A stretch of 64,000 nucleotides of DNA from IMG/VR virus record IMGVR_UViG_3300029288_000077, positions 32,001 through 96,000 of that record, one strand, 5' to 3'. Source of the DNA: a virus. Lineage: Duplodnaviria; Caudoviricetes. Both the position numbers and the translations under genes were made by a program. Under the pieces are notes generated by a model. That model made no database searches. It saw only the letters and a list, made by a program, of their open reading frames with translations, and had not been told where the DNA came from. How positions within the stretch are numbered: the stretch's first letter is position 1; the number at the start of each line of letters is the position of its first letter. Shown piece by piece: positions 1 to 64,000 of the stretch.

Positions 1-49
1 AGGCACACCTCGGTACGGCTTGGGTAGCTAAATATCAAGAGGAGAACAT

Positions 50-760
50 TTGATGAAAGTGATTGATAGCTTCCGTGGTGAACATGCTTTTCTGTCTAAT
101 TTTTATGCATGTAACATATCTGTCGGTCTCAATTGTTTTAGCTCTTCGGAACAGATGTATCAGTATTATAAGACTACGGACGCGAAATTCAGAAAATTGA
201 TTCTGTCTGATGGTGGCAACCCATCTGTAGCCAAGAGGCTTGGTTGTAAGGCTCCACTACATGAAGATTTTGAGAAGAACAAGCTGAGTATTATGTATTT
301 GGTGGTATTTGAGAAATTTATTCAAAATCTAGATTTGCGTGATAGACTTTTACAAACCGAGAACGCCAAATTGGTAGAGGGCAACAACTGGAAAGATGTG
401 TTTTGGGGCGTGTGTGGAGGTAAGGGTGAGAATCACTTAGGAAAGATCCTGATGCAGGTGCGCCACCATTTTCAGTGTTGCCGTAATTCCAAAATTTACA
501 TGGAAACAGTAGATTTTGTTGGTGGTACGTTGGACGATGTTTATGAGAAAAAAAGTGAAAATGAGAGAAGGCAGCAAGACGAGAAGGTCGTTAGGAATAT
601 TGCTAAATGCAAGAAGTGTGGTGACGTAATAGAATCTAAATATCGACATGATTTCGTTCAGTGTAAGTGTGGTGCTATTTTTGTTGATGGTGGACACGAC
701 TATTATAGGCGCGGTGGTAACTTAGAAGATTTTGATGAGATTGACCCCTCCGTTGATTAA
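50..760 (+). CDS. NADAR (YbiA-like) domain protein fused to a C-terminal Cys-rich Zn-binding module
   Basis: FLSNFY, SSEQMYQ, KFIQN, LVEGNNWKDVFWG and GENHLGKILM are NADAR motifs; C-terminus carries CKKC...HDFVQCKC...VDGG. Confidence 0.85.
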   Translation: MMKVIDSFRGEHAFLSNFYACNISVGLNCFSSSEQMYQYYKTTDAKFRKLILSDGGNPSVAKRLGCKAPLHEDFEKNKLSIMYLVVFEKFIQNLDLRDRLLQTENAKLVEGNNWKDVFWGVCGGKGENHLGKILMQVRHHFQCCRNSKIYMETVDFVGGTLDDVYEKKSENERRQQDEKVVRNIAKCKKCGDVIESKYRHDFVQCKCGAIFVDGGHDYYRRGGNLEDFDEIDPSVD

Positions 761-806
761 ATAATACGTTATAACCCATAGTACAATAATGCAACTGGGA
801 GGAAAT

Positions 807-1385
807 ATGCTATCCAGATTTGTAGCTGCATCAATAAAATGTTTGTCACAGGAAAAAGAGCAGGAATTTGATGTATCAAAGATGACTCTTGAAGAAATAC
901 AGGAATTAATTGATAAGGGGGTTGGTTTAGAGCCTTCAGGCAAAAATAAGTTATATGTTGAATACGAGCAGGCCGGTAGTCCCGATAAACTAAGAATACA
1001 TATACCAGGCGGGTATTTTTGGGATGTAATACCACAGCCAGATGGAAGAATACAAATACAACCAATAGATGTTAAAATCATTTATCCAACTGACAAAAGA
1101 AAGGTGTACAAGGATTGGGACGATGCTTTGAAAGCGCTCCCTAAAGGCTGGTTGGTGTACAAAGAAGAAAAAGAGGAAGTACCGCAACAAAAATCTGCGT
1201 GGCTTAGACTTGCAATAAAGGTAATATCACAGATGAAAAATATAAAAACCCGCAAGATGGTGTTGTGTCCAAACTGCAAGACTATTCAAAGAGACAATGC
1301 CCCATGCCCAAACTGTAAATATCCTATAGGAAGTGGCCTTCCTACCGACAAAGAACGAAAAGGATCGAAGAACAAGGGGGCATGA
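807..1385 (+). CDS. Hypothetical protein with two copies of the KAI-type tag and a C-terminal Zn ribbon
   Basis: GGAGG RBS before MLSRFVAASIKCLSQ; internal WLRLAIKVISQ; CPNC..CPNC. Confidence 0.6.
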   Translation: MLSRFVAASIKCLSQEKEQEFDVSKMTLEEIQELIDKGVGLEPSGKNKLYVEYEQAGSPDKLRIHIPGGYFWDVIPQPDGRIQIQPIDVKIIYPTDKRKVYKDWDDALKALPKGWLVYKEEKEEVPQQKSAWLRLAIKVISQMKNIKTRKMVLCPNCKTIQRDNAPCPNCKYPIGSGLPTDKERKGSKNKGA

Positions 1386-1757
1386 ATGCTGTTTATAACC
1401 AAGGCTATAGCATTTTTCAAGTCTGCCGGATTGTGGATTGTCAATAACTTCAAATTGTTCATGATCATAGCTGGACTAGTGATTGTTACTATTTTGGTAT
1501 TGCTGTGGCGCAATAAAAGCAATAAGATTAAGCAATTGCAGGCAGAACTGTTTTTAGCGCAGTCTAAAATACAATTGGCCGATCTTGCCCGTAAGTATGC
1601 TGTGTCCATGGCGCAATTTATGAACTTGAGACAACAGGATGTTGTTTTAGACAAAAAACTGAATGAAATAGAGAAAGATTTAGCAGAAAAGGTTGATCCT
1701 GACATGACGGCAGAAGAAGTAGCAGCCAAATTTAGAGAAATGGGAGTCAGACCATGA
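1386..1757 (+). CDS. Membrane-anchored coiled-coil protein, possible i-spanin
   Basis: N-terminal TM helix followed by a coiled coil; overlaps the next gene by 4 nt. Confidence 0.45.
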   Translation: MLFITKAIAFFKSAGLWIVNNFKLFMIIAGLVIVTILVLLWRNKSNKIKQLQAELFLAQSKIQLADLARKYAVSMAQFMNLRQQDVVLDKKLNEIEKDLAEKVDPDMTAEEVAAKFREMGVRP

Positions 1758-2152
1758 AGCGCACCTTTTTCGTGTTGGTGCTGTTGGTATCTGCGCCATC
1801 TTATGCACAAGACGACATTCGAGTACAACAAATAGACGGAAAGAGTTTTGTGTGTTTCACAGAAGATGATGCCAAAGTGTTGTTGCAATTACGGTTAGAT
1901 TATCCTAAAATGAAAGAGAAAATACTTATCCTTGATGAACGAATAGAGTTAAAGAATAAAATGGTGATGTCACTTGAGGATGCCAATGAGTACCTAAACC
2001 AACAAAATGGGTTGCTTTTGAAAACCAACGCTGGATTGGAAGAAAAATTAGATTCTATGGATTCGTGGTATCGGTCTCCCATATTATGGAGCGTCGTGGG
2101 CGTTGTTATAGGTGTTGGCATCACTGTGGGGGTAATGTATGCAGTTAAATAA
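1754..2152 (+). CDS. Signal peptide, coiled coil and C-terminal TM protein, possible spanin partner
   Basis: MKRTFFVLVLLVSAPSYA signal; C-terminal WSVVGVVIGVGITVGV. Confidence 0.45.
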   Translation: MKRTFFVLVLLVSAPSYAQDDIRVQQIDGKSFVCFTEDDAKVLLQLRLDYPKMKEKILILDERIELKNKMVMSLEDANEYLNQQNGLLLKTNAGLEEKLDSMDSWYRSPILWSVVGVVIGVGITVGVMYAVK

Positions 2153-2429
2153 GTACATCAAGTTGGCAGTTGGTGAATTAGAAGATAGAGTATCTGAGGA
2201 TGTGGCCAGAGAGGTTGGTGAAGCGATAGGGATTGATTGGGACGAAGTTGAATTTACACCCAAAGACCTGGCTGCTGGTATGATGGTAGAATTGGAGCAT
2301 GGATCCAAAGATGCTAATACGGACGTGACTGGTGATGATTTGGAGATGACTGCTAAGATAGCTTGGGCTCATCTAAAAGAATCTCCTAAATACTATAAAT
2401 TATTGGACAAGATGGAAAAAGATTTTTGA
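2139..2429 (+). CDS. DUF5661-like protein with N-terminal tag
   Basis: GMMVELEHG...TAKIAWAHLKESPKYY; starts NKYIKLAVGEL. Confidence 0.7.
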   Translation: MQLNKYIKLAVGELEDRVSEDVAREVGEAIGIDWDEVEFTPKDLAAGMMVELEHGSKDANTDVTGDDLEMTAKIAWAHLKESPKYYKLLDKMEKDF

Positions 2430-2453
2430 CTCCTTCCTTTCTTGTAGTAGAAT
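2426..2453 (+). promoter_or_regulatory. Sigma70-like promoter, probably leaderless transcript of ORF 2460
   Basis: TTGACT-N16-TAGAAT, ATG 6 nt downstream. Confidence 0.6.
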
Positions 2454-2459
2454 GGTTAC

Positions 2460-2912
2460 ATGGCTGTTATAGAAATAGAAACCGAGCCCGTTTCTGTCCC
2501 GGTGGATAAATACAGATTTGTGGTTTCTATTTTTGATACCATTAGAAGAATATACGAAATAACAATTCCTTCTTATCTATACAAGAATATTGAAGAAAAA
2601 ATAAAATCAAAACATTTTTACATGAAAGATTACAATACTATGAGACACAATCCTGAAGTATCCATAAAACTACTCAGAACTGAACAAGAAGTAGATTGTG
2701 TAAATGAAGGTAAGCCTACCCATAAAAATGTTTCAAAATACGTAACCCGAATACCAGCCATAATGAAAATATCTGATGAACTAGCAAAACGCGGTCAGAA
2801 TTTTGATGAGATCATGGATGTGTTGGTAAGTACCTTTGACGATGAGTCTATGAGAGACAAGCACTCTCCAATACCAGACATAGTTAGAATTTCTATTTCT
2901 GAGGAATCGTGA
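2460..2912 (+). CDS. Hypothetical protein
   Basis: 150-aa ORF directly behind the promoter. Confidence 0.6.
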   Translation: MAVIEIETEPVSVPVDKYRFVVSIFDTIRRIYEITIPSYLYKNIEEKIKSKHFYMKDYNTMRHNPEVSIKLLRTEQEVDCVNEGKPTHKNVSKYVTRIPAIMKISDELAKRGQNFDEIMDVLVSTFDDESMRDKHSPIPDIVRISISEES

Positions 2913-3565
2913 TGTGGGGGATAGTTGTAATAAGCAATGATGTGTTTTGTGTGAGGTCTGTTCCTGCCCAAGAATCAATTATCAAAGCATTTATGAATAT
3001 CAATAAACTGTGTGAAGCTGGTATCAGAGACATAGTAGTATCGGTGAATTCATCGTTTGTTGGGGACGTGGTTCAGTATTTTGCCAACAGAAAAGACATA
3101 GATGCCAACTTGGTGTATGTGAGTTATGATGACAGCACAGACATGTTGTCTGGGGTACTTGCCTGTAAAAGTGTGGTTAAAGGGAATTTGTGTATTGTGG
3201 TAGCAAACAGGATCATAGATCATATTATACAAAACTATGTAAATAAATTTATGTCTATACACATTGAGAGTATGCCAATACTTGTAGAGTACAAGGCAGG
3301 AAGCCCAGCGGTGCTGGTTTCGGACGGTGGGAATACGGTTTCGTTTGAAGAAGACCCGTCAGAAGTGTGGGTGCAAGAAAAATGTAAGCATGTTGGATAC
3401 TCGGTGAAAGGGGTGTCTAATGTTCACTTTTTCTCAGAGGTGGTATTTGATTACATAAGAACAGCCAGATCAAGAGGATCTGTGTGTAAAACTATGTCTG
3501 ATTTATACAACTATTTGCGACTAATCGGGATCTCTGGGGTTGCTTTTGTGAATAAGGAGGAATAA
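2909..3565 (+). CDS. Degenerate RmlA-like sugar-phosphate nucleotidyltransferase fold
   Basis: INKLCEAGIRDIVVSVN and ACKSVVKGNLCIVVANRI echo NTP_transferase; the GGxGTRL motif is absent. Confidence 0.5.
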   Translation: MMWGIVVISNDVFCVRSVPAQESIIKAFMNINKLCEAGIRDIVVSVNSSFVGDVVQYFANRKDIDANLVYVSYDDSTDMLSGVLACKSVVKGNLCIVVANRIIDHIIQNYVNKFMSIHIESMPILVEYKAGSPAVLVSDGGNTVSFEEDPSEVWVQEKCKHVGYSVKGVSNVHFFSEVVFDYIRTARSRGSVCKTMSDLYNYLRLIGISGVAFVNKEE

Positions 3566-3973
3566 ATGTCTGCTAAATATGAACATACAGAACAACTAGT
3601 GCAAGCACAAGCAGAGAAACTGAAGGAGTTTGATTCTACCATTAAATCTCTAAAAGATACTATTAGGGACAGGGACGATGAAATATCTACAACATATAGA
3701 ATTAATAAGGCTTTAGAAACAGAAAATGATAATCTTAGGGACCGGAATGAGGAATTAGAAAGCAAGATGCGCGAATTAAAAGGTGAGTTGAAGAGACAAG
3801 AAGTTGGGTCGTCGATTGATGAATATTCAATCATAGGCAGAGAGTTGGTAGAATTTTTGCTGAGCAGAAACAACGGACAGTGGTGGGTTAAGTCTCCAGT
3901 AGAAGTGGTTAGGTCCTTGATGGTGGAGTGGGACTCAGTTCGCGAAAACAATGATCCGTGTATGTTCACGTGA
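3566..3973 (+). CDS. Coiled-coil hypothetical protein
   Basis: Heptad-rich ORF with AAGGAGG RBS. Confidence 0.6.
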   Translation: MSAKYEHTEQLVQAQAEKLKEFDSTIKSLKDTIRDRDDEISTTYRINKALETENDNLRDRNEELESKMRELKGELKRQEVGSSIDEYSIIGRELVEFLLSRNNGQWWVKSPVEVVRSLMVEWDSVRENNDPCMFT

Positions 3974-4449
3974 GGTGTAAAATGGGTGTACATGTGCTTG
4001 AAACGCTGTTGAGAAAAAAGCCCAATTCTGTACAAAATGGGAATTCTGTACAAAATAAAAGACATGCACCGGCAGAGGCCATAGTCATACGCGACCGATC
4101 TAAGGAATTAAAAGTGGAACAAGCAAAAGTAGAGTCTCAAGAACAAGAGAAAAAAGAGCAACAATCGCCCTCTTTAGATGTGGTTAGAAAGTCTATGGAA
4201 GAAATCAAAATGCTCACCTTTTCCTATGAGTCGCATGGTGACAAGAAAATTCGTAAGGTTGAACCTTACAAGCTTATGAGGAACAACAAAGGTGAGATCA
4301 TTTTGTACGCATACTGTGTGGAATCGAATGGAATACGCGCTTTCAAAATAGACAAGATCGTGGAGTGTGCTGCTGTTGAAGAAACGTTTATGCCTAGGTG
4401 GCCGGTTGAAAATCAATTAGATCCAAAACCAGATCCAGACAAGAAATAA
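3958..4449 (+). CDS. WYL domain protein (start uncertain)
   Basis: FSY...RKVEPYKL...ILYAYC...IRAFKIDKI. Confidence 0.8.
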   Translation: MYVHVRCKMGVHVLETLLRKKPNSVQNGNSVQNKRHAPAEAIVIRDRSKELKVEQAKVESQEQEKKEQQSPSLDVVRKSMEEIKMLTFSYESHGDKKIRKVEPYKLMRNNKGEIILYAYCVESNGIRAFKIDKIVECAAVEETFMPRWPVENQLDPKPDPDKK

Positions 4450-4453
4450 TATA

Positions 4454-4481
4454 TTTACTGGTGTGTGCACTGACGTATAAT
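4454..4481 (+). promoter_or_regulatory. Sigma70-like promoter
   Basis: TTTACT-N16-TATAAT. Confidence 0.6.
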
Positions 4482-4500
4482 TGTGGCGGAGGTACTTTCC

Positions 4501-4866
4501 GTGTCGTATGAAGGTTATACCCAGGCGTTGTGTAAAAATGGGCACCTTCATGTTTATGAATGCTACGATGATCCCACTTCATGTCCGCAGTGGATGGAAG
4601 AGAAAGACTTTGTGCCTTGGAAATGTCCGGATTGTGGAGCACCGCTAGCTTGGTGGAACACGGTTGACCAGACCAATTGTTGTACCAGCAAGTGTGACTA
4701 TGGTTTGACAGAGGCAGAGCAAGTGGTGTGCAGAGGTCATGGACACGGCTATGCAGATTTGGAAGTAATAGAGGAATATGTTTGCGTTTGTGAAAAGTGC
4801 GGGAACAAACACCGTAGCGAAGTAACCCGCTATAAGATTCCGGAGAACAAAGGGCACAGGCAGTGA
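4501..4866 (+). CDS. Cys-rich Zn-binding hypothetical protein
   Basis: GGAGGT RBS before GTG at 4501; CKNGH, CPDC, CEKC. Confidence 0.6.
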   Translation: MSYEGYTQALCKNGHLHVYECYDDPTSCPQWMEEKDFVPWKCPDCGAPLAWWNTVDQTNCCTSKCDYGLTEAEQVVCRGHGHGYADLEVIEEYVCVCEKCGNKHRSEVTRYKIPENKGHRQ

Positions 4867-5350
4867 CAGTCTCTGAACTCATAGCGAATCTGTGCCAATA
4901 CGATTTAGACAAGGAAGTGCGTGTGTGCACTTTTTGGGTACAGGGATCACAACACTCAATGGGTGTGACTACGGACAAAGACGGTAACGTGGTGGTGTTT
5001 TCTCAAGAAAGAAGGAGCGAGGATGACCAAGGAAGAGCAGGCTAAGGTGATTGCCAACAAGCAATCTGGAGATCAATTTGATTCAGCTATGAAGCGCGCT
5101 GGCCTAGACAGCATGTTCCCTATTCAAAAGATGGTAGACGGTGAGTGGTGTAATGCTGATTGGTGCAATTTGAAATACGGGGACGTGTTCAGAGAAGTAG
5201 ACGCTTTTGGGAATCCTAAGTCTGTGGTAATGGTGTCTATCAAGGACGCCGAAAGAGTTGAAGACAAGAACGGTGAAGTGCATTGGTGTGTGTCTAGCCG
5301 CCCCCGCAACTGAGCTATTATCTTACATATACCTACACATTCAGAAACTA

Positions 5351-5378
5351 TTTACCTTTGCGGTAGTGGTGGTATAAT
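5351..5378 (+). promoter_or_regulatory. Sigma70-like promoter, probably leaderless transcript of ORF 5385
   Basis: TTTACC-N16-TATAAT with extended -10 TG; ATG 6 nt downstream. Confidence 0.65.
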
Positions 5379-5721
5379 GCTATTATGAAGCGATACCTAG
5401 TATACCCAGAAGGTTATTCACCAGAAATCGCGTCTGGGCCACCTACTCCCTTTCTTCTGGAAATTGGATGTAATTGGACTCCAGAGGACACAGAAAAGAT
5501 GAAGGAATTGGAGAAGGGTGCAGAGATTCACGATCATGTGATCTATGGTAGAGCCTGTCTTGAAATTACCTGTGGTATGTGCCAGCAACACGGTTACAAG
5601 TCAAGCCTTTGTGAAATGGACGAAAACGGAGAACCAGACGTGCCTAACTGCGGGGTTTGTTATTGTGACGAACACGAACCAGCTTGCGACAAGTTCAAGC
5701 TAAAGTACTAGGAGCTAAATC

Positions 5722-6447
5722 ATGTCTAATGCGTTTGAGAAGAAGGAAACCCACCCGTCTTACGGAACCGTGATGTTTGCTCGTCAAGAGATTGGTGGCA
5801 CGAACAACCCACATAGGCTGTTTGGTTCTTCTCTAAGGAATCATGCCAGGACTGTTATTCTTCGTATTTGCAAGGCGGACTTGTACCACGAATTGGGCAG
5901 GGACTGGGTTTTTGGACACGACGTTTTGGCGGAAGTTGAGTTGTCTGCGGCCCAATTCTCAGAACTGCTCACCACCATGAATGTAGGGTCTGGTGTTCCT
6001 TGCACCATCCGACACATGAACGGGATCGGTAAGCCGGAGGATCCCCCTTTCAATGAAGTGGAGATTGATAGGACCCACGACCACTTTAAGGAATCTCTCA
6101 AGGAGACTGTTGCTTTTATCGAGGAGAGTCAGCGGCAAATGGCCGCTATCCTGGAGAAGCCATCAATTGGTAAGGCAGACCGTCTGAAGCTTGCTGATGT
6201 CCTGGATAGAGTGCACATGAACATCACGAAGAACATGCCATTCTACTTGGACCAATTCAACCAGGCGGCGCAGCGCGTGGCGAATGCGGCTAAGGCCGAG
6301 GTTGATGCCTTTGTTACTGGAATGGCTATCAAGCTGGGCATCGCAGAGTTGAAGAAGCTTTCCATCGGTTTCGGTGAGGAGGATAAGAAGCAGTTGAATG
6401 CTCCAGATGGTGATGCATTTGGCCTCGAAGACGTAGGAGATAAGTAA
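5722..6447 (+). CDS. Conserved phage hypothetical protein
   Basis: HPSYG...LFGS...AEVELSAAQF...GSGVPCT pattern recalled from other phages; AGGAG RBS. Confidence 0.65.
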   Translation: MSNAFEKKETHPSYGTVMFARQEIGGTNNPHRLFGSSLRNHARTVILRICKADLYHELGRDWVFGHDVLAEVELSAAQFSELLTTMNVGSGVPCTIRHMNGIGKPEDPPFNEVEIDRTHDHFKESLKETVAFIEESQRQMAAILEKPSIGKADRLKLADVLDRVHMNITKNMPFYLDQFNQAAQRVANAAKAEVDAFVTGMAIKLGIAELKKLSIGFGEEDKKQLNAPDGDAFGLEDVGDK

Positions 6448-6599
6448 GTGTTTAGGAATATTTGCACTGTAATTATGCTGGCCGCCATATATGCAAATGA
6501 TGTAGGCAGCCCGTCTAAACCACACGGGCTTACGGGATTTGGGAAGGTACTAACGAATGGACTAAGTATCAGTGAGTTCGCTGCGCTGATAAATGCTTA
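6445..6599 (+). ncRNA. Candidate multi-branched structured RNA (intergenic)
   Basis: Closing stem TAAGTGTTTA/TAAATGCTTA; inner stems ATTTGCA/TGCAAAT, AGCCCGT/ACGGGCT, TATCAGTG/CGCTGATA. Confidence 0.45.
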
Positions 6600-8920
6600 T
6601 GTGGGTAAGTAAAGGAGCATGTGCTGTGAGCCAGAAAGAACTTGAAACCAAATTGCAGGAATTGTGTCAGTACTACAGAAACCTTTCAGAAAACATGTTA
6701 AAGAATATTCATACAGTGTCTAACACGCATCTGGCAAAAGTGCTTTCCATGGTAGCTGTAAACATCGAAGATGTGCTGGAAGAAGTAAAAGAGAAGCAGT
6801 TGGATGCCACAGGTGAGGTGGTGTCTCAAGAGGAAATTAATGACATGACTGATGAAGAGTTGGCAGAATACATTAAGAATGGATAAATATGATGAAACCC
6901 TTTTACTCACACTACGATTGGCTTGACGATAATTTCTACCAATTCTTGATTAATTTAGGAATAGGGCATATATGTGCTCTAGCTAACACGAGTTTAATTG
7001 TAGCGCACGGGGACAAATGTTATCAATATAGTAAACGGTTTGAGCAGGCAGGGCTCCCTCTTGAGTACGGTGTTGCTATCTATCTGCTTACGCATATTAG
7101 TCCATGGAGCACGGAGTGCAGGGAAACGAAAAATGGTTGGGTTGATCCTTGTGAATGGGTGATCGCTAACAAGGACAGGTTTTTGAAACATTTGCCACCT
7201 GCAATGAAGAAGGAGCAGGATAGATGATTGACACTAGATTGGCGGCATTTCATGTAGATGAAAAAGACCGCATAGTGTTTTACGTTGAGGGGTGTTACCC
7301 CGAAGACGTGGGTGGGTATGAAAAGATCATGGAACTAACCACCAATGATGTGGTTCAACTCATCGGTGCTGGCATAACAGAAAATTCTCAAGACTGGATT
7401 AGTACGTATCACAATCTTGTAAAACTCTTCCCAAACAAAGGATATACAGCCATAAATGTTCACCTTGGAGAAGTTATAGCAATCTACAAAAGGGACTTTG
7501 ACTGGTTTCTTATCAAGATGAAGAGTAAGATTGAAATTAAAGACTTAGAAAAAAGGGTTAGGAAGATTGATTCTAAGGATCACCTTATTAAATAAGGAGC
7601 AGGTTAATGAACATGTTTAAGTTTCCTGTTCTAGGGGATCCTCCATTTACTTCACTGAGTAAGGATAAAGCAGTTGCTGAATTACATAATGCGGGAGTTG
7701 CACGAGAAAGGGTGGTAATTAGCTATAGTGAAGTATGTAAGGACAGCGAATTTACGCCATCGGGGTGTGCTTGTTGGAAAACTGTGTACTCTGTTAAAGC
7801 AAAGGTTAATGACTGGGAGTTTTATAGGGATTGGTGCTATTGGGTTGCGTCGGCAGAGAGGGGTGGCGGTCTTACTAAAAGTCAAGCAGAGGGCTTGAAT
7901 AAGTTGTACCGTAAAGAGATTAGAGCATACGGGTTTGCTGGTGGTACAGACATAGGAGGCGCTGATCATACCATGGTTCATCTGTATCATATTGATACTA
8001 CGCGTGGGTTAAAGGTGTTTGTAGATATATTGCAAAATAGAAAACGTGTGAGGATCTGACGTGAAAGATCTTTTGCTATGCAGATACCGCATAGATCACG
8101 GGTGTGGGTCAAGCTATGTGGTGGATGTTCCATTAGAAGAAGATGATGTAAAGTTCACGGATGACATAACATGCGCTACGTTGTATGAAAGAAACGATAT
8201 TCCGTTGTCTATGTGCGATGGAATTCTAGGCCCAGCAAAAGATACGTTTGTGACTTGTAGGGTCGTAAGAGAAAATGTAAAGTTGACTGTGGAGAACGAA
8301 GAAGAAATAATTGTATAAAGGGGCAATGAATATGAAATTTGTAACGCAATGTGTACTAACAGTAGAAGATACTAATCTTATGTGTAATGTTGTAACTTAC
8401 ACAGGTCATTGTAGCGCAGACAAACTTCATCAGACAATTTGTAACTACACGAAGCATGTACTTAGAGTAAATAAATCCTTTAACAGGTATACTCGTTTGT
8501 GTGCTGAACTGTTCTATACACTCAGAATGTGTATGTAGGATGTGGAGGAGTAAGTTATGGAATACTCTCGCAGAACGTCTGGAACTCACATGGGCGCTGT
8601 TCGACGTTGGATTCAGACTCGGTTTCATAACGGAGATACTGTCCATTGGAGTAGTCAAGAAAAGCTGTTTGGGGTAAGTGATTCTATTACCCCAGCCATC
8701 TTAGAGGAGGCGGCCCAAGTGGTGCACGACGCGATGTTGAAGGAATTTGCCAAGTTCCTTCGACAGCATACCGGGGTGTGCTCCCCTTCGGACAAATTCG
8801 TTCCTAATACCGATAGACCGCTTATGTGTAATAAATGCGGTATGCACAAAGACGTTCATGATCTGGTAGATGTTTTGAATGGTTTGGAAGGATCGGTTGA
8901 CGTGCTGTAGGAGGTAAGCA

Positions 8921-9142
8921 ATGTCTAACCATGCAATTAGTGGCTTAATTGAGGCACTCAACATCTTCAAAAAGTATGCAATCAATGAGCATGGTGAGGA
9001 GAAATCCTATGTAACTAGCGCCGAGCATGATGTGATCTATGTGAATGTAGATCCTGAGAATGTGCGTGATGAAGATAAGAAGAGGTTAGAGGAGTTAGGT
9101 TGGAATCCTGATGAAGGGGTGGGATTCAGATACTACACATGA
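8921..9142 (+). CDS. Small phage protein, paralog of 48413..48619
   Basis: Shared IEAL.IF.KY...AEHDVIY...L.ELGW. Confidence 0.7.
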   Translation: MSNHAISGLIEALNIFKKYAINEHGEEKSYVTSAEHDVIYVNVDPENVRDEDKKRLEELGWNPDEGVGFRYYT

Positions 9143-10827
9143 AGGGGGTTTGACATGGACAAGAATCCTGTGCGTAATTGGACCCCAAACCTTACAGCAG
9201 AGTTTGACTGCAACAGGCCGCTGCCAACCCTCACGCTACAGAGAATAGAAAAGTTTACTTACCAGTCAAGAGGCGTATGGCGTAGCTATGGAAAATAATG
9301 AAAAAGGCAGAAACAGGATTGAGGAAAGAACGGTACTGAAGTCATTTAAAATTAGGACCAGCCACTCTCATAGTGCCAAATGCCATTTGTTTTGTACATA
9401 CTTTGAAATTGTTAAAATACCCGTTGAGGATAGTGTGTCTGTGGGCATGAGGTGCGCTTTATTTAACACCCCTTTGTTGTATGGTAATTTCACAGGTAAA
9501 TTTGAGAACGAATTGGTGAGGATGTGTAGAAAAAAGGGGAAAGGCGTGCTACAACCATATAGATGCATTGAGTGCATTACAGCCGAAAAAGTGTGTAATA
9601 GTGCATCAGCACTGAGGAACTTGTGATATGTGTCAGCCAAAGTGTGTGGTTGAAAAGGATGAGATCAAGTTTATTGATATGACCCCGGATGATTTATTGC
9701 CAACCAGGATCTTAATAGCCTATCTCAGCAGCACTTATTCAACCTGGGAAACGGAAGGTCTAGATGACAGCCAAAAGAAGATGTATGACATATTGAATCA
9801 AGCACAACTGGAGAGACGAGACATACTGCGCAGCGCGATTGACCTGTTGCATACCTTCCCATTTGGTGTCAAGAAGTGACTATACTACAACTACAAGAGT
9901 TGCACGGTGCGTTACTTGAAGCGTGCATAACTATGAAGCGCGTGTTGTGTGGGGTGAAGTTCGAAGGTGTATTTCAAAATGAAGTATCCAGACCATTGGC
10001 TGCAGTAAGTAAACAATTGTTTGTAGTCAAGAAGCTGATAGAGGAAGCAAATAATGTTGGTGGTAAACAGCAATTTTGAAGAAGTAAAACTGTGTGACAC
10101 GTTTGAGTTGCTGTCAAACGATTTGTGCAGAGTATTTGTTTCCGGGGACACAATTGTTGTTAGGAAGAGAGATGGCATACATATGTTGGATATGTATGTG
10201 GGTGAAATCTTTGTGTGCGGTGTTCATATAAAGATGGTGTCAGGACCAATAGGCGAAACATATGTTGTTTTGTGGAAAGATGAGTGGCCCGATGAAAGTT
10301 TGTTGGGGTGTGTGCTATATAATGATGGTGACAACTTAGATGATCGGTATAAGACAGTGTTGAGGTTGTTGTTTGATGAAGTGAAAGGTGAGTGTGGTGA
10401 GTGCAATGAAACTGCCTGAAATTCTAATAGTATCGGTGCTTGCAGCTCTTGTTGTATTTACTTGTGCGAACATACCTAAGTATGCGCCGCCCGAAATGCC
10501 GAAACCTTCCGAGTGTGAGTTAGTGATTGACAGGATCACTAATTCGTTGAATGAGGCCCGGGACGCACTGAAGACTAGCATCAAAGGAAAGATAGTTCAT
10601 TTCGAAAATAGACTGCTTTCGGTCATGTGCTTGGAGAAGGAGCATGTGGCGGTACATGTCATGCTCGATGCAGTTATCAAGCTGGAAGGTGACAAGGCAC
10701 CACACGTGTGTATCTCTTCGCTGTTTATTATAGAAGGAGAATTTAGTAAAGATGGTGAATTGGACGCAAAATTGTTGGGCGTGTACCCCGGCGAAGAAAC
10801 GATTTGTGAGTACCAGGAAGAGTAGTC

Positions 10828-11445
10828 GTGCGGAAAAGCAAGGAATTTTATATTGCCAGGACCGCCTCTGTCCGTGAGTTGTATTTACTGGGGGTTGGCG
10901 TTCATCAGATAAAGAAATATCTGAATGTGCCTAATGGTACAAGTGTCAAGAATATGGTTAAGGATTTGGAATACGGATCAGATTTTGATTTGGACGCTGT
11001 TTGTTTATATATTCTTCATAGAGGTGATGTAGTAGAACTGTACTGTAATGAACACAAATCTATAGCGTTTATTGCAAATAAGTATAGTGTAAAAGGTGCT
11101 GTCATAAAGCAGGTGCTCAAAACTGTGGGCGTTGTTATTGACAACCGCAGGCGCATGAGCGAACTAGAAGAAAAGACGCTGTGCGCAGTAAAATTACTTG
11201 GATGGACACCATTTGGTGGTATGTGGTTAATGGGCGCAAACAAAATTAACTGGATAATTCATGAGCACGAAGAAAGAGTGAGCCGCAAAAGAGTAGGTAA
11301 AATAGAACAAAAGAAAATCGAGCAACCAATTAGACCTGAGCTAAGTAAGATCAAGGATGCGGCGCACCAAAATGTGGGTGTGTTTTTGAATGCGCGAGAG
11401 TGTCAAAGGCTGTACCTGATAAACTTGGATTACAGCAAAATATGA
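10828..11445 (+). CDS. Hypothetical protein, possible HTH DNA-binding
   Basis: VVELY...SIAFIANKYSVKGAVIKQVL is HTH-like. Confidence 0.4.
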   Translation: MRKSKEFYIARTASVRELYLLGVGVHQIKKYLNVPNGTSVKNMVKDLEYGSDFDLDAVCLYILHRGDVVELYCNEHKSIAFIANKYSVKGAVIKQVLKTVGVVIDNRRRMSELEEKTLCAVKLLGWTPFGGMWLMGANKINWIIHEHEERVSRKRVGKIEQKKIEQPIRPELSKIKDAAHQNVGVFLNARECQRLYLINLDYSKI

Positions 11446-11473
11446 CCACACATGACCATACGTTGTGGGTATA

Positions 11474-11501
11474 TTTACTCCCTGACGATTGATGGTATAA
11501 T
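11474..11501 (+). promoter_or_regulatory. Sigma70-like promoter upstream of the ncRNA array
   Basis: TTTACT-N16-TATAAT with extended -10 TG. Confidence 0.7.
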
Positions 11502-11905
11502 ACATTTGAAGATAGCAGAGATCATTGGAAATCGGCGGCACTAGAAAAAGCCAAGAAATGGAGGTTAAATATGGACTGGTCGAGTACAAAGCCCTGACCA
11601 AGCTTTGACGTACGGCAGAGCGAGGAAGGGATCTTCAAGCTTGTGTGGTGTGCTGGTCTGGCCAGGCTAACACAGGTGCGAGGAAGAGTATTGGACCGTG
11701 AAAGTACGCCCCCAGGGATGGGACGCCACCCTGGAGTCACGGTTTCCTTGAAATCCAAAATCTAAGAAAGATGGTGCTCCAATGCGCTAGTTTGATTTGA
11801 CACCAAACCGTTTGACATGTGAATGCTGAAAGACGAAAGTGTGATTGAGTATAACAAATTAATGGAGCGCAAATGCTGTGGCGGTATAAATCCGTAAGGC
11901 ACCAT

Positions 11906-12385
11906 GTTCTTTGAAAAGTAATGTTCTTCTAACCAGGTGCGTGTGGCGACCGAAGACTTTTGTTGTTTTCGGTTTTGTGCTAACAGGTATTTGGTTAGAG
12001 GAAAAGGAGGCTGGCTTACGTTGCCGGAAAACTGGCGGGCTAGCACGCTGTGTGGTGGTAGAAATCCACAAGCCTCCTTCGTTCTTTGAAAAGTAATGGC
12101 TGATGTGGTGGAAAACCGCCCCGCGATTGACTGTCGCACATCATTTGATCCTGGGAGGGCTTGATCACCCTCCCCGATAAAATGACTGGTGTGGGGTGCC
12201 TACGTGCTGGGCTCAAACCATCCAATAGTCAAGGAAAGCGAGCACGCGCATCAGCCAGTTCTTTGAAAAGCGGGTGTTGCGATCTTATGTTGATGTGCAC
12301 AGAGACATAAGACAGGCGACTTGCTACTGCCACGGTGGGATGCAAGTGTGGTTCAATTCCACGAACGCCCATTCTGTTCTTTGAA
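11906..12385 (+). repeat. Dispersed boxA-like motif GTTCTTTGAA(AAG), four copies
   Basis: Copies at 11906-11918, 12081-12093, 12258-12270 and 12376-12385; variant TTCCTTGAAA at 11744; each lies 0-5 nt 3' of a closing stem. Confidence 0.85.
12272..12371 (+). ncRNA. tRNA-like element (acceptor stem plus T-arm; non-canonical D and anticodon region)
   Basis: GGGTGTT/AACGCCC-A acceptor stacked on TGTGG-TTCAATT-CCACG. Confidence 0.6.
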
Positions 12386-13761
12386 TTTTTGCGGTTTGGC
12401 TCGTGCTACCGTTCCGTGCAAACCGGTACTGTCTGGTAGAGTCAGGCCACGAGCCAATAATGTTCCCGAACTGCATACCGGCGGTCGTGCAGGCGGTTGG
12501 TGTGTGGTCGGGATCTGGGGGCCTGATTAGCCCCGCCTACTCCAGGGTGCCCTTAAGTGGACGCCTAAGTGGTGCCGCCGCAGTGCGACGCCCGGAGTAG
12601 TTGTCCCACTGCATTGGTAGATGCAGTGTGTTCGTGCCTGTGCTAAAGGACGAACATGGGGAGCCGCCGTCCCCTAGGAGCAAGGAGATGTCCTACCAGA
12701 GCATCGAACGGCACTTTTGGAATCGCTTAGGGCAGCATCCTTGGCACATGGGCCTAACGTCGGATGGCCAACTACGTGCACGGGATGCTGCCCATTGTTG
12801 CAGGTGAAGCATGAAGATCTTGATCCTAGAAGACTCTGCGAACGCTGTTGGGTGGAACAACATCAAGGCGGCGTTGCCCAATGCTATCAAGGCACCCAAT
12901 CTGTGGGAGTACTTTGATGAAGTGTTCAGGATGCTGAAACTGCCGTGATAACTTCACCAAATGGGTGGTTGTCACCTGATGGTGTTTTTCATGAATGTGC
13001 ACACGCAAGGCACGCTGATTGTGCCGGGAAAATAGCTAGAAGTCACTTACCAGAAAATGAGCCCATTTTTGACTCAGAAAAGATATTAGAAGAGTGGGGG
13101 TATATTAAGATACTTGACGGCGGGGCATGTGTGGCGTATGCTACTGGCGTGGTACACAAAAGGCCGACGCAAGCACAAATCGATGCGGTGTTCGATTACC
13201 ACCAGAAATGTAGGAAGGAACTTCCATATTGGATTGGAGAGCAGGAATGAAAGTTACTCTTGAAATGGATGAAAACCAAGCACGTATCGTACTGCAGGCT
13301 TTGGACTGTTTGTCAAGATTGTACTCCGGGCAAGTAGATGTAGTCCTGCACACAGTGCTTGTACACAGCAAGCGGTGGAAGGAACTGTGTGAGGTGACTG
13401 GTGGGCATGGTTCTGCTATTGAGTCTATCAGACACCTAGCTTTGTTGATCGGTGAGTTGATGACTGGTTTGCCTAGTGGTACTTTCTGGAGTATTGGTAA
13501 CAGACGAGACATGCATGAAAATGCCCAAACTGCTTGGGACATCAATGAAGTGTTGAGACATGCGCTGGCTTGGTTCAGGAATCCTAAAGGCGGAGCAACT
13601 GTTGACTTTGGCGAGCCAATGCATTGGAATCCAGATCAACCACTCCCCAAAGTAAAAATCGAATGAAGCTGTTGCTGTTGGCATTACTGCTGTTTGTGGT
13701 TCGTTTGCTAATCATTGACAATCATTAATCTACATCATAAATAAATAGAGTATAATGCAAG

Positions 13762-15678
13762 GTGATGGGTGCTGCACTGAATATGAAAGATGGCCTGTTC
13801 CGTGACATAGATAATATCATAAATGGGGAAAGTATAAGTACTTTTACCAGTGTGGTGAATACTGGTTTAGTGACCCTCGAACGCCCACCAAATGAAGTAG
13901 TTTTTATAGAATCACCTAAATTTCTAAATGGCCCAAAGGAGCTGTGGCCAGAACAGTATAGGTTTACAAGAGACTTCTACGAGCTTAGTTGTCCTGTCTG
14001 CAATGACTTGGACAAAATGTACCGTGGTGGTGAAATTAAAAGAGAAGACGATGTACTGTTTGAGTATAATGTGTGTCCAAAATGTGGTGCTAGAAAAGAA
14101 GATGTTGTAGAAGCACTCAATTTTTATTATAGCATTAACGGTGTGGTGGGGATGCGTTCCGGTAAGTCTACTGGCATGGGGTGTTTTTTGGCTGCATTTA
14201 CTGCCGATATTTTGTGTGTACCTGATCTGCACAAAAAGCTGGGTATAGTTGAATCGGATGCTTTGGATGGCACGTTTGTGGCCGCTGCACAAAAGCAAGC
14301 TTCAGATACTATATGGAGCAAATTTAAGGGCATGTATGATAATAGTCCTTGGTTCCAGTACTACAAACATGCTTTGCTTGATATTGAGGTGAACGATAAG
14401 CGGTTTAGGCGCGGTGAGTTGTACTGGGAGACAGACAATCTCATACACTGGCAAGATAAACACATACGGCTTACTGCTGTGCCCACCAACTCAGCTACGC
14501 AGGCTGGACGCACGCGCATTTTTGCGGTGATAGACGAGCTGGCTAGGTTAGACTCAGGAGAAAGCAAGCGGTCTGCATCAGAAGTGTACCGCGTGCTTGA
14601 AAACTCATTGTACACTGTGCGTCAAGCTGTGTCTGAGTTGCGTGCAAAAGGCAATATAGAGATACCAGATGCTGTGATGGCTTCTATATCTTCCCCGTTG
14701 TTTCAAACCGACAAGTCTATGAGTCTGTTGGATGATGCTAAGATCGACAAGCGCATATATGCTTTCAAGAAGGCTACGTGGGAATTCAATCCACACTCCA
14801 AAAAAGAAGATTTTGCTTCATTATACGCACGCGATCCGATAGGCACAGAGCGCGATTTTGGTGCCAACCCGCCTGGAGCCGAAAACCCGTTTATTAAGGA
14901 CCCAAACATAATCAAGGCATGCACGGATTACAAGCGCACCTCGTGTTTTACTCTTAGAGAAAATTACTTTGATCTCAAAGCAGGAACAGAAGGTAATGAA
15001 GCTACATTCCATTTTGTGAAGATGGATATTTTGAATATGTCTTATATGAATTTAGCTGAGTACGTGATACACTGTGACCCAGGCGAAACCGGAGACAGCT
15101 TTTCACTTACACTAGCACACAAACAAGACGGTGTTTGTTGTATAGACGGTTACATAGAAATACGCCCGGTTCCGGAGGGAAGTCAATTTAGTAAAGTACC
15201 TCGTTCCGTACACTTTCCCTCAGTGGTGAATTTGATATTGGCTTTGCACAAAAAGATAAAAATCAGATTGGTGACATACGACAAATGGAATAGTACTGAA
15301 CAAATACACCGCCTCATAGATGCAGGTATTATAGCCATAGGTAAAAACCTGACCAGGGATGATCATCTAAATTTCCTGGAAGGTTTGAATAGTGGTTGGG
15401 TTAGTATGCCTGCACCGGAAGTAGAGGTAGCCGATCCTTCAAATATGAGAAATGTGCCGTGTGCCCAGGCACTGTATGAATTGAGTAAATTAAATGATAA
15501 TGGAGCAAAAGTAGATCACCCACCGTATGGTCACAACGACATTATACAGGGCGGGGTTGGGGTATACCGATCTTTGATGCATCCAGACCTAATACCAATT
15601 GAAAAGAAAAAGACCAAACAAACGTGGCAAAACCGACAGAAAGTGCCGCCAGTTACTTTAACCAGACTTAGACGTTAG
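13762..15678 (+). CDS. terL: Terminase large subunit
   Basis: Walker A GMRSGKST, Walker B FAVIDE, RNase H-like HCDPG..DSF, YDKWNS and HNDI. Confidence 0.9.
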   Translation: MMGAALNMKDGLFRDIDNIINGESISTFTSVVNTGLVTLERPPNEVVFIESPKFLNGPKELWPEQYRFTRDFYELSCPVCNDLDKMYRGGEIKREDDVLFEYNVCPKCGARKEDVVEALNFYYSINGVVGMRSGKSTGMGCFLAAFTADILCVPDLHKKLGIVESDALDGTFVAAAQKQASDTIWSKFKGMYDNSPWFQYYKHALLDIEVNDKRFRRGELYWETDNLIHWQDKHIRLTAVPTNSATQAGRTRIFAVIDELARLDSGESKRSASEVYRVLENSLYTVRQAVSELRAKGNIEIPDAVMASISSPLFQTDKSMSLLDDAKIDKRIYAFKKATWEFNPHSKKEDFASLYARDPIGTERDFGANPPGAENPFIKDPNIIKACTDYKRTSCFTLRENYFDLKAGTEGNEATFHFVKMDILNMSYMNLAEYVIHCDPGETGDSFSLTLAHKQDGVCCIDGYIEIRPVPEGSQFSKVPRSVHFPSVVNLILALHKKIKIRLVTYDKWNSTEQIHRLIDAGIIAIGKNLTRDDHLNFLEGLNSGWVSMPAPEVEVADPSNMRNVPCAQALYELSKLNDNGAKVDHPPYGHNDIIQGGVGVYRSLMHPDLIPIEKKKTKQTWQNRQKVPPVTLTRLRR

Positions 15679-15704
15679 TGAATAACATCATTGGATTTGG
15701 GTGG

Positions 15705-15732
15705 TTTACTGGTGTATAACAGGTAGTATAAT
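15705..15732 (+). promoter_or_regulatory. Sigma70-like promoter heading the tagged-protein cluster
   Basis: TTTACT-N16-TATAAT; inverted repeat GTAGTAT-A-ATACTAC overlaps the -10. Confidence 0.6.
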
Positions 15733-15752
15733 ACTACAAAGGAGTAGGTATA

Positions 15753-16037
15753 ATGAAACGAAGAGCACAAGAAGTTGAGCCTGATTTTTCTGATAGAGAG
15801 TACTGGGTGGCGGCCGTAGAGAATTTGCAGGATGCCTATGAACATGTGCAGGAGGCCGTCAGAAAGTTTGACGAAGCCAATGAAAACATGACTCACACTT
15901 CAGATCCTGAGGCCAATCCTGAATTTTATGCCCATGACATTAACGAAATCTTTTCCTATGACCGAGAGATACTATACAAGGCATTGACCATGCTGAGTGA
16001 GCTTCAGGGCAATATTGAGAAGATGTACATGGAGTAG
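15753..16037 (+). CDS. Acidic putative internal virion protein
   Basis: MKRRAQE tag; acidic. Confidence 0.55.
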   Translation: MKRRAQEVEPDFSDREYWVAAVENLQDAYEHVQEAVRKFDEANENMTHTSDPEANPEFYAHDINEIFSYDREILYKALTMLSELQGNIEKMYME

Positions 16038-16044
16038 GTTTTAC

Positions 16045-17277
16045 TTGTCGTATCTAATCAGAAAAGCTATACTTTGTTTACAGGCAAAGTATGTAACGCC
16101 TCGTCAAAGTGATATCGATAAATTTCGAGATGACTTTCTTGTGCTTATGAAAAATGTCAAGCTTTTGAGCCCAGACGACAAAGAGACTGCTGAAGAGTTC
16201 AAGCAAATAGCCAATCGTTATACTGTGCAACTGCGTGGTTACTTGCAATCGCTGTTGAAGGCGATGGAAGAAAAGAAAACCTCTTTTGATTTGAATCAAA
16301 AACACCCTAAATTCTATCCGTATGTTTCTCGTGTTTGGGCACAAGTGCCATTTTACGTGAAGCAGTCTAAAGTGGTGTGGAGTTTTTTGCATGAATTGCA
16401 AGATTTGTACTATGGAGACGCATTGTCATCTTGGGCTTCGCGTACCAAGCGCAAGGCGCGGGCCGCTTGGAAGTGGTTTGAAACTGTCCTTTCATTTATT
16501 GACGAAAGACGTACTTCTGGCGGCACAGAAGATGATTTGAAGATGCAAGTCTTAGAAGAGGAGCTGGTTAGTACAGCAGGTTTCGATGTGCAATTGGTTG
16601 GATATGAAGATACAGAGAGCCATCAGAAGTGGTTAGGTATACTGCGCTCGGCTTTGAGGGTGTTTAAAGAAAAAGCCAACAAGGTGGTGCCGTGGATAGT
16701 AGAGTATGCTCTTCCTTTCCGAGTTGAGTTTTCATTTGAAAGAGGGTCTTCTGCAGGTGCCTACGGCTATTCAGGTACATATGAATATGACCACATCAAT
16801 GTTTACCCATGGTCTTTTGGTGACGTAAATAAGGTGGTGCACACTTTAGCGCATGAAATGGGCCACCACATGTTTAGGTCGATGTCTGCTGAACACGTAA
16901 AAGAGTTTACGGAATTGATGAAAGGTAACGAAGAGTGGGATCTCATGGAGCTGGTGCTGTTGTATGACGCAAACGCAGAAGAGTCAGAACTTGCTTTTGA
17001 ACAGCGCATCAAGTCACAGTATCCGGACATCTATTACAAGTGGATGGCGGCTGCCAACAAATATGAAGGATACAACTTTCATTTCATCCAAAAAGTGGTG
17101 GAATACTTACAGGGTGGCGGAGATCCGAAGGTAAACATACCATCTAAGATAGTCACACCATATGGCACCAAAAATCCAGAAGAAGCTTTCTGTGAAACTG
17201 TAGGTATGTTGGTGGCTTATGGATCACGCACTGTAGATGAAGAAGTAAGAGAACTATTCAAAAAGCTGAAACTGTGA
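16045..17277 (+). CDS. Zincin-type metallopeptidase with KAI tag
   Basis: TLAHEMGHH and YGTKNPEEAFCE; TTG start after GGAG gives MSYLIRKAILCLQA. Confidence 0.7.
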   Translation: MSYLIRKAILCLQAKYVTPRQSDIDKFRDDFLVLMKNVKLLSPDDKETAEEFKQIANRYTVQLRGYLQSLLKAMEEKKTSFDLNQKHPKFYPYVSRVWAQVPFYVKQSKVVWSFLHELQDLYYGDALSSWASRTKRKARAAWKWFETVLSFIDERRTSGGTEDDLKMQVLEEELVSTAGFDVQLVGYEDTESHQKWLGILRSALRVFKEKANKVVPWIVEYALPFRVEFSFERGSSAGAYGYSGTYEYDHINVYPWSFGDVNKVVHTLAHEMGHHMFRSMSAEHVKEFTELMKGNEEWDLMELVLLYDANAEESELAFEQRIKSQYPDIYYKWMAAANKYEGYNFHFIQKVVEYLQGGGDPKVNIPSKIVTPYGTKNPEEAFCETVGMLVAYGSRTVDEEVRELFKKLKL

Positions 17278-17289
17278 AGGAGAAGGTTT

Positions 17290-17592
17290 ATGAACCCAAT
17301 ACAGTCCGCCATCAAGGCGCTGTCCGAAAGCAAACACATAGTACGTGGTATAGAAGTGGGTGATACATTAGTAGCAATCGATGATCATGTGGTGGGTGGT
17401 GGTCCTGGGCAGCCAGAGGTTTTTGTGTCTGCTGGTGAACATGTGCGTGTCAAAGAAATACACGATGCTTCAGTTACTGTAAAGTTGGTAGATCGCACAG
17501 AATTGGAAAAAGAGTGGGGCAAGTATGAAGTCAACCGCGTTGATTTAGATCTGTCTGATCTTGACCATTATGTGGATGCCAAGGTATACTAA
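17290..17592 (+). CDS. Putative internal virion protein (KAI tag)
   Basis: MNPIQSAIKALS. Confidence 0.55.
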   Translation: MNPIQSAIKALSESKHIVRGIEVGDTLVAIDDHVVGGGPGQPEVFVSAGEHVRVKEIHDASVTVKLVDRTELEKEWGKYEVNRVDLDLSDLDHYVDAKVY

Positions 17593-17868
17593 AAGGAGTA
17601 ATTCGTGCCAGAGCTAGATACACCCTTTACCGATGATAACCTTTACTCCAGGTATAGGAGTGAAGTCATTAGGATTATCAAAAACAGTGTCTTTCCGGTG
17701 CTTGAACAGTATTTAGAAGAGTTAGCTGAGGATTTGGCTGAAGACGGTGCAACAGAAGATTCAGAGTATGTGGAAGAACTGCTTACGAACAACAGGTATC
17801 AATTAACCAGGGAGTACAAGAAGATACTAAAAACGTTGTTAGACTTTCCTGGGTTTGGAGAATAACGG

Positions 17869-18579
17869 TTGAAACGTGTGGCACAGTCTCCTGCTCTTTT
17901 TGATGCAGACGCTCGCTTAGATCCTGCTGTGCGTGAAGTCCTGTTGCAAATAGCTCAAGACATCTTAGATGCTTTAAATGAAGAGGGCGTGCACGTACCC
18001 CCGAAATTCCTGGTGCTTACCGGATCCATGACCGGTTTTGACTACAAAGAGACATCAGACATAGACTTGCATATAGGCTACGATCCGTTAGATTTTGAAG
18101 ATCCTCAAGCCGTAAAGCTGCTGTTCCGTTACTATCAGAAAAGTTTCAATGCAGAGCCGTATGATTTACGAGATCACCCCATTGAGTTGTATTTTCAAGA
18201 CGTGAACGAAGAGCACGTGTCGCCTGGCGTATATGATTTGATCAAGGATGCCTGGGTTAAATGGCCGGAGTCTCCTTCGTATATTAATGAAGAGGCTGTA
18301 GAAGAGTTTTATAATGGCACCACATATCTCATAGACAACTTCATCGTCGTTTATGAGCAGCAAAAGGGCAGCATGACCATGAATGATAGGAAGCGCTTTC
18401 TTTCAGACGTAAAGGCGTTGAAAGACTTTATACGGGAAAAACGGTCAGAAGGTCTTCACTCTCCTGCGGGCGTGTATTCAGTACAAAATCTTGGATTCAA
18501 GCAGCTCCGTGAGCACTTAGACTTAGATAACTTGAATGCACTGGTGCATCGAGTGCAAGACGATATCTATGAGGCATGA
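17869..18579 (+). CDS. Pol-beta superfamily nucleotidyltransferase
   Basis: LTGS-x8-SDIDLHI, PIELYFQ, GVYDL; N-terminal MKRVAQ tag. Confidence 0.75.
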   Translation: MKRVAQSPALFDADARLDPAVREVLLQIAQDILDALNEEGVHVPPKFLVLTGSMTGFDYKETSDIDLHIGYDPLDFEDPQAVKLLFRYYQKSFNAEPYDLRDHPIELYFQDVNEEHVSPGVYDLIKDAWVKWPESPSYINEEAVEEFYNGTTYLIDNFIVVYEQQKGSMTMNDRKRFLSDVKALKDFIREKRSEGLHSPAGVYSVQNLGFKQLREHLDLDNLNALVHRVQDDIYEA

Positions 18580-19322
18580 TGTTTGTATCAGCCAAATTGC
18601 GTAATGAGTTGAGGTCCGTAAAGGACCTGCTTACCATGTCTAACGCTGACAAGGGTTTTGATCTGGCTGTGATGGATCCAAACATGTTTCTTACCTGGTA
18701 CAGAAAAAATGTTGGTGAAGCAAACTTTGAGGATGAACAGCAGTTCATTGAAAGTTTGTATGCAACGGATAAATCGGTGTTAGGTAACTATTTCGATGAT
18801 GGAGATGTGCGGTACAGTTTGCTTAATGATCCTGATGCACCACCTTTTTTGTTTATGGACTTTGAAGAAGCTGTCTTTAATAAATGGATGATTCATTTTA
18901 CGGATAGTGCGTATAATGTGGCTTTGAAAGGCTTTAAATACGGCACACCAAATTTGGAGAGTTTGCCCTATACGAGACATACTCCACAGAAATATAAAAC
19001 GGGTGGGTATAACTTTGCGTATGATTTGGATGATCTGCACTATGCTTTTACGGGTAAAGGTACTAAGTATGGAAAAGAAGCGGTAATGTTTCAAGCTACT
19101 GGTATAAAAGTATATCATCACGGTGATGAAGAGCCGCAGGTAATATTTTGGGGTGAAACCGCCAGGAATTTTGTACCAATCCTTGTCAATGGTGATACAG
19201 ACGATTGGGCTGTTGGAGAAGACAAAGAAGGTTTTCCGGTATACCATCACGAAAGTTTAGATAAGGTCGTGGATTGGGTGGTAGCCAATTTCAATCAATA
19301 CAAGGGAGTCTTAATAGTATGA
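18576..19322 (+). CDS. Hypothetical protein, putative internal virion protein
   Basis: 248-aa ORF inside the tagged cluster. Confidence 0.5.
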   Translation: MMFVSAKLRNELRSVKDLLTMSNADKGFDLAVMDPNMFLTWYRKNVGEANFEDEQQFIESLYATDKSVLGNYFDDGDVRYSLLNDPDAPPFLFMDFEEAVFNKWMIHFTDSAYNVALKGFKYGTPNLESLPYTRHTPQKYKTGGYNFAYDLDDLHYAFTGKGTKYGKEAVMFQATGIKVYHHGDEEPQVIFWGETARNFVPILVNGDTDDWAVGEDKEGFPVYHHESLDKVVDWVVANFNQYKGVLIV

Positions 19323-19579
19323 ATTCTGTACATCAAGCTATTCGAGTTTTGTCCCGTACTTTGTTTTGGGTAACTGATAAGTATGGATTTTTCACCACTG
19401 CAGTAGACAGCCTGGTAGCTGATCGAATCGTCAAGAGATTTGGACTTAATAAGGATCATGATTTTCACCACGCAGATCGTTACGAAGGTAAGGGCATGGA
19501 AGTCATGAAAGATAAAGGGAGTTGCCGCGTGACCGCCTACAATGAAAAAGCCAAGAGACTCATAGAGGATGTACTGTGA
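19319..19579 (+). CDS. Putative internal virion protein (KAI tag)
   Basis: MNSVHQAIRVLS; GGAG RBS. Confidence 0.55.
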   Translation: MNSVHQAIRVLSRTLFWVTDKYGFFTTAVDSLVADRIVKRFGLNKDHDFHHADRYEGKGMEVMKDKGSCRVTAYNEKAKRLIEDVL

Positions 19580-19636
19580 TGTAGGTGTTGTGCCCACATC
19601 GGGTATAATAAACGTAAACGATAAGAGGAGATTGTA

Positions 19637-20476
19637 ATGTACCAAGTGAGATCAATGATTCAGGGCATCTTTTCCCTTTCGCTCGAACGTGGCGTGCTGA
19701 ACATGCAACCGGGACATATGTATGACCTGGAATTATACTGTTCTAGGCAGTGGATAGCAGAAAACCACATATTGAATAATTTACTCAATCGTGGTATAAT
19801 AAAAGTGACTTATGATTCTCAAAAGGATCCACACCCTAAGCACAATCTCAAGAATGCGGGGAAGAAAGTACAACCCGTGTTTGTGAGAAAAGAACAGTTG
19901 GAACCAAAACCACAGCCAAAGAAAGTACCTGTGCCGCAGGGGCGCGGCAATGTGACTATCATTGAATACGTGGATGGGAAGCGTGTAGACAAGGTGGACC
20001 CAGGTGATGCGGAGTGTGATGCTGTGGTACCTGAGGATTGGAATACACCTCCTGGAGTGGTGAAGGCATCAGACCAGCCCGAGGTACCAGCAAAGCCAGA
20101 GGAAGTACCTCCGGAGGTCAAGGAAGTACCGAAGACTGATCCTGTACCAGAGGAAGTGAAGATAGGCACGCCTGCGTTCGAAGGTGCGTTGAAAGATTTG
20201 GCTGACGAGGTGATTAAGAAGCAAGCCAACAAAATCTTGAAGAAGAAGATGAAGGAAGAGGCTTGGGAAAAGTTAGAGGAAGCGCACAAGGCAATGGACG
20301 AAAAGAAAGTCGAAGAGCCGATAGTGACTAGTGGTCCTATAGATGAGACACCGGTATTGACTGAGAGTTACTTGAATGAACTTTCCACCAAGGATCTCAA
20401 GAAACTGGCCAAAGAGCGTGGTATGAAGAGCAACTTGAAGAAGCAGGAATTGGTACAATCACTGATAGGAAAGTAG
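19637..20476 (+). CDS. Protein with Pro/Glu-rich linker and C-terminal Rho_N/SAP-like domain
   Basis: PEEV repeats; YLNELSTKDLKKLAKERGMKSNLKKQELV. Confidence 0.6.
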   Translation: MYQVRSMIQGIFSLSLERGVLNMQPGHMYDLELYCSRQWIAENHILNNLLNRGIIKVTYDSQKDPHPKHNLKNAGKKVQPVFVRKEQLEPKPQPKKVPVPQGRGNVTIIEYVDGKRVDKVDPGDAECDAVVPEDWNTPPGVVKASDQPEVPAKPEEVPPEVKEVPKTDPVPEEVKIGTPAFEGALKDLADEVIKKQANKILKKKMKEEAWEKLEEAHKAMDEKKVEEPIVTSGPIDETPVLTESYLNELSTKDLKKLAKERGMKSNLKKQELVQSLIGK

Positions 20477-20709
20477 GTGTGACATGCCATTGGATCCTAA
20501 AACCAGGAAACTGTTGAGAAGCGTTGCTGAAGCGAGACGTGTGTTAGGTATCTTAGAAGAAGCTATCATGCACAATGAAATTACTGCTGGTGTATTAAAT
20601 CAGTACATGGATTTTGATGTGTTTGATAGAGAGGTTGATGGCATATTAGATGATGTTGCTGGGTGGATAAATGATGCATTTGAAGATATGTCTAGATCGG
20701 AGGGCTAAT

Positions 20710-21030
20710 ATGAAGTCTATAGACAAAGCGGTGCAAGTCATTGGACAAGAGCGCAGACACAGCATGCCTGCTAATATACCAAGTGGTTGGGACCAGGCTT
20801 GGCTGGCGGGGTTTTTGAAGGAAATAGAAGCGCACTATGATTCGGTGCAGGAGTTTCAAAGGAGCATAGATGCTGTGCTGCAAGAGTTAGACAGCAGTGA
20901 TGAAAGACTTGGTGTTGGAGCGTATTTGAAAAGTCTTATGGCTGCAGCCAGCAAGTTTGAGGATGCATTGGAAACTGCACACAATTTCTTGAACGTGGAT
21001 CCAGAACACACTGGTATACCTATAGACTGA
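20710..21030 (+). CDS. Putative internal virion protein (KAI tag)
   Basis: MKSIDKAVQVIG; GGAGG RBS. Confidence 0.55.
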   Translation: MKSIDKAVQVIGQERRHSMPANIPSGWDQAWLAGFLKEIEAHYDSVQEFQRSIDAVLQELDSSDERLGVGAYLKSLMAAASKFEDALETAHNFLNVDPEHTGIPID

Positions 21031-21038
21031 GGTGTGTT

Positions 21039-21287
21039 GTGGGTGCTTACCTTAACAAAGCAGTAAAGGTTTTGAGCGGTGTTCCTGCCATACTGTATTC
21101 TCACCCCGAGATTCGGGATTATTACAGAAAAAATGATGAAAAGGTGGTTACTGCTTGGGGAGCTTTATCTGGGCCTGCACACGGCATGCGCATTTATGTA
21201 CAAACAAGGAGCCCAGAACGCATAGATACCTGGAGTCATGAGAAAGGGTTTTGGCATATCGTAGACACACGTAAAGTGGATGTGTAG
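21039..21287 (+). CDS. Putative internal virion protein (KAI tag)
   Basis: MGAYLNKAVKVLSG. Confidence 0.55.
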   Translation: MGAYLNKAVKVLSGVPAILYSHPEIRDYYRKNDEKVVTAWGALSGPAHGMRIYVQTRSPERIDTWSHEKGFWHIVDTRKVDV

Positions 21288-21483
21288 TGTGGGTCTGCAT
21301 CGAGAGTTTGTGGTATCTGAACCATGTGGGCCTGGTGGATATGACTGTGCGTGCTGTTACGATGGTAGGTCCGGTAAGCGTGGTGCCAAGAAACACAAGC
21401 GTTGTAACCATGCGCGTAAAAGTGGTTTGAGACAAAGAGCAAAGCAAGAAACTGCACGAGATACACTTTGAGATCGGATCGAA

Positions 21484-22239
21484 ATGCTTTCTGAGTCACA
21501 AAAAGGTATCACCAAGGATGAGTTGATCCTCATCTATGAACTCATGTACAAGTGGGGTATGATACAATCTTATGAGCGTGAACATGGGTATTTACCAGAT
21601 CATGTGCTGCGATATGCCACGAAGATAGAGTCTGATCTTAGGTTTCACATAAAGCAAGGATTAGAAGCACTCATAGAAGCATGCGAGGCGTGGATAGAAT
21701 ATCACACATTTGACCAAGATGGTTGGTATGTGGACATTTTAGAAATTGATTCATTGAAAGAACAGATCAAACACGCTATGGCAACTTTGTTGATAGACAG
21801 GCACGATGTACTGAAGGTCATAAAAAAGCTGATACCTGTGTACTTAAATGGATATAATGAAAAAGACCTGTGGTCGATAGTGCATCAATTAGAAGATGAA
21901 ATAAAAGCTATTCATAAAGAGTTTTTTTATGAACTTTCTGAAGATGAGTATAAACACTGGATGAATCACCCAGTAGTTAAATCGATAGTGCACATGAAAA
22001 ATAGCTTACAAATACATACTGATGATTTAGGTGATTTAGTATCTGCTTTTAATAGAGGAGTGTCAACAGCACACCACCACGGTCAATTAGGTGAGTATAT
22101 TTTGAAAGACTCCGGTCCACAAATTTTTGATGATCTCTCTTCAGGCAAGTACACAGGACAGTGGGACAAAGACTTGGAAAAGATCTTAGGTAGGAAAGTG
22201 TCAACCTTAATCCTCGCTGCTATAAAGGAGCTGACCTGA
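21484..22239 (+). CDS. Hypothetical protein, paralog of 25699..26493, C-terminal tag
   Basis: Shared W..(Y/F)HTF, H..G...E.IL.D, DDL and LG.KV.T; ends LILAAIKELT. Confidence 0.65.
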   Translation: MLSESQKGITKDELILIYELMYKWGMIQSYEREHGYLPDHVLRYATKIESDLRFHIKQGLEALIEACEAWIEYHTFDQDGWYVDILEIDSLKEQIKHAMATLLIDRHDVLKVIKKLIPVYLNGYNEKDLWSIVHQLEDEIKAIHKEFFYELSEDEYKHWMNHPVVKSIVHMKNSLQIHTDDLGDLVSAFNRGVSTAHHHGQLGEYILKDSGPQIFDDLSSGKYTGQWDKDLEKILGRKVSTLILAAIKELT

Positions 22240-22479
22240 TCATGGACATCGATGTCGTTTTGTTTGAAAATCTGGGTAAAAATGGAGATCTAGAGAGCCT
22301 GGAGATAAATTATTGCATTGGAAAGAGAGAGGCTACGCTATATTTAGACAAAGATGAAGTCGATGGTTTATATCGATTGCAGCAGTGTGATAAAATAGAC
22401 GAGTTAGAAGATGTGCAAGTAAAAGATACTATTTATGAAGAAGTGTTGCACTACGTAGAAAACATGAAAGGGTAAAGAC

Positions 22480-22980
22480 ATGAACTGGTTGAAAAAAGCA
22501 GTGGGTGTATTGGGTGTGGATATGCACGATAAATTCAGACAGAACGTTGAAAGCGGTAAGTGGTTGATAATGAAAATACCACTCTACGCTCGTCGTTTTC
22601 TGGATAACAAACTTGGTAAATTATTTCCATATTATGCTAGTGAACGTCCACAACTGCCTTCTGCTGGAAAACCAGTTACATCGTGGACCCTACCAAGTGG
22701 TTCTAGTGTTCCGTGTCTGGTATTTTTGCCAGGAGACGAAGACATAGCTATGCAATACTTAGATGAGGCCAAGAAATCCCGAACCCAAGAAACCGAAGAG
22801 GGTGCGATTGGGGCAGTTGATAGGGCAATTGCTGTATGGGAACAAAATGGTCCCTTTTTACTAAAAGAGATAACTAATGCTGGGGACACAAAAATAGTAG
22901 CACAGGAACTGCGCAAAGCGGGGTTTGAAATGCGTGCTCTTCCAATGTATGGCAGCCCTAGAGTGTGGTATAAAAGATGA
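22480..22980 (+). CDS. Putative internal virion protein (KAI tag)
   Basis: MNWLKKAVGVLG. Confidence 0.6.
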   Translation: MNWLKKAVGVLGVDMHDKFRQNVESGKWLIMKIPLYARRFLDNKLGKLFPYYASERPQLPSAGKPVTSWTLPSGSSVPCLVFLPGDEDIAMQYLDEAKKSRTQETEEGAIGAVDRAIAVWEQNGPFLLKEITNAGDTKIVAQELRKAGFEMRALPMYGSPRVWYKR

Positions 22981-23072
22981 TTATCAAGGCGCAAGAAGTC
23001 CTTCCAGTCAACGTGGCTATCACTGATACTACTCAGTTGCAAGACGTGTTTGAGAGCAGTGTGGTAAAATAG
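22977..23072 (+). pseudogene. Truncated copy of the 5' end of gene 23456
   Basis: MIIKAQEVLPVNVAITDTTQLQDVFE then early stop; near-identical DNA to 23456-23533. Confidence 0.75.
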
Positions 23073-23174
23073 ATGAGTTAGAAGATGTGCAAGTAAAAGA
23101 TACTATTTATGAAGAAGTGTTGGCTTATACTGAAAACATGAAAGGTAAATTGACATGAACTGGTTGAAAAAAGC
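23055..23174 (+). repeat. Direct repeat of 22381-22499
   Basis: AGCAGTGTG...GATGTGCAAGTAAAAGATACTATTTATGAAGAAGTGTTG...ATGAACTGGTTGAAAAAAGC in both copies. Confidence 0.9.
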
Positions 23175-23454
23175 CATTGAAGAAATGGACAAATATGCTG
23201 ATTTGTTTGTGGTGTCATACGTTGTTAGAGATCCTGAGCGCGGAAATAGAAACAGTGGTGCTTACTTAGTGCGTGCCAAGTCTAAGCTGGACGCAATTCA
23301 AGTAGTAAAAAACATAGCAGAGGATTATTTTAGGGTTTCTGCCACACCGGCTGATAAATACTACCGAGATGATTATGATAGCGTAGAAGAGGCTCTAGAG
23401 GGCAAGAAATTACCTGCAATGAATAAATACCTTCTCCTGTACAGTGGTACATAA
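23155..23454 (+). CDS. Putative internal virion protein (KAI tag)
   Basis: MNWLKKAIEEM. Confidence 0.6.
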   Translation: MNWLKKAIEEMDKYADLFVVSYVVRDPERGNRNSGAYLVRAKSKLDAIQVVKNIAEDYFRVSATPADKYYRDDYDSVEEALEGKKLPAMNKYLLLYSGT

Positions 23455-23455
23455 A

Positions 23456-24928
23456 ATGAAGATTTCAGCGCAGGAAGTCCTTCCAGTCAATGTGGCTATC
23501 ACTGATGTCACTCAGTTGCAAGACGTGTTTGAGCTGTCTTTAGATGAAGCCATGAATTTAGCTATGTCCAATACCCGCAACGGTATCTTGAATACTGCGT
23601 GGTATGAAGGCATCTTGGCCAAGTTGGGTGAAATTGAACGCGATGCATTTACGCTAGGTTTGGCTTCGGCTGGTGTACAAGTCATCAACGAAGTAGAAGA
23701 GCTGCCCATACAAGCCAACGACGTAAAAGTGCAGGTCATAGACACTTCCACCAACAAAGTGATAGAAGAAACTACTGGTGACAACCAGGAAGAGCAAAAG
23801 TTCAAGGATTTGACAAATAAGTATCCTGACAAGAATAAGAATGTGGTGCAAGTCGTAGACAATACCACCAAAAAGGTGATGAAGTCTAACGCCAGCCTTG
23901 GGTATAATGCCCTTCAAGAAAAAATACTTATAGCTACTGACAAGCTGTCTGTGCTGAAGCGGGCTGGTAAGTCCGTGTCTTTAGAAGAAGTAGATGTCAT
24001 CCTGGGCGACCTACCTGGTTGGGCCGTGGAATGTGTACGTGATAGAGTAAAAGACGTAAAAAAAGACGTGCGCAAGAACAAGAGACAGGTCCATAAGACT
24101 GACAGAGAAGAGTCTGATTACCAGAAAGATGTGAGGAAGATCATGCAAAAGCCGAACATAAAAGACGTAAAAGGTGGCAGAGATGACGGGTTGAGCGCCG
24201 GTACCCGCAATGCCTTGATGATCATTGAGAATGATAAGAAATTTTTGGACCTGGCACTTAGTATCATTGCAGATGGTGGTTGGGAAAGTGAATTGTTCAA
24301 GGCTTTTGATGATGTGGTGGGCGGCAATTTACCAGCGTATGCGCGCAGTAGTGTGGTGGACTGGAAATTCGTAGCAGAGTATCTAAGGAAAGAATGCTCC
24401 ACATCTTTGTTTGAGGAGGATGCTTGTGATGTGAAGCGCATGGAACCAGGCAGGGACGAGTGGCACCACGGCGCTCTAGACGTAGATGCTGATCATCTTG
24501 AGCAGGAAAAGCGCGAGCTAGAAGATATAGTGATGAAGCGTCAAGATGAACTACCTAATTGGAAGAAACTGCTTGATAAAATCAAGAGAGCACTGTCTAT
24601 CTCTGAGGTACGTGAAGTGTGGGACGACGTAAAAGACACGGCTACTATAGCTGAAAGTGAGGCTTGTGACATGACTGCAAAGAGAGCGCAATTGGAAGAG
24701 GATCAAGAAGACTTTGATGAGGGTGAAGACTTGAAGGAGACTGACCCAGAGACTTGGATCGCTGAGAGTTACATCAATGGCAATTTGCAAGACATCAAGC
24801 ATGAGTTGAAGAGCATGCAGCCTATGGAAGCCATTTCATTGGCCATAGCTGCCTATTACTACCTGTTGGACATGGATCGCAAAGAGGCCGGTGCCTACTT
24901 GCGCTGGCTCATGAGGACAGGCGCTTGA
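23456..24928 (+). CDS. Modular acidic putative virion protein
   Basis: MKISAQEV tag; internal KSNAS and KRAQ sites. Confidence 0.6.
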   Translation: MKISAQEVLPVNVAITDVTQLQDVFELSLDEAMNLAMSNTRNGILNTAWYEGILAKLGEIERDAFTLGLASAGVQVINEVEELPIQANDVKVQVIDTSTNKVIEETTGDNQEEQKFKDLTNKYPDKNKNVVQVVDNTTKKVMKSNASLGYNALQEKILIATDKLSVLKRAGKSVSLEEVDVILGDLPGWAVECVRDRVKDVKKDVRKNKRQVHKTDREESDYQKDVRKIMQKPNIKDVKGGRDDGLSAGTRNALMIIENDKKFLDLALSIIADGGWESELFKAFDDVVGGNLPAYARSSVVDWKFVAEYLRKECSTSLFEEDACDVKRMEPGRDEWHHGALDVDADHLEQEKRELEDIVMKRQDELPNWKKLLDKIKRALSISEVREVWDDVKDTATIAESEACDMTAKRAQLEEDQEDFDEGEDLKETDPETWIAESYINGNLQDIKHELKSMQPMEAISLAIAAYYYLLDMDRKEAGAYLRWLMRTGA

Positions 24929-25404
24929 TAGTACGTGCTTCACAAGTCTTGGGTGCTGGCAAGAGGTTTTTGCTATATGCACATCTTACTTTGACAGGCA
25001 GAGCACCCAAAGTGTTGAAGGTACTTAGTGAAGAGCAACGTGATGGATATGTAATCAGAAAAGAGATGTGGGACACAGCCGGTCTTGTGCCAGAGCCCAT
25101 GGAGATGATTACGTGTTACACACCGTCTGGTGATTGGATAGGTGAGGAAAAGACAGCCAAATTTTTGGTAGAAGAGATGGGCATAGCTCCTGAACTGTCA
25201 GACCCAGATCATTCAGTGTGCAGCACAGGATTTTGTGCCAAAGAAAATAGATGGTACGGGTGGTCACACCGCGCCATCCACGGATTTGGTGTAGGTGATA
25301 AGTTTGAAGAGTGGTACCCAGAAGGCGGAGTTGAAGGTAAAAAGATAGAAACACTAGAAGAGGCAAGGGCTGCTGCTAAAGCCTTTGCTGAATCAGTAAG
25401 CTGA
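24925..25404 (+). CDS. Conserved phage protein (WYGWSHRA motif)
   Basis: STGFC..ENRWYGWSHRAIHGF; MIVRASQ tag. Confidence 0.6.
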   Translation: MIVRASQVLGAGKRFLLYAHLTLTGRAPKVLKVLSEEQRDGYVIRKEMWDTAGLVPEPMEMITCYTPSGDWIGEEKTAKFLVEEMGIAPELSDPDHSVCSTGFCAKENRWYGWSHRAIHGFGVGDKFEEWYPEGGVEGKKIETLEEARAAAKAFAESVS

Positions 25405-25698
25405 GGTGTTGTATGAGTTCCTTTCACATTGAAAATCTGAAAGAAGATTTGCAGTATTTTACTAGGGAGTTCAAAAAAGTGATGTCACAGGTAGATGCTG
25501 CATCGCACACCTTAGATCAAGTGATGAGCGAAGTGAATAACAGCATCGGGCATGCAAATAGATATGAGACACAAACACGTAGCATGCAAGAGTCAAGGGA
25601 GATAGCCCACTTTTCTGAGAAGTTAGAGACTTTGGCCCTGCAAATGGACCGTGTAGCTAAATTACTTGACGATGCTGTATTATCTACGGTAAAATGAT

Positions 25699-26493
25699 AT
25701 GATGGTATTGGGCGCATACGGTGATCCTATAAATCAACAACAGTTTGTTTCTTTGTGTGAGCGTGCAGACGAGTTGCATGCTAAGCTGGGTTACGCTTAT
25801 GTCATCAAAAGAAAGACTGGGTGGTTGTCAGATTCAGCTATGTCTTATGTTGGTAAGATGGAGCAAGAATTAGATTTAACATTAAACCAGATCTTTGACT
25901 TGGTGAAGGAATCATTAGATATGTGGGTGGATTTTCATACATTTGAAGGATCGTTAGAACACATACTGGGTGGTGTCGCGTCTGGATTAGATGCTGAATA
26001 CTGGTACAATCAATTTACTGAGTGGGTGGGGTCACAACCAGCACTGGACAGACTCATTTATTCAGCCACCAAGCACACAGAATCACATGCCACGTGGGCG
26101 TATGAATCTTTTGATCATGCCTTTAATAAAGATAAAAATACATTCATCAAGATTTGGAAGCGGGTATACCCGTATTTTATGAAAAGCTACCCAAGCCTAA
26201 ACAAAGCTTTGGTCAATACACAAAACGTGTTATCAGAAATGCAGTCTCCTCCCGCAGATTTGATGGATAAGGCTGCTTTATACCAAAAGTTTATGAATCT
26301 GGTACATTCTACTGGCCCAATGTTAGAGCACATACTTGAGGATGATAGCATGGCCAGGAAAGTGATGGATGATTTAGCACACAATCGTTATATAAACGAT
26401 ACTGAGTGGAAGAAGGAAGTAGAAAATAAGTTGGGGAGTAAAGTGGCTACTAGGTATCTGGTGTTGGCAATAAACGTGTTGGGTGAAACATGA
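25699..26493 (+). CDS. Hypothetical protein, paralog of 21484..22239, C-terminal tag
   Basis: Ends YLVLAINVLGET. Confidence 0.65.
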   Translation: MMVLGAYGDPINQQQFVSLCERADELHAKLGYAYVIKRKTGWLSDSAMSYVGKMEQELDLTLNQIFDLVKESLDMWVDFHTFEGSLEHILGGVASGLDAEYWYNQFTEWVGSQPALDRLIYSATKHTESHATWAYESFDHAFNKDKNTFIKIWKRVYPYFMKSYPSLNKALVNTQNVLSEMQSPPADLMDKAALYQKFMNLVHSTGPMLEHILEDDSMARKVMDDLAHNRYINDTEWKKEVENKLGSKVATRYLVLAINVLGET

Positions 26494-26975
26494 AAAAGCC
26501 GATTGAAAAGGTAGATCCTGTGGAAAAACACTTCCTCAAACAGGCCGCTAAAGCCACAAAGCTGTCCACAGTACGGGCTTGTATTGAGGTGGGTGGGTGT
26601 CAAATACAAGCCTTTGTGGCCGAGACACAGCTACAAAAACAGGCCGGTCTAAGTGTATTGGCTGCACTAGGCAACTATGAAGGTATGTACTTTCCGTTCA
26701 AGGAAAGACAGTCAGTCACTTTTCACATGGGTGGTGTGAAGTTTCCCATAGACATCATATTTTTGACCAAAGATGATGAGCACAACTATATGAAGGTGGC
26801 TAGAATTATTAGTGATGTGGAACCAGACGATAAAGAGAGCTGGACAGAAGAGGCGGATGCCGTGTTAGAGGTGGGTGGCGGTCTGTGTGCATCGCACGGT
26901 ATAGGCATCGGAGATGCATGTAAGATCAAGTACTCTGTGTCCGAAACATACGCTGGTAGCGTATCAACACTGTAG
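26490..26975 (+). CDS. DUF192 family protein
   Basis: AET..QKQAGL, GMYF, FHM..VKFPIDIIF, AVLEV.GG. Confidence 0.8.
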   Translation: MKKPIEKVDPVEKHFLKQAAKATKLSTVRACIEVGGCQIQAFVAETQLQKQAGLSVLAALGNYEGMYFPFKERQSVTFHMGGVKFPIDIIFLTKDDEHNYMKVARIISDVEPDDKESWTEEADAVLEVGGGLCASHGIGIGDACKIKYSVSETYAGSVSTL

Positions 26976-27096
26976 TTATACTACACTGTGCAAGATTGTA
27001 GTATAATCATACCTATAAAACTCGTTGGTTAATAGCCTCATCCTCCAACCCAGTACAATATAAGGCGCGTATAACCTTACCAAGAGGTAGGATTCT

Positions 27097-28368
27097 ATGA
27101 AAGTACAAGCCCAAGAAGTCATAGACCAGCCGATGTTTCCGCTCGAAGAGGAGCACCCTCTTGAAGATGTGGAGGGCGTCTCTGTTGAGCCCAACGAAAT
27201 CACTGAAGACAGTGCACTGACTATAGCCAAGACTTATTGGATGATGGGCTACAACTGGTTAGAGATAGAGATGCTGCTAAAGGATCGGCACTACCCAGAG
27301 TCTATGATATCCAAGGCCGTGAAAGCTGCACAAGCGTATGCCAAAGAGATGTTGTCCAACGGACCGTTTGCTGGTGCTGTTAATGGGCAATACGTCAAAC
27401 TCAAGAATGGTATGTGGGGTGTGGCTGCGCAGCTTACACCCAAACAGGCTGTGTTGACTCTTGAAGATGGCACCAAGCTAAAGACCGAGATCGAGCACAT
27501 AGACGTAGAAGCTACCAAACTGTTGGCTGAATCATTCAAGTTACGTAAGCAGGCCGAACTCATCCTTAATGCCATCCCCAAAGAGTACGTGATACCGGAG
27601 ATGGAGGGGCAACCTGACATGGAGGTTGACCCAGACATACAAGAGTCTTACAAAAGTCTTGTTCAAGAGCGCGCCCCCGCTGGCTGGTCTGAGATCTCGC
27701 CTGAAATCGGTGAGGCTGAACCGGTACATGCTGTGTTGCATAATGTCATCAACAACCTGGAGGGACTGCGGGCGCTGAAAGATGAATTGCAAAAGAGCAT
27801 CAAGAAAGTCAAGGACGAGCAGTTGATGCCGTTGCAGGAGCAGTTCAAGGCCCTGGCGGGCGACGAACAGCAAGAGTTGAGAAACGCTTTCATGATCGTG
27901 GAGCAAATGGAAGACGGTTTGAGTGAAATAGATAAGACGATCTTTAGGGACTATGAAGGTGAGTTGGTGGGCTTCCAGAACAAGATAGTGGAAAATCCGA
28001 TGCCGCCCACCGTGGCTGATGAGTTAGATGCCCTAAAGAAAATCATTGCAGAAAATCATAAAAAGATAGCTCCTGGAATCTTTGCAGCTTTAGAGCAATT
28101 TATGGAGGCCAACACCAAGATTGAGCGCGAACTGCAAAAGACGTTTGCTAAGTACCCGTACCGCAAGCGTCCGAAGAAGGGGCAGTTGGTGGAGAAGGTA
28201 ACTGGTTGGTTCAAGGGCTTGTGGAAGTCTTTGTCAAAGACCATCACTGGTCTTTACGAGACGGTACTCCCCGAGGCAGAAGAGGCCACGGAAGCCGTGC
28301 AAGAGATGAACAGGCAGCTCGATAGCTACCTGAAGACTGCTGCTGTCAAGAAAATCGTGAAAGGGTAA
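27097..28368 (+). CDS. Coiled-coil putative virion/core protein
   Basis: MKVQAQEV tag; long coiled coil. Confidence 0.55.
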   Translation: MKVQAQEVIDQPMFPLEEEHPLEDVEGVSVEPNEITEDSALTIAKTYWMMGYNWLEIEMLLKDRHYPESMISKAVKAAQAYAKEMLSNGPFAGAVNGQYVKLKNGMWGVAAQLTPKQAVLTLEDGTKLKTEIEHIDVEATKLLAESFKLRKQAELILNAIPKEYVIPEMEGQPDMEVDPDIQESYKSLVQERAPAGWSEISPEIGEAEPVHAVLHNVINNLEGLRALKDELQKSIKKVKDEQLMPLQEQFKALAGDEQQELRNAFMIVEQMEDGLSEIDKTIFRDYEGELVGFQNKIVENPMPPTVADELDALKKIIAENHKKIAPGIFAALEQFMEANTKIERELQKTFAKYPYRKRPKKGQLVEKVTGWFKGLWKSLSKTITGLYETVLPEAEEATEAVQEMNRQLDSYLKTAAVKKIVKG

Positions 28369-28372
28369 AGAC

Positions 28373-28909
28373 ATGAAGTCACTAGTAAAAGCAATAAGAG
28401 TGTTATCAGGGACACAAACACTAAAACAGTGGATTGGTAATACTACTTCTGAAAAATATAGTATCCCTGCTGGTGAAGCACCGTCTTCCGCGCCCAAAGA
28501 TCCGAAAGATGCTGCATATAAATTGATGACTAAAGATGAAATTTTAAAAACATTTGATGGAGATGCACAAGGCAACCTCGATTTGAATTACGATAGGTGG
28601 ATCGCTGCAGATGATTCTGCTAATGCACCCAGTGTCATATACCAAACTCAGGGCAGAGATAAAACCGGTGCTTTGAACAAGCGTGCTAGTAGAGACAGCA
28701 AAGAGTGGGAGAAGTGGGAGTTTTTGAAAGAAGTGATGGGTGTTGAAGCCCTGTTATATGAAGTGTTGATAGGTATGAGCAACAAAGAAGCTGAGGATAT
28801 GATTGAGTGGATAGCTCGTATGCATGACATCCACGATCCAATACTGGGTGATGAACCAGAAGAAGATGAGGCTGAGGAAGAGGAAGACACCGAAGACGAG
28901 GAAGAGTAA
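28373..28909 (+). CDS. Putative internal virion protein (KAI tag, acidic tail)
   Basis: MKSLVKAIRVLSG; internal NKRAS; poly-E/D tail. Confidence 0.6.
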   Translation: MKSLVKAIRVLSGTQTLKQWIGNTTSEKYSIPAGEAPSSAPKDPKDAAYKLMTKDEILKTFDGDAQGNLDLNYDRWIAADDSANAPSVIYQTQGRDKTGALNKRASRDSKEWEKWEFLKEVMGVEALLYEVLIGMSNKEAEDMIEWIARMHDIHDPILGDEPEEDEAEEEEDTEDEEE

Positions 28910-29670
28910 CATGGATCGTGATGCGCTAAGACAGCACATCCTCAAGCATTGGGATGACTTGCAACACGCAGAGTTGAATCTCAATACACCTGAGATTTTA
29001 GAGTGCATATTGACTCACGGCAGTGAGACATCTTTGAATCAATTAGAGTCTGAGGTGGAGTTTGCTTTGACTGAGTACAGTGACGTGATGAACGGAGCAT
29101 GACATGGATAGGGAAGCTGCTGATGTAAGAAGAAAGCTCGAAACTTTGTTTGATAATTATGCAAACAAACTGCTTGATTATAGGGATAAGGTAGAAGGAA
29201 TTGAAAATAAAATAGATAATGATGCTGAAGATTTAGACGAAAAAATACTTGAATTAGAGGCTGCAATAGATTCAGATGATGCAGACGCAAAAATTGTAAT
29301 TAAAGAACTTCGAAAATTGGTGAAATTGTTTAGTAAGATGGAAGACGGTGTGTCTAATCTTGTGGTAAAAGTAGACAATCTGTTTAGTGAGCTGGGGTGG
29401 TAGATCCTTGAGTGCTCCTATAAAATACAAGATTTATACTTTAGACGAAGACGGTAAGTTGCGCTTTAAGAAAAAGGGTAACGGCTTGTTTTATGTGCCT
29501 GAGGTGAACAAGTCAGTGGTGGACATAGGAGATCATATCACACTTGATTTAGGTGATACACAGATATTTATAGAGTTAGCATCATTCAAGGCGGTGTGCG
29601 CTGCTTTTATGAACAAGAAAGAGACGAAGAAAAACATAGTACAATTGAAAGTCGTAAATGGAGGAAAGAC

Positions 29671-30309
29671 ATGAATTTTATAGCGAAAGCTGTTGATGTA
29701 TTAGCTGGTTCGAAAGAGAAGCAATTGATCAACAAAATTGTCAAGAAAATTGATGGTGAATTTGCCAGGTATCTGTGGTCTGATTTGTGGACTCACTTTG
29801 ATGAGGAACAAATAGAGGAGTATGCTGACAAATTTGGCATTAAATACACTGGTAACCCCTCTGAAACTATTGATATGATTAGTGGTAAAACTTCTGACGA
29901 TGAAATAAAACAAAACCTAAAGGAACTGTTGACTAACATCTATGATTTAGATATGTTGGTGGCACTGTGGGGAGATGTGGGTGGTGATGTGGAACAGTAT
30001 GAATCACAAACTGTGATAAACTTAAAAAAGGAACTGGAAGACATTGGTGTTCCTGTTAAAAATGTCTATTTAAGTGATGATGCAAGTGCAAGGTTTTCCA
30101 ATTCTTTTTACATAATAATAGATACTGTAGCTGATACAGAAACTTTATCAAAAATAAAAGATTTTGTGCGCAACTTAGATGGAAATGCAAAATTTAAGGA
30201 AATCGTGTACAACAATAAACCTGCTAAAGAGGGTGAATATTACCGTTTAGTGTGTGATATTAATAAGAGTGCAATGAAAAAATTGAAAATGCGAGGAGGT
30301 CTTCTATGA
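29671..30309 (+). CDS. Putative internal virion protein (KAI tag)
   Basis: MNFIAKAVDVLAG; GGAGG RBS. Confidence 0.6.
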   Translation: MNFIAKAVDVLAGSKEKQLINKIVKKIDGEFARYLWSDLWTHFDEEQIEEYADKFGIKYTGNPSETIDMISGKTSDDEIKQNLKELLTNIYDLDMLVALWGDVGGDVEQYESQTVINLKKELEDIGVPVKNVYLSDDASARFSNSFYIIIDTVADTETLSKIKDFVRNLDGNAKFKEIVYNNKPAKEGEYYRLVCDINKSAMKKLKMRGGLL

Positions 30310-30561
30310 AGCTGTATTACGATGTCATCTCGAAGATGTACTCTTTGGAGACTGAGCAGGGACCTGAATTCCTGGGTCCCTTTGCTCATACCCTGCTCAA
30401 GTTGAAGCAGGCTGGTTTGACTGAAGACCAGTCACGTGAAGCCGTGCTCAAAGCCATGTTTGGCTACGGTCGAGCGATTTGCTTAGACGCTGTTATAGCT
30501 GATAATTTAGTGGGTGGGTTGAAAGCCGTACATAATCATACGTACGGAAAGGACAAGGCTG

Positions 30562-31257
30562 ATGAATAACTATCTGTTCCGTGCAATCGCTCAGTTGAAG
30601 GAGTATGTAAGTCCAAGTGTAAAGACACAAGTACCTTTTACTATATCAGAAGAACATCCGCTACCAGTACAAGTGTTACCTAAGGATGAAGAATGCATAC
30701 TAAAATTTATAAATAAAGAAGAGTGCGAAGGTGAGTATGTTACGTCAAGAAGAGACAGCATAGGAACACTAGAATTGTTGGTTGATGGGTGGCACGTAGC
30801 ACAATGGTACCGTCGTAAGATACTTACTGTACCACCAGACACCGAATTAGAGGGTTATCAAAAGAAAGTGGTGGATTTTTTGAAGGAAGTAGGGGGACTA
30901 CGTGTAAAGGACTGGAGAAGCGTTAAAGAAGAAAGCCCCGGCCAGCAAATACCATATTATATGGGCATGCAGTTTGATAGATCGCTAAATAAACGCAGTG
31001 CACAGAACATAATGAACAGCATACTGCGCAATTTGCCGGATGGGTTTATGGTGTATAAGGGCAGAGTCGATTACGGACCGTGGGATGGAAAAGTATATAC
31101 TTTATACGATAAGATACTTGCTTCTGTTATTGGTGTACTTGTTCGTAAAGATAGTAAGCATAAAATAAAGGAATTTATGAATGCAGTTAACTCTATGGAT
31201 GGTGTAACTGAAGCATACTTACTTAGAGACATAGATCACAACATGCTTGATGTGTGA
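30562..31257 (+). CDS. Putative internal virion protein (tag variant)
   Basis: MNNYLFRAIAQLKEY, same leader type as 33723. Confidence 0.6.
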   Translation: MNNYLFRAIAQLKEYVSPSVKTQVPFTISEEHPLPVQVLPKDEECILKFINKEECEGEYVTSRRDSIGTLELLVDGWHVAQWYRRKILTVPPDTELEGYQKKVVDFLKEVGGLRVKDWRSVKEESPGQQIPYYMGMQFDRSLNKRSAQNIMNSILRNLPDGFMVYKGRVDYGPWDGKVYTLYDKILASVIGVLVRKDSKHKIKEFMNAVNSMDGVTEAYLLRDIDHNMLDV

Positions 31258-31852
31258 TTTATAATATGATAGCAGGTAATTTAATTGGGTGTTTCAAAGC
31301 AGTACACAATGAGACGTATGGAAAGGAGGAGAGTGATGAATGAGGCACTTGCACTAATAAGAAAGGTAATGTCACGTTACAGATCTTTCTTTGCGGGTGA
31401 ACCCGAAAGGGAATTGGCTGCTCAGGCAAATGATTATTTGGAAATTATACGTGCTGATTTTGAAGATATGGGTAAAGAGCAATTAATAAACAAAATCATG
31501 GAATTGTATGCTATTTATGATCCTGATTTCATTAAACAGCAAGTAAGAGAAATGATTGCTGACGTAAAGGGAGATATAAAATACGATCAATATGAGGAAA
31601 ATCAACGCAAAAAGAGAGACAGATTTCTGGCACCATGATTTTTCTTTCTTCCATATTGATTTCTAAGGACAAGCGAGTCATCTTTGATGCTCCTTGCAAT
31701 ATAGCTGCTGGAGTGCTGTTCAACCCTGTTTGTGAGTACTCTGGTTTGAAAGACTGTGCTGAGTGTTGTGAAAAGATGAAGAAGGATTGGTTATTGCAGA
31801 CGATAGTTTGTAGTAGGAAAGAGCTGTTTTATCAAGCATAAGGATAAAATAC

Positions 31853-33730
31853 GTGGCAGACAAGGATAAGAAAAAGCCCACCAACAGCAGCGCTATCATA
31901 GTTAAGGCCAGTGATTTTAGGGACAACCCTGACGAAGGCAAGATTGAAGGCCAAAAGGATATGGTTTATGGTCGATACCGAAGCATAGCCAGTGTCAATC
32001 GCCGTGGATCTTATACTGGCGCTCCCACTTCTACCTCGCAGCAATCCACTGCGATGGTGCCTATTTACTACGATTACCGGTTTTCTACACCAGACAAGTA
32101 CTACTTTCCCAAAGACCGGTTCAATGCCAACTCTACGTGGCGTGATATCTATCGACGCGACGCCACCATCGGTATCGCCACTGACATGTATTCGGAGTTG
32201 CCGTGGTCCGACTTTGATATAGAAGCTGTAGACGACCCTAAGATACAGCAGTGTTATGAAGATATGTTTACCGATTTGGCTTTGGCCCCACAAATGCCTT
32301 TGTTTTCAAAGGACTTTCTAATACACGGAGAGTTCGTAGGGCACTCCCTGTTCAATGAAACTAAGGGGTACTGGGACCGGATCATCTCCCACAACCCAGA
32401 TTATGTGAAAGTCATGGGTGTGGGTTTAGCTTCAGCACAGCCATTATGCTGGTTGCGTCCTACTCCTGACTTTGTGCGTCTTATGAACACTCCAGATCCT
32501 CGGGTACGCAAGTACTTGAATACTATCCCTGGTGAAGTGCTGCGCTCGTTTAAGATGGGCAAGGAAGTGTACCTTGAGCCCATGAATACTACGTACATGC
32601 CTCGCAAAAACACTTCACAAGAGGTGCGCGGTATATCTGTTTATACTCGTTTGTTCCGCATTAACATGTACGAAGATTTCGTGATGAATGCTTCACTGTC
32701 CATAGCCCAACGCAATGCGGCTCCATTGCGCTTGTTCAAGATGGGTGATGTCTCCAGACCTGATGGTTGGATGCCGGGTGCAGAAGACATACAAGCATTT
32801 ACCAATTTGTTGGCTACATCGGAGACAGATCCGTTTGCGGCGCTAATCACTCACCCGTACATCACCGTAGACTATGTGGGTGTAAGCGATAAAGTACTGC
32901 TGATTTCCCGAGAGTGGGAGTTTATTGAGCGTGTGAAGCTGCTAGCATTTGGTGTGTCAAAAGCATTTCTGGTCGGGGAGACATCTTTTGCATCGAGCGT
33001 AGCAGGTTTGCAGACTTTGCTTGAGCGCCTGGCTAACTTTAGGCTGATGTTTGAAGTCAATCTGATGCGTGACAAACTGGCTAAGCCAGTAGCCGAGATG
33101 AACGATTTTTATGAGCATTCCCAGGCGGAGCTGGACCATAGAGTGCGGGTCAAGAACAAAGCTGAGCGCAGGTTGGTGCTACCCACTTTCAAGTGGAAGA
33201 AAAGCCTTGAACCGACTCAAGATCAATCCTTGATGAACACTTGGCGCGACTACAAAGAGCGTGGTTTGATCTCTGATAAGACTTATTTGGCTGGTGGTGG
33301 TGTAGATATAGAGATTGAAAGACGCAATCTCATTGAAGAGATAGAGTACAAAGAGAAGATGATCGAGGAAGGCAAGATTCAGCCTCCTGGCATGGAAGGT
33401 GAAGAGGGCATGGGTGGTGGTCTTGGCGGTGAAGAGCCGGGGTTGCCTCCGCCTCCGGGCGCACACAGGATGCGTGGCGTTCATCCAAACTTTCCACGTC
33501 GATTGCCGTCTATGAGGCACTGGGCGAAAAAGTTGATGGATGACTACACCCCAGGAGATGAGTTAGATTCAAGTAGGATGAGTGTAGACCAAGCCATGGA
33601 TAGATTTAGCAAGTTGAGTCCAAGGGCTAGGAAACAGTTGCTGCACGAGATCAAAAACAAGGTGCCGTCACAAGAGCCATACATGCTGAATGGTGCCGTG
33701 CGGACGGCAAGGAAGAAGCCACATGAATAA
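31853..33730 (+). CDS. Portal protein
   Basis: 625 aa; YRRDATIGIATDMYSELPWSDF, RGISVYTR, VKLLAFGVSKAFLVGE; Gly/Pro/Glu-rich tail. Confidence 0.8.
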   Translation: MADKDKKKPTNSSAIIVKASDFRDNPDEGKIEGQKDMVYGRYRSIASVNRRGSYTGAPTSTSQQSTAMVPIYYDYRFSTPDKYYFPKDRFNANSTWRDIYRRDATIGIATDMYSELPWSDFDIEAVDDPKIQQCYEDMFTDLALAPQMPLFSKDFLIHGEFVGHSLFNETKGYWDRIISHNPDYVKVMGVGLASAQPLCWLRPTPDFVRLMNTPDPRVRKYLNTIPGEVLRSFKMGKEVYLEPMNTTYMPRKNTSQEVRGISVYTRLFRINMYEDFVMNASLSIAQRNAAPLRLFKMGDVSRPDGWMPGAEDIQAFTNLLATSETDPFAALITHPYITVDYVGVSDKVLLISREWEFIERVKLLAFGVSKAFLVGETSFASSVAGLQTLLERLANFRLMFEVNLMRDKLAKPVAEMNDFYEHSQAELDHRVRVKNKAERRLVLPTFKWKKSLEPTQDQSLMNTWRDYKERGLISDKTYLAGGGVDIEIERRNLIEEIEYKEKMIEEGKIQPPGMEGEEGMGGGLGGEEPGLPPPPGAHRMRGVHPNFPRRLPSMRHWAKKLMDDYTPGDELDSSRMSVDQAMDRFSKLSPRARKQLLHEIKNKVPSQEPYMLNGAVRTARKKPHE

Positions 33731-34166
33731 ATACCTTCTACGTGCAATAGCACAGTTGAAAAAGTATTTGGAACCGGAGGTTAGAACACTTCGGACCAGC
33801 CCCGCAATTGAAAAAATAGAAAGTCCCAGAAAGACCATTGAGTATTTTACAGACAGCATCAGTTCTGGGGAAGGAAGCCTAGATATGGACTCTTCTGAAT
33901 TTGAAGTGGTTTTTACCGGAGGGTGGTCAAAAGAAGACGATGAGATGATATCAAACATGATACAATCTTCTGGTATTGGTTGGGAAGAATATCACATAAC
34001 AAACGCTAGTACGATCTATGTTAATAACAGAAAGAATGCTAACAAAATATTTGAACTAGTTTATGAACAATATAAGGAACGGGGATATGACGAATTCATA
34101 TTGCAAACTGCTTCAGGAGTACTTATTAAAACCAAAGATTCTATCGGACCAAGACAAATAGAGTAA
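33723..34166 (+). CDS. Putative internal virion protein (tag variant)
   Basis: MNKYLLRAIAQLKKY. Confidence 0.6.
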   Translation: MNKYLLRAIAQLKKYLEPEVRTLRTSPAIEKIESPRKTIEYFTDSISSGEGSLDMDSSEFEVVFTGGWSKEDDEMISNMIQSSGIGWEEYHITNASTIYVNNRKNANKIFELVYEQYKERGYDEFILQTASGVLIKTKDSIGPRQIE

Positions 34167-34168
34167 AA

Positions 34169-35353
34169 ATGCTTTCTTATGATCAACACTTGGTGGCTGA
34201 AGTAGAGCGTCTGGCGGGCGGTGCTCAAATACACGATGTAAGGGACGTGATAGCTACTTACAAAAATTGGTTTTCCGTCCTAGAACAGGTACCCGATCAC
34301 GAAGAAGAGGCATTAAAGCGCATAAATGAGTATGAGGATTTATTGCGAGCGTACGTGCAAATGAGAAAATCAGGACAATATCCTAGCATTTACAAAATGA
34401 AGGAAAAGTTTCTATCAGAAGTGAAAGGTGCAATGAACATGAAAGGTGCAATAAATAAGGCGATTGAAGTATTGGCTGAGAAAACCAAAGTGTGGACGTG
34501 GGCCGATGATGATATGGAGTGGCGTAGTGTATCAATAAATGCATATGAAAACATACCAGCACGTGATGTACTGGCATTGGCTGACTCTGCTGGACAGGTA
34601 AATTACCCTAGCGTGTTTGTGAAAGAGAAAATAGTAAACGGCGCTCGCGTAATACGCTTTAAATTCGAGTATAATAATATTGGATTTACGGTAATTGGTG
34701 TACCTACGAGGAGCGAAGCAGAGAAGGCAGTAAAAGGTGCTGGGTGGGGTTATTATTTAGAAGGTTATGAATCTGAACAGGAAGCCGAAGAAAACAGAGA
34801 ACAAAGGAAAAAAGACATCAGTGAAAGTAAAATGCTTCGTACTCTTAGAACTACCAAAGACTGGGATTTTGTAGAGAGTTTGATTGACCAGTATGCAAAC
34901 AGTTTCGAAGCGTATAGTAACCTATCTTTTAATGAAAACATACCACAGGAAATACTACTTGAATGGGTTGATAGTGTAGATGATAGTAATCTTGGACCAG
35001 TATTGGGTATGCTCCCGTTTGATGAAGAAAGTTTTGAAGAACTAATAAATGAGTACAAAGATGATGGAAAAATATTAGCAAGAATCGCAAGCAATCCGTA
35101 TTTACCAAGTTATGTGGCATTAGAATTATTCAATAAATACTTCAATAGCCGAGATGTGGTATATGCATTGTTGAATGAGGAGCCTGCATTTACTTTGGAA
35201 CAATTTGAAAAGATAGTTAATAGATACAAGAATGACAAGTGGATGATGAATAGCGTGTATTTTACTTTAAAGGATCATTACAAGAAATCTCCGGAAAGAG
35301 ACGATATTATCGAAAGAACGGAAAAACTACTCAAAAAATGGTTCCGTATATGA
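34169..35353 (+). CDS. Fusion protein: internal KAI tag, domain shared with 35415, helical-repeat C-terminus
   Basis: INKAIEVLAEKTKVWTW matches IAKAIEVLAGETRVWNW; LARIASNPYLP. Confidence 0.6.
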   Translation: MLSYDQHLVAEVERLAGGAQIHDVRDVIATYKNWFSVLEQVPDHEEEALKRINEYEDLLRAYVQMRKSGQYPSIYKMKEKFLSEVKGAMNMKGAINKAIEVLAEKTKVWTWADDDMEWRSVSINAYENIPARDVLALADSAGQVNYPSVFVKEKIVNGARVIRFKFEYNNIGFTVIGVPTRSEAEKAVKGAGWGYYLEGYESEQEAEENREQRKKDISESKMLRTLRTTKDWDFVESLIDQYANSFEAYSNLSFNENIPQEILLEWVDSVDDSNLGPVLGMLPFDEESFEELINEYKDDGKILARIASNPYLPSYVALELFNKYFNSRDVVYALLNEEPAFTLEQFEKIVNRYKNDKWMMNSVYFTLKDHYKKSPERDDIIERTEKLLKKWFRI

Positions 35354-35414
35354 CCATCTACTGACGATTGAAAGGGTGCTTGCGTAGAGTGCATAGGAAG
35401 GGGTTGGCGGCAAA

Positions 35415-35816
35415 ATGAGTAACATTGCAAAAGCTATTGAAGTACTGGCTGGCGAGACCAGGGTGTGGAATTGGAATGAGATCGGGATGGAGTGGACATC
35501 AGCCTTGGTTGGTGTCTCTCCTACGGATTCTGGTGACAAGATTAGTATTATGTATGATGTAGCTATTGGTAATTTAGACGAGAGTTTGATTGATTGGAGC
35601 AATAAAGATGGAATGTATGGTTTAGAGAACACAGACTTCTGGGGTTTGCCTGTTAAAGATGATAAGGTTGGCAATTTTAGGGTGTTACACACTCCATGTC
35701 AAGATGGTCATGTAGATCAAGCATTGTTGGTAGTGGGGCCTAAATCTGCCAAAGAAGCACAACAGGCTGCTATGAAGGCAGGGTACGGTGAATGGTTTGA
35801 AGATTTGCAAGAATAG
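35415..35816 (+). CDS. Putative internal virion protein (KAI tag)
   Basis: MSNIAKAIEVLAG. Confidence 0.6.
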   Translation: MSNIAKAIEVLAGETRVWNWNEIGMEWTSALVGVSPTDSGDKISIMYDVAIGNLDESLIDWSNKDGMYGLENTDFWGLPVKDDKVGNFRVLHTPCQDGHVDQALLVVGPKSAKEAQQAAMKAGYGEWFEDLQE

Positions 35817-36323
35817 GCGTCCCTCTACTATTGAGGCAGAACGGTTGGCAGAAACATCTGATGACGGTGTGGCATACATAGTAACCTACAACGATAACTA
35901 TCCAAAGCGTGAATTGGACAGACGTGAAGTAAAACCAAGAAAGCAAATGCAGTCTTTAGAGGATGTGGGTAGGTCGTGGTTGCTGGATCCCGTGGTGCCT
36001 GAACACGGACAGTTTCCCAAAGAAAACAAGAGGAGGTCTTCAATGATAGTTAGAGCAAGGGACGTGTGGACTGATGAGGAAGTAGATATTTCTAGACTCA
36101 TTAAGTTTGCACAAGCTTGGGAACAAATGGGCAGCACAGTATCTAGACAGTTGATAGCTATCATGGAGAGTCCTGAGGCTGAGGTAAATCCACGTGCTAT
36201 CTCTGAAGCTAAAGACTTTATTGGTGGTTTTCACGAAGAGATAGATGCTGCAATCGCTGAGTTTGAAAATACCATGGAACATGCCAGCAGGCCCGGTGAT
36301 GATGAGGAATGAGGGCAGATGCT

Positions 36324-36743
36324 ATGAAAAAGATGATAGTAAAAGCTATTGACATGCTATCTGTAAATGGTAGTTCTCAAGAAATAACTGAAGAAGACAT
36401 AGCCAAGGTGGTTGGGTCCAAACCAGATCACTTTGAAACTGGGATGCATGATAATTCTGTGTATGCAGCTTATTTCAACACCTCTATGAAGCGTTCCCCT
36501 AAAGGAATTCATGCCGATGGTGAGTATGGTGAAATATTTATAGATAAAAATGCTCATGTTTATGTTGGTATCTTCAATCCAGAGTATGATGAGAGTGATG
36601 AATACGATGAAGACGAAGATCTTCCAGAACAGCAATTTAATTTTTTCCATGGTACATATCCTGGTACCACAGTACACAGTTTAGCTGAACTAGAAGAGGT
36701 TTGGAACAGCGACGATTGGCACCAGGGCGATCTCACATTGTGA
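36324..36743 (+). CDS. Putative internal virion protein (KAI tag)
   Basis: MKKMIVKAIDMLS; acidic. Confidence 0.55.
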   Translation: MKKMIVKAIDMLSVNGSSQEITEEDIAKVVGSKPDHFETGMHDNSVYAAYFNTSMKRSPKGIHADGEYGEIFIDKNAHVYVGIFNPEYDESDEYDEDEDLPEQQFNFFHGTYPGTTVHSLAELEEVWNSDDWHQGDLTL

Positions 36744-37384
36744 TGTTAAATACCTGGCTTGAACAAATCGGCAGCGTGCACGGTATACAAATAAAGTACA
36801 AGGATGAGTCCATATTTATGAAGTTTCTTGGGTTGATATTATTTTTTAATAAGAATTTTGCTAGCTGGTATACCACCACTATCGGCAATACTATTTATTT
36901 TCCAACTCGTAAATGGGTGCAGGAGTGGGAAGATCGAGCGGTAAGAGTGTGCTGGCATGAATTGGTACATGTATTAGATAGAAAGATGCTAAATGATAGA
37001 TTTCCATTTTTCTATGAGCTGATTTATTTATTTCCGCAATGCTTGGCTGTACTGTCAGTATTTTCGCTGTTGTCATTTTTTTCGCTGTGGTTTTTATTTG
37101 CGTTGGTGTTTTTGATTTTTCTTGCTCCCATACCTTCCTGTGGTCGTGCCTGGTTAGAGACCAGGGCCTATGCCATGAATATGTACATAAGCTATTTAAA
37201 GATGGGTGAAGGTTACAATGCTGAACAGCATGTGCAAGTGTTTGAGCCGGAATTTATGAGCGTGAACTATTATTACATGAGTGGTGACTGGAAGCAAACT
37301 AAGGAAAATTTGATAAACTGTTTACGAAAATTGCCGCAAACGCACGTTGCATTCAAAAAAGCACGAGACTGGTATTCCAAGTAA
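36701..37384 (+). CDS. Membrane-associated HExxH metallopeptidase-like protein (start probably ATG at 36743)
   Basis: YTTTIGNTIY, WHELVHV, ETRAY; hydrophobic TM segment. Confidence 0.65.
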   Translation: MEQRRLAPGRSHIVMLNTWLEQIGSVHGIQIKYKDESIFMKFLGLILFFNKNFASWYTTTIGNTIYFPTRKWVQEWEDRAVRVCWHELVHVLDRKMLNDRFPFFYELIYLFPQCLAVLSVFSLLSFFSLWFLFALVFLIFLAPIPSCGRAWLETRAYAMNMYISYLKMGEGYNAEQHVQVFEPEFMSVNYYYMSGDWKQTKENLINCLRKLPQTHVAFKKARDWYSK

Positions 37385-37429
37385 TTTATCAGCTCAAGAA
37401 AAACAGTACAAGGGTGTAATGGAGGGGCC

Positions 37430-38362
37430 GTGGTAAATATAAAGAGAGAGTCGTATTCGAGTGTGCCTTTCTATTCCTTATCGGCATCAAAAGTGGACTG
37501 TTTCATGGGGTGTCCTAGATTATTTTTATATAGATACCTGAGAAAGCCATTTGACATACAAGAAAACAAATATTTTGCTTTGGGAAACTTGGTACACAAG
37601 ACACTCGAAGTCTTTCACCTAATAGCACAATTTGGTACGATGGTGGTGCCGACCACCACAGCCACAGGACAAAGAGCACCTTTTGATCCTACTCAAGCTG
37701 CAGAGCTGATGAAGTACGCCTTTTATGTAGCCATGCAACAGGAGGGGTCTGAATACAAATTTAGATTAGGGATACTGTCCAAAGAAGACCTGCAAAGTGC
37801 TAAGAACATGCTCAAGAATTATTTAAAGACTGTGAATTGGAATGCAACTACTGTGGGTGTTGAAATAAAGTTTATAATTGACATAGAGGGCATCGAGGTA
37901 CACGGAAAGATAGATAGAGTGGAACTAGATGGGAACGTGTTGAGAATAATAGATTACAAGACCAACAAAAGACCGTATTCAGAAAAAGAAGTTGAAGAGT
38001 CTGTGCAGCTAAGTACTTACAGTCGTTGGGTGGAACAGTCAAAAAATAAGATCATGGAGCATTTTGGTGTTGAGTCGATAATACCAAAATATGAATATAA
38101 CTTCCTGCTTTCTCAAAAGAAGCGAGAGTATACTGTCTCAGAGGCATCTTTACGTGCGGATGCAGAGAAGTACAAGAAGACCATGAGTGCCGTGAGATCT
38201 GGAAAAGGATTTCATCAAAACTTCAGGTATAAGATGTGTGGTTTGTGTGACTATAAAGGGTACTGCCTAGAGGACAAGAAGAATGACATCACAGTGAATG
38301 ATGATAGATGTGCGGAGTGTGACGGTGTTGGGTGCGCTGTTTGCCGAGGAGGGTCTAACTAA
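37430..38362 (+). CDS. PD-(D/E)XK (RecB/Cas4-like) nuclease
   Basis: LSAS...CP, GKIDRVE, IIDYKT, QLSTY, CGLCDYKGYC. Confidence 0.88.
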   Translation: MVNIKRESYSSVPFYSLSASKVDCFMGCPRLFLYRYLRKPFDIQENKYFALGNLVHKTLEVFHLIAQFGTMVVPTTTATGQRAPFDPTQAAELMKYAFYVAMQQEGSEYKFRLGILSKEDLQSAKNMLKNYLKTVNWNATTVGVEIKFIIDIEGIEVHGKIDRVELDGNVLRIIDYKTNKRPYSEKEVEESVQLSTYSRWVEQSKNKIMEHFGVESIIPKYEYNFLLSQKKREYTVSEASLRADAEKYKKTMSAVRSGKGFHQNFRYKMCGLCDYKGYCLEDKKNDITVNDDRCAECDGVGCAVCRGGSN

Positions 38363-41300
38363 TGTACCATTATGATATACGCAGGAGAAGCAACGCAGCA
38401 CTTGCCCTTCTCAAGGAATTGGCTGTAACACACGGACCATTGTTCATAACGCATGACTTGAAAAAGACTGAAATGGATGACCTAACCAATTATCCATTCG
38501 TTGTATGTGCGGATGAGCACAAAATTGAAGTAATAAAGGACAGGCTTGGAGGTTTGTGCGGGGCTTGTATCTGCGTAGACTACGAGACGTGAGGTGGAGG
38601 TGCGCCGTGGACAATAACAAACTTTTCGCGAATCTGTTGCGTCGTATTAATCGTAGGTGGTGGGTGCAATATTATGAAACACCGGTGTTTGAATCAATCA
38701 GAGACGAGGATTATACGATGTATGGCATCGCGTATTACAGATGGCTGCGACGACTTGAACTACGGAAGATAATTGATTCTTCGAAAGTTTTTAATGCAAC
38801 CATAGAATGAGTAAGGTGGTGTGGTATGCATGAAAGCATGCGCAAAATGTTTGTTTATGCGATGCGCGTACTAAAATTAAGCAAGTTCTTTATTGGTCTT
38901 TCTGACAAAGAAAAGCGCACTGTCATAAAGAGGCTTAGATTCCCTTTTGTGTATGGAATCCTTTCGTCAGACATTGAAGAGGTACTTGAAAATGTCAAGA
39001 AAAATTGATCTTTGTGATGGTAAGTACACTATCATCATTCCTGATAACTGGGGCAAAGAAAAATTCGAATGCCTGCGATACGGCGAAAGTTGGCGTGATT
39101 TGACCGGCGACAAGATGGTTGCAGCTTTATGTGAGGAAATCATAGAACTTCAAGAGAGCATTAAAAGTGGATGTAAAACGCACGTGATAGAGATTGAGGC
39201 GTGTAATACTGCGCTGAAATACGAGAGCGAGAAGTGGGCGGAATGGGAGGCTAAAGCCAGGCTGCTTGCTATGCAGGCAGCAGAACTGGCTTATGACGCC
39301 TACGGTGCTGATGCCAATCCGGAATACTGGTTGGATTGGGTAGAAATGGTTATTAATGCGTGTGACTCCATAAATAAATTCTTGGTGTGGGCTGTAGCAA
39401 AGGAGTGAGGTAATGACTGCAGGCGAAAGACTGATTTGGGCTGCTTGGTTTGTAAAAGTGTTGGATTTTAATACCAATAACACAGAAATACTAAAAGATT
39501 CGAAAAAATGGGAAGAGTTTGAAAGTGCTCGTATGCATCAAGCGGCAGAATCTGCAACAGGTATTGTTAATAGATTGCGTGAACAAGCAGATAGCATAGA
39601 AGATGGTTTTGGTTTAAATTCTCCGGTTACGAGAATGGTGCATGACATGCTTGGTTTTTATAAACCTGTGTGAAGAAATTATAGAACTTCAAGAAAAGCT
39701 TGAAGTATATAAGGAAGCGAAGGAGACGAACAAGTGACTAATACGATAAAGCTGGGTGTTGATGGTGATGCTGCATACGCTCTTTATGGGGGAGACTTGG
39801 GCAGCGGTCAAGCACATTTTGTTGACATCGCAGGTGAATACAAGGATGATCCAAATAAGGTGTACGTAAGCTGTCTGGCTGCGTTTTATTCGTTGAGGGA
39901 AGACCTGCATCAACAAGGCATAGAAATTGGAGCACTGAATTATGAGTGGGCAGATGAGGCAAAAGCATTGATGTTTGGACCACCTAGTCAGTTCAACTTC
40001 ATAGAAATAGGCAAGATTCGTAAAATAAATCAGGGAAAACTATGCAATCTTCAAAAACCCCAATCTTACGTAAAGATAAACAGTGTGGAGATTTGCAAAG
40101 GTGAGAGCATGACGGCGTATCTGGTTGTGGAAGACAACATCAGGATTCAAGTGGAGTTGCATGTAGATCGTGCTGGAACTCCCAGAGTACTTGTTAGTAA
40201 GAAGGATGCTTTGATAGTTAATTGCTTCGAAAATGTATACGGAGAAGAAGATGAGTAGAACAAAACTTGCAGTACGTACACTTGCCCCAACTGCCACTCT
40301 TATTGTGTTGTTTGTTTCTCTGTGTATTATTAAAGGGTGCTGCGGTAATGACACCGAAGTTGATGTTGATAACACAGAACTACTGTCAGTGATCAATGTA
40401 GACGATACTTGTTGGATTTGCAAAACAGCAGCGTGTGTGAACATTGATCGGGTACAATTATGGTACTGCAATGACCCAGACGTAGTTTTTTCGTTCATTA
40501 ACGGGTACCGCATGATGATGTATTCTGTTGGGTGCGAACAATTTAAGGAGGCCATGATGAAATGCGGAAAGAAGCATGTACAAGCAGAAAAAGTAACAAT
40601 AGACGATACGGACTCTCTGTACCATCTTTGTGATTTACGTTTAGCCGCCTGCGAAGCATCTGGTGAGAAAGAAGCCTGTGATCGTGCCGAAGACTGCGTA
40701 CAGGCACGGTATCGCGCTGAGTTGGCGAATTCAATGAGATAAATAGTATGAAAACGAAGAAGACAGTGGATCTAGAAGCCGTGCGTACTGCTGTAGCTGA
40801 CTATATGAGGAGCGAAGGCTGTTCGTGTTGTCAGAATCGGGAAATGCATAAATTACACGAAGAAGTATTAGCCAAATTGCTGCATGTTAGAAAGTACAAG
40901 GACGGATCCGGGTACGACTTCGGAAAATACGAATCAAAGAAGGAATAAAATCATGACTTCTGCGCTCAAAGGTGTGGAGTGGTTTGCAGAGGAAAATGCC
41001 AGGCTTAATGCCCGTATAGCAATATTAGAAGCTCGCATAGAAATGATTGAACTTGAGCGTGATAATGCATGGGCTGAGGTGGCCGAGTTAGAGTCAAAGA
41101 ACGCTGTGTTGGTAGAGCAGGCCATGCACATCAAGTGCCCGTGGCATGAGAAGTTTATAGCCGCAGAGGAGAAGGCCGAGAGGTGGAAGCGGGCGGCTGC
41201 GTTGCTTGCTCCCCGCAATCAGCAAGACGCTAGTGAGACGGTGGAAGATACTGTGGCGTGGGCGTACTCGGAAGCCGCGCCCAAAGAGCCTGGTGCTGTG

Positions 41301-41419
41301 TGTCCAGAGTGTGGTGGTAGCGGCAAAGTAAGGACCCGAGGATAGGTATTGGATTGGATCTGCACCATGCCCTACCTGCAGCCAAAAGCGTTCGGTGTCT
41401 CAGGAAAAGGAGGAATGAG

Positions 41420-41584
41420 ATGGTATCAAATAAACGTGTAGTGCGCGCAGACCAGTCTCCGATGAACCCGAAGCGATGGTGCTTGACGTTGGAGTGCGGA
41501 CACGAGGTGTGGGTTACTGCCAAGCGACGTCCGAAACGTGCAATGATCATCTGTGTGGAGTGCGGAAGAAGTAAAAATGTTTGA
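41420..41584 (+). CDS. Small Zn-finger protein, paralog of 48749..48943
   Basis: SP.NPK.WCLTLECGHE.WVT.KRRP...CVEC in both. Confidence 0.7.
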   Translation: MVSNKRVVRADQSPMNPKRWCLTLECGHEVWVTAKRRPKRAMIICVECGRSKNV

Positions 41585-42551
41585 TAAGAAAGTACTGCTG
41601 ATTGGTGCCGGTGGTTTGCTGGGGCAAGCCATCGTTGCAGAATATAACAAGTTGTTTGTTCGTAAACTGCTAAGCTTTTTTCTAATACACAGAAACAAAA
41701 AACAGTTAGATATCACCAACAGGATCCGAATAGAAGAAGCAATCAGTGTTTACAGCCCAAACATCATTATCAACGCCTCTGGATACACCAACGTAGATGG
41801 TGCTGAAAAAGAACCAGAACTGTGTAACAAAATAAATGGTATAGGGGTGCGGAATCTAGCAGAAGCAGCAAACCACTTAGGTATCAAAGTCATTCATATT
41901 TCTTCTGATTATGTATTTTCCGGGTCCGCAAGAAAGCCGTATGCTATCGACGCACAATTTGCCCCTATAAATACCTACGGAAACAGTAAGGCGGTTGGTG
42001 AGATCAATATAAGGAGCACTTTAGATCCAGCATTCTACAAAATAATTCGTACAAGCAGCTTATTTGGTCCGTACAAGGAGAATTTTCTATACAGGCTAAT
42101 TCGCAGGATCGTAATTTCTTCTGATTTAACCGCGCCTATTATCATGACCGACAAGATGCGCACAGCTATAACCAACGCAAACGAGCTAGCAAGGTTTATA
42201 TTGAATCTGTGCGAGCACGACCACTTGTATAAAGCGTTTGACAATACCATTCATTTTACAAATACAGGTAGTATGACTAGGTATGAATTAGCCAAGAAAG
42301 TGATACATGGGCTGGGTGTGGATGAACATGTACTCAGAAAGGGTGATTTTGTAGCAAAAGAGTCAGCAGCGAAAAGGCCAACATACTCCGTATTGGATCT
42401 TAGTAAAACGGTTGACAGGTATACAGTAAATTCCTGTGAACATGTTCTAGATGAGTACATAAAGACATTTGCTTTATACGATATATTGAAAGCGTGTAAT
42501 GTACCAGTAAAACAAGTTTCGACGTGGGTGAAGAGGAGACAGGAATTATGA
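41577..42551 (+). CDS. rmlD: dTDP-4-dehydrorhamnose reductase-like SDR
   Basis: GAGGLLG, YTNVDGAE, HISSDYVF, catalytic YGNSK, KRPTYSVL. Confidence 0.88.
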   Translation: MFDKKVLLIGAGGLLGQAIVAEYNKLFVRKLLSFFLIHRNKKQLDITNRIRIEEAISVYSPNIIINASGYTNVDGAEKEPELCNKINGIGVRNLAEAANHLGIKVIHISSDYVFSGSARKPYAIDAQFAPINTYGNSKAVGEINIRSTLDPAFYKIIRTSSLFGPYKENFLYRLIRRIVISSDLTAPIIMTDKMRTAITNANELARFILNLCEHDHLYKAFDNTIHFTNTGSMTRYELAKKVIHGLGVDEHVLRKGDFVAKESAAKRPTYSVLDLSKTVDRYTVNSCEHVLDEYIKTFALYDILKACNVPVKQVSTWVKRRQEL

Positions 42552-45240
42552 AATACAAAGTGCAGGTTGATTTGACATTAGATTGTGGGTCAAAACACTG
42601 CAGAAACTGCAGATTTCTGGTTACCACAGAAACCATACGCTATACACATGTTTATGTTGAAGAATTTAGCCACACAATACGCTGTACTTTGTTCGACAAA
42701 ATTGTGGAATTTAGAGGGTTGAATGCAATGCGTTTGGATGAGTGCTTGCGATTTCTTAAAAAACTAGGTAAATAACTGCAGGTGGTTTAGGATCGATGTT
42801 GGAACACGACCTACAGTTAGGCGAGTTGATAACTTGGGGTGATATCGTCTACGAGGTATTTAGCCTGTTCATGTGTACCGATGGCCCATTCTTGGCTAGG
42901 TTGCGTCGGCTAGATACGATGCAGATTACTCAAGGAGTTGTGCTTGTTGGTACGCTGGTTGGAAATAAGAAGGGGTACACCAGGAAAAAGCAATCTATTG
43001 AATTGTTTGGAGATGAGTTTGCTGGGTGCTAAATACACAGGAGACCGTGCGTAGAAAAATACACGCTATTGGAGTGAGATGTACCATGAAAGACTTACAA
43101 TGTCAAATGTACCATGATGGAGTACAATGTACAGGCACTCTCGTATACCTAGATAGATACAGTACCTGTCTTGGTACCGTAGAGGGACTAAACGGAAATC
43201 AAATAGCAGAGATATTTAGGTGTAGTGTATGCAAGGAATTGATCGTAAGACCGTACAGGTGGCATGTGGCTGGTGAACAGGACAAGCATGAGCTTAGAGA
43301 TTTTATAAGTGGTAAGAATGGAATGAACTATTCAGTGTTGTTGACAGAAGATGAGTTGCTTTTGCTAGATGGTCATGCATCTGAACGAGTACAAAAGATG
43401 ATTGAATTCATAAAAGCGTGCACGGAGTATTAAATGATAGTTGGTAATAAAAAGTATTTTCTTGAGTGTCTTAAATGCCATACTAATTTTGAATGTAATG
43501 AGGAAAATTACAAAAAGTATACTGACGGATCTGGATTCAGCATTTTTTGCCCAGTGTGTAAACGTATGTATGCAGGAGGATTGGTGGGTGTTTTAAATCT
43601 GGTTGGTGTGAAAATCAAAAAACACCATGAAACTAAACCCAGAAGTATACATATGTCTAAGTGGCTGCTGCTGTAAGGAGGTGCAATAATGGCACTGATA
43701 GTTATTGGATCAATCTTCGGGGTCCTTACCGCTACTACAATATTTCTTATCATTCGAGGATTGAAATATACTGACGAAACAAAGGTGGCTGCACATATTG
43801 TTCCTGCTTTGTTTACTGGATTGGCTGCCCTTACCGTACTGGTTTGGTTTTTTATAGAATTGAACAGTTGTCTAGCTTGTATATACGGACACTGGGAAGA
43901 ACGAAATATAAGATGGGGTTACTACTCTGGCTGTCAAGTTGTAAATGTGCGGGTAGAAAAATAGAATGAAAACCCACAAATGGGCAGAAATAAAGACCAG
44001 AAAGTTCTCTAAGAAAAAGATTTATGATCTAGACAAGCGGATAAATAAGATAAATCAGAAGTTATATGAAACGGAAATGAAAGAAGCAAAACAGTGTGCA
44101 GCAGATGGTTGCAGGAAAAAGTCCAGCGCAAGTGTGGCCGAGATTGTCATTAACCACAACTGGGTACGTATTGCTGGATTGTGTTCAGAACATTTCGCGC
44201 AGAGACTAAGAGAGCTGGCCGATAAAGCAGAGAGACTGGTGAAATGCCCGTATTGTGATGGTACCAAATGGACTACTGCTACTGATGGCATTCATGCTAT
44301 GTCTTTCAAGTGTGTTTGTCCAGAGTGTGTCGGATACGGAAAAGTTACAAGAGGTAGAGCACATGATATCAGAAAAGGCATGAGCAAATGAAATGTTCAG
44401 CCACATTGCGTTTGGGTGACGATTATGGGGACAACACTAGTACCTTCCGATGCCAATTAGAGGAAGGACACCAAGGACCGCACCAAGAAGTATTTAAACA
44501 TACTGGTGTTAGCGGTAAGGAAGGAAAGGTGGTAGTGACTTGGGAAGAAGACGAGGGTGAAGAATTTTATTTCAAGGATCGTTTTTTCTCTGATGAACTA
44601 AAAAGAACGTGTAAGAGACTGGACGGTCTTACTACAGAGGAACAAGACACTGCAGCTATGCGTTTGTTTGAAGATGAAGAGTTTACCAAAGAGGAAATAG
44701 CCAAGTGCGCTTCTTGTGAACTATTTTCAAGATGCCAAGATAGGATAGAACCGGAGAAAGTAGAAGATGGACTCTAGTACATTTCGTCCTTGCAAAATGT
44801 GTATGGAACACACCTGTAAATGGTGGAGAATTACACCGGAATCTGACAACCTAACTACGTACATGTATCCTGCCAGGTTCTATGTAGCTGATAGTAATGG
44901 TAAACTTAAGGAGATCGTTTCTCCTGGGTACTGTACCAGGAAAGGGTCACCACTTTGTTTTGAGAAGGGTGCATGATCATGTACAGGGTGTCTGAATGCC
45001 CAGAAGACGAAGTAAGATTGCAAAGCGGTGCTATAGTACATCCGCTAGTCACATTCACTACAGATTCGGGACATCCAGCAGCACATATCATTCAAGACAG
45101 CGGATGTTATGTACTGTTGTTGGACCGTGATGACTATTGTATACTTACACCGTGGTGGTTTCCCGAGGCTGTGGCTGCAGTAAGAATGCTTCCGATGCCC
45201 ACAAAGGACAACACGTTTTATGATTATGTGGAGAGGGACC

Positions 45241-46236
45241 ATGAGTGATGATCTTGAAGAGTTTGGTACCGAAGTGGGTGATGATTCTAAGCCTGATAGT
45301 GAGAAAGAGCTTAGACCAAAGCTTACTAAGGCGGAACCAGGAGATGCGATGGTTCCGGACGCATCTTCAGGCGAATTTAGATACGAACAATGGTCGATAG
45401 GTGGGAATGGTTGCTTTTTTGGTGCAGGAACAACCGTAGAAATACTACCGCCAGGAATGTATAAAGCATGTATGAGTGAATCTGGGCCGTACGTAGAAAG
45501 GATGGACATAAAGATAGATGATCTTATGGAGGCACCAGATGGGTTGTCAAAACAAGTTTTTGATGAGATACAACTATTTTGGACCAAGGAAGAGGTGTTC
45601 AGGCATTATGGTTTCTTGCACAGACGTGGGTATCTTTTGTTTGGACCAGCCGGGAGTGGTAAAACTGCTTTAGTGCAGCTTATTTGTCATAGAGTGGTCA
45701 GTGAGGGAGACATAGTTTTGATGTGTGAAAATCCTGGTCCTTTACAACGAGTACTCAAGATGCTAAGAAGTATAGAATCAAACAGGCGTGTAGTGTGTGT
45801 CTTTGAAGATATAGATGCCATTGTTAGTAATTATGGAGATTCGAAGATATTGTCCATACTTGACGGAGAGGATCAAATCAATAGGGTATTGAATATTGCT
45901 ACCACCAATTATCCAGAAAGACTAGATAGGCGCATCGTGGCTCGTCCAAGGCGGTTTGATAGAGTGATGAAGATTGGTGCCCCGTCTGCACAAACCAGGT
46001 ATTTATACTTGAAGAAGAAGTTGAGTATAGGAAAAGATGAATTAGACACTTGGGTTGAAAAAACAGAGGGACTGTCTTTTGCATCTATGGCAGAGCTAGT
46101 AATCAGTGTAAAGTGCCTGGATCATGACTTTGATAGTACCGTGGAGCTGTTGCGTAAGATGGCAAAGGGTAAGTCTTCGAGTGAAGACTACGCAAATAAC
46201 CACATAGGTATTTGCCCTAGCGTGGCGCAGAAATAA
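45241..46236 (+). CDS. AAA+ ATPase (BCS1-like)
   Basis: RRGYLLFGPAGSGKT, VFEDID, TTNYPERLD, RPRRFD. Confidence 0.9.
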   Translation: MSDDLEEFGTEVGDDSKPDSEKELRPKLTKAEPGDAMVPDASSGEFRYEQWSIGGNGCFFGAGTTVEILPPGMYKACMSESGPYVERMDIKIDDLMEAPDGLSKQVFDEIQLFWTKEEVFRHYGFLHRRGYLLFGPAGSGKTALVQLICHRVVSEGDIVLMCENPGPLQRVLKMLRSIESNRRVVCVFEDIDAIVSNYGDSKILSILDGEDQINRVLNIATTNYPERLDRRIVARPRRFDRVMKIGAPSAQTRYLYLKKKLSIGKDELDTWVEKTEGLSFASMAELVISVKCLDHDFDSTVELLRKMAKGKSSSEDYANNHIGICPSVAQK

Positions 46237-46237
46237 A

Positions 46238-46465
46238 TTGAGCAACAAAAAGAAAAAGACGATTATAATGGTGGCTGCGTCTAAGGATGCAGATCTTCCA
46301 GCTAATTTGGTATTGAAAAAGGTTTGTGATGAATTTGGCGGTAAAAGTGGAGGAAGAGCCGATTTTGCTCAGGGTGGTGGTGTGGACCCCGAAAAGTTCA
46401 ATGTGGAGCGGATTTATGAGATCATAGAAGAGATACTTAGAAATAAACACAAAGGAGACAAATAA
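46238..46465 (+). CDS. Stand-alone DHHA1 (AlaRS C-terminal-like) domain
   Basis: FGGKSGGRADFAQGGG. Confidence 0.7.
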   Translation: MSNKKKKTIIMVAASKDADLPANLVLKKVCDEFGGKSGGRADFAQGGGVDPEKFNVERIYEIIEEILRNKHKGDK

Positions 46466-47033
46466 TGGCCGGTAGAAGGATGGATTGTGGACACAACGAG
46501 GATGCCGTTATTTGGGACGTCGCTTTGAAGAAGACCGTGTGCAGTTCTTGCAATGCAGAAGCGGTAAATGCCTCGTTCCTTGCACGCCTATTGGATTCAC
46601 AACAAAATGAAGCAGCATTTAAAACGATACACGAAACGTTCAAGGAGAGGCCGTCAGAGGAGTATATGCGTGAAGCCATGAAAACTTATAAGAACATGCA
46701 CTCAAGCGATCCTGATCATATGCAGGGGTTCATTAAGTTGATGGAAATGGCCCTGCAAGTATATAATACCAAAGGAGAGTGACAAATGTTTATAAAAACT
46801 GGTGATGCTATGGAAGTGCAGAAGGTGTTATGCGAGTGTGGGGGAGAAATTGACGAGAGCACCAAGAAGTGTAAAAAGTGTGGTAAGGACTATAACGAAA
46901 AGAAGGCAGATTTGGTTAAGCATTCCGATGAGCATGGGTATCCCGCGTCATGTGGGTGTACTACATCATGGGGAGGTGCATAGATAAAATACTGTAAGAG
47001 TGGTGGTGTTAGGAACAAACTCGAAAAAGGAGA

Positions 47034-47288
47034 ATGAACGTGGCAGAAGAAGTGAAGGAAACTGTGACCGAGACTGCAGAGACCTGTTGCAAGAAGGTGC
47101 TAACCCTCAAGTCTGAGGCTTTGCACGGTATGGCGAAGTTGATGGATGCCATCTATGCAGATGACGAACCGGCCGCTAAGGGCACCAAGGCTGCGCTGCG
47201 CCGAATCCGTGTGTCTATCATGGAGATGGTGCACCTGGCCAAGACAGCCCGCAAGGACGTCCTGGAGCTGATGAAGTCGGGCAAGTGA
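47034..47288 (+). CDS. Hc1/histone H1-like small helical protein
   Basis: KGTKAALRRIRVSIMEM..LAKTARKDV; strong RBS; downstream hairpin. Confidence 0.6.
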   Translation: MNVAEEVKETVTETAETCCKKVLTLKSEALHGMAKLMDAIYADDEPAAKGTKAALRRIRVSIMEMVHLAKTARKDVLELMKSGK

Positions 47289-47297
47289 TGTCGCCGC

Positions 47298-47339
47298 AAT
47301 GTGCCCGGTGTTGGTAATAGTGCTGGCACCGGGCACATT
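47298..47339 (+). terminator. Strong hairpin or terminator
   Basis: AATGTGCCCGGTG.../...CACCGGGCACATT; weak U-tract. Confidence 0.6.
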
Positions 47340-47917
47340 CGTGTAAGGAAGGTAGCAAACATGCTACATATTTATTTAAAGAAGGAAGAAAATGAGTACG
47401 CAGTTTCAAAAAGATAAGTGGGTTCTGTGGGAAGCAATAAATAAATATGCACAGTCCAGTGGTAATGACAAGTACCTGGCGGAAGAAATAGAAAGACTTA
47501 TAAAATCTTTGGCAGAAAATTTGTATACGCACACTGCGGAGAAGTTCTACGAATTTTATGGTATGCCCGTAGGTGGATGACGTATCCCCACCAGGAAGAT
47601 CGTATGATTCAATCATCGTTAAAATATGAAGCTCATGGATGTTCTACGTCCATGCCAGATGGGCACAATAATGACAGTAACGTTACTTACACAGCAGTGT
47701 ACGTTAACAATGAACCAGATGACTGCGCAAAAGAAGATGAATTCGAAGGGATGTTGTTTAGTGCGTGGGAGTCAAACTATTGGTGGCGCGATTGTGCCAA
47801 GGATGATTGTTTTTCTGTAGAAATGCCTGTACTACCCTTAATTGAAAAGAAAGTGTGGACCTTCAATCATAGCGGAGTTAGACCGTGGACAGGAAAAAAC
47901 TTTCACAAAAGCGTACA

Positions 47918-47945
47918 TTGACCAGCGGCTTTTTCGCAGTATAAT
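47918..47945 (+). promoter_or_regulatory. Sigma70-like promoter, probably leaderless transcript of the HAD gene
   Basis: TTGACC-N16-TATAAT; ATG 6 nt downstream. Confidence 0.65.
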
Positions 47946-47951
47946 ACACAC

Positions 47952-48407
47952 ATGAACATACTCTTCTTAGACTTTGACGGCGTGTTTATCTGCTGTGCCG
48001 GTCCCTCTGCACGATTGCCTTATCCTCCTGCTGTAGATGCACTGAACGATTTAATCAAGCGTACCAATTCTCAAGTGGTGGTGTCTTCTGCATGGCGCAT
48101 TGGCTGGACCATTGAGAAGCTGCAGCAGACCTTAGATGAGTTTGGTGTGTGGTGTAAGGTAATCGGAAAAACATGCAATACTACATACGATCATGATAGC
48201 AATAAACAAAGCACTAGGGGCGAGGAGATTGCTGAGTGGTTGGGTGAGTGCGGCTTTGGGCACCGTGTGACAGATTTTGTCGTTGTCGATGACGAGACTT
48301 GTGACATGACCAACTTACCACAAGACAAGATCTTATATGTTGAAGACGGTTGGTTTAACAAAGGGCTGACTCAAGAGATGGTGGACAAGTTTCTAGAAAG
48401 GAAGTAA
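47952..48407 (+). CDS. HAD-domain protein (Swiss-army-knife RNA-repair type)
   Basis: LFLDFDGV, VVSSAWR, RGEEIAEWL, FVVVDD. Confidence 0.85.
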   Translation: MNILFLDFDGVFICCAGPSARLPYPPAVDALNDLIKRTNSQVVVSSAWRIGWTIEKLQQTLDEFGVWCKVIGKTCNTTYDHDSNKQSTRGEEIAEWLGECGFGHRVTDFVVVDDETCDMTNLPQDKILYVEDGWFNKGLTQEMVDKFLERK

Positions 48408-48412
48408 AGGAA

Positions 48413-48619
48413 ATGCATAAAAGATATCATGATTATATTGAAGCGCTGTCAATCTTCATGAAGTATGATCCGGACGGTACATGCGTATTGTGCGCCGAAC
48501 ACGATGTTATATATGCACTTGTAGATACTAAAAAAATCTCTGCACAAGATCTCAATAAGCTGAAGGAACTTGGATGGTGTATAACTAATGATGGTAAAAG
48601 TTTTTATACGTACACATAA
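48413..48619 (+). CDS. Small phage protein, paralog of 8921..9142
   Basis: AEHDVIY...ELGW. Confidence 0.7.
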   Translation: MHKRYHDYIEALSIFMKYDPDGTCVLCAEHDVIYALVDTKKISAQDLNKLKELGWCITNDGKSFYTYT

Positions 48620-48748
48620 CAAGGAGATCTTTCCATAAAAACTAAAGCGTGCTTTGTAAGACACCTCGTGTCCAGAGTACATGGAAGGATCGCGTTTTGA
48701 ACTCATGCGCTGGGCAGCAGGCAGTGGATGGATGCGTGGGAGAGCAAA

Positions 48749-48943
48749 ATGAAAGAGATTAACAAGCAGGTAATGCGAGTAGACTGCTCTCCGCTGAACC
48801 CGAAGCAGTGGTGCCTGACGCTGGAGTGTGGGCATGAGATGTGGGTGACCAGCAAGCGGCGTCCGACTAGAAGGAAAGTTGTTTGCGTCGAGTGCAAAAT
48901 GCAGTACGGGAACATTGCGCCCAAGGAGGAGGTGGAGGGATGA
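48749..48943 (+). CDS. Small Zn-finger protein, paralog of 41420..41584
   Basis: WCLTLECGHE motif; GGAG RBS. Confidence 0.7.
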   Translation: MKEINKQVMRVDCSPLNPKQWCLTLECGHEMWVTSKRRPTRRKVVCVECKMQYGNIAPKEEVEG

Positions 48944-49603
48944 GCGATACCGTTGACGAAGGAACGATCCAGGATCTCCAGTGCTACATCATTACCCTGG
49001 AGTCCGAGTTACGTAGCATCAAGAAAGCGGCTGAGTTATTTTATGCAAGCCACACCCACGGAAACGTAATCTGTGCTGTGTGCGAGGCAGTAAAGCAGGT
49101 AATGGCATTGCTCCAGATGGTAAAAAGTTGTAATACACCATGAAAGTGAGTGACTTGTGAGAACTAAGACTAAGAAGAACACTGTTGAAGCCAGGCTTGA
49201 TCGTCTAGAACAAATCGCACAGTTGGTGCTCAAACATATCAGCGCAGCGGGTGACAGAAACCGAATTTACGCCAACAAGAAGATGGCAATGCAGGCTGAT
49301 GCTGAGGCAGATCGCTTGTGGTGCATGCAGGCACAGGAAAATCAAACGGTGGCGATCAAATTTCTACAAGAAATGGAGAGGAACAAGTCATGAGAGCCCG
49401 TGCGATGCGTTATCAGAAGGCCCAAGAGAAGAGACAGGCGCGTAATAAGAAGAAGCGCGCTGCTACCAGACGTTTCCAAAATGCTAAGGCGCACTGAGTA
49501 GTTGATTTGTCTCTTTATTTTCCTTTTCACTAAACACACCTTAAATTCCTTATCTTAGAAAGTAATATACTTGTCCTTGGTGTAATAACCAAGGAGCGAG
49601 TAA

Positions 49604-50464
49604 ATGTTTTTTAAAACTGCCTCTATTCCCATCATAGCCTTATTCGAAACCAACGGCAAATTCCACAAACTGGCATCACAGAACGATGACTTGCCTGGGC
49701 ATGCCCTTGATAAAATTAAGGGCAAGTTGAACATGTTTGATAAGGACATGCTCAAAGCTATAGCTAAAGTATATAATATCTCCGACAAAATTTCTGATTA
49801 TGTATTTCCTGTTCCGCGTGCTGTAACTGCTAATATACCCAACGGCAACCGAGATAGATTTACTGATGGTGAGTTATTGCGTTTTGCTGAACTACATAAG
49901 TGTCGGGTTTATGAGACTTTCCGCAATGATCCTATCCACATTGAGCACAATGCTGCTGACCCGCGCACTGCTCGTGGGTTTATACCTGATGCAGCCTACA
50001 ATAAGTATAACCACAAAGATCAACATGTGTTGACCATCGCTGCTATAGACACTAAGAAAGACATACCTTTTGCACAGGGCATAATCAGTGGTGAGATAAA
50101 CAAGTTTTCGATGGGCTGTATATGTGATTCAGTGAAATGCGGAAAGTGTGGGAAGGTGGCCAGTTCTGAGGAAGATCTGTGTGACTGTTTGAAGCATGAT
50201 AAGATGTCTACTTACAGTGACTGTTTGGGTGTGGAGTTCAAAGAGTTGTCTGGTGTGGATAACCCAGCCGATGAGACTGCCACCACTCAATATATGTTGA
50301 TGGCAGCCAGTCTAAGAAAGATGGGCGTACAGGCAAAGGAACAAGCAAAGATTGTAAACCAGATTTTGAATCGTGGCGAACAAGTACAGTTAGCTAGGTA
50401 CATCAAAGCAAACATAAATACTTTGCCTGAATCATTCTTGAAACTAGTTCAAACTATAATGTAG
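49604..50464 (+). CDS. Prohead maturation protease (HK97/assemblin fold) with Zn-binding insertion
   Basis: NGNRDRF, PIHIEH, FSMGC, CGKC..CDCL, ELSGVDNPAD; upstream of scaffold and capsid. Confidence 0.8.
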   Translation: MFFKTASIPIIALFETNGKFHKLASQNDDLPGHALDKIKGKLNMFDKDMLKAIAKVYNISDKISDYVFPVPRAVTANIPNGNRDRFTDGELLRFAELHKCRVYETFRNDPIHIEHNAADPRTARGFIPDAAYNKYNHKDQHVLTIAAIDTKKDIPFAQGIISGEINKFSMGCICDSVKCGKCGKVASSEEDLCDCLKHDKMSTYSDCLGVEFKELSGVDNPADETATTQYMLMAASLRKMGVQAKEQAKIVNQILNRGEQVQLARYIKANINTLPESFLKLVQTIM

Positions 50465-50534
50465 GTTATACAAACAAAAATTAATAACACATACGGCATA
50501 ATATAGTATGCTGTAGAAACAGGAGAGCAAAAAC

Positions 50535-51938
50535 ATGGCAGGTTTGAGAACGAAGACTTTGGAAAAGGTGAACGGTTTTTTGAAGAAGGCTCAAAAGGAA
50601 GAAGAGCCAAAAGACGAAACTGAGGAAGCTCCTGAGCCTGAAGGTGGCGAAGAGGTCGAGGAAGAGTCTGAAGGTGAAGAAGCGGGTGACGAAGAGGTGC
50701 CCGCTGAAGGCGAAGAGGCTACCGAGGAAGAAGAGGCTGAGGAGCCAGAAGAGAAGACCGTTGAAGAGAAGGTCGATGATTTAACCGATAAGGTTGACAG
50801 TTTGGCTGATGCAGTCAACCAGTTGCTTGGACTTGAAGAGAAAGAGCATGAGTTAGAGGAAACGGAACAGGGTGTTGAAGACGATTTTTCAGAGTACGTG
50901 GAAATGGTTGATGATGAAAACGCTGAAGAGCTGTCCGAGGAAGAGTTTGGAATGTCCCCGGATCAGTTTGTAACCTCTTCTGATAAGGGGAAGGAGCGAG
51001 GAATGACCCTAAGACAGAAGCGGCTAGCCCGCATGAAGATCTACAAGAAGTCCACTACTCTTGCCGATGAATTTGCTCTGGACAAGAGTTTGAAGAATAA
51101 GAAGGACCTGACTGGTACGCCAGTGGTTAATTACACTGACAAGTTGGTGAAGGTCCCTCCGACTCCGGACATGCTGAAAGTAGCAGAGCTTTCTCTGGAG
51201 TCTGATGATGCCAACACCAAGTGGACCGTGATGGATAAGCGCGGTCGTGCTCTGTACACCATTGCTCGTGGCACCATTAACCCGAAAGAGTTTAGTGACG
51301 CTGAGTTTGCGCGTGGCGTAATTCGCGACATGCACAAGATGGGTGTGAAAGAGGCACTGAAAAAGTACGGCGCTAAGCCCTGGGAAGATGAAGAAGACAA
51401 GAAGGACGAAGATAAGAAAGATGAGAAGGAAGCTAAGGCCAGTCTGAAGCAGATCGCTTCTGATTATCACCGCAAGTTTGCCCGTGCCATGCGGCTGGTG
51501 ATTGCAGCCATGAACAAGAACATGATTAGGCCCATTCCGCTGAAGGGTGCCTTGATTGAGATCATGGCTAAGATGGGTGTTGAGCAGCCAATTACCATCA
51601 TTGAAGCTGCATTCAAGTCCGCTGCTGATAAACACTTTGAAGTGGCGCTGGCTAATGCCGAGAAGCTTATGGACATGTCTGATGAGGCGTTTGTGGAATA
51701 CGAGGCGCTGGTGCATGGTGGTGATGTGGCTCCAGTAGCCAGCCCTGAGCAAGAGGCTGAGATCGTAGCTACTGCCAATCTGTCAGAAAAGGCGCTAGAC
51801 CTGCGTAGGCAGGCTGCAAAAGGGTCTGTTGATGTTTCTTCTGCTTCAGAGGAAGACGTTGACAGCTTTGACCAAAGACTGGCAGCGGTCGTGCCCAAGC
51901 CGCTGACTTGGAAACTGGCTCTTAGAGCCAGGAAGTAA
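50535..51938 (+). CDS. Putative scaffolding protein
   Basis: Very acidic N-terminus, helical; lies between protease and capsid genes. Confidence 0.6.
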   Translation: MAGLRTKTLEKVNGFLKKAQKEEEPKDETEEAPEPEGGEEVEEESEGEEAGDEEVPAEGEEATEEEEAEEPEEKTVEEKVDDLTDKVDSLADAVNQLLGLEEKEHELEETEQGVEDDFSEYVEMVDDENAEELSEEEFGMSPDQFVTSSDKGKERGMTLRQKRLARMKIYKKSTTLADEFALDKSLKNKKDLTGTPVVNYTDKLVKVPPTPDMLKVAELSLESDDANTKWTVMDKRGRALYTIARGTINPKEFSDAEFARGVIRDMHKMGVKEALKKYGAKPWEDEEDKKDEDKKDEKEAKASLKQIASDYHRKFARAMRLVIAAMNKNMIRPIPLKGALIEIMAKMGVEQPITIIEAAFKSAADKHFEVALANAEKLMDMSDEAFVEYEALVHGGDVAPVASPEQEAEIVATANLSEKALDLRRQAAKGSVDVSSASEEDVDSFDQRLAAVVPKPLTWKLALRARK

Positions 51939-51973
51939 CGGGCAACTAGGTAATCCTAGAAAGGGGTGTCGAG

Positions 51974-52669
51974 ATGATCGACCGCGAAAGAATGAAACAG
52001 TACATGCCGTCCCGGGTGTTCTACGATGTAGACCCCAACGCCGAGATCTATGCCGGGATGGTCGCATTCCTGGCTGTGGATGGCAATGGTGTAACCGTTG
52101 CTACCACTGCGCCGTCAGGTACCCGGCCCATTGGTACCTTCGAAAAGGACCAGGGACTGGCCTATGAGCGTTCATCTGTAGAGCAGCACACCTTCGATGC
52201 CAACAACCAGATCCTTGTCAAGCACCCGTTTGTAACTGCTGGTAAGGCGGAAGGCAAGTTGCAGAGTCTGGCTGGTGTTGTGTACACCGAGAATGTGGAC
52301 TACACTGTCAACCTGACAAACGGCGTCATTACCCGTGTGGTTGGTGGTGCCATTGCTGCTGGCGAAACTGTAGACGTGTGGTATCGGTACACAGTCAAGG
52401 CCGGTGACACGATGTGGAATGGCGGAACCAACCTGGACCGCGTTCCGGACGACACTCTTGGCAGTGGTCAGATCACTGTCATCGAGGATTGGGCTCACAT
52501 TTGGACCGACCAGTTCGTGGTAACTGATCAGTTCGCCGTTGGTGACGAGCTTCGGCCTGCGGCTGACAGTCGTTGGACCAATCAGGTAAACGGCCATCCG
52601 GTGTGCGGTATGTGCATCCACGTGCCTTCACCCGATAACCCCCTGTTGGGTGTGCGTCAGCAGATCTAA
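51974..52669 (+). CDS. Putative capsid decoration/cement protein
   Basis: Beta-rich; directly upstream of the MCP; GQITVI...WTDQF. Confidence 0.55.
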   Translation: MIDRERMKQYMPSRVFYDVDPNAEIYAGMVAFLAVDGNGVTVATTAPSGTRPIGTFEKDQGLAYERSSVEQHTFDANNQILVKHPFVTAGKAEGKLQSLAGVVYTENVDYTVNLTNGVITRVVGGAIAAGETVDVWYRYTVKAGDTMWNGGTNLDRVPDDTLGSGQITVIEDWAHIWTDQFVVTDQFAVGDELRPAADSRWTNQVNGHPVCGMCIHVPSPDNPLLGVRQQI

Positions 52670-52709
52670 GGGGTAGGGGACTAAGGTAATAGAGAAAGGG
52701 AGAGATGTC

Positions 52710-53843
52710 ATGAAATTCAACCCGTACTTGGACAAGATGCAGGGCAAGGTCACCATTGACCGAAAAACTGGTGAACCCTTCAACCCGCTGAACTTCTCTG
52801 CAAAGAAGGATGACAGCGGCAAGCGCAAGGTGTCTGCTAGTGAGCGCCTGTTCAACAAGGACAACGAGCTGAACGCTTCCAGCAAGAAAGACGCGCTGCA
52901 GAAGATCGCTGCCCTGTTCGAGATGGTGCAGGACGGCGAGTTCGAAGTCGCCACTCAGCCTGAGGGCTTCAAGGTTGATGCTGCCGAGCAGGATGCCCTG
53001 CTCAAGCAGGCTTATGCCGACCCGTCTGGTGAGGGGTTTGCTAAGCTTGGTCAGCAGATGTTGACCGTGGTGCGCGAGGTCATCGACTACGAAGGCGTAA
53101 CCCGCAAGCTGTGGATGGATCGGCCGGTGAAGGCTGGCGAGACCATTCGGTACGACAAAGACGTGCATGTGGTGGCCTACGTCATCGGTGAAGATGGCGA
53201 GACTCCGCAGAGCGTGGTTGGTGGTAAGTACTTCTTCCCGCCCGAGTTCGAAGTGTCCGCTAACGTGTCCATCGAGCTGAAGGACCAGTACCGGTCGCAG
53301 TACAACATCCTTGAGCGTGCACAGGACAAGGCTCGCCAGGCCATTGAGTACCGCGAAGACCTGGCTGGTATTCGCCTGCTTCGTCGTGCATCCAACGTGG
53401 TTAACACCACCGTTGCGTTTGCTTCGATGAACCTGGGCGCGTTCGAGTCCCTGCGCTACCAGATCGAGCAGCACCGCCTCATGACTGCCGCTTTCCTGAT
53501 TCACCGTCAGGAAGTGTCCGACATCGTGAACGTGCTGACCGCACAGGTTGACCCAGTGACTCAGCGTGAGATCATCATGGCTGGGTACATCGGTCACATC
53601 CTGAATACCGCAGTCATCACCACTGCTGGTACTAACAACATGTACGAGATCCTGCAGCCTGGTGAAGTGTTTGCAGTGACTCTGCCTGAGTACCTGGGCG
53701 GCATCTCGCAACGCAGTGATCTCATGAGCGAGCCTTACACCGAGGCAGTGAACGGCAAGCCCCGGCGCGGGTTCTACTGGTGGGAGATGCTCTGCCTGGC
53801 ACTGATCAACGCCAAGGGCGTTGCCTACGGTCAGAAGATCTAA
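52710..53843 (+). CDS. Major capsid protein (HK97 fold)
   Basis: 377 aa; position; strongly biased codon usage; VREVIDYEGVTRK, PEFEV, AQDKARQAIEYRED. Confidence 0.85.
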   Translation: MKFNPYLDKMQGKVTIDRKTGEPFNPLNFSAKKDDSGKRKVSASERLFNKDNELNASSKKDALQKIAALFEMVQDGEFEVATQPEGFKVDAAEQDALLKQAYADPSGEGFAKLGQQMLTVVREVIDYEGVTRKLWMDRPVKAGETIRYDKDVHVVAYVIGEDGETPQSVVGGKYFFPPEFEVSANVSIELKDQYRSQYNILERAQDKARQAIEYREDLAGIRLLRRASNVVNTTVAFASMNLGAFESLRYQIEQHRLMTAAFLIHRQEVSDIVNVLTAQVDPVTQREIIMAGYIGHILNTAVITTAGTNNMYEILQPGEVFAVTLPEYLGGISQRSDLMSEPYTEAVNGKPRRGFYWWEMLCLALINAKGVAYGQKI

Positions 53844-53876
53844 CCACGAAACGAAAGGGTTGAAAGGAGAGAAATC

Positions 53877-54335
53877 ATGAATCTGAAACTAGCACGGCGT
53901 TACCTGGATTTTGCCGCCACTGAGATGGATCAGAAGGGTCACAAGGACCTGGCCGATCGCATCGACAAGCACGTCGAGCGGCTGGCTTCTGCCGATCAGC
54001 GGATGGTGGACCTGATCGTGCGCGATCTCAAGAAAATCGCTCGCGAGTCCAATCGGCGTGATCGTGGTGTGGATGAAGACGCCAGTGAGCGCACTGATGA
54101 GCGGCCTAGCCGACTGTCCGCTCTGCGGCGTCGGCTGGCACTCCGCAAACGTCTAGCTGCTCGTCGTGAGCCGCTGTCTGAGCGCCGGTTGGCTTCCCTT
54201 CGCAGTCGCCGCAAGGCGCGGATGGAAGAGTATGGCGACGACGGCGACGAGGATCGCAGCACCGCGAGTGATCGGCTGCGCCGGTCACGGTTGGCTCGCC
54301 GAATCCGCGCTCGCCGGGAACGTGACCTAGAATAA
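53877..54335 (+). CDS. Arg-rich basic protein, candidate DNA-condensing core protein
   Basis: RRRLALRKRLAARR...RRSRLARRIRARR; MCP-like codon bias; strong RBS. Confidence 0.65.
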   Translation: MNLKLARRYLDFAATEMDQKGHKDLADRIDKHVERLASADQRMVDLIVRDLKKIARESNRRDRGVDEDASERTDERPSRLSALRRRLALRKRLAARREPLSERRLASLRSRRKARMEEYGDDGDEDRSTASDRLRRSRLARRIRARRERDLE

Positions 54336-54353
54336 GCAGGTGTGGGATGGGAT

Positions 54354-54399
54354 TGCCCCACGGAGTGACTTCGTGTAATAGCACTCCGTGGGGCATTTT
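54354..54399 (+). terminator. Intrinsic terminator ending the capsid operon
   Basis: 14-bp stem TGCCCCACGGAGTG/CACTCCGTGGGGCA followed by TTTT. Confidence 0.8.
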
Positions 54400-54640
54400 C
54401 ATAAAAGGTGTTGAAATATGCACATAACAAGTAGTTCGGCAGAGTTTATGACACTGCTTGAAGATTTAGCACGACAGGTGAGAGATGCGCTTAGTCAGGC
54501 GCGTTTTGCTCAACGAGAAATGGAAGATGACATAATGGCGGCCGAAGACAACGGCGATACTGTAGCAGTAGATGAGTTGCGATTAGTACACGATGATTTC
54601 ACTACATTTATTAAAGGTTTGAGGAAAGCAGTAGAAATGT

Positions 54641-55486
54641 ATGACTCCAAGTGAGACAGCCACCAAAGTTAATAAAGTCATCCAATTACACAAGGATGAC
54701 TTCATTTACGAAAAGGTGTATTTTAATCCTATGTTCACTGCTGATTTGTACCGATTGGTACCAGAGTTAGAAGAGGAAGGCGTGATATCCCGTTTATATG
54801 AATCTGAAAATGAAGATGGTGTTACGTATAAAGGTGCCTTGAAGTATGGTACCAGTTTGCTGCATCTGGGTAAGATTAGGCTGGATGGGGAAGACATCAT
54901 AGTCGATGAGAAGTTGACTCCTATAAAAGCATTGGTAAAATGGATAGAATCGGTGTTGGAGGAGACTGAGGTAAAAGATATGATAGTAAAAGCGATAAAT
55001 ATTGTGTCTGTTGATAGACAAGAAAAATACTTAGATAGAGCTAAGACAATGATGCAGCAAATGAATGATATCATCAATTCTGGGAAATTGGGTGTAAAAG
55101 AATACGCAAAGCTAGAATCATTGAGTGCTAGGTTGTGGCACTCATTTGAAGACCTAAGACAGAACCTAGAATTGGTGGGTGGTCAAACAGTAATTCTATC
55201 CGTGAAAGTTAAAAGATCTGACTTATACGAAGTGGACGAATATCTTTCCAAAAATTATAGAAAATACCTTGTTTCAGCAGACACCACCTCAGTAAATCAA
55301 ACATTTATATTTATGGTACCACACACTGAGGCAGACAAACTCATAGATTCGGGGTACTTTGAAGACATGGTTGAAGAAATTTCCGAATTGCATTCTGTAG
55401 AAGCTATAGATTATGATTTTACAGATGAACCTAGATCTGAAAAGAACACCTTAAGAACAAACTGGGTAAAGGATTATGATATTTAG
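54641..55486 (+). CDS. Hypothetical protein with internal KAI tag (possible internal start at 54980)
   Basis: GAGGT RBS before in-frame MIVKAINIVS. Confidence 0.55.
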   Translation: MTPSETATKVNKVIQLHKDDFIYEKVYFNPMFTADLYRLVPELEEEGVISRLYESENEDGVTYKGALKYGTSLLHLGKIRLDGEDIIVDEKLTPIKALVKWIESVLEETEVKDMIVKAINIVSVDRQEKYLDRAKTMMQQMNDIINSGKLGVKEYAKLESLSARLWHSFEDLRQNLELVGGQTVILSVKVKRSDLYEVDEYLSKNYRKYLVSADTTSVNQTFIFMVPHTEADKLIDSGYFEDMVEEISELHSVEAIDYDFTDEPRSEKNTLRTNWVKDYDI

Positions 55487-55553
55487 TAATACTTTACAAT
55501 TGAACGTGACTTTTTAAAAATAGAAAATGATGATGAATTCTAAAACGTGAAAG

Positions 55554-55967
55554 GTGAAAGCCATGATAGTGAAAGCGATAGAAGTACTGAGCATATGTAA
55601 AACTGCAAAGAAATTTACAGTTTATGTTTTTCATACTCGTGGTGATATCTATCCAGAACATGAAGAAGAAGTACAAGCCACAAATCTTGAAAGTGCATGT
55701 AAACAGGTTTCTGATAAATTTGGTTATAAATGGATAGGAAAATCAAAAGGTAATTATGGATTTTTTGCCGTAGATGTTGATTATTTCAATGAATGGCACG
55801 GTAAATATCACGATACACGCAAAAATAAAAAAGAAGATTTAGAAAAGGAACTAAATGAATCTATAGAAACAATAAAATCCGGCAGAGACGATGAATTTCG
55901 TGGTTTGATGTGTCTTTGTGATGATTACAATGCCTATGGTGCCAATGAAGAAGACGACGATGACTAA
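55554..55967 (+). CDS. Putative internal virion protein (KAI tag)
   Basis: MKAMIVKAIEVLS. Confidence 0.6.
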   Translation: MKAMIVKAIEVLSICKTAKKFTVYVFHTRGDIYPEHEEEVQATNLESACKQVSDKFGYKWIGKSKGNYGFFAVDVDYFNEWHGKYHDTRKNKKEDLEKELNESIETIKSGRDDEFRGLMCLCDDYNAYGANEEDDDD

Positions 55968-56002
55968 ATAGTTTTTAGTGATACTTTACAATTGACTCGA
56001 AA

Positions 56003-57241
56003 ATGGTAACATTGTTGGCAGTGTTTTTGTCTCATAAAATACGTCTTTATCCAAATGACAAACAGGTGTCTTACCTGAAACGTGCTTGTGGTATCAAGCG
56101 TTTTGCTTATAATTGGGCGTTAGCTGAGTCTAGAAAACTATATGAGCAAGGCATAAAAACTTCCGGTTACGATCTCAGTAAACGATTTAACGCAATAAAA
56201 CGGGAACAGTTTCCTTTCGTACTAGAAGTATCAAAATGGGTGTCTCAAAAAGCCATTTATGATCTTGAAGACGCTTACAAAAATTGGTGGAGTAAACGTG
56301 CGCGTGCCCCCAAATTCAAGAAAAAAGGTAAGTGCAAAGATAGTTTTTATCTGGCCAATGATGCAACAAAAACTGTTGAGCACAGAATTTATATTTCTAA
56401 GTGTGGGTGGGTGCGCATGTCTCAGTCTTTGCGTTTTCCTGGTCACGTGATGTCTGTAGTAATTTCAAGTGAATATGCTAAGTGGCATGCTTCTATCCAA
56501 GTGGAATTGGACGGCACCTGGTCTTGTCCTCATACTTGCAAAACCCAAGCAGTGTGTGGATTGGACATGGGTGTACGTGACTTAGTGGTATTAGATGATG
56601 GCACTAAGTACTTAGCCCCTAGGAGTCTGCGTAAGTCCGAGAAAAAGTTGAAGAGACTGAATCGTGTAGTCTCAAGGAGGGTAAAAGGATCAAACCGTAG
56701 GAAGAAAGCTGTGCATATACTAAGTAGAGTCCATGAGAAAGTGACTAACATACGCAAGGACTGTATACATAAGATCACTGCTAAACTAGTAGAAGACTAC
56801 CGTATCATAGGTATGGAAGATTTGAACGTCAAGGGTATGATCAAAAATCATCACTTGGCCAAGTCTGTGTCTGATGCTGCGTTTGGTACAGTCAAAAGCC
56901 AATTGGAGTACAAGACTGAGCTGTCAGGATCAGTATTAGTCAAAGCAGATCGCTTTTACCCATCGAGTAAGATGTGTTCAAACTGTGGACATGTCTTAGA
57001 CACTTTGCCGTTGCGTATACGTGTTTGGACTTGTCCTGGGTGCGGTGCAGTACATGATCGTGATGTCAATGCTGCTAAAAATTTACTAAATGTCGCCTTA
57101 AGGTATAAGGAGACTGTAAACGCTCGTGGAGTAGAAAGCTCTGGTACTGGTGATTTTACTAGTACGAAACTGTCTACTGTGAAGCGAGTACCCGGCAGCC
57201 GCAGACCAACGGTGGTTTCGGTTCAAGTCCGGGGTTCCTAA
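56003..57241 (+). mobile_element. tnpB: Solo TnpB RNA-guided endonuclease (IS200/IS605/IS607-related); no transposase adjacent; real start may be 56021
   Basis: HKIRLYP HTH; RuvC GLDMG, MEDL and DRDVNAA; Zn finger CSNC/CPGC; structured 3' end. Confidence 0.93.
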
Positions 57242-57252
57242 AGGAGAGAAAG

Positions 57253-57876
57253 ATGAAGCAAGTAACCATGCCCAAGCGCCTAACCCTCAAGTACCTACTC
57301 GATAACAAGTTGCCGGTATGGGTACAGAACATGACCGGTCGTGGGTGGATCCCTTCTGGTGGTCGTAAGGCCGTGCCGTGCCTTATTACCATTCAGATTG
57401 GGACTGGTGACACCCGAGACAAGATGTGGATTCCGCCTGGTGCTGATCCTGTGTGCTTGACCGACCAAGCCGACATGGACACACTTCGCACCAGCCGCGA
57501 TCTCTTCAAGGCTATTGACAAGGGTGCGCTGGTGTTGCTGAATCCAGAAGAGGCTGACAAGTACTACGATGAAAATGACACCCGCCGCGAAGCTTTGAAC
57601 CGCAAGCTGCATGCACTTCAGACCGAGGAAAAGTTGGATGGTGTGGCGGTCAGTGACGTGGGGTCCATCATTGAAGACGTGTCTATCGATGACTCTTTGT
57701 TGAACATGTGCCTGGGTCTGAAGCACGGCACTGTCAAGGAGTCTGATGCCCTTGAAATGGTGATGGAGCGTTCACCTTCTTACTCTCTGAACGACCTGAA
57801 TTATTTGTCAGCGAATGGAAAGTTTGATTCGATCAAGAAGGTGGCGCAGCACGAGATAGACAAGCGTGACAAGTAA
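57253..57876 (+). CDS. Hypothetical protein of the head module
   Basis: AAGGAG RBS; capsid-like codon bias. Confidence 0.6.
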   Translation: MKQVTMPKRLTLKYLLDNKLPVWVQNMTGRGWIPSGGRKAVPCLITIQIGTGDTRDKMWIPPGADPVCLTDQADMDTLRTSRDLFKAIDKGALVLLNPEEADKYYDENDTRREALNRKLHALQTEEKLDGVAVSDVGSIIEDVSIDDSLLNMCLGLKHGTVKESDALEMVMERSPSYSLNDLNYLSANGKFDSIKKVAQHEIDKRDK

Positions 57877-57878
57877 TA

Positions 57879-58187
57879 CTACTTTTTGGTGCAGCACCCG
57901 TCATCGAAGTAAAACCCGTCATCAGCTAAGAACTTCGCATCCTCTGCCGTATCCAGCAACGTTTCGAGGTATCTGCACAACTGCCTAGAAGTTTTTGCTT
58001 CTCCCACGTTCTTGGAGGCTAATACCAGCATTTTCGTCAGCTTCTCGACAGTGGACAAGGTTTCTTGCCGGTCTGCGAGGGCATTGTGAAATACTACCTC
58101 AAACTGCTCGGCGGCATTTTTGGCAGCCGATGCTTTGGAGAATTCTACCTGCGCTGTGTGCATCATATCTGACAGTTTCTTTAGCAT
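57879..58187 (-). CDS. Hypothetical helical protein
   Basis: ORF in the minus-strand island. Confidence 0.55.
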   Translation of the reverse strand: MLKKLSDMMHTAQVEFSKASAAKNAAEQFEVVFHNALADRQETLSTVEKLTKMLVLASKNVGEAKTSRQLCRYLETLLDTAEDAKFLADDGFYFDDGCCTKK

Positions 58188-58204
58188 AGTGTGTCTCTTT
58201 TTGT

Positions 58205-58456
58205 CTAGGCCAAGCCATCTCTGCCGAGCCTGATATCTTCAATCTTCATCAAAGCTTCCAGGTGTGTGTTCAGAGCGCGCTTGGCGGCTGCTACGGATTC
58301 GAACTCACCCAACCAACACCCGTCTGATCCCTGTGCCACACACGGTTCATGTCCTGCTTCGATGGCTGTCTTGTACAGTATCAGGATCAGACACTCTTGA
58401 AAACTCCCGTGCTTTCCGATCCACCTGCTGCCAAATTTGGTCCACTGATAGCCCAT
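58205..58456 (-). CDS. Hypothetical protein
   Basis: AAGGAG RBS on the minus strand. Confidence 0.6.
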   Translation of the reverse strand: MGYQWTKFGSRWIGKHGSFQECLILILYKTAIEAGHEPCVAQGSDGCWLGEFESVAAAKRALNTHLEALMKIEDIRLGRDGLA

Positions 58457-58480
58457 ACTAATGCTCCTTTGTTAGGACGT

Positions 58481-58591
58481 TTAGCAGCAGCACCGCACCA
58501 CAGCAACGGTGATCGCCGCTACGATGATTGCGTCCGCGATCTTGGCCCACCAAGGCATGATGGCCCACGTCATCTTGATCCTCTTCCACAT
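58481..58591 (-). CDS. 36-aa membrane peptide ending RCCC
   Basis: AGGAGG RBS; MWKRIKMTWAIMPWWAKIADAIIVAAITVAVVRCCC; behind a consensus promoter. Confidence 0.55.
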   Translation of the reverse strand: MWKRIKMTWAIMPWWAKIADAIIVAAITVAVVRCCC

Positions 58592-58609
58592 TGAACGCCT
58601 CCTACGAAT

Positions 58610-58638
58610 ATTATACCACGTTTATTATACTCAGTCAA
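58610..58638 (-). promoter_or_regulatory. Near-consensus sigma70 promoter
   Basis: TTGACT-N17-TATAAT with extended -10 TG on the minus strand. Confidence 0.75.
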
Positions 58639-58662
58639 TGTACGCGCATGTATGATATGTGA

Positions 58663-58839
58663 CTACCAGTAGTCTGCCAGGTTACTCCAAGAAACGCGCA
58701 CAGTGTCTTGCTCATAAGCACCGTTCACTAGTTTGCGCAGGAACTTGAGGAACACCTCTTCCGTGGGGGCGGTGAGTACCACCACTTCATTGACCTTGCC
58801 GTCCCTGTCCAGTACCATAATCGTGCACGTGGTCTTCAT
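58663..58839 (-). CDS. 58-aa hypothetical protein
   Basis: AAGGAG RBS; MKTTCTIMVLDRDG... Confidence 0.55.
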   Translation of the reverse strand: MKTTCTIMVLDRDGKVNEVVVLTAPTEEVFLKFLRKLVNGAYEQDTVRVSWSNLADYW

Positions 58840-58996
58840 TTGGAGATCTCCTTTTCGTTATCCATCAAAAATAAAGACGCATGAGAGGTGTTGTTCCTGA
58901 CATCTAAATTTATGCTTATTTGTGTCTGATGAATTTTAATTGAACGTGTGTGTTGTATAGTATCATAATCGCAGGATCACGAACAGGGGTATAAAT

Positions 58997-59704
58997 ATGC
59001 TAAAGAAGGCAACTTTTGGTAATGAGAAAAACGCATTTTACGAGTTTTCTAACAAAGTGAATTGGGCCATTTTTTGGAGAGAGCAGGGTGGTTGCCGAGA
59101 CACCATTAAAAAGTGGGCAGAAAAGACAGGCATAGTTGATCCAGGTGCCTGGTACGAATGCCTACACGCATTCCTGTTTGGACACTGGAACAGCTCGGAA
59201 CCCATTCGTCGCCCCTCGAAAGTACCAATCAAGGTGGCCACCAAACACAAGTTCAGTGAATTTTTGAAGCAGGCTGCTGAAAACCACCAAGAGTCACCTA
59301 AGCCAAATAGTTGGTACATAAATTACGGAATGACCAAGGATGCGTATGTGTCTGCCTTGGAAAGATCTTCCGACATCCCTGAGGAACAGGCGGCCATCTC
59401 CTATTTAAATACTAAGTGTCTGAGTCTTGGACACCAACTTTTTGAGGAGTACCTGTTAACTTTGGTGCCTGTAGACGAGGAGATGAAACAAACTGCTTCT
59501 AGGCTTCGCAAAAAGGCGGCTGTGTTAGAGAGAAAAGCTAGTATAGTACAATCATTTAAGAAGGGTGACAAAGTAAAGTATGTACTGCTGCAAAACAAGA
59601 CACTCGAAGTGCAAGGCACCGTAGAGGGTGCTGTAATAGGGCGCGACACAAACAATGGCTCACTTTCCTACGTCGAAGACGTGTGGAATCTTGAAAGGGT
59701 GTAA
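58997..59704 (+). CDS. Hypothetical putative virion protein
   Basis: MLKKAT start; several KxA sites. Confidence 0.5.
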   Translation: MLKKATFGNEKNAFYEFSNKVNWAIFWREQGGCRDTIKKWAEKTGIVDPGAWYECLHAFLFGHWNSSEPIRRPSKVPIKVATKHKFSEFLKQAAENHQESPKPNSWYINYGMTKDAYVSALERSSDIPEEQAAISYLNTKCLSLGHQLFEEYLLTLVPVDEEMKQTASRLRKKAAVLERKASIVQSFKKGDKVKYVLLQNKTLEVQGTVEGAVIGRDTNNGSLSYVEDVWNLERV

Positions 59705-59705
59705 C

Positions 59706-60380
59706 ATGGACAAGCATGCTGATTTCATGGAACCTCAAATAACCGACAGAAGAGAGTGGTTAGTAATTGATGGTCCTCAGGGGTCTGAGTATCTGGACTT
59801 AGACGATATTGACCCAGGCGCAGCGCACAGCCTGGTACGTGCAGTAGAATTGCATGATCCTCAAAGTCCAGAAGACAGAGTAGCTCTAAGTGAAAGTTTT
59901 CCGGAGCTAAAGGATTATTTTAGAAATGATAAAGTTTGGGAGGCGGAGATAATAACTGGTTATGGTGCTAGACTGTCAGCATCAGGGTACTTAGATCGCA
60001 CCGAGTGGGTTGTGTTTGATACTCCAGAAGAGGCCGAAGCTTTCCTAGAAGAAATGTACGGTGACGACGATTTTGATGAAGAGGCGTGTGAGTATAAAGC
60101 CTCAAGACACATTGCCAGCAAGTTAGATAAGGAGTTTGAAAAAGCGCAACAATTGTTGAAGGATGCCAAGGTACAGTTAAGAGAGTGTGCAAAGGTATTT
60201 ACATCTCTAAGTAATGATTTAGGTGTGCGAGTAGATGCTCTGGATGCAGTCACAAGACATGATGACAATATTGAAGATGGCAGTAAGTACATTAAATTGT
60301 TGGATAAACTAGATAAACTGCATGGGGAAGTAGAAATGGCAGTGGCGTACGTTGAGGCAGCTTCAGAAGCTGCAAAATAA
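59706..60380 (+). CDS. Acidic putative virion protein
   Basis: MDKHADF start; GYGARLSASGYLDRTEW; YKAS/HIAS junction. Confidence 0.55.
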   Translation: MDKHADFMEPQITDRREWLVIDGPQGSEYLDLDDIDPGAAHSLVRAVELHDPQSPEDRVALSESFPELKDYFRNDKVWEAEIITGYGARLSASGYLDRTEWVVFDTPEEAEAFLEEMYGDDDFDEEACEYKASRHIASKLDKEFEKAQQLLKDAKVQLRECAKVFTSLSNDLGVRVDALDAVTRHDDNIEDGSKYIKLLDKLDKLHGEVEMAVAYVEAASEAAK

Positions 60381-60389
60381 GGTTGTGTA

Positions 60390-61250
60390 TTGAACGATCT
60401 GACTGAATTAGCTATTTTTCGTACAGGACAAACCGGTGTAATAACCTGGTTTGTTAAGAACCATACTACCGGTGACTTGATAGATCTAGGATCTGGTAGT
60501 CGGTTTAGTATGATTGACATAGATAGCAATGTGGAAGTGTTGTCCGAGAATCTAGGTCCCTTGGGTGGTGCTCTTGTAACTAGAGCTGCAGAAGGTACCT
60601 ATCAGTTCTCCGTTGATACTTCTGTTTACCCTGGCAGCTACATAGCTGGTATTTACTGTGTAGTGCCTGGTGAAACTTTCAATGTAAACACTTTCTTCAA
60701 GTCCGTGTCTGCTAAACAGTTTGCTTATGCTGCACAACTGAGGATGACCGTAGATAAAGCAAACAAATCGATGGTGGATTATATAGCTAATATGGATCGT
60801 CCTGCTGGTCCGCCCATTTTGTTGAAGTACGGGTATTCAGACGAGGCGTTAATATATTACATGGAGCGCGGTACGCAGCTAATCAATGCAGTCCCTCCTT
60901 ACACCGCACTAATAGTAGATACATTTCCATTTAGTATCTTTGGTAACATATTGATTGATGCAGCTACCATAGCCACATTGGAAGCACAGGGTATTTTTGC
61001 TATTGACACTGACTTTGATTATGCCTTTGGTGGAAACAGTATGGTCATAGATCACTTTACTAAGCTAAGTGCTTTTGTGCAAAATTTGCTTGGACGATTT
61101 AAGGATGAAGTGTCTGCTTTCAAAAAGCAGTACCTTACCAAGGGTATGGTGTTATACCAATTCCTGCCTGGTGGCATTCGTGACTTGCGGTACTTGTCTG
61201 CTATGCCAGATGGATTCTGGTCAAGACTGTTCAGTGTATCATTCGGGTGA
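60390..61250 (+). CDS. Putative head-tail adaptor/neck protein
   Basis: YSDEALIYY...INAVPPYT...DFDYAFGG; position after the head genes. Confidence 0.6.
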   Translation: MNDLTELAIFRTGQTGVITWFVKNHTTGDLIDLGSGSRFSMIDIDSNVEVLSENLGPLGGALVTRAAEGTYQFSVDTSVYPGSYIAGIYCVVPGETFNVNTFFKSVSAKQFAYAAQLRMTVDKANKSMVDYIANMDRPAGPPILLKYGYSDEALIYYMERGTQLINAVPPYTALIVDTFPFSIFGNILIDAATIATLEAQGIFAIDTDFDYAFGGNSMVIDHFTKLSAFVQNLLGRFKDEVSAFKKQYLTKGMVLYQFLPGGIRDLRYLSAMPDGFWSRLFSVSFG

Positions 61251-61495
61251 TAAATATGGTTGAGAAGAAGACCAACAAGACCTTTGTGACCAATGACTTT
61301 TCTATGTCAGCATATTTATTTATGCGAGGAAAACACTTGGTAAAGGCTTCGAAAGATGGGGCCACATTCAGATTTGAATTTGTAGATGATGGAGAAATAG
61401 AATCACTGACCATGGAATACATACATTCGGAGAGTTCCAAGTTTGATGATGCAGTGCGAAAAATCAAAAAGATCATCTATGGTACGAAAGGATAA
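61247..61495 (+). CDS. DUF5659-like small protein
   Basis: FVTNDFSMSAYL...FRFEF. Confidence 0.55.
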   Translation: MINMVEKKTNKTFVTNDFSMSAYLFMRGKHLVKASKDGATFRFEFVDDGEIESLTMEYIHSESSKFDDAVRKIKKIIYGTKG

Positions 61496-61500
61496 ATAAT

Positions 61501-61926
61501 ATGGCTCACAACTCGTGGGGTAATTTTCAAGTAGCTACCGTCACGGTTGAACCGGGTGGTTATGTAGATGTGTTTCCTATACGGTCCAACACTGTTTACA
61601 AAAACGTGTCTGTTGGTGTGATACCACTAGATGATCATATCACTTACAAGCACGCTGTTGGCATTTATATGTATGAAGAGTTAGAAGAGTCACATATATA
61701 TAATGACGACAGCAAACACATTTCATTTATGACATTGCCAGATAAGATCTTTCCTCCAAATGTAGGATTAAAAACAAACCCAGAAATGGTCCGGGCTGCT
61801 TTATATGAACCTGCCTTGAACGTAATAAAGATTCGTATAGCAAATGCTGAGGCTGAGACGAGGCATTTCCAGGTGTATGGTACATTTGAATGCCTTGATA
61901 CTGTCATGAAAGCTGTAGGTAAGTAA
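61501..61926 (+). CDS. Beta-rich putative structural protein
   Basis: Composition and position. Confidence 0.45.
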   Translation: MAHNSWGNFQVATVTVEPGGYVDVFPIRSNTVYKNVSVGVIPLDDHITYKHAVGIYMYEELEESHIYNDDSKHISFMTLPDKIFPPNVGLKTNPEMVRAALYEPALNVIKIRIANAEAETRHFQVYGTFECLDTVMKAVGK

Positions 61927-61927
61927 C

Positions 61928-62260
61928 ATGATAAATCACTATAAGTGGGGCCTGCAAGACGGACAAGCAGATCCAGACAGCGGAAGTGGTGTGCCTGCTG
62001 GTTCTGATTATGGTGCTCCAGAGGTGTTTACTGGTGCTTTAGCAGGAGATGTCACACTTACGTTTACGCGAGCCACCAAGTCTGTGACTATACACAATAC
62101 GCATGATTCAGAGCACTTGGAGGCGTCTTTGGATGGTGGGTTAACTTGGATTGACTTTGGGCCGTATGGTGAGCGTACCTATGATGTTAGCATACAGCAA
62201 CTTATGTTAAGACTGGTAGCTGGCAATAGTTCCTATGCTGTGGTTGGGGTGTTGTCATGA
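61928..62260 (+). CDS. Small beta-rich putative structural protein
   Basis: VTIHN...LEASLDGG.TW. Confidence 0.5.
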   Translation: MINHYKWGLQDGQADPDSGSGVPAGSDYGAPEVFTGALAGDVTLTFTRATKSVTIHNTHDSEHLEASLDGGLTWIDFGPYGERTYDVSIQQLMLRLVAGNSSYAVVGVLS

Positions 62261-62772
62261 AGAAGATAGCTTTTCTATTTTTGCTGGTTTTTGCTGTTGC
62301 TGCCCAAGCACAAGTAAATCAACAGGTAGATTGCCGCCTTAGAGATGCCACAAACCCAACTACTCGTGCTGCTGTGGGTGCTGCCACCGGGTCTACATTC
62401 GCAGTCTCTATCATAGGACTAACAGTAAAATCTGCTAATTATTTTTACAATGGGAGTGCCTGGGCTCCCATGATCCCTCCTTGGGGTACAGGATCCCTTT
62501 CTTCTGCAACAAATTGTGTTGCCATGGACACGGTTGGCACAGAGATTACAATTGTTCCTGGGTGGCACAAAATAAAAGCCATAAGCAACAGTGCTTGTTT
62601 GTTGTCGGGTGCAGTTGGTGTGTTAGCCTCCTTGACATGCGGAGCAGGTACGATGGGGTATCAATTAAGCGAAGGGGAACGCTTAGAAATTTACATACCA
62701 GACGTGCGTTTGGCAGTAAAAGCACCAACTAGCGTAACCGGTGATCTCTTGTGCGTAATTCGCATATACTAA
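62257..62772 (+). CDS. Signal-peptide-bearing beta-rich protein
   Basis: MKKIAFLFLLVFAVAAQA/Q. Confidence 0.65.
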   Translation: MKKIAFLFLLVFAVAAQAQVNQQVDCRLRDATNPTTRAAVGAATGSTFAVSIIGLTVKSANYFYNGSAWAPMIPPWGTGSLSSATNCVAMDTVGTEITIVPGWHKIKAISNSACLLSGAVGVLASLTCGAGTMGYQLSEGERLEIYIPDVRLAVKAPTSVTGDLLCVIRIY

Positions 62773-64000
62773 TAGCGGTCGCATATATTTTTTCTGTAAG
62801 CACATCTTTATCAGAAGATGCGGGGGAATTGTATCCGAAGTGGAGCGCCTCGTTTTCAGGATCTGATTACATAGATCCGTGTGTGGTGCGCGCCGGGGTT
62901 AAGGTATGCCCGACGTTGGACATGAACTTCGACCAGGCAGTTGCCGCGCAGGTAACCCCTGACGTGGGGCCAGCAGGGTTTGTACTGGATGTGGGGGGAA
63001 CTCCTGTACGTGTGCCTGATGGAACTTACCCCGATGGATTTGATGGTTCTAGTGGTAATGCTTGGGATATGCAAGGCGGGTATCTATACAGAGCGCACGC
63101 CAGCGGTGGAAGTGCGTTCAATCCTAACACAGCATTCTCCGCTTGCGTCGTGGTTACTCCGAACACCGCCATCACAACCAACAGCAGCCTACTTGGAAAG
63201 TATGACAGCACGTTCGCCAACCGCTCCTGGATGCTGTACGCCACCGCCGCAGACGGAGGATCGGCCGCAGCACTGTTTTCTGACAACGGCACCACCGATG
63301 CTGGGCACGTAACTGTACTGACTCGCACACTCGGGTTCCGCCCGCACATGACCAGCGTGGTTTGCATCACCTGGAGGAACGCCGGGGACGGTACCTCCCC
63401 GGCCGCGCTGTACGTCAACCGACTAGCCGTGGCTGGTACCGCCGCCGCACAGGCCCCCATCTACGCTTCCACGGCTCCGTTCTCTATTGGCTGCCAGAAC
63501 GTAGGCACGTACCCCTTCCCAGGACAGATCCACAGAGTCACCTTCTGGCAGGATGTGGAGTTGACTGCTGCTGAAGTGCAGCACTACCAGGCAGGTTATT
63601 TTGGGTACTTGGACAACAACGGGGTGACCTCACCAACATTTTACACAGGACTTAGTACAGATATTCCTCCATCTATCCCTTTTGCTAAAGCAGACACTGT
63701 AATTGAACCATTTATAGGAATGGCTGGTCAGGGGTTTTCTCGTGTAGGAGAATTAGTAGAAGGGGTTGGTGGCATTGCTTGGAATGAACCAACTATAAAT
63801 CTGTTACCAAACCCGTCTGCAGAATATGTAGATGAGGATCCGGAGGGGCCTGGAGGAACGTACCGTCCATTAGGTTGGGAGTTTCTCTGTAGTGACTGCG
63901 ATCCTTGGCTGCAAGTATCTGACGATCATTCCGCACACGGTAGCAATGCTATGGTTATTGGTCGTGCAGACGAATTCACTACTGGAGAGGCTTATTCAAC
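62751..64000 (+). CDS. LamG/concanavalin A-like domain protein, partial (runs off the window; not in the ORF track)
   Basis: Open frame from GTG 62751 (GGTGA RBS) to the window end; FSACVVVTP, RSWMLY, VCITW, ALYVN, PFSIG, FPGQIHRVTFW, LTAAEV. Confidence 0.8.
   Translation, partial: MRNSHILIAVAYIFSVSTSLSEDAGELYPKWSASFSGSDYIDPCVVRAGVKVCPTLDMNFDQAVAAQVTPDVGPAGFVLDVGGTPVRVPDGTYPDGFDGSSGNAWDMQGGYLYRAHASGGSAFNPNTAFSACVVVTPNTAITTNSSLLGKYDSTFANRSWMLYATAADGGSAAALFSDNGTTDAGHVTVLTRTLGFRPHMTSVVCITWRNAGDGTSPAALYVNRLAVAGTAAAQAPIYASTAPFSIGCQNVGTYPFPGQIHRVTFWQDVELTAAEVQHYQAGYFGYLDNNGVTSPTFYTGLSTDIPPSIPFAKADTVIEPFIGMAGQGFSRVGELVEGVGGIAWNEPTINLLPNPSAEYVDEDPEGPGGTYRPLGWEFLCSDCDPWLQVSDDHSAHGSNAMVIGRADEFTTGEAYS

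Follow-up and report, generated by a model that had tools for sequence, protein, structure and literature searches.

The window analysed here is a 64,000-nucleotide stretch of a phage contig of 183,765 bp (~184 kb), on which genes for terminase, portal and major head protein identify the phage. The contig ends overlap by 127 bp, which indicates a circular, complete assembly. The host was assigned by binning only; the bin measures 1.26 Mb and encodes NusB, and no terminase related to that of the phage was found in 400 genomes of the same order.

The ORF-free region and its modules

Upstream of the terminase gene, a promoter-headed, structured and ORF-free region spans ~1.3 kb of the + strand (Table 1), in a phage whose coding density is high elsewhere. 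The interval 11446-12944 is the second-longest stretch in the phage without a + strand ORF of at least 75 aa, and its G+C content is the highest among the ORF-free gaps listed. Each of the six frames contains all three stop codons, and an alternative genetic code was rejected because reassigning any single one of them yields no credible ORF. The largest ORF, 125 aa on the minus strand, has neither a Pfam match nor a homologue, and no conserved protein ORF was found across the region. Together with the quality of the promoter, these results bear out the earlier note, which had described ~1.4 kb without a credible CDS after a clear promoter. They also agree with its remark that it did not recognise a known family here: Rfam gave no family match at gathering thresholds or at E <= 10, where the only matches, to mir-124 and FMN, were judged to be chance, and ARAGORN called 0 genes in the window at default settings and gave inconsistent calls at relaxed thresholds. 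A small protein with a regulator-like C-terminus adjoins the array, and scans with Pfam and PHROGs found no RNA enzymes among the neighbouring proteins.

Table 1. Features of the array and its downstream genes, numbered from the first letter of the window; z is the folding score against shuffled sequences.
Feature	Position	Strand	Remarks
Sigma-70-type promoter	11474-11501	+	TTTACT-16-TATAAT, extended -10 (TG upstream); 10/12 matches
5' leader domain	11506-11694	+	includes 8-codon mini-ORF 11572-11598 after GGAGG
M1	11695-11743	+	49-nt hairpin module; closing stem ACCGTGA/TCACGGT; z = -3.1
Degenerate boxA-like variant	11744-11756	+	TTCCTTGAAATCC, 13 nt
M2	11771-11905	+	tRNA top-half mimic (predicted); z = -1.4
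boxA copy 1	11906-11918	+	GTTCTTTGAAAAG
M3	11924-12003	+	hairpin, 33 pairs including 7 G-U; z = -9.6
M4	12004-12079	+	tRNA top-half mimic (predicted); z = -2.5
boxA copy 2	12081-12093	+	GTTCTTTGAAAAG
M5	12097-12257	+	161-nt multi-branch module; 11-bp closing stem; z = -3.6
boxA copy 3	12258-12270	+	GTTCTTTGAAAAG
M6	12272-12371	+	cloverleaf-shaped tRNA mimic (predicted); z = -3.6
boxA copy 4	12376-12388	+	GTTCTTTGAATTT; exact 10-mer 12376-12385
M7	12396-12457	+	62-nt module; 10-bp closing stem TTGGCTCGTG/CACGAGCCAA; z = -3.0
M8	12458-12600	+	three G+C-rich hairpins; z = -4.1
M9	12607-12674	+	three short hairpins
M10	12730-12793	+	terminal hairpin module GGGCAGCATCC/GGATGCTGCCC; z = -5.7
First downstream ORF	12811-12948	+	45 aa; AGGTGA ahead of start
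Terminase gene	13762-15678		0.85 kb downstream of array

All nine stem pairs that had been proposed with their sequences were found: seven exactly where the earlier note placed them, and the two that it had listed without coordinates at 12464/12508 and 12537/12594. What it had called a 17-bp stem is indeed a hairpin at 11924/11987, although a longer and imperfect one (arms 11924-11944 and 11983-12003). This hairpin, M3, is predicted to be far more stable on the + strand (-43 kcal/mol) than on the other strand (-18.9). Compared to shuffled sequences, most modules scored between -2.5 and -9.6, and the leader, M1 and variant region taken together (11506-11770) scored -2.9. For M2 and the segment 12601-12729, many shuffled sequences fold at least as well (z near -1.4 for both). 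The three hairpins of M8 occupy 12463-12514 (with 6 G-U pairs), 12518-12534 and 12537-12600. The modules stay separate domains when the full 1.3-kb transcript is folded (centroid structure). M10 is not followed by a canonical U-tract, and no terminator was found between the array and the downstream genes; array transcription probably reads through into the 45-aa ORF and onward to the terminase gene.

Three modules are predicted to stack an acceptor-like stem on a T-arm, giving 12-13 bp in total (8+4 in M2, 9+4 in M4 and 7+5 in M6), and their acceptor sequences are wholly different. In M2, the acceptor-like stem encloses one long irregular hairpin and a T-stem with the 7-nt loop UAUAAAU, and in M4 an inner hairpin and a T-stem with the loop UAGAAAU; the 3' halves of these two are paralogous, and M4 is called as a tRNA by ARAGORN at a lowered threshold only. 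In M6, the acceptor stem abuts the T-stem with zero bases between them, the loop UUCAAUU is canonical, the discriminator is A, CCA is not encoded, and two non-tRNA hairpins stand in place of the D and anticodon arms. For the T-loop 11-mer GGTWNAAWTCC, the phage has 4 occurrences against 1.4 expected, one in tRNA-Tyr and three within 470 nt of the array. The suggestion of tRNA mimics among the modules thus holds for M2, M4 and M6, by their acceptor and T-arm geometry, and for these three only.

Several known classes were considered and rejected. A true tRNA is not indicated, with no match to RF00005 at E <= 10, 0 ARAGORN genes, and only the acceptor and T-arm present. No Rfam or ARAGORN match to tmRNA was found in the window. 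The YrlA Y RNA (RF02553) likewise gave no match at E <= 10, and no TROVE or RtcB genes were found in the bin. A CRISPR array would have repeats of 24-48 nt and regular unique spacers of 25-70 nt; here the repeat is 10-18 nt, the inserts are structured and the spacings are 175, 177 and 118 nt. Finally, the array has no similarity to any host tRNA, as an attP site at a tRNA 3' end would.

The repeated motif and its likeness to boxA

The 10-mer GTTCTTTGAA is present in four exact copies, all within 480 nt (Table 1), and has zero further copies in the phage contig. By arithmetic, a single strand of 1.45 kb would contain ~0.0014 copies by chance; in the whole 1.26-Mb bin there are 12 copies, with ~2.4 expected. 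Copies 1-3 are identical over 13 nt and copies 1-2 over 18 nt, and the four follow one another at start-to-start distances of 175, 177 and 118 nt. The linkers between the first six domains are almost purely this motif, GUUCUUUGAA(AAG), with each exact copy 0-5 nt past one closing stem and 1-10 nt ahead of the next. The positions given earlier for the motif, 0-5 nt behind four closing stems with a variant at 11744, were confirmed. In a lax test, however, a stem of at least 7 bp (G-U allowed) ended 0-5 nt before 47.5% of random sites, so 5/5 is weakly significant on that count, and support for the array comes from the exact repeats and the folding scores rather than from the stems before sites. 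In equilibrium folds, possible pairing between neighbouring copies leaves the motif only slightly more unpaired than average. The 5' part of the leader is predicted to be able to pair with the variant TTCCTTGAAATCC, which may be sequestered in a leader helix and is a candidate element only. The phage's own true tRNAs are without flanking boxA.

The gamma-proteobacterial boxA consensus is GYTCTTTAANA, and C4 and T6 are the positions mutated to inactivate boxA (PMC5725501). In Bacillus subtilis, the rrn element AUGAUCUUUGAAA, with the core (AU)GAUCUUUGAAA, binds NusB by NMR (PMC13753749). The phage sequence GTTCTTTGAAA matches the former at 10/11 positions and GAUCUUUGAAA also at 10/11, and it keeps both C4 and T6. 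The 23S leader of the binned host carries GTTCTCTGACAAC, and a conserved boxA-like island is found in the 23S leaders of 20 genomes of the same genus, reading ..ACTTTGACAACAGAATCC in 19 leaders; the phage motif resembles this island, in a host known by binning only. The genomes of the host's relatives show no overall enrichment of the motif, most of its copies in them being due to chance. The array's sequence GUUCUUUGAAAAG is a candidate NusB-S10 ligand.

In unrelated phage contigs, the same 12-mer is found ahead of stable-RNA genes or beside them. It occurs with tmRNA in two of them (L007 and L009), with GOLLD in L008, and with a module and a tmRNA-like RNA in L086; L250 has 7 motif copies in an array of 18 tRNAs. 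In L137, the motif stands at the head of each tandem RNA repeat unit, upstream of a toxin-like gene. Among terminase relatives, two carry GTTCTTTGACAA ahead of tRNA and YrlA (Y RNA) arrays. One of them, G003, has 2 copies of GTTCTTTGACAATC inside a tRNA and YrlA array beside Ro60 and RtcB; in the other, G409, a hairpin, GTTCTTTGACAAGG and a YrlA-like RNA lie 2.4 kb upstream of terminase. Both relatives do show YrlA features. Our literature search found no link of boxA to phage tRNA or ncRNA arrays. A metagenome scan for boxA pairs was dominated by an unrelated satellite-like repeat.

Judged by its sequence, its likeness to the host leader and its recurrence before stable-RNA genes, the punctuating motif is a good boxA, and the resemblance pointed out in the earlier note is upheld by the 10/11 matches to two consensuses, the host-leader resemblance and the recurrence in other phages.

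The array itself has not turned up elsewhere. DNA similarity to it was found neither in the phage collection nor in the rest of the bin or of the phage, nor in a further set of DNA windows; the 400 same-order genomes gave noise alone (E 0.003-0.009), and none of the modules yielded a homologue. In the closest terminase relative (59% identity), 26 kb of sequence hold no comparable array and the remainder of the contig has no ORF-free gap; directly upstream of terminase, none of the terminase relatives (<=59% identity) has such a gap. Searched by tblastn, the relatives' loci gave no match to the small flanking proteins. When the M6 covariance model (R1) was run against the full records of 17 relatives and the whole bin, it returned the query alone. 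An alignment of M7 with the hairpin behind the first boxA of G003 was unconvincing and was dropped.

A proposed stable-RNA operon and the alternatives

We favour, with a probability of roughly 0.6, the reading that the array is a stable-RNA operon organised in the style of an rRNA operon, transcribed by host RNA polymerase, with Nus factors reloaded before each excised module. The polycistronic small-RNA operon proposed in the earlier note stands as far as the promoter, the absence of ORFs, the structure and the boxA are concerned, whereas its tRNA mimicry is limited to three modules. The promoter would produce a 1.3-kb untranslated + strand RNA with at least 10 independent stem-closed domains. 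Each nascent boxA would recruit host NusB-S10, plus NusA and NusG, to the polymerase during elongation, the way rrn leaders and spacers do, and this loading would stop the polymerase from halting in a long untranslated RNA where stable stems are followed by U-rich sequence. Loading would also keep the 5' strand of the closing helix that follows, 1-10 nt after each exact boxA copy, at the RNA exit, which could allow a long-range helix of up to ~160 nt to form. RNase P may then cut the domains out at their acceptor-like 5' ends, and RNase Z, E or III at their 3' side; since each cut would sever the tether to the previous boxA, Nus loading would have to be renewed. A search of the bin for a Rho RNA-binding domain came up empty, so the classic anti-Rho role of boxA may not apply.

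The motif could instead be mainly an RNA processing mark and not a Nus-loading site, in an array that would still be a polycistronic ncRNA precursor. We consider this unlikely. It could be a single-stranded A/U-rich site for RNase E/Y, or neighbouring copies could pair into a stem for RNase III. The exact fit of the motif into the linkers is consistent with such a mark, as is the ability of copies 2 and 3 to extend the M5 stem to 22-nt arms (82% complementarity), and the tandem-repeat layout in L137 is typical of processed antitoxin RNA arrays. However, a processing mark would not be expected to keep a boxA consensus across phages with very different hosts and base compositions (L007, L008, L009 and L250), nor to match what is conserved in the rRNA leaders of the binned host. 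The two roles are mutually compatible.

Under the operon reading, the products would include M2, M4 and M6, which have no anticodon and would suit enzymes that read the top half of tRNA. As a guess, they could be decoys or competitors of tRNA-binding host factors. A bolder form of this idea, which we regard as unlikely, would make them a new minihelix class that RNase P and the CCA-adding enzyme mature and that decoys or sponges up host factors recognising the acceptor and T-arm (e.g. tRNA-targeting defence nucleases or nucleotidyltransferase toxins), with reiterated boxA as a general phage device for untranslated RNA cargo.

It is quite improbable that the region is a decayed tRNA array, with M2, M4 and M6 as pseudo-tRNAs that lack D and anticodon arms and the rest as debris, either a functionless remnant or the 5' leader of a packaging operon. 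In its favour, genuine tRNA arrays accompany the same motif in relatives, remnants of an acceptor and T-arm can be seen, and there is no terminator before the downstream genes. Yet decay would hardly leave four identical 10-mers and three identical 13-mers, acceptor and T stems that are intact while their sequence differs in each copy, or very strong folds in the non-tRNA modules M3 and M10. The Rfam tRNA model is silent even at E = 10, and 1.3 kb of junk would be unusual in an otherwise densely coding phage.

Least probable of all is a DNA-level element, in which the repeats would bind a packaging protein (pac), a regulator or a replication initiator, or would be the -35s of internal promoters: the array does lie 0.85 kb upstream of terminase and beside the protein with the regulator-like C-terminus, and the motif contains TTGAAA (TTGACA in relatives), similar to the TTCCTTGACA that a real promoter of G003 uses as its -35, but a -10-like hexamer, weak and at 17 nt, accompanies only 1/4 copies (internal promoters were rejected on this ground), the spacings are not iteron-like, cumulative GC skew climbs steadily through the region without a turning point, the motif always sits on the strand that is transcribed, flanked by RNA stems dependent on G-U pairing, and the same motif stands directly ahead of tmRNA, tRNA and GOLLD genes in unrelated phages.

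Significance and known systems

If boxA is reloaded between units, phages would have copied the rRNA-operon strategy for their own stable RNAs, combining antitermination with the co-transcriptional folding of long-range helices. The same motif is found before tmRNA, GOLLD, YrlA, tRNA and unassigned modules across unrelated phages, and this recurrence suggests that a search anchored on boxA could bring to light many phage RNA genes that lack annotation. As tRNA top halves without an anticodon, M2, M4 and M6 would be tRNA mimics of a new kind and candidates for anti-defence or translation-related roles.

In a bacterial rrn operon, leader and spacer carry boxB-boxA-boxC and leader-trailer helices, and a complex of NusB-S10, NusA, NusG and SuhB acts in antitermination and as a chaperone. 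Similar to such an operon, the array has a strong promoter, a long, structured and untranslated transcript (predicted here) and a near-consensus boxA that recurs within the operon. This boxA immediately precedes the 5' strand of a long-range closing helix, with G/U-rich sequence after it; the products of the array, too, would be freed by processing. The two differ in density, with 4-5 boxA in 640 nt in the array and two in ~5 kb in rrn, and in cargo, which is small, novel and phage-encoded in the array and rRNA in rrn. The array's binned host also seems to be without Rho.

The tRNA cluster of phage T4, which includes the stable RNAs species 1 and 2 (rnaC and rnaD), is polycistronic and is matured by host tRNA-maturation enzymes. 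The array would share with it phage-encoded polycistronic stable RNAs, including small RNAs with predicted tRNA-like ends. Unlike the T4 cluster, it has no true tRNA and its modules are unrelated in sequence, and we know of no description of boxA punctuation in that cluster.

With YrlA (RF02553) and its partner Ro60/Rsr, the array has in common a tRNA mimicry that keeps the acceptor and T-arm, and YrlA-like RNAs stand behind the same boxA in terminase relatives. YrlA is a circular permutation of tRNA in which the T-arm precedes the D-arm and the Ro-binding stem holds the termini, whereas M2, M4 and M6 keep the normal tRNA order and are without a D-arm.

Outside rRNA, boxA carries polymerase through untranslated RNA (PMC5725501), for example in the suhB leader, and CRISPR operons are mentioned as boxA users (PMC13753749). 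Those systems have a single leader boxA, whereas the array repeats boxA between candidate processed units.

The boxA-like motif and its putative transcription unit

As the earlier note had claimed, the array lies behind a predicted promoter (of the extended -10 type) and holds no credible CDS: the region 11446-12944 (G+C 0.51) is without + strand ORFs of 75 aa or more and is the second-largest such stretch in the phage. Every stop codon occurs there in every frame, and an alternative genetic code was rejected, as no single stop reassignment opens the region. The array's largest ORF (125 aa, minus strand) matched no Pfam family, and a search of 5.8 billion proteins returned no homologue. In the leader, an 8-codon mini-ORF (MDWSSTKP) with GGAGG 5 nt upstream may be a leader peptide, or chance.

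We checked all the stems that had been named and found each one in its place. Between them, GTTCTTTGAA occurs exactly four times, with no further copy in the phage; copies 1-3 are identical over 13 nt and copies 1-2 over 18 nt. Each exact copy lies 0-5 nt past one closing helix and sits 1-10 nt ahead of the 5' strand of the next. The 1.26-Mb bin that holds the phage contig and a bacterium has 12 copies against ~2.4 expected. The proposed likeness to boxA held up, with GUUCUUUGAAA matching the gamma-proteobacterial consensus GYTCTTTAANA (PMC5725501) at 10/11 positions. In B. subtilis, the rrn element AUGAUCUUUGAAA is bound by that species' NusB as seen by NMR (PMC13753749); the motif agrees equally (10/11) with the element's core, GAUCUUUGAAA. 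The binned host encodes NusB and has GTTCTCTGACAAC ~170 nt ahead of its 23S gene, and 20 aligned 23S leaders of the same genus share a conserved island, ..ACTTTGACAACAGAATCC, after the promoter and hairpins. By sequence, the array's repeated motif is a boxA.

Compared with dinucleotide shuffles, folding was more stable for most of the proposed modules (z -2.5 to -9.6), the exceptions being M2 and 12601-12729, the stretch before M10 (z ~-1.4). When the whole predicted 1.3-kb RNA is folded, the centroid structure keeps the modules as separate domains. Total folding energy was -394 kcal/mol for the + strand and -317 kcal/mol for the minus strand, an asymmetry that is partly accounted for by genome-wide G>C skew. 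M3 and 12463-12514 each contain, and depend on, 6-7 G-U pairs. The boxA copies are unpaired only to a modest degree in equilibrium folds, because they can pair with one another.

tRNA top-half mimics

The idea that the modules mimic tRNAs stands for M2, M4 and M6, which have an acceptor-like stem and a T-arm, but M1, M3, M5 and M7-M10 match nothing known. The top-half geometry of M6 is textbook: a 7-bp acceptor stem abuts a 5-bp T-stem with zero bases between, the loop is UUCAAUU, the discriminator is A and CCA is not encoded. Two unrelated hairpins take the positions of the D and anticodon arms. M2 and M4 have acceptor-like stems of 8 and 9 bp, 4-bp T-stems and 7-nt loops (UAUAAAU and UAGAAAU) in which T54 and A58 are retained and T55 and C56 are not. 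A shared 11-mer, GGTWNAAWTCC, has four occurrences in the phage (1.4 expected): one in tRNA-Tyr and three in the array, within 470 nt. The acceptor stems pair in all three mimics although they share no sequence, which amounts to covariation on a small scale, between paralogues. By ARAGORN and Rfam, the three are not tRNA, tmRNA or YrlA. The modules had no homologue in the phage collection, 400 same-order genomes or the contig of the closest terminase relative, and a covariance model of M6 retrieved no other copy from the records of 17 relatives or from the bin.

The phage and its binned host

The phage contig, C2 (183,765 bp), of which the window is 32001-96000, repeats its first 30 bases 127 bp before its end and so is a circular, complete assembly. 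Nearly all genes are on the + strand, and the phage's own six tRNAs all lie outside the array. A TnpB / IS605 OrfB-type gene (domains OrfB_IS605, Cas12f1-like TNB and HTH) sits within the structural-gene region; Rfam gave no match for its guide RNA.

C2 was binned with a bacterium of ~1 Mb (main contig 775 kb), in an order whose genomes span 0.4-0.9 Mb; the putative phage-host link is based on binning and similar G+C. No related terminase was present among the 400 same-order genomes. A search of the bin (97.5% complete) turned up no Rho RNA-binding domain, and the bin has no TROVE or RtcB genes. Its 16S (1,748 nt) and 23S (4,243 nt) genes, ~250 kb apart on contig C1, are both longer than usual, which suggests insertions. 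Located 3' of the 16S gene are two partial copies of the tRNA-Ile(GAU) 5' part (GCGCGGTTAGCTC...) with long inserts, upstream of the genuine gene, and an extra 3'-end copy with an insert downstream of it; we read them as fragments resembling tRNAs or as interrupted duplicates.

Coordinates of features in the phage window, the binned host and other contigs
Feature	Sequence	Position	Strand
Array promoter	window	11474-11501	+
Mini-ORF	window	11572-11598	
Exact boxA copies 1-4	window	11906, 12081, 12258, 12376	+
Large terminase	window	13762-15678	
Portal	window	31853-33730	
Major head protein	window	52710-53843	
TnpB-type gene	window	56003-57241	
tRNA-Ile(GAU) copies	G000:C1	426400-427400	minus
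tRNA-like RNA between two boxA copies	L009 (IMGVR_UViG_3300028920_000149)	~2030-1870	minus
Terminase-relative boxA-punctuated operon: tRNAs, 3-4 tandem YrlA-like Y RNAs, then directly Ro60 (TROVE + vWA), RtcB, more tRNAs	L063 (IMGVR_UViG_3300032164_000003)	~6250-980	minus
Tandem boxA-module units	L137 (FLNX01001625.1)	3480-3900	
tRNA-tuf operon	L091 (Ga0114952_1001820)	300-720	

Recurrence, mechanism and comparison with known systems

Exact-pattern scans recovered the same 12-mer beside stable-RNA genes of unrelated phage contigs. It occurs twice ahead of tmRNA (L007), three times behind Bacteroidota-type promoters with GOLLD RNA downstream (L008), seven times inside an array of 18 tRNAs (L250), and around a module that precedes a tmRNA-like RNA (L086). 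In L009 it precedes both tmRNA and, before that, a ~160-nt RNA with an acceptor stem, D-arm, T-arm and long insert, which parallels M2 and M6 and was detected by neither ARAGORN nor Rfam. Two terminase relatives carry GTTCTTTGACAA. The first, G003 (47% identity), has the order promoter, ORF, boxA, hairpin, tRNA-Met, boxA, module, tRNA-Ile, Pro, Pro, followed by three or four YrlA-like RNAs (Rfam E 5e-13 to 3e-6), Ro60 and RtcB; in the second, G409 (45% identity), a hairpin, boxA and a YrlA-like RNA lie 2.4 kb 5' of the terminase. The operon in L063 appears to be an RNA-repair module of the Ro/Y-RNA/RtcB kind, borne by a phage. A phage-specific nuclease could recognize the motif, but a conserved host factor fits better, because the motif is constant across such different phages.

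In L137, a 114-nt unit is repeated three times in tandem, each with GTTCTTTGAAAAG and a three-hairpin module closed by GGTTC/GAACC, and may form an RNA antitoxin-like repeat array; the gene directly 3' was judged by eye, from raw DNA, to be an AbiEii/DUF1814-type nucleotidyltransferase toxin. In L091, a bacterial tRNA-Thr/Tyr/Gly ... Thr-tuf operon, the tRNA-Gly 3' part plus GTTCTTTGAAAAAA is duplicated twice, which shows that boxA-like motifs occur within cellular tRNA operons too.

In rrn operons, a ring made up of boxA-bound NusB-S10, NusA, NusG and SuhB sits at the RNA exit. It holds the 5' element in that place, counteracts termination and helps segments that lie far apart to anneal, as in the leader-trailer helix (PMC8632103). 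By analogy, each boxA in the array would carry polymerase through the next untranslated, hairpin-rich, U-flanked unit and help its long-range stem to close. Excision of each unit would sever the RNA tether, which could be why boxA is reiterated. Because we found no canonical terminator at the array end, the modified polymerase may continue into the packaging genes.

The motif's repetition resembles that of boxA in the 16S-23S spacer of rrn operons. Our literature search found nothing linking boxA to phage tRNA arrays, GOLLD, ROOL or YrlA. Particular to this array are its fourfold boxA punctuation and a cargo solely of non-tRNA modules, three of them top-half mimics.

Follow-up and report, generated by a model that had tools for sequence, protein, structure and literature searches.

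The capsid-targeting sequence (CTS) of phage T4 is a short N-terminal peptide found on diverse, fast-changing internal proteins, some of them with anti-defence roles, whose cargo loci are hypervariable (PMC3012670, PMC5694885). In phage P1, fewer than 30 residues at the N-terminus suffice to load DarB, of the anti-restriction Dar system, into the head (PMC9024508), and in SPN3US the proteins gp53 and gp54 have 15 identical N-terminal residues (PMC5694885). Inner-head or ejection proteins of SPN3US and phiKZ combine conserved N-termini with diverged bodies, and their propeptides are mostly longer than 100 residues, sit on paralogues and end in A/S/G-x-E sites. Cellular compartments, namely encapsulins and microcompartments, use short, terminal and often amphipathic helices to dock varied cargo inside a shell, which in encapsulins has the HK97 fold and is addressed by peptides that are usually C-terminal. 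In the Staphylococcus phage 80alpha, the capsid and scaffold proteins and L27 share an N-terminal extension cleaved by Prp. Here we describe a helical N-terminal tag of 10-12 residues in an uncultured phage with a complete genome of 184 kb, in which about 16-20 accessory proteins carry it; they are encoded amid the head genes and are otherwise unrelated to one another. The window analysed is a stretch of 64,000 nucleotides of this genome; coordinates are window positions, and all ORFs listed lie on the plus strand. A single motif of this size on many non-homologous proteins, in a lineage that is related to phage G rather than T4, sets it apart from the systems described.

The tag resembles the T4 CTS (carried by IPI-III, Alt, gp67 and gp68) in being a short N-terminal peptide common to unrelated proteins in a phage that encodes a prohead protease and, putatively, a scaffold core. 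Unlike the T4 system, with its handful of carriers, the carriers here lie as dispersed insertions among the head genes, their packaging is a prediction, and the tag sequence is unrelated, the T4 tag presumably bearing no resemblance to the consensus h-x-K-A-[IV]-x-V-L-[SAG]. In T4, phiKZ and SPN3US the protease cuts after Glu; no conserved motif of this T4-like type follows the 16 tags, and a Glu lies within the five residues after nine of them against about six expected by chance. Like the DarB signal, the tag is N-terminal and has candidate anti-defence cargo, whereas the P1 signal is found on one protein and loading is stepwise via DarA and Hdf. It differs from the SPN3US and phiKZ propeptides in its brevity and its non-homologous bodies, and from 80alpha in that the host Prp and extended L27 required there are both absent from this bin: mimicry of the Prp/L27 system was rejected on the lack of any PF04327 match in the bin and on an L27 that starts directly with its conserved N-terminus.

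The tag follows the pattern M-x(2-5)-h-x-[KRQS]-A-[IV]-x-[VM]-L-[SAG] and opens about 16 plus-strand ORFs, from the terminase gene to just beyond the major capsid gene; ten copies are classed as strong and six as divergent, with four or five weak variants besides. All 18 peptides quoted in the original prediction were recovered in place, 14 of them preceded by a start codon and a Shine-Dalgarno-like sequence and two lying inside longer ORFs, where an in-frame ATG and a separate ribosome-binding site precede each. When all six frames of the 1.26-Mb assembly were scanned with a position matrix (PSSM), scores of at least 18 bits occurred 16 times on the plus strand of the contig within the window and once in 1.3 million positions elsewhere. 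By leave-one-out scoring, the ten strong tags reach 10-24 bits (21039, 22480, 28373, 29671, 30562, 33723, 34439, 35415, 36324 and 54980/55554), six are divergent (16045, 17290, 19319, 20710, 23155 and partly 54980), and those at 807 and 2139 are weak variants. Copies beyond the quoted set were found at 24925 (degenerate), at 1386 (weak) and, as a C-terminal look-alike, at the end of ORF 25699-26493. The predicted enrichment over background is evident from the matrix scan and also from a Fisher test, in which a generalised pattern was 20-fold enriched at ORF residues 3-9 relative to internal positions (p 3.9e-9), an enrichment absent from contig C1 of the host bin. About 40 other small genes in an 11-kb insert at 38.4-49.6 kb, which serve as an internal control, carry no tag, and no copy lies anywhere at 37-49 kb, in line with the original prediction.

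The invariant Ala is encoded by all four of its codons, and Ser by both TCN and AGC across copies, and on this codon diversity a DNA- or RNA-level element was rejected. The hydrophobic moment is 0.56 in tags versus 0.40 in untagged neighbours (p 2.6e-4), in agreement with the amphipathic helix originally proposed, and the last tag residue is Ser, Ala or Gly. Judged from its N-terminal position, amphipathicity and varied codons, the motif is under selection at the peptide level. A Sec, Tat or lipoprotein signal peptide was rejected because hydrophobic and charged residues alternate over the roughly 10 residues, and the tags do not consistently show an uninterrupted hydrophobic stretch at least about 10 residues long, a lipobox Cys or a twin-Arg motif. 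The downstream bodies are mutually unrelated by BLASTP, as predicted; 13 tagged proteins have no match in Pfam or PHROGs. The further claim that the bodies are mostly acidic holds only loosely, since only 11 of 18 have a pI of at most 5.0, the rest being close to neutral (three) or basic (four).

The head module is delimited on its left by the large terminase gene (13762-15678; phrog_17415, E 4.7e-65) and includes the portal gene (31853-33730; phrog_16240, E 1.2e-79), a head maturation protease (49604-50464; phrog_18299, E 5.2e-30; 51% identical in relatives, with no sequence relative in the PDB), an acidic, helical protein conserved from residue ~140 in relatives (50535-51938), for which we infer a scaffold role from composition and position, and the major head protein (52710-53843; phrog_2522, E 5e-53), whose conserved N-terminal region of ~45 residues holds a candidate S-A-x-E site in the alignment. 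Between terminase and portal lie divergent tags on a 100-aa ORFan (17290-17592) and a basic 86-aa ORFan (19319-19579), followed by strong tags on an 82-aa ORFan with a GTG start (21039-21287) and on acidic ORFans of 178 aa (28373-28909) and 212 aa (29671-30309; no usable match in the ESM Atlas). The portal gene is flanked by the RAIAQLK subtype, on a 231-aa ORFan just upstream (30562-31257) and a 147-aa ORFan just downstream (33723-34166). Beyond it, a strong tag sits at an internal ATG (34439-35353) of ORF 34169-35353, which therefore represents a nested start or a fusion; its likeness to the tag of a 133-aa acidic ORFan (35415-35816) runs on for ~15 residues past the tag. A strong tag of the MIVKAI subtype opens a 139-aa acidic ORFan (36324-36743). 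Near the major head gene, loss of a stop codon has left a conserved 112-aa gene (54641-54979) fused in frame to a tagged unit (54980-55486, with its own ribosome-binding site at ATG 54980, in ORF 54641-55486), its homologue in L017 ending after 113 aa, and a strong tag (ATG 55563) precedes a 137-aa ORFan (55554-55967). The weak variant at 807-1385 is a doubtful member.

Three carriers reveal how the tag relates to the bodies behind it. The protein at 24925-25404, which starts with a TTG overlapping the upstream stop codon, is a homologue of the Tad6 family and is predicted to inhibit Thoeris (PF25188, E 3.9e-39 over residues 38-159; 134.5 bits against a curated cut-off of 27; 218 homologues). 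Its N-terminal extension of ~30 residues opens with a degenerate tag, and in an AF2 model (pLDDT 88 overall, above 90 over residues 28-159) residues 1-24 form a separate low-confidence helix; the Tad6 homologues P0102, P0103 and P0109 also have N-terminal extensions. At 2139-2429 a weak variant forms a 22-residue extension before a DUF5661 domain (PF18905, E 7.7e-15, residues 23-94), and at 20710-21030 the tag is an 18-residue extension of a small family, whose untagged homologues (L017 7592-7864, P0221, P0223 and P0225) begin where the tag ends. A word-based search with the 20710 protein returned only itself; an exhaustive search added seven proteins, of which three are full-length homologues of small size. 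On the strength of these domain boundaries, and of two unrelated genes that have tag and flanks in common within one duplicated slot, the tag is portable, as originally supposed for a module on unrelated accessory proteins amid head genes, and the same three cases led us to reject a single diverged paralogue family. As to the variable effectors proposed as cargo, at least one tagged protein is from an anti-defence family (Tad6), and many others are ORFans.

The tag probably originated from the N-terminus of a large, conserved acidic head-module protein (23456-24928), which resembles it and whose first 80 aa are conserved in proteins of 1045-1377 aa in relatives; a duplicated fragment of this protein at 22977 is even closer to the tag. 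The core head genes are conserved in 24 relatives, and the tagged genes lie between them as insertions specific to the lineage; a related N-terminus was found only for the protein at 23456.

From sequence and by analogy, the best reading is that the tag is a capsid-targeting signal, to which we give a probability of about one half. An N-terminal amphipathic helix of about three turns, with a small residue at its end, would dock accessory proteins to some conserved component of the prohead during assembly, be it the scaffold core, the portal or the inner shell, so that these proteins would be enclosed and later leave with the DNA, in the manner of the T4 CTS and the P1 DarB N-terminus; such docking, any trimming by the encoded protease and delivery to the host are what we infer for a phage with its own protease, scaffold-like and capsid genes. 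The tag would have reached new genes through cassette exchange at gene boundaries, and the cargo would comprise a Tad6-type Thoeris inhibitor, a putative zinc peptidase, a DUF5661 protein and many ORFans. If so, the tag would single out in one step the proteins that this uncultured large phage probably injects, about 16-20 with one from a known anti-Thoeris family; cargo sets would grow by borrowing the N-terminus of a core head protein and by cassette swaps; and the tag would provide a handle for new counter-defence proteins and a candidate packaging signal for phage capsids that are to deliver proteins. Against this count the lack of a conserved cleavage motif after the tag, its absence from four relatives, the weakness of six of the 16 tags by leave-one-out, the position of two tags inside longer ORFs, and one look-alike that is C-terminal (18 bits, on the 264-aa protein at 25699-26493). 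Tad6, moreover, could act in the late cytoplasm with no packaging at all.

This last point bears on an alternative that we hold to be unlikely, in which the tag docks to some other common partner made late in infection (perhaps a chaperone, a regulator, or a component of the tail or neck) and the proteins act in the cytoplasm. Portability and conservation would fit any shared binding partner, and Tad6 binds and blocks ThsB, the cytoplasmic sensor of type I Thoeris (PMC13728456); a TIR_2 match was not found in the bin. Only two of the phages compared carry the tag, this one and a distant relative of 205 kb and 56% GC (portal 40% and capsid protein 43% identical), where the motif is N-terminal on different proteins, again beside the terminase, portal and capsid genes. 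It was not found in four closer relatives with the same head genes (fragments of 91-145 kb, 50-79% complete; portals 52-56% identical), so that a lineage-wide receptor is not obviously needed. Megablast against phage records and a search of genome contigs with the portal profile gave no matches; the closest relatives by portal are P0002 and P0003 (62-67% identical). Three findings are set against a common partner: in both tag-bearing phages, distant though they are, the tagged genes cluster tightly amid those for terminase, portal and capsid; the tag resembles the N-terminus of a conserved head-module protein; and in the gene-content comparison only two genes were present in both tag-bearing phages and missing from the four relatives, neither of them convincing as a receptor.

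Rather less probable is that the common 5' end reflects the way in which these genes spread, as a recombination homology or a favoured translation-start context that travels with each cassette and has little function as a peptide. A duplicated slot at 22381-23533 speaks for it: the tagged genes at 22480-22980 and 23155-23454 have in common a left flank, the first seven tag codons and a right flank (repeats D1, 90%, and D3, 84% identity) around bodies unrelated by BLASTP. Tag sub-families likewise share upstream DNA (repeats D2 and D6), and a TnpB gene (56003-57241) adjoins two tagged genes, among them that at 55554. However, residues are kept across copies while codons are scrambled, the motif is retained on other genes in the 56% GC phage, and the inserted genes at 38-49 kb are untagged.

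A leader peptide for a processing or modifying enzyme is improbable; candidates would be the tagged HExxH peptidase at 16045, the head protease and some enzyme from the phage's glycosylation island. In its favour, the first gene past the terminase encodes a putative zinc peptidase, itself carrying a divergent tag (16045-17277; 410 aa, HEMGH at residue 270), and another, unrelated to it, occupies the corresponding position in phage G. The protein has a weak Pfam match to Peptidase_Mx1, look-alikes in the ESM Atlas and no sequence relative in the PDB, and its single-sequence AF2 model (pLDDT 38) is unusable. Yet the contig's sole radical-SAM gene is over 65 kb away from the tags, the variable final residue leaves no fixed acceptor, and neither a host Prp protease nor an extended L27 was found. 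Slightly less probable again is an in-plane membrane helix that brings the proteins to the inner membrane. The tag is indeed short and amphipathic and some copies resemble MinD- or FtsA-type targeting helices, but the polar face is neutral or acidic in many copies (e.g. of the KAIEVLAGE type), the tag has a small hydrophobic face, and the bodies mostly look soluble and are acidic.

A capsid address may also have counterparts elsewhere in this lineage. We propose tentatively, as something rather short of an even chance, that phages of the broad phage-G-like portal and capsid lineage each use a short N-terminal label of their own, by which they would load exchangeable counter-defence libraries, Tad6 included, into the capsid for co-injection; sequence alone would then reveal which proteins are injected. 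The capsid-address idea is open to test in phage G, which is cultured and shows a similar pattern of tags. The label of this phage and its distant relative is of the KAIxVLS type. Tags of other sequence were found in phage G (KRLIKK type) and in one metagenomic phage (x-VSLSA type).

The window covers bases 32001-96000 of the phage contig (C2), which belongs to a 1.26-Mb assembly. This contig (183,765 bp) has a 127-bp overlap between its ends and nearly all of its genes on one strand, and it is therefore a complete, circularly assembled phage genome, whose nearest records by portal similarity are an uncultured reactor virus (37%), followed by phage G and the Erwinia jumbo phages. With gene starts called by us using ribosome-binding sites, the landmarks of the window are the large terminase (13762-15678), the portal (31853-33730), the head maturation protease (49604-50464), an acidic, helical scaffold-like protein (50535-51938), the major head protein (52710-53843) and TnpB (IS605 OrfB, 56003-57241). 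The peptides quoted in the original prediction as a tag shared by mostly unrelated proteins were all found at the positions it gave, and the tag has the consensus M-x(2-5)-h-x-[KRQS]-A-[IV]-x-[VM]-L-[SAG], with its basic residue at protein position 4-7. A position matrix derived from the tag hits themselves, scanned in six frames over the whole assembly, returned 16 scores of at least 18 bits on the phage contig, every one on the coding strand and within 16-56 kb of the window, and a single such score in 1.3 million positions of the other contigs. Because the matrix came from those same hits, each copy was also scored with itself left out, upon which 10 copies keep 10-24 bits and six fall to weak values. 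Enrichment over background, on which that prediction depended, is borne out: a generalised pattern is 20-fold more frequent at ORF residues 3-9 than at internal positions (p 3.9e-9), with no enrichment of the same pattern in the contig of the host bin. Besides these copies, position 24925 has a degenerate one, positions 807, 1386 and 2139 each have a weak variant, and ORF 25699-26493 closes with a tag-like C-terminal peptide.

The tag is an add-on to other genes. In ORF 24925-25404, the match to Tad6, a family of type I Thoeris inhibitors (PMC13728456), begins at residue 38 (E 3.9e-39); the AlphaFold2 model, built on a 60-sequence alignment, has residues 28-159 at high confidence and residues 1-24 as a separate helix at low confidence. 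Among 218 Tad6 homologues, the domain starts where the protein starts in most, and the closest ones also have extensions of 30-50 residues that open with an amphipathic segment. This gene, whose TTG start has a ribosome-binding site and overlaps the stop of the gene before it, lies within the late head module, and its translation is coupled to that of this upstream gene for the conserved acidic protein. A search of the assembly for TIR_2 gave no match, so that the bin may not be the phage host, or may be without Thoeris. Elsewhere, ORF 2139-2429 opens with a weak 22-residue tag followed by a DUF5661 domain (residues 23-94), and the homologues of ORF 20710-21030, from a related phage and the protein library, begin where its 18-residue tag ends. 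At 22381-23533, a single slot holds two unrelated genes, each with a left flank in which the 3′ end of the upstream gene and the first seven codons are repeated at 90% identity, and a right flank that repeats the beginning of the downstream gene at 84% identity. The duplicated slot left a small chimeric ORF (22965-23154), in which about 26 starting codons of gene 23456 are joined to the copied 3′ end of gene 22242. Finally, ORF 54641-55486 is an in-frame fusion: it begins with a conserved 112-residue gene, now without its stop codon, and continues as a tagged unit that has a ribosome-binding site of its own; the homologue in a relative stops after 113 residues. The TnpB gene (56003-57241), which may be a vehicle for insertions, directly follows two tagged genes; relatives have adjacent conserved genes in that slot.

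The best reading of the tag, to which we give a probability of about one half, is that it would act as a capsid address, in the manner of the T4 capsid-targeting sequence (PMC3012670, PMC5694885) or the N-terminal 30 residues of P1 DarB (PMC9024508), with which it has its N-terminal placement in common. As to cleavage, nine of 16 tags have a Glu within the next five residues, where about six would be expected by chance, which is no clear enrichment; the head maturation protease has no sequence match in Pfam or PDB. The first ~45 residues of the major head protein (52710-52850) are conserved across relatives, and near residue 46 a conserved S-A-x-E-R is a candidate maturation site that could mark the specificity of the protease; this site is not present in the tags. 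Docking of the tagged proteins to another late partner is a possible, if unlikely, alternative to a capsid address.

Comparison with 24 related viral contigs (portals 40-58% identical), which are fragments 50-85% complete, defined the conserved genes of the head module, and the tagged genes are lineage-specific inserts between them, the terminase-to-portal interval being 16 kb here and ~6 kb in relatives. It is doubtful that the tag is a by-product of the spread of such cassettes, since its codons are scrambled across copies: GCA, GCT, GCG and GCC all occur for the invariant Ala, TTG, CTG, TTA and CTA for the Leu, and TCN as well as AGC codons for the final Ser, and selection targets the peptide rather than the DNA. 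Viewed as a helix, the peptide is amphipathic (mean moment 0.56 vs 0.40 in untagged neighbours, p 2.6e-4). A second large insert (38.4-49.6 kb, 11 kb), with ~40 small genes, likewise speaks against a by-product, for its genes are untagged, the original prediction having seen no clear copy in the 37-49 kb block and none being found there; the tag is therefore not something that inserted genes carry as such, nor is it common to gene starts throughout the head module. This insert (38400-49600) is flanked by a PD-(D/E)XK nuclease gene (37430-38362) and the head protease, which lie less than 2 kb apart in relatives. A role as leader for a modifying enzyme is quite improbable, the sole radical-SAM gene of the contig being more than 65 kb distant, and least probable is a membrane-binding helix, for the polar face of the tag is often acidic. 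Mimicry of Prp/L27 by the tag is excluded, the host bin giving no match to Prp (PF04327) and its L27 having no N-terminal extension.

The only conserved protein with an N-terminus related to the tag is the acidic protein at 23456-24928, whose N-terminal 80 residues align with the beginning of proteins of 1045-1377 residues in relatives. Because its start, and more so its duplicated fragment at 22977, form a graded series with tags of the MIVKAI type, this core protein may be the source from which the tag was borrowed.

No N-terminal enrichment of the tag is seen in four long relatives (91-145 kb, portals 52-56% identical). A more distant 205-kb contig (portal 40% identical, 56% GC) does have it (6 N-terminal vs 15 internal matches, p 1e-4), and by eye ~10 of its ORFs beside the terminase, portal and capsid genes open with h-x-[RQN]-A-[LI]-x-L-L-[AGS], on bodies unrelated to the tagged ones of the window. 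Only two genes occur in both the phage of the window and this 205-kb phage but in none of the four untagged relatives, and neither is a clear receptor for the tag. One of the two, a 139-aa gene (13247-13666) just upstream of the terminase, has a C-terminus like a transcription regulator (phrog_36225) and is tag-like at residues 11-24.

Other common starts occur in other phages. In L042 (JFJP01036948.1), a metagenomic phage of the same portal family, at least seven ORFs after the portal (7800-20400) begin with x-[IVL]-S-L-S-A, among them a 366-aa Tad6 fusion. In phage G (NC_023719.1, 4700-36300), about 9 of 49 head-region genes (gp5, 9, 10, 12, 13, 17, 20, 38 and 53), judged by eye only, start with [KST]-R-[LI]-[IKV]-[KS]. 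The terminase of phage G is followed by an M16 zinc peptidase gene, and the same position here is taken by a putative HExxH peptidase. Three ORFs of another contig, L043 (10458, 18875 and 19162), lie beside another Tad6 gene and start with x-Q/K-R-[LI]-D-E-A-[LI]. Insertions of intein or homing-endonuclease type (PF14528, PF14890, PF05203) occur in many related portals (P0003, P0025, P0034 and others).
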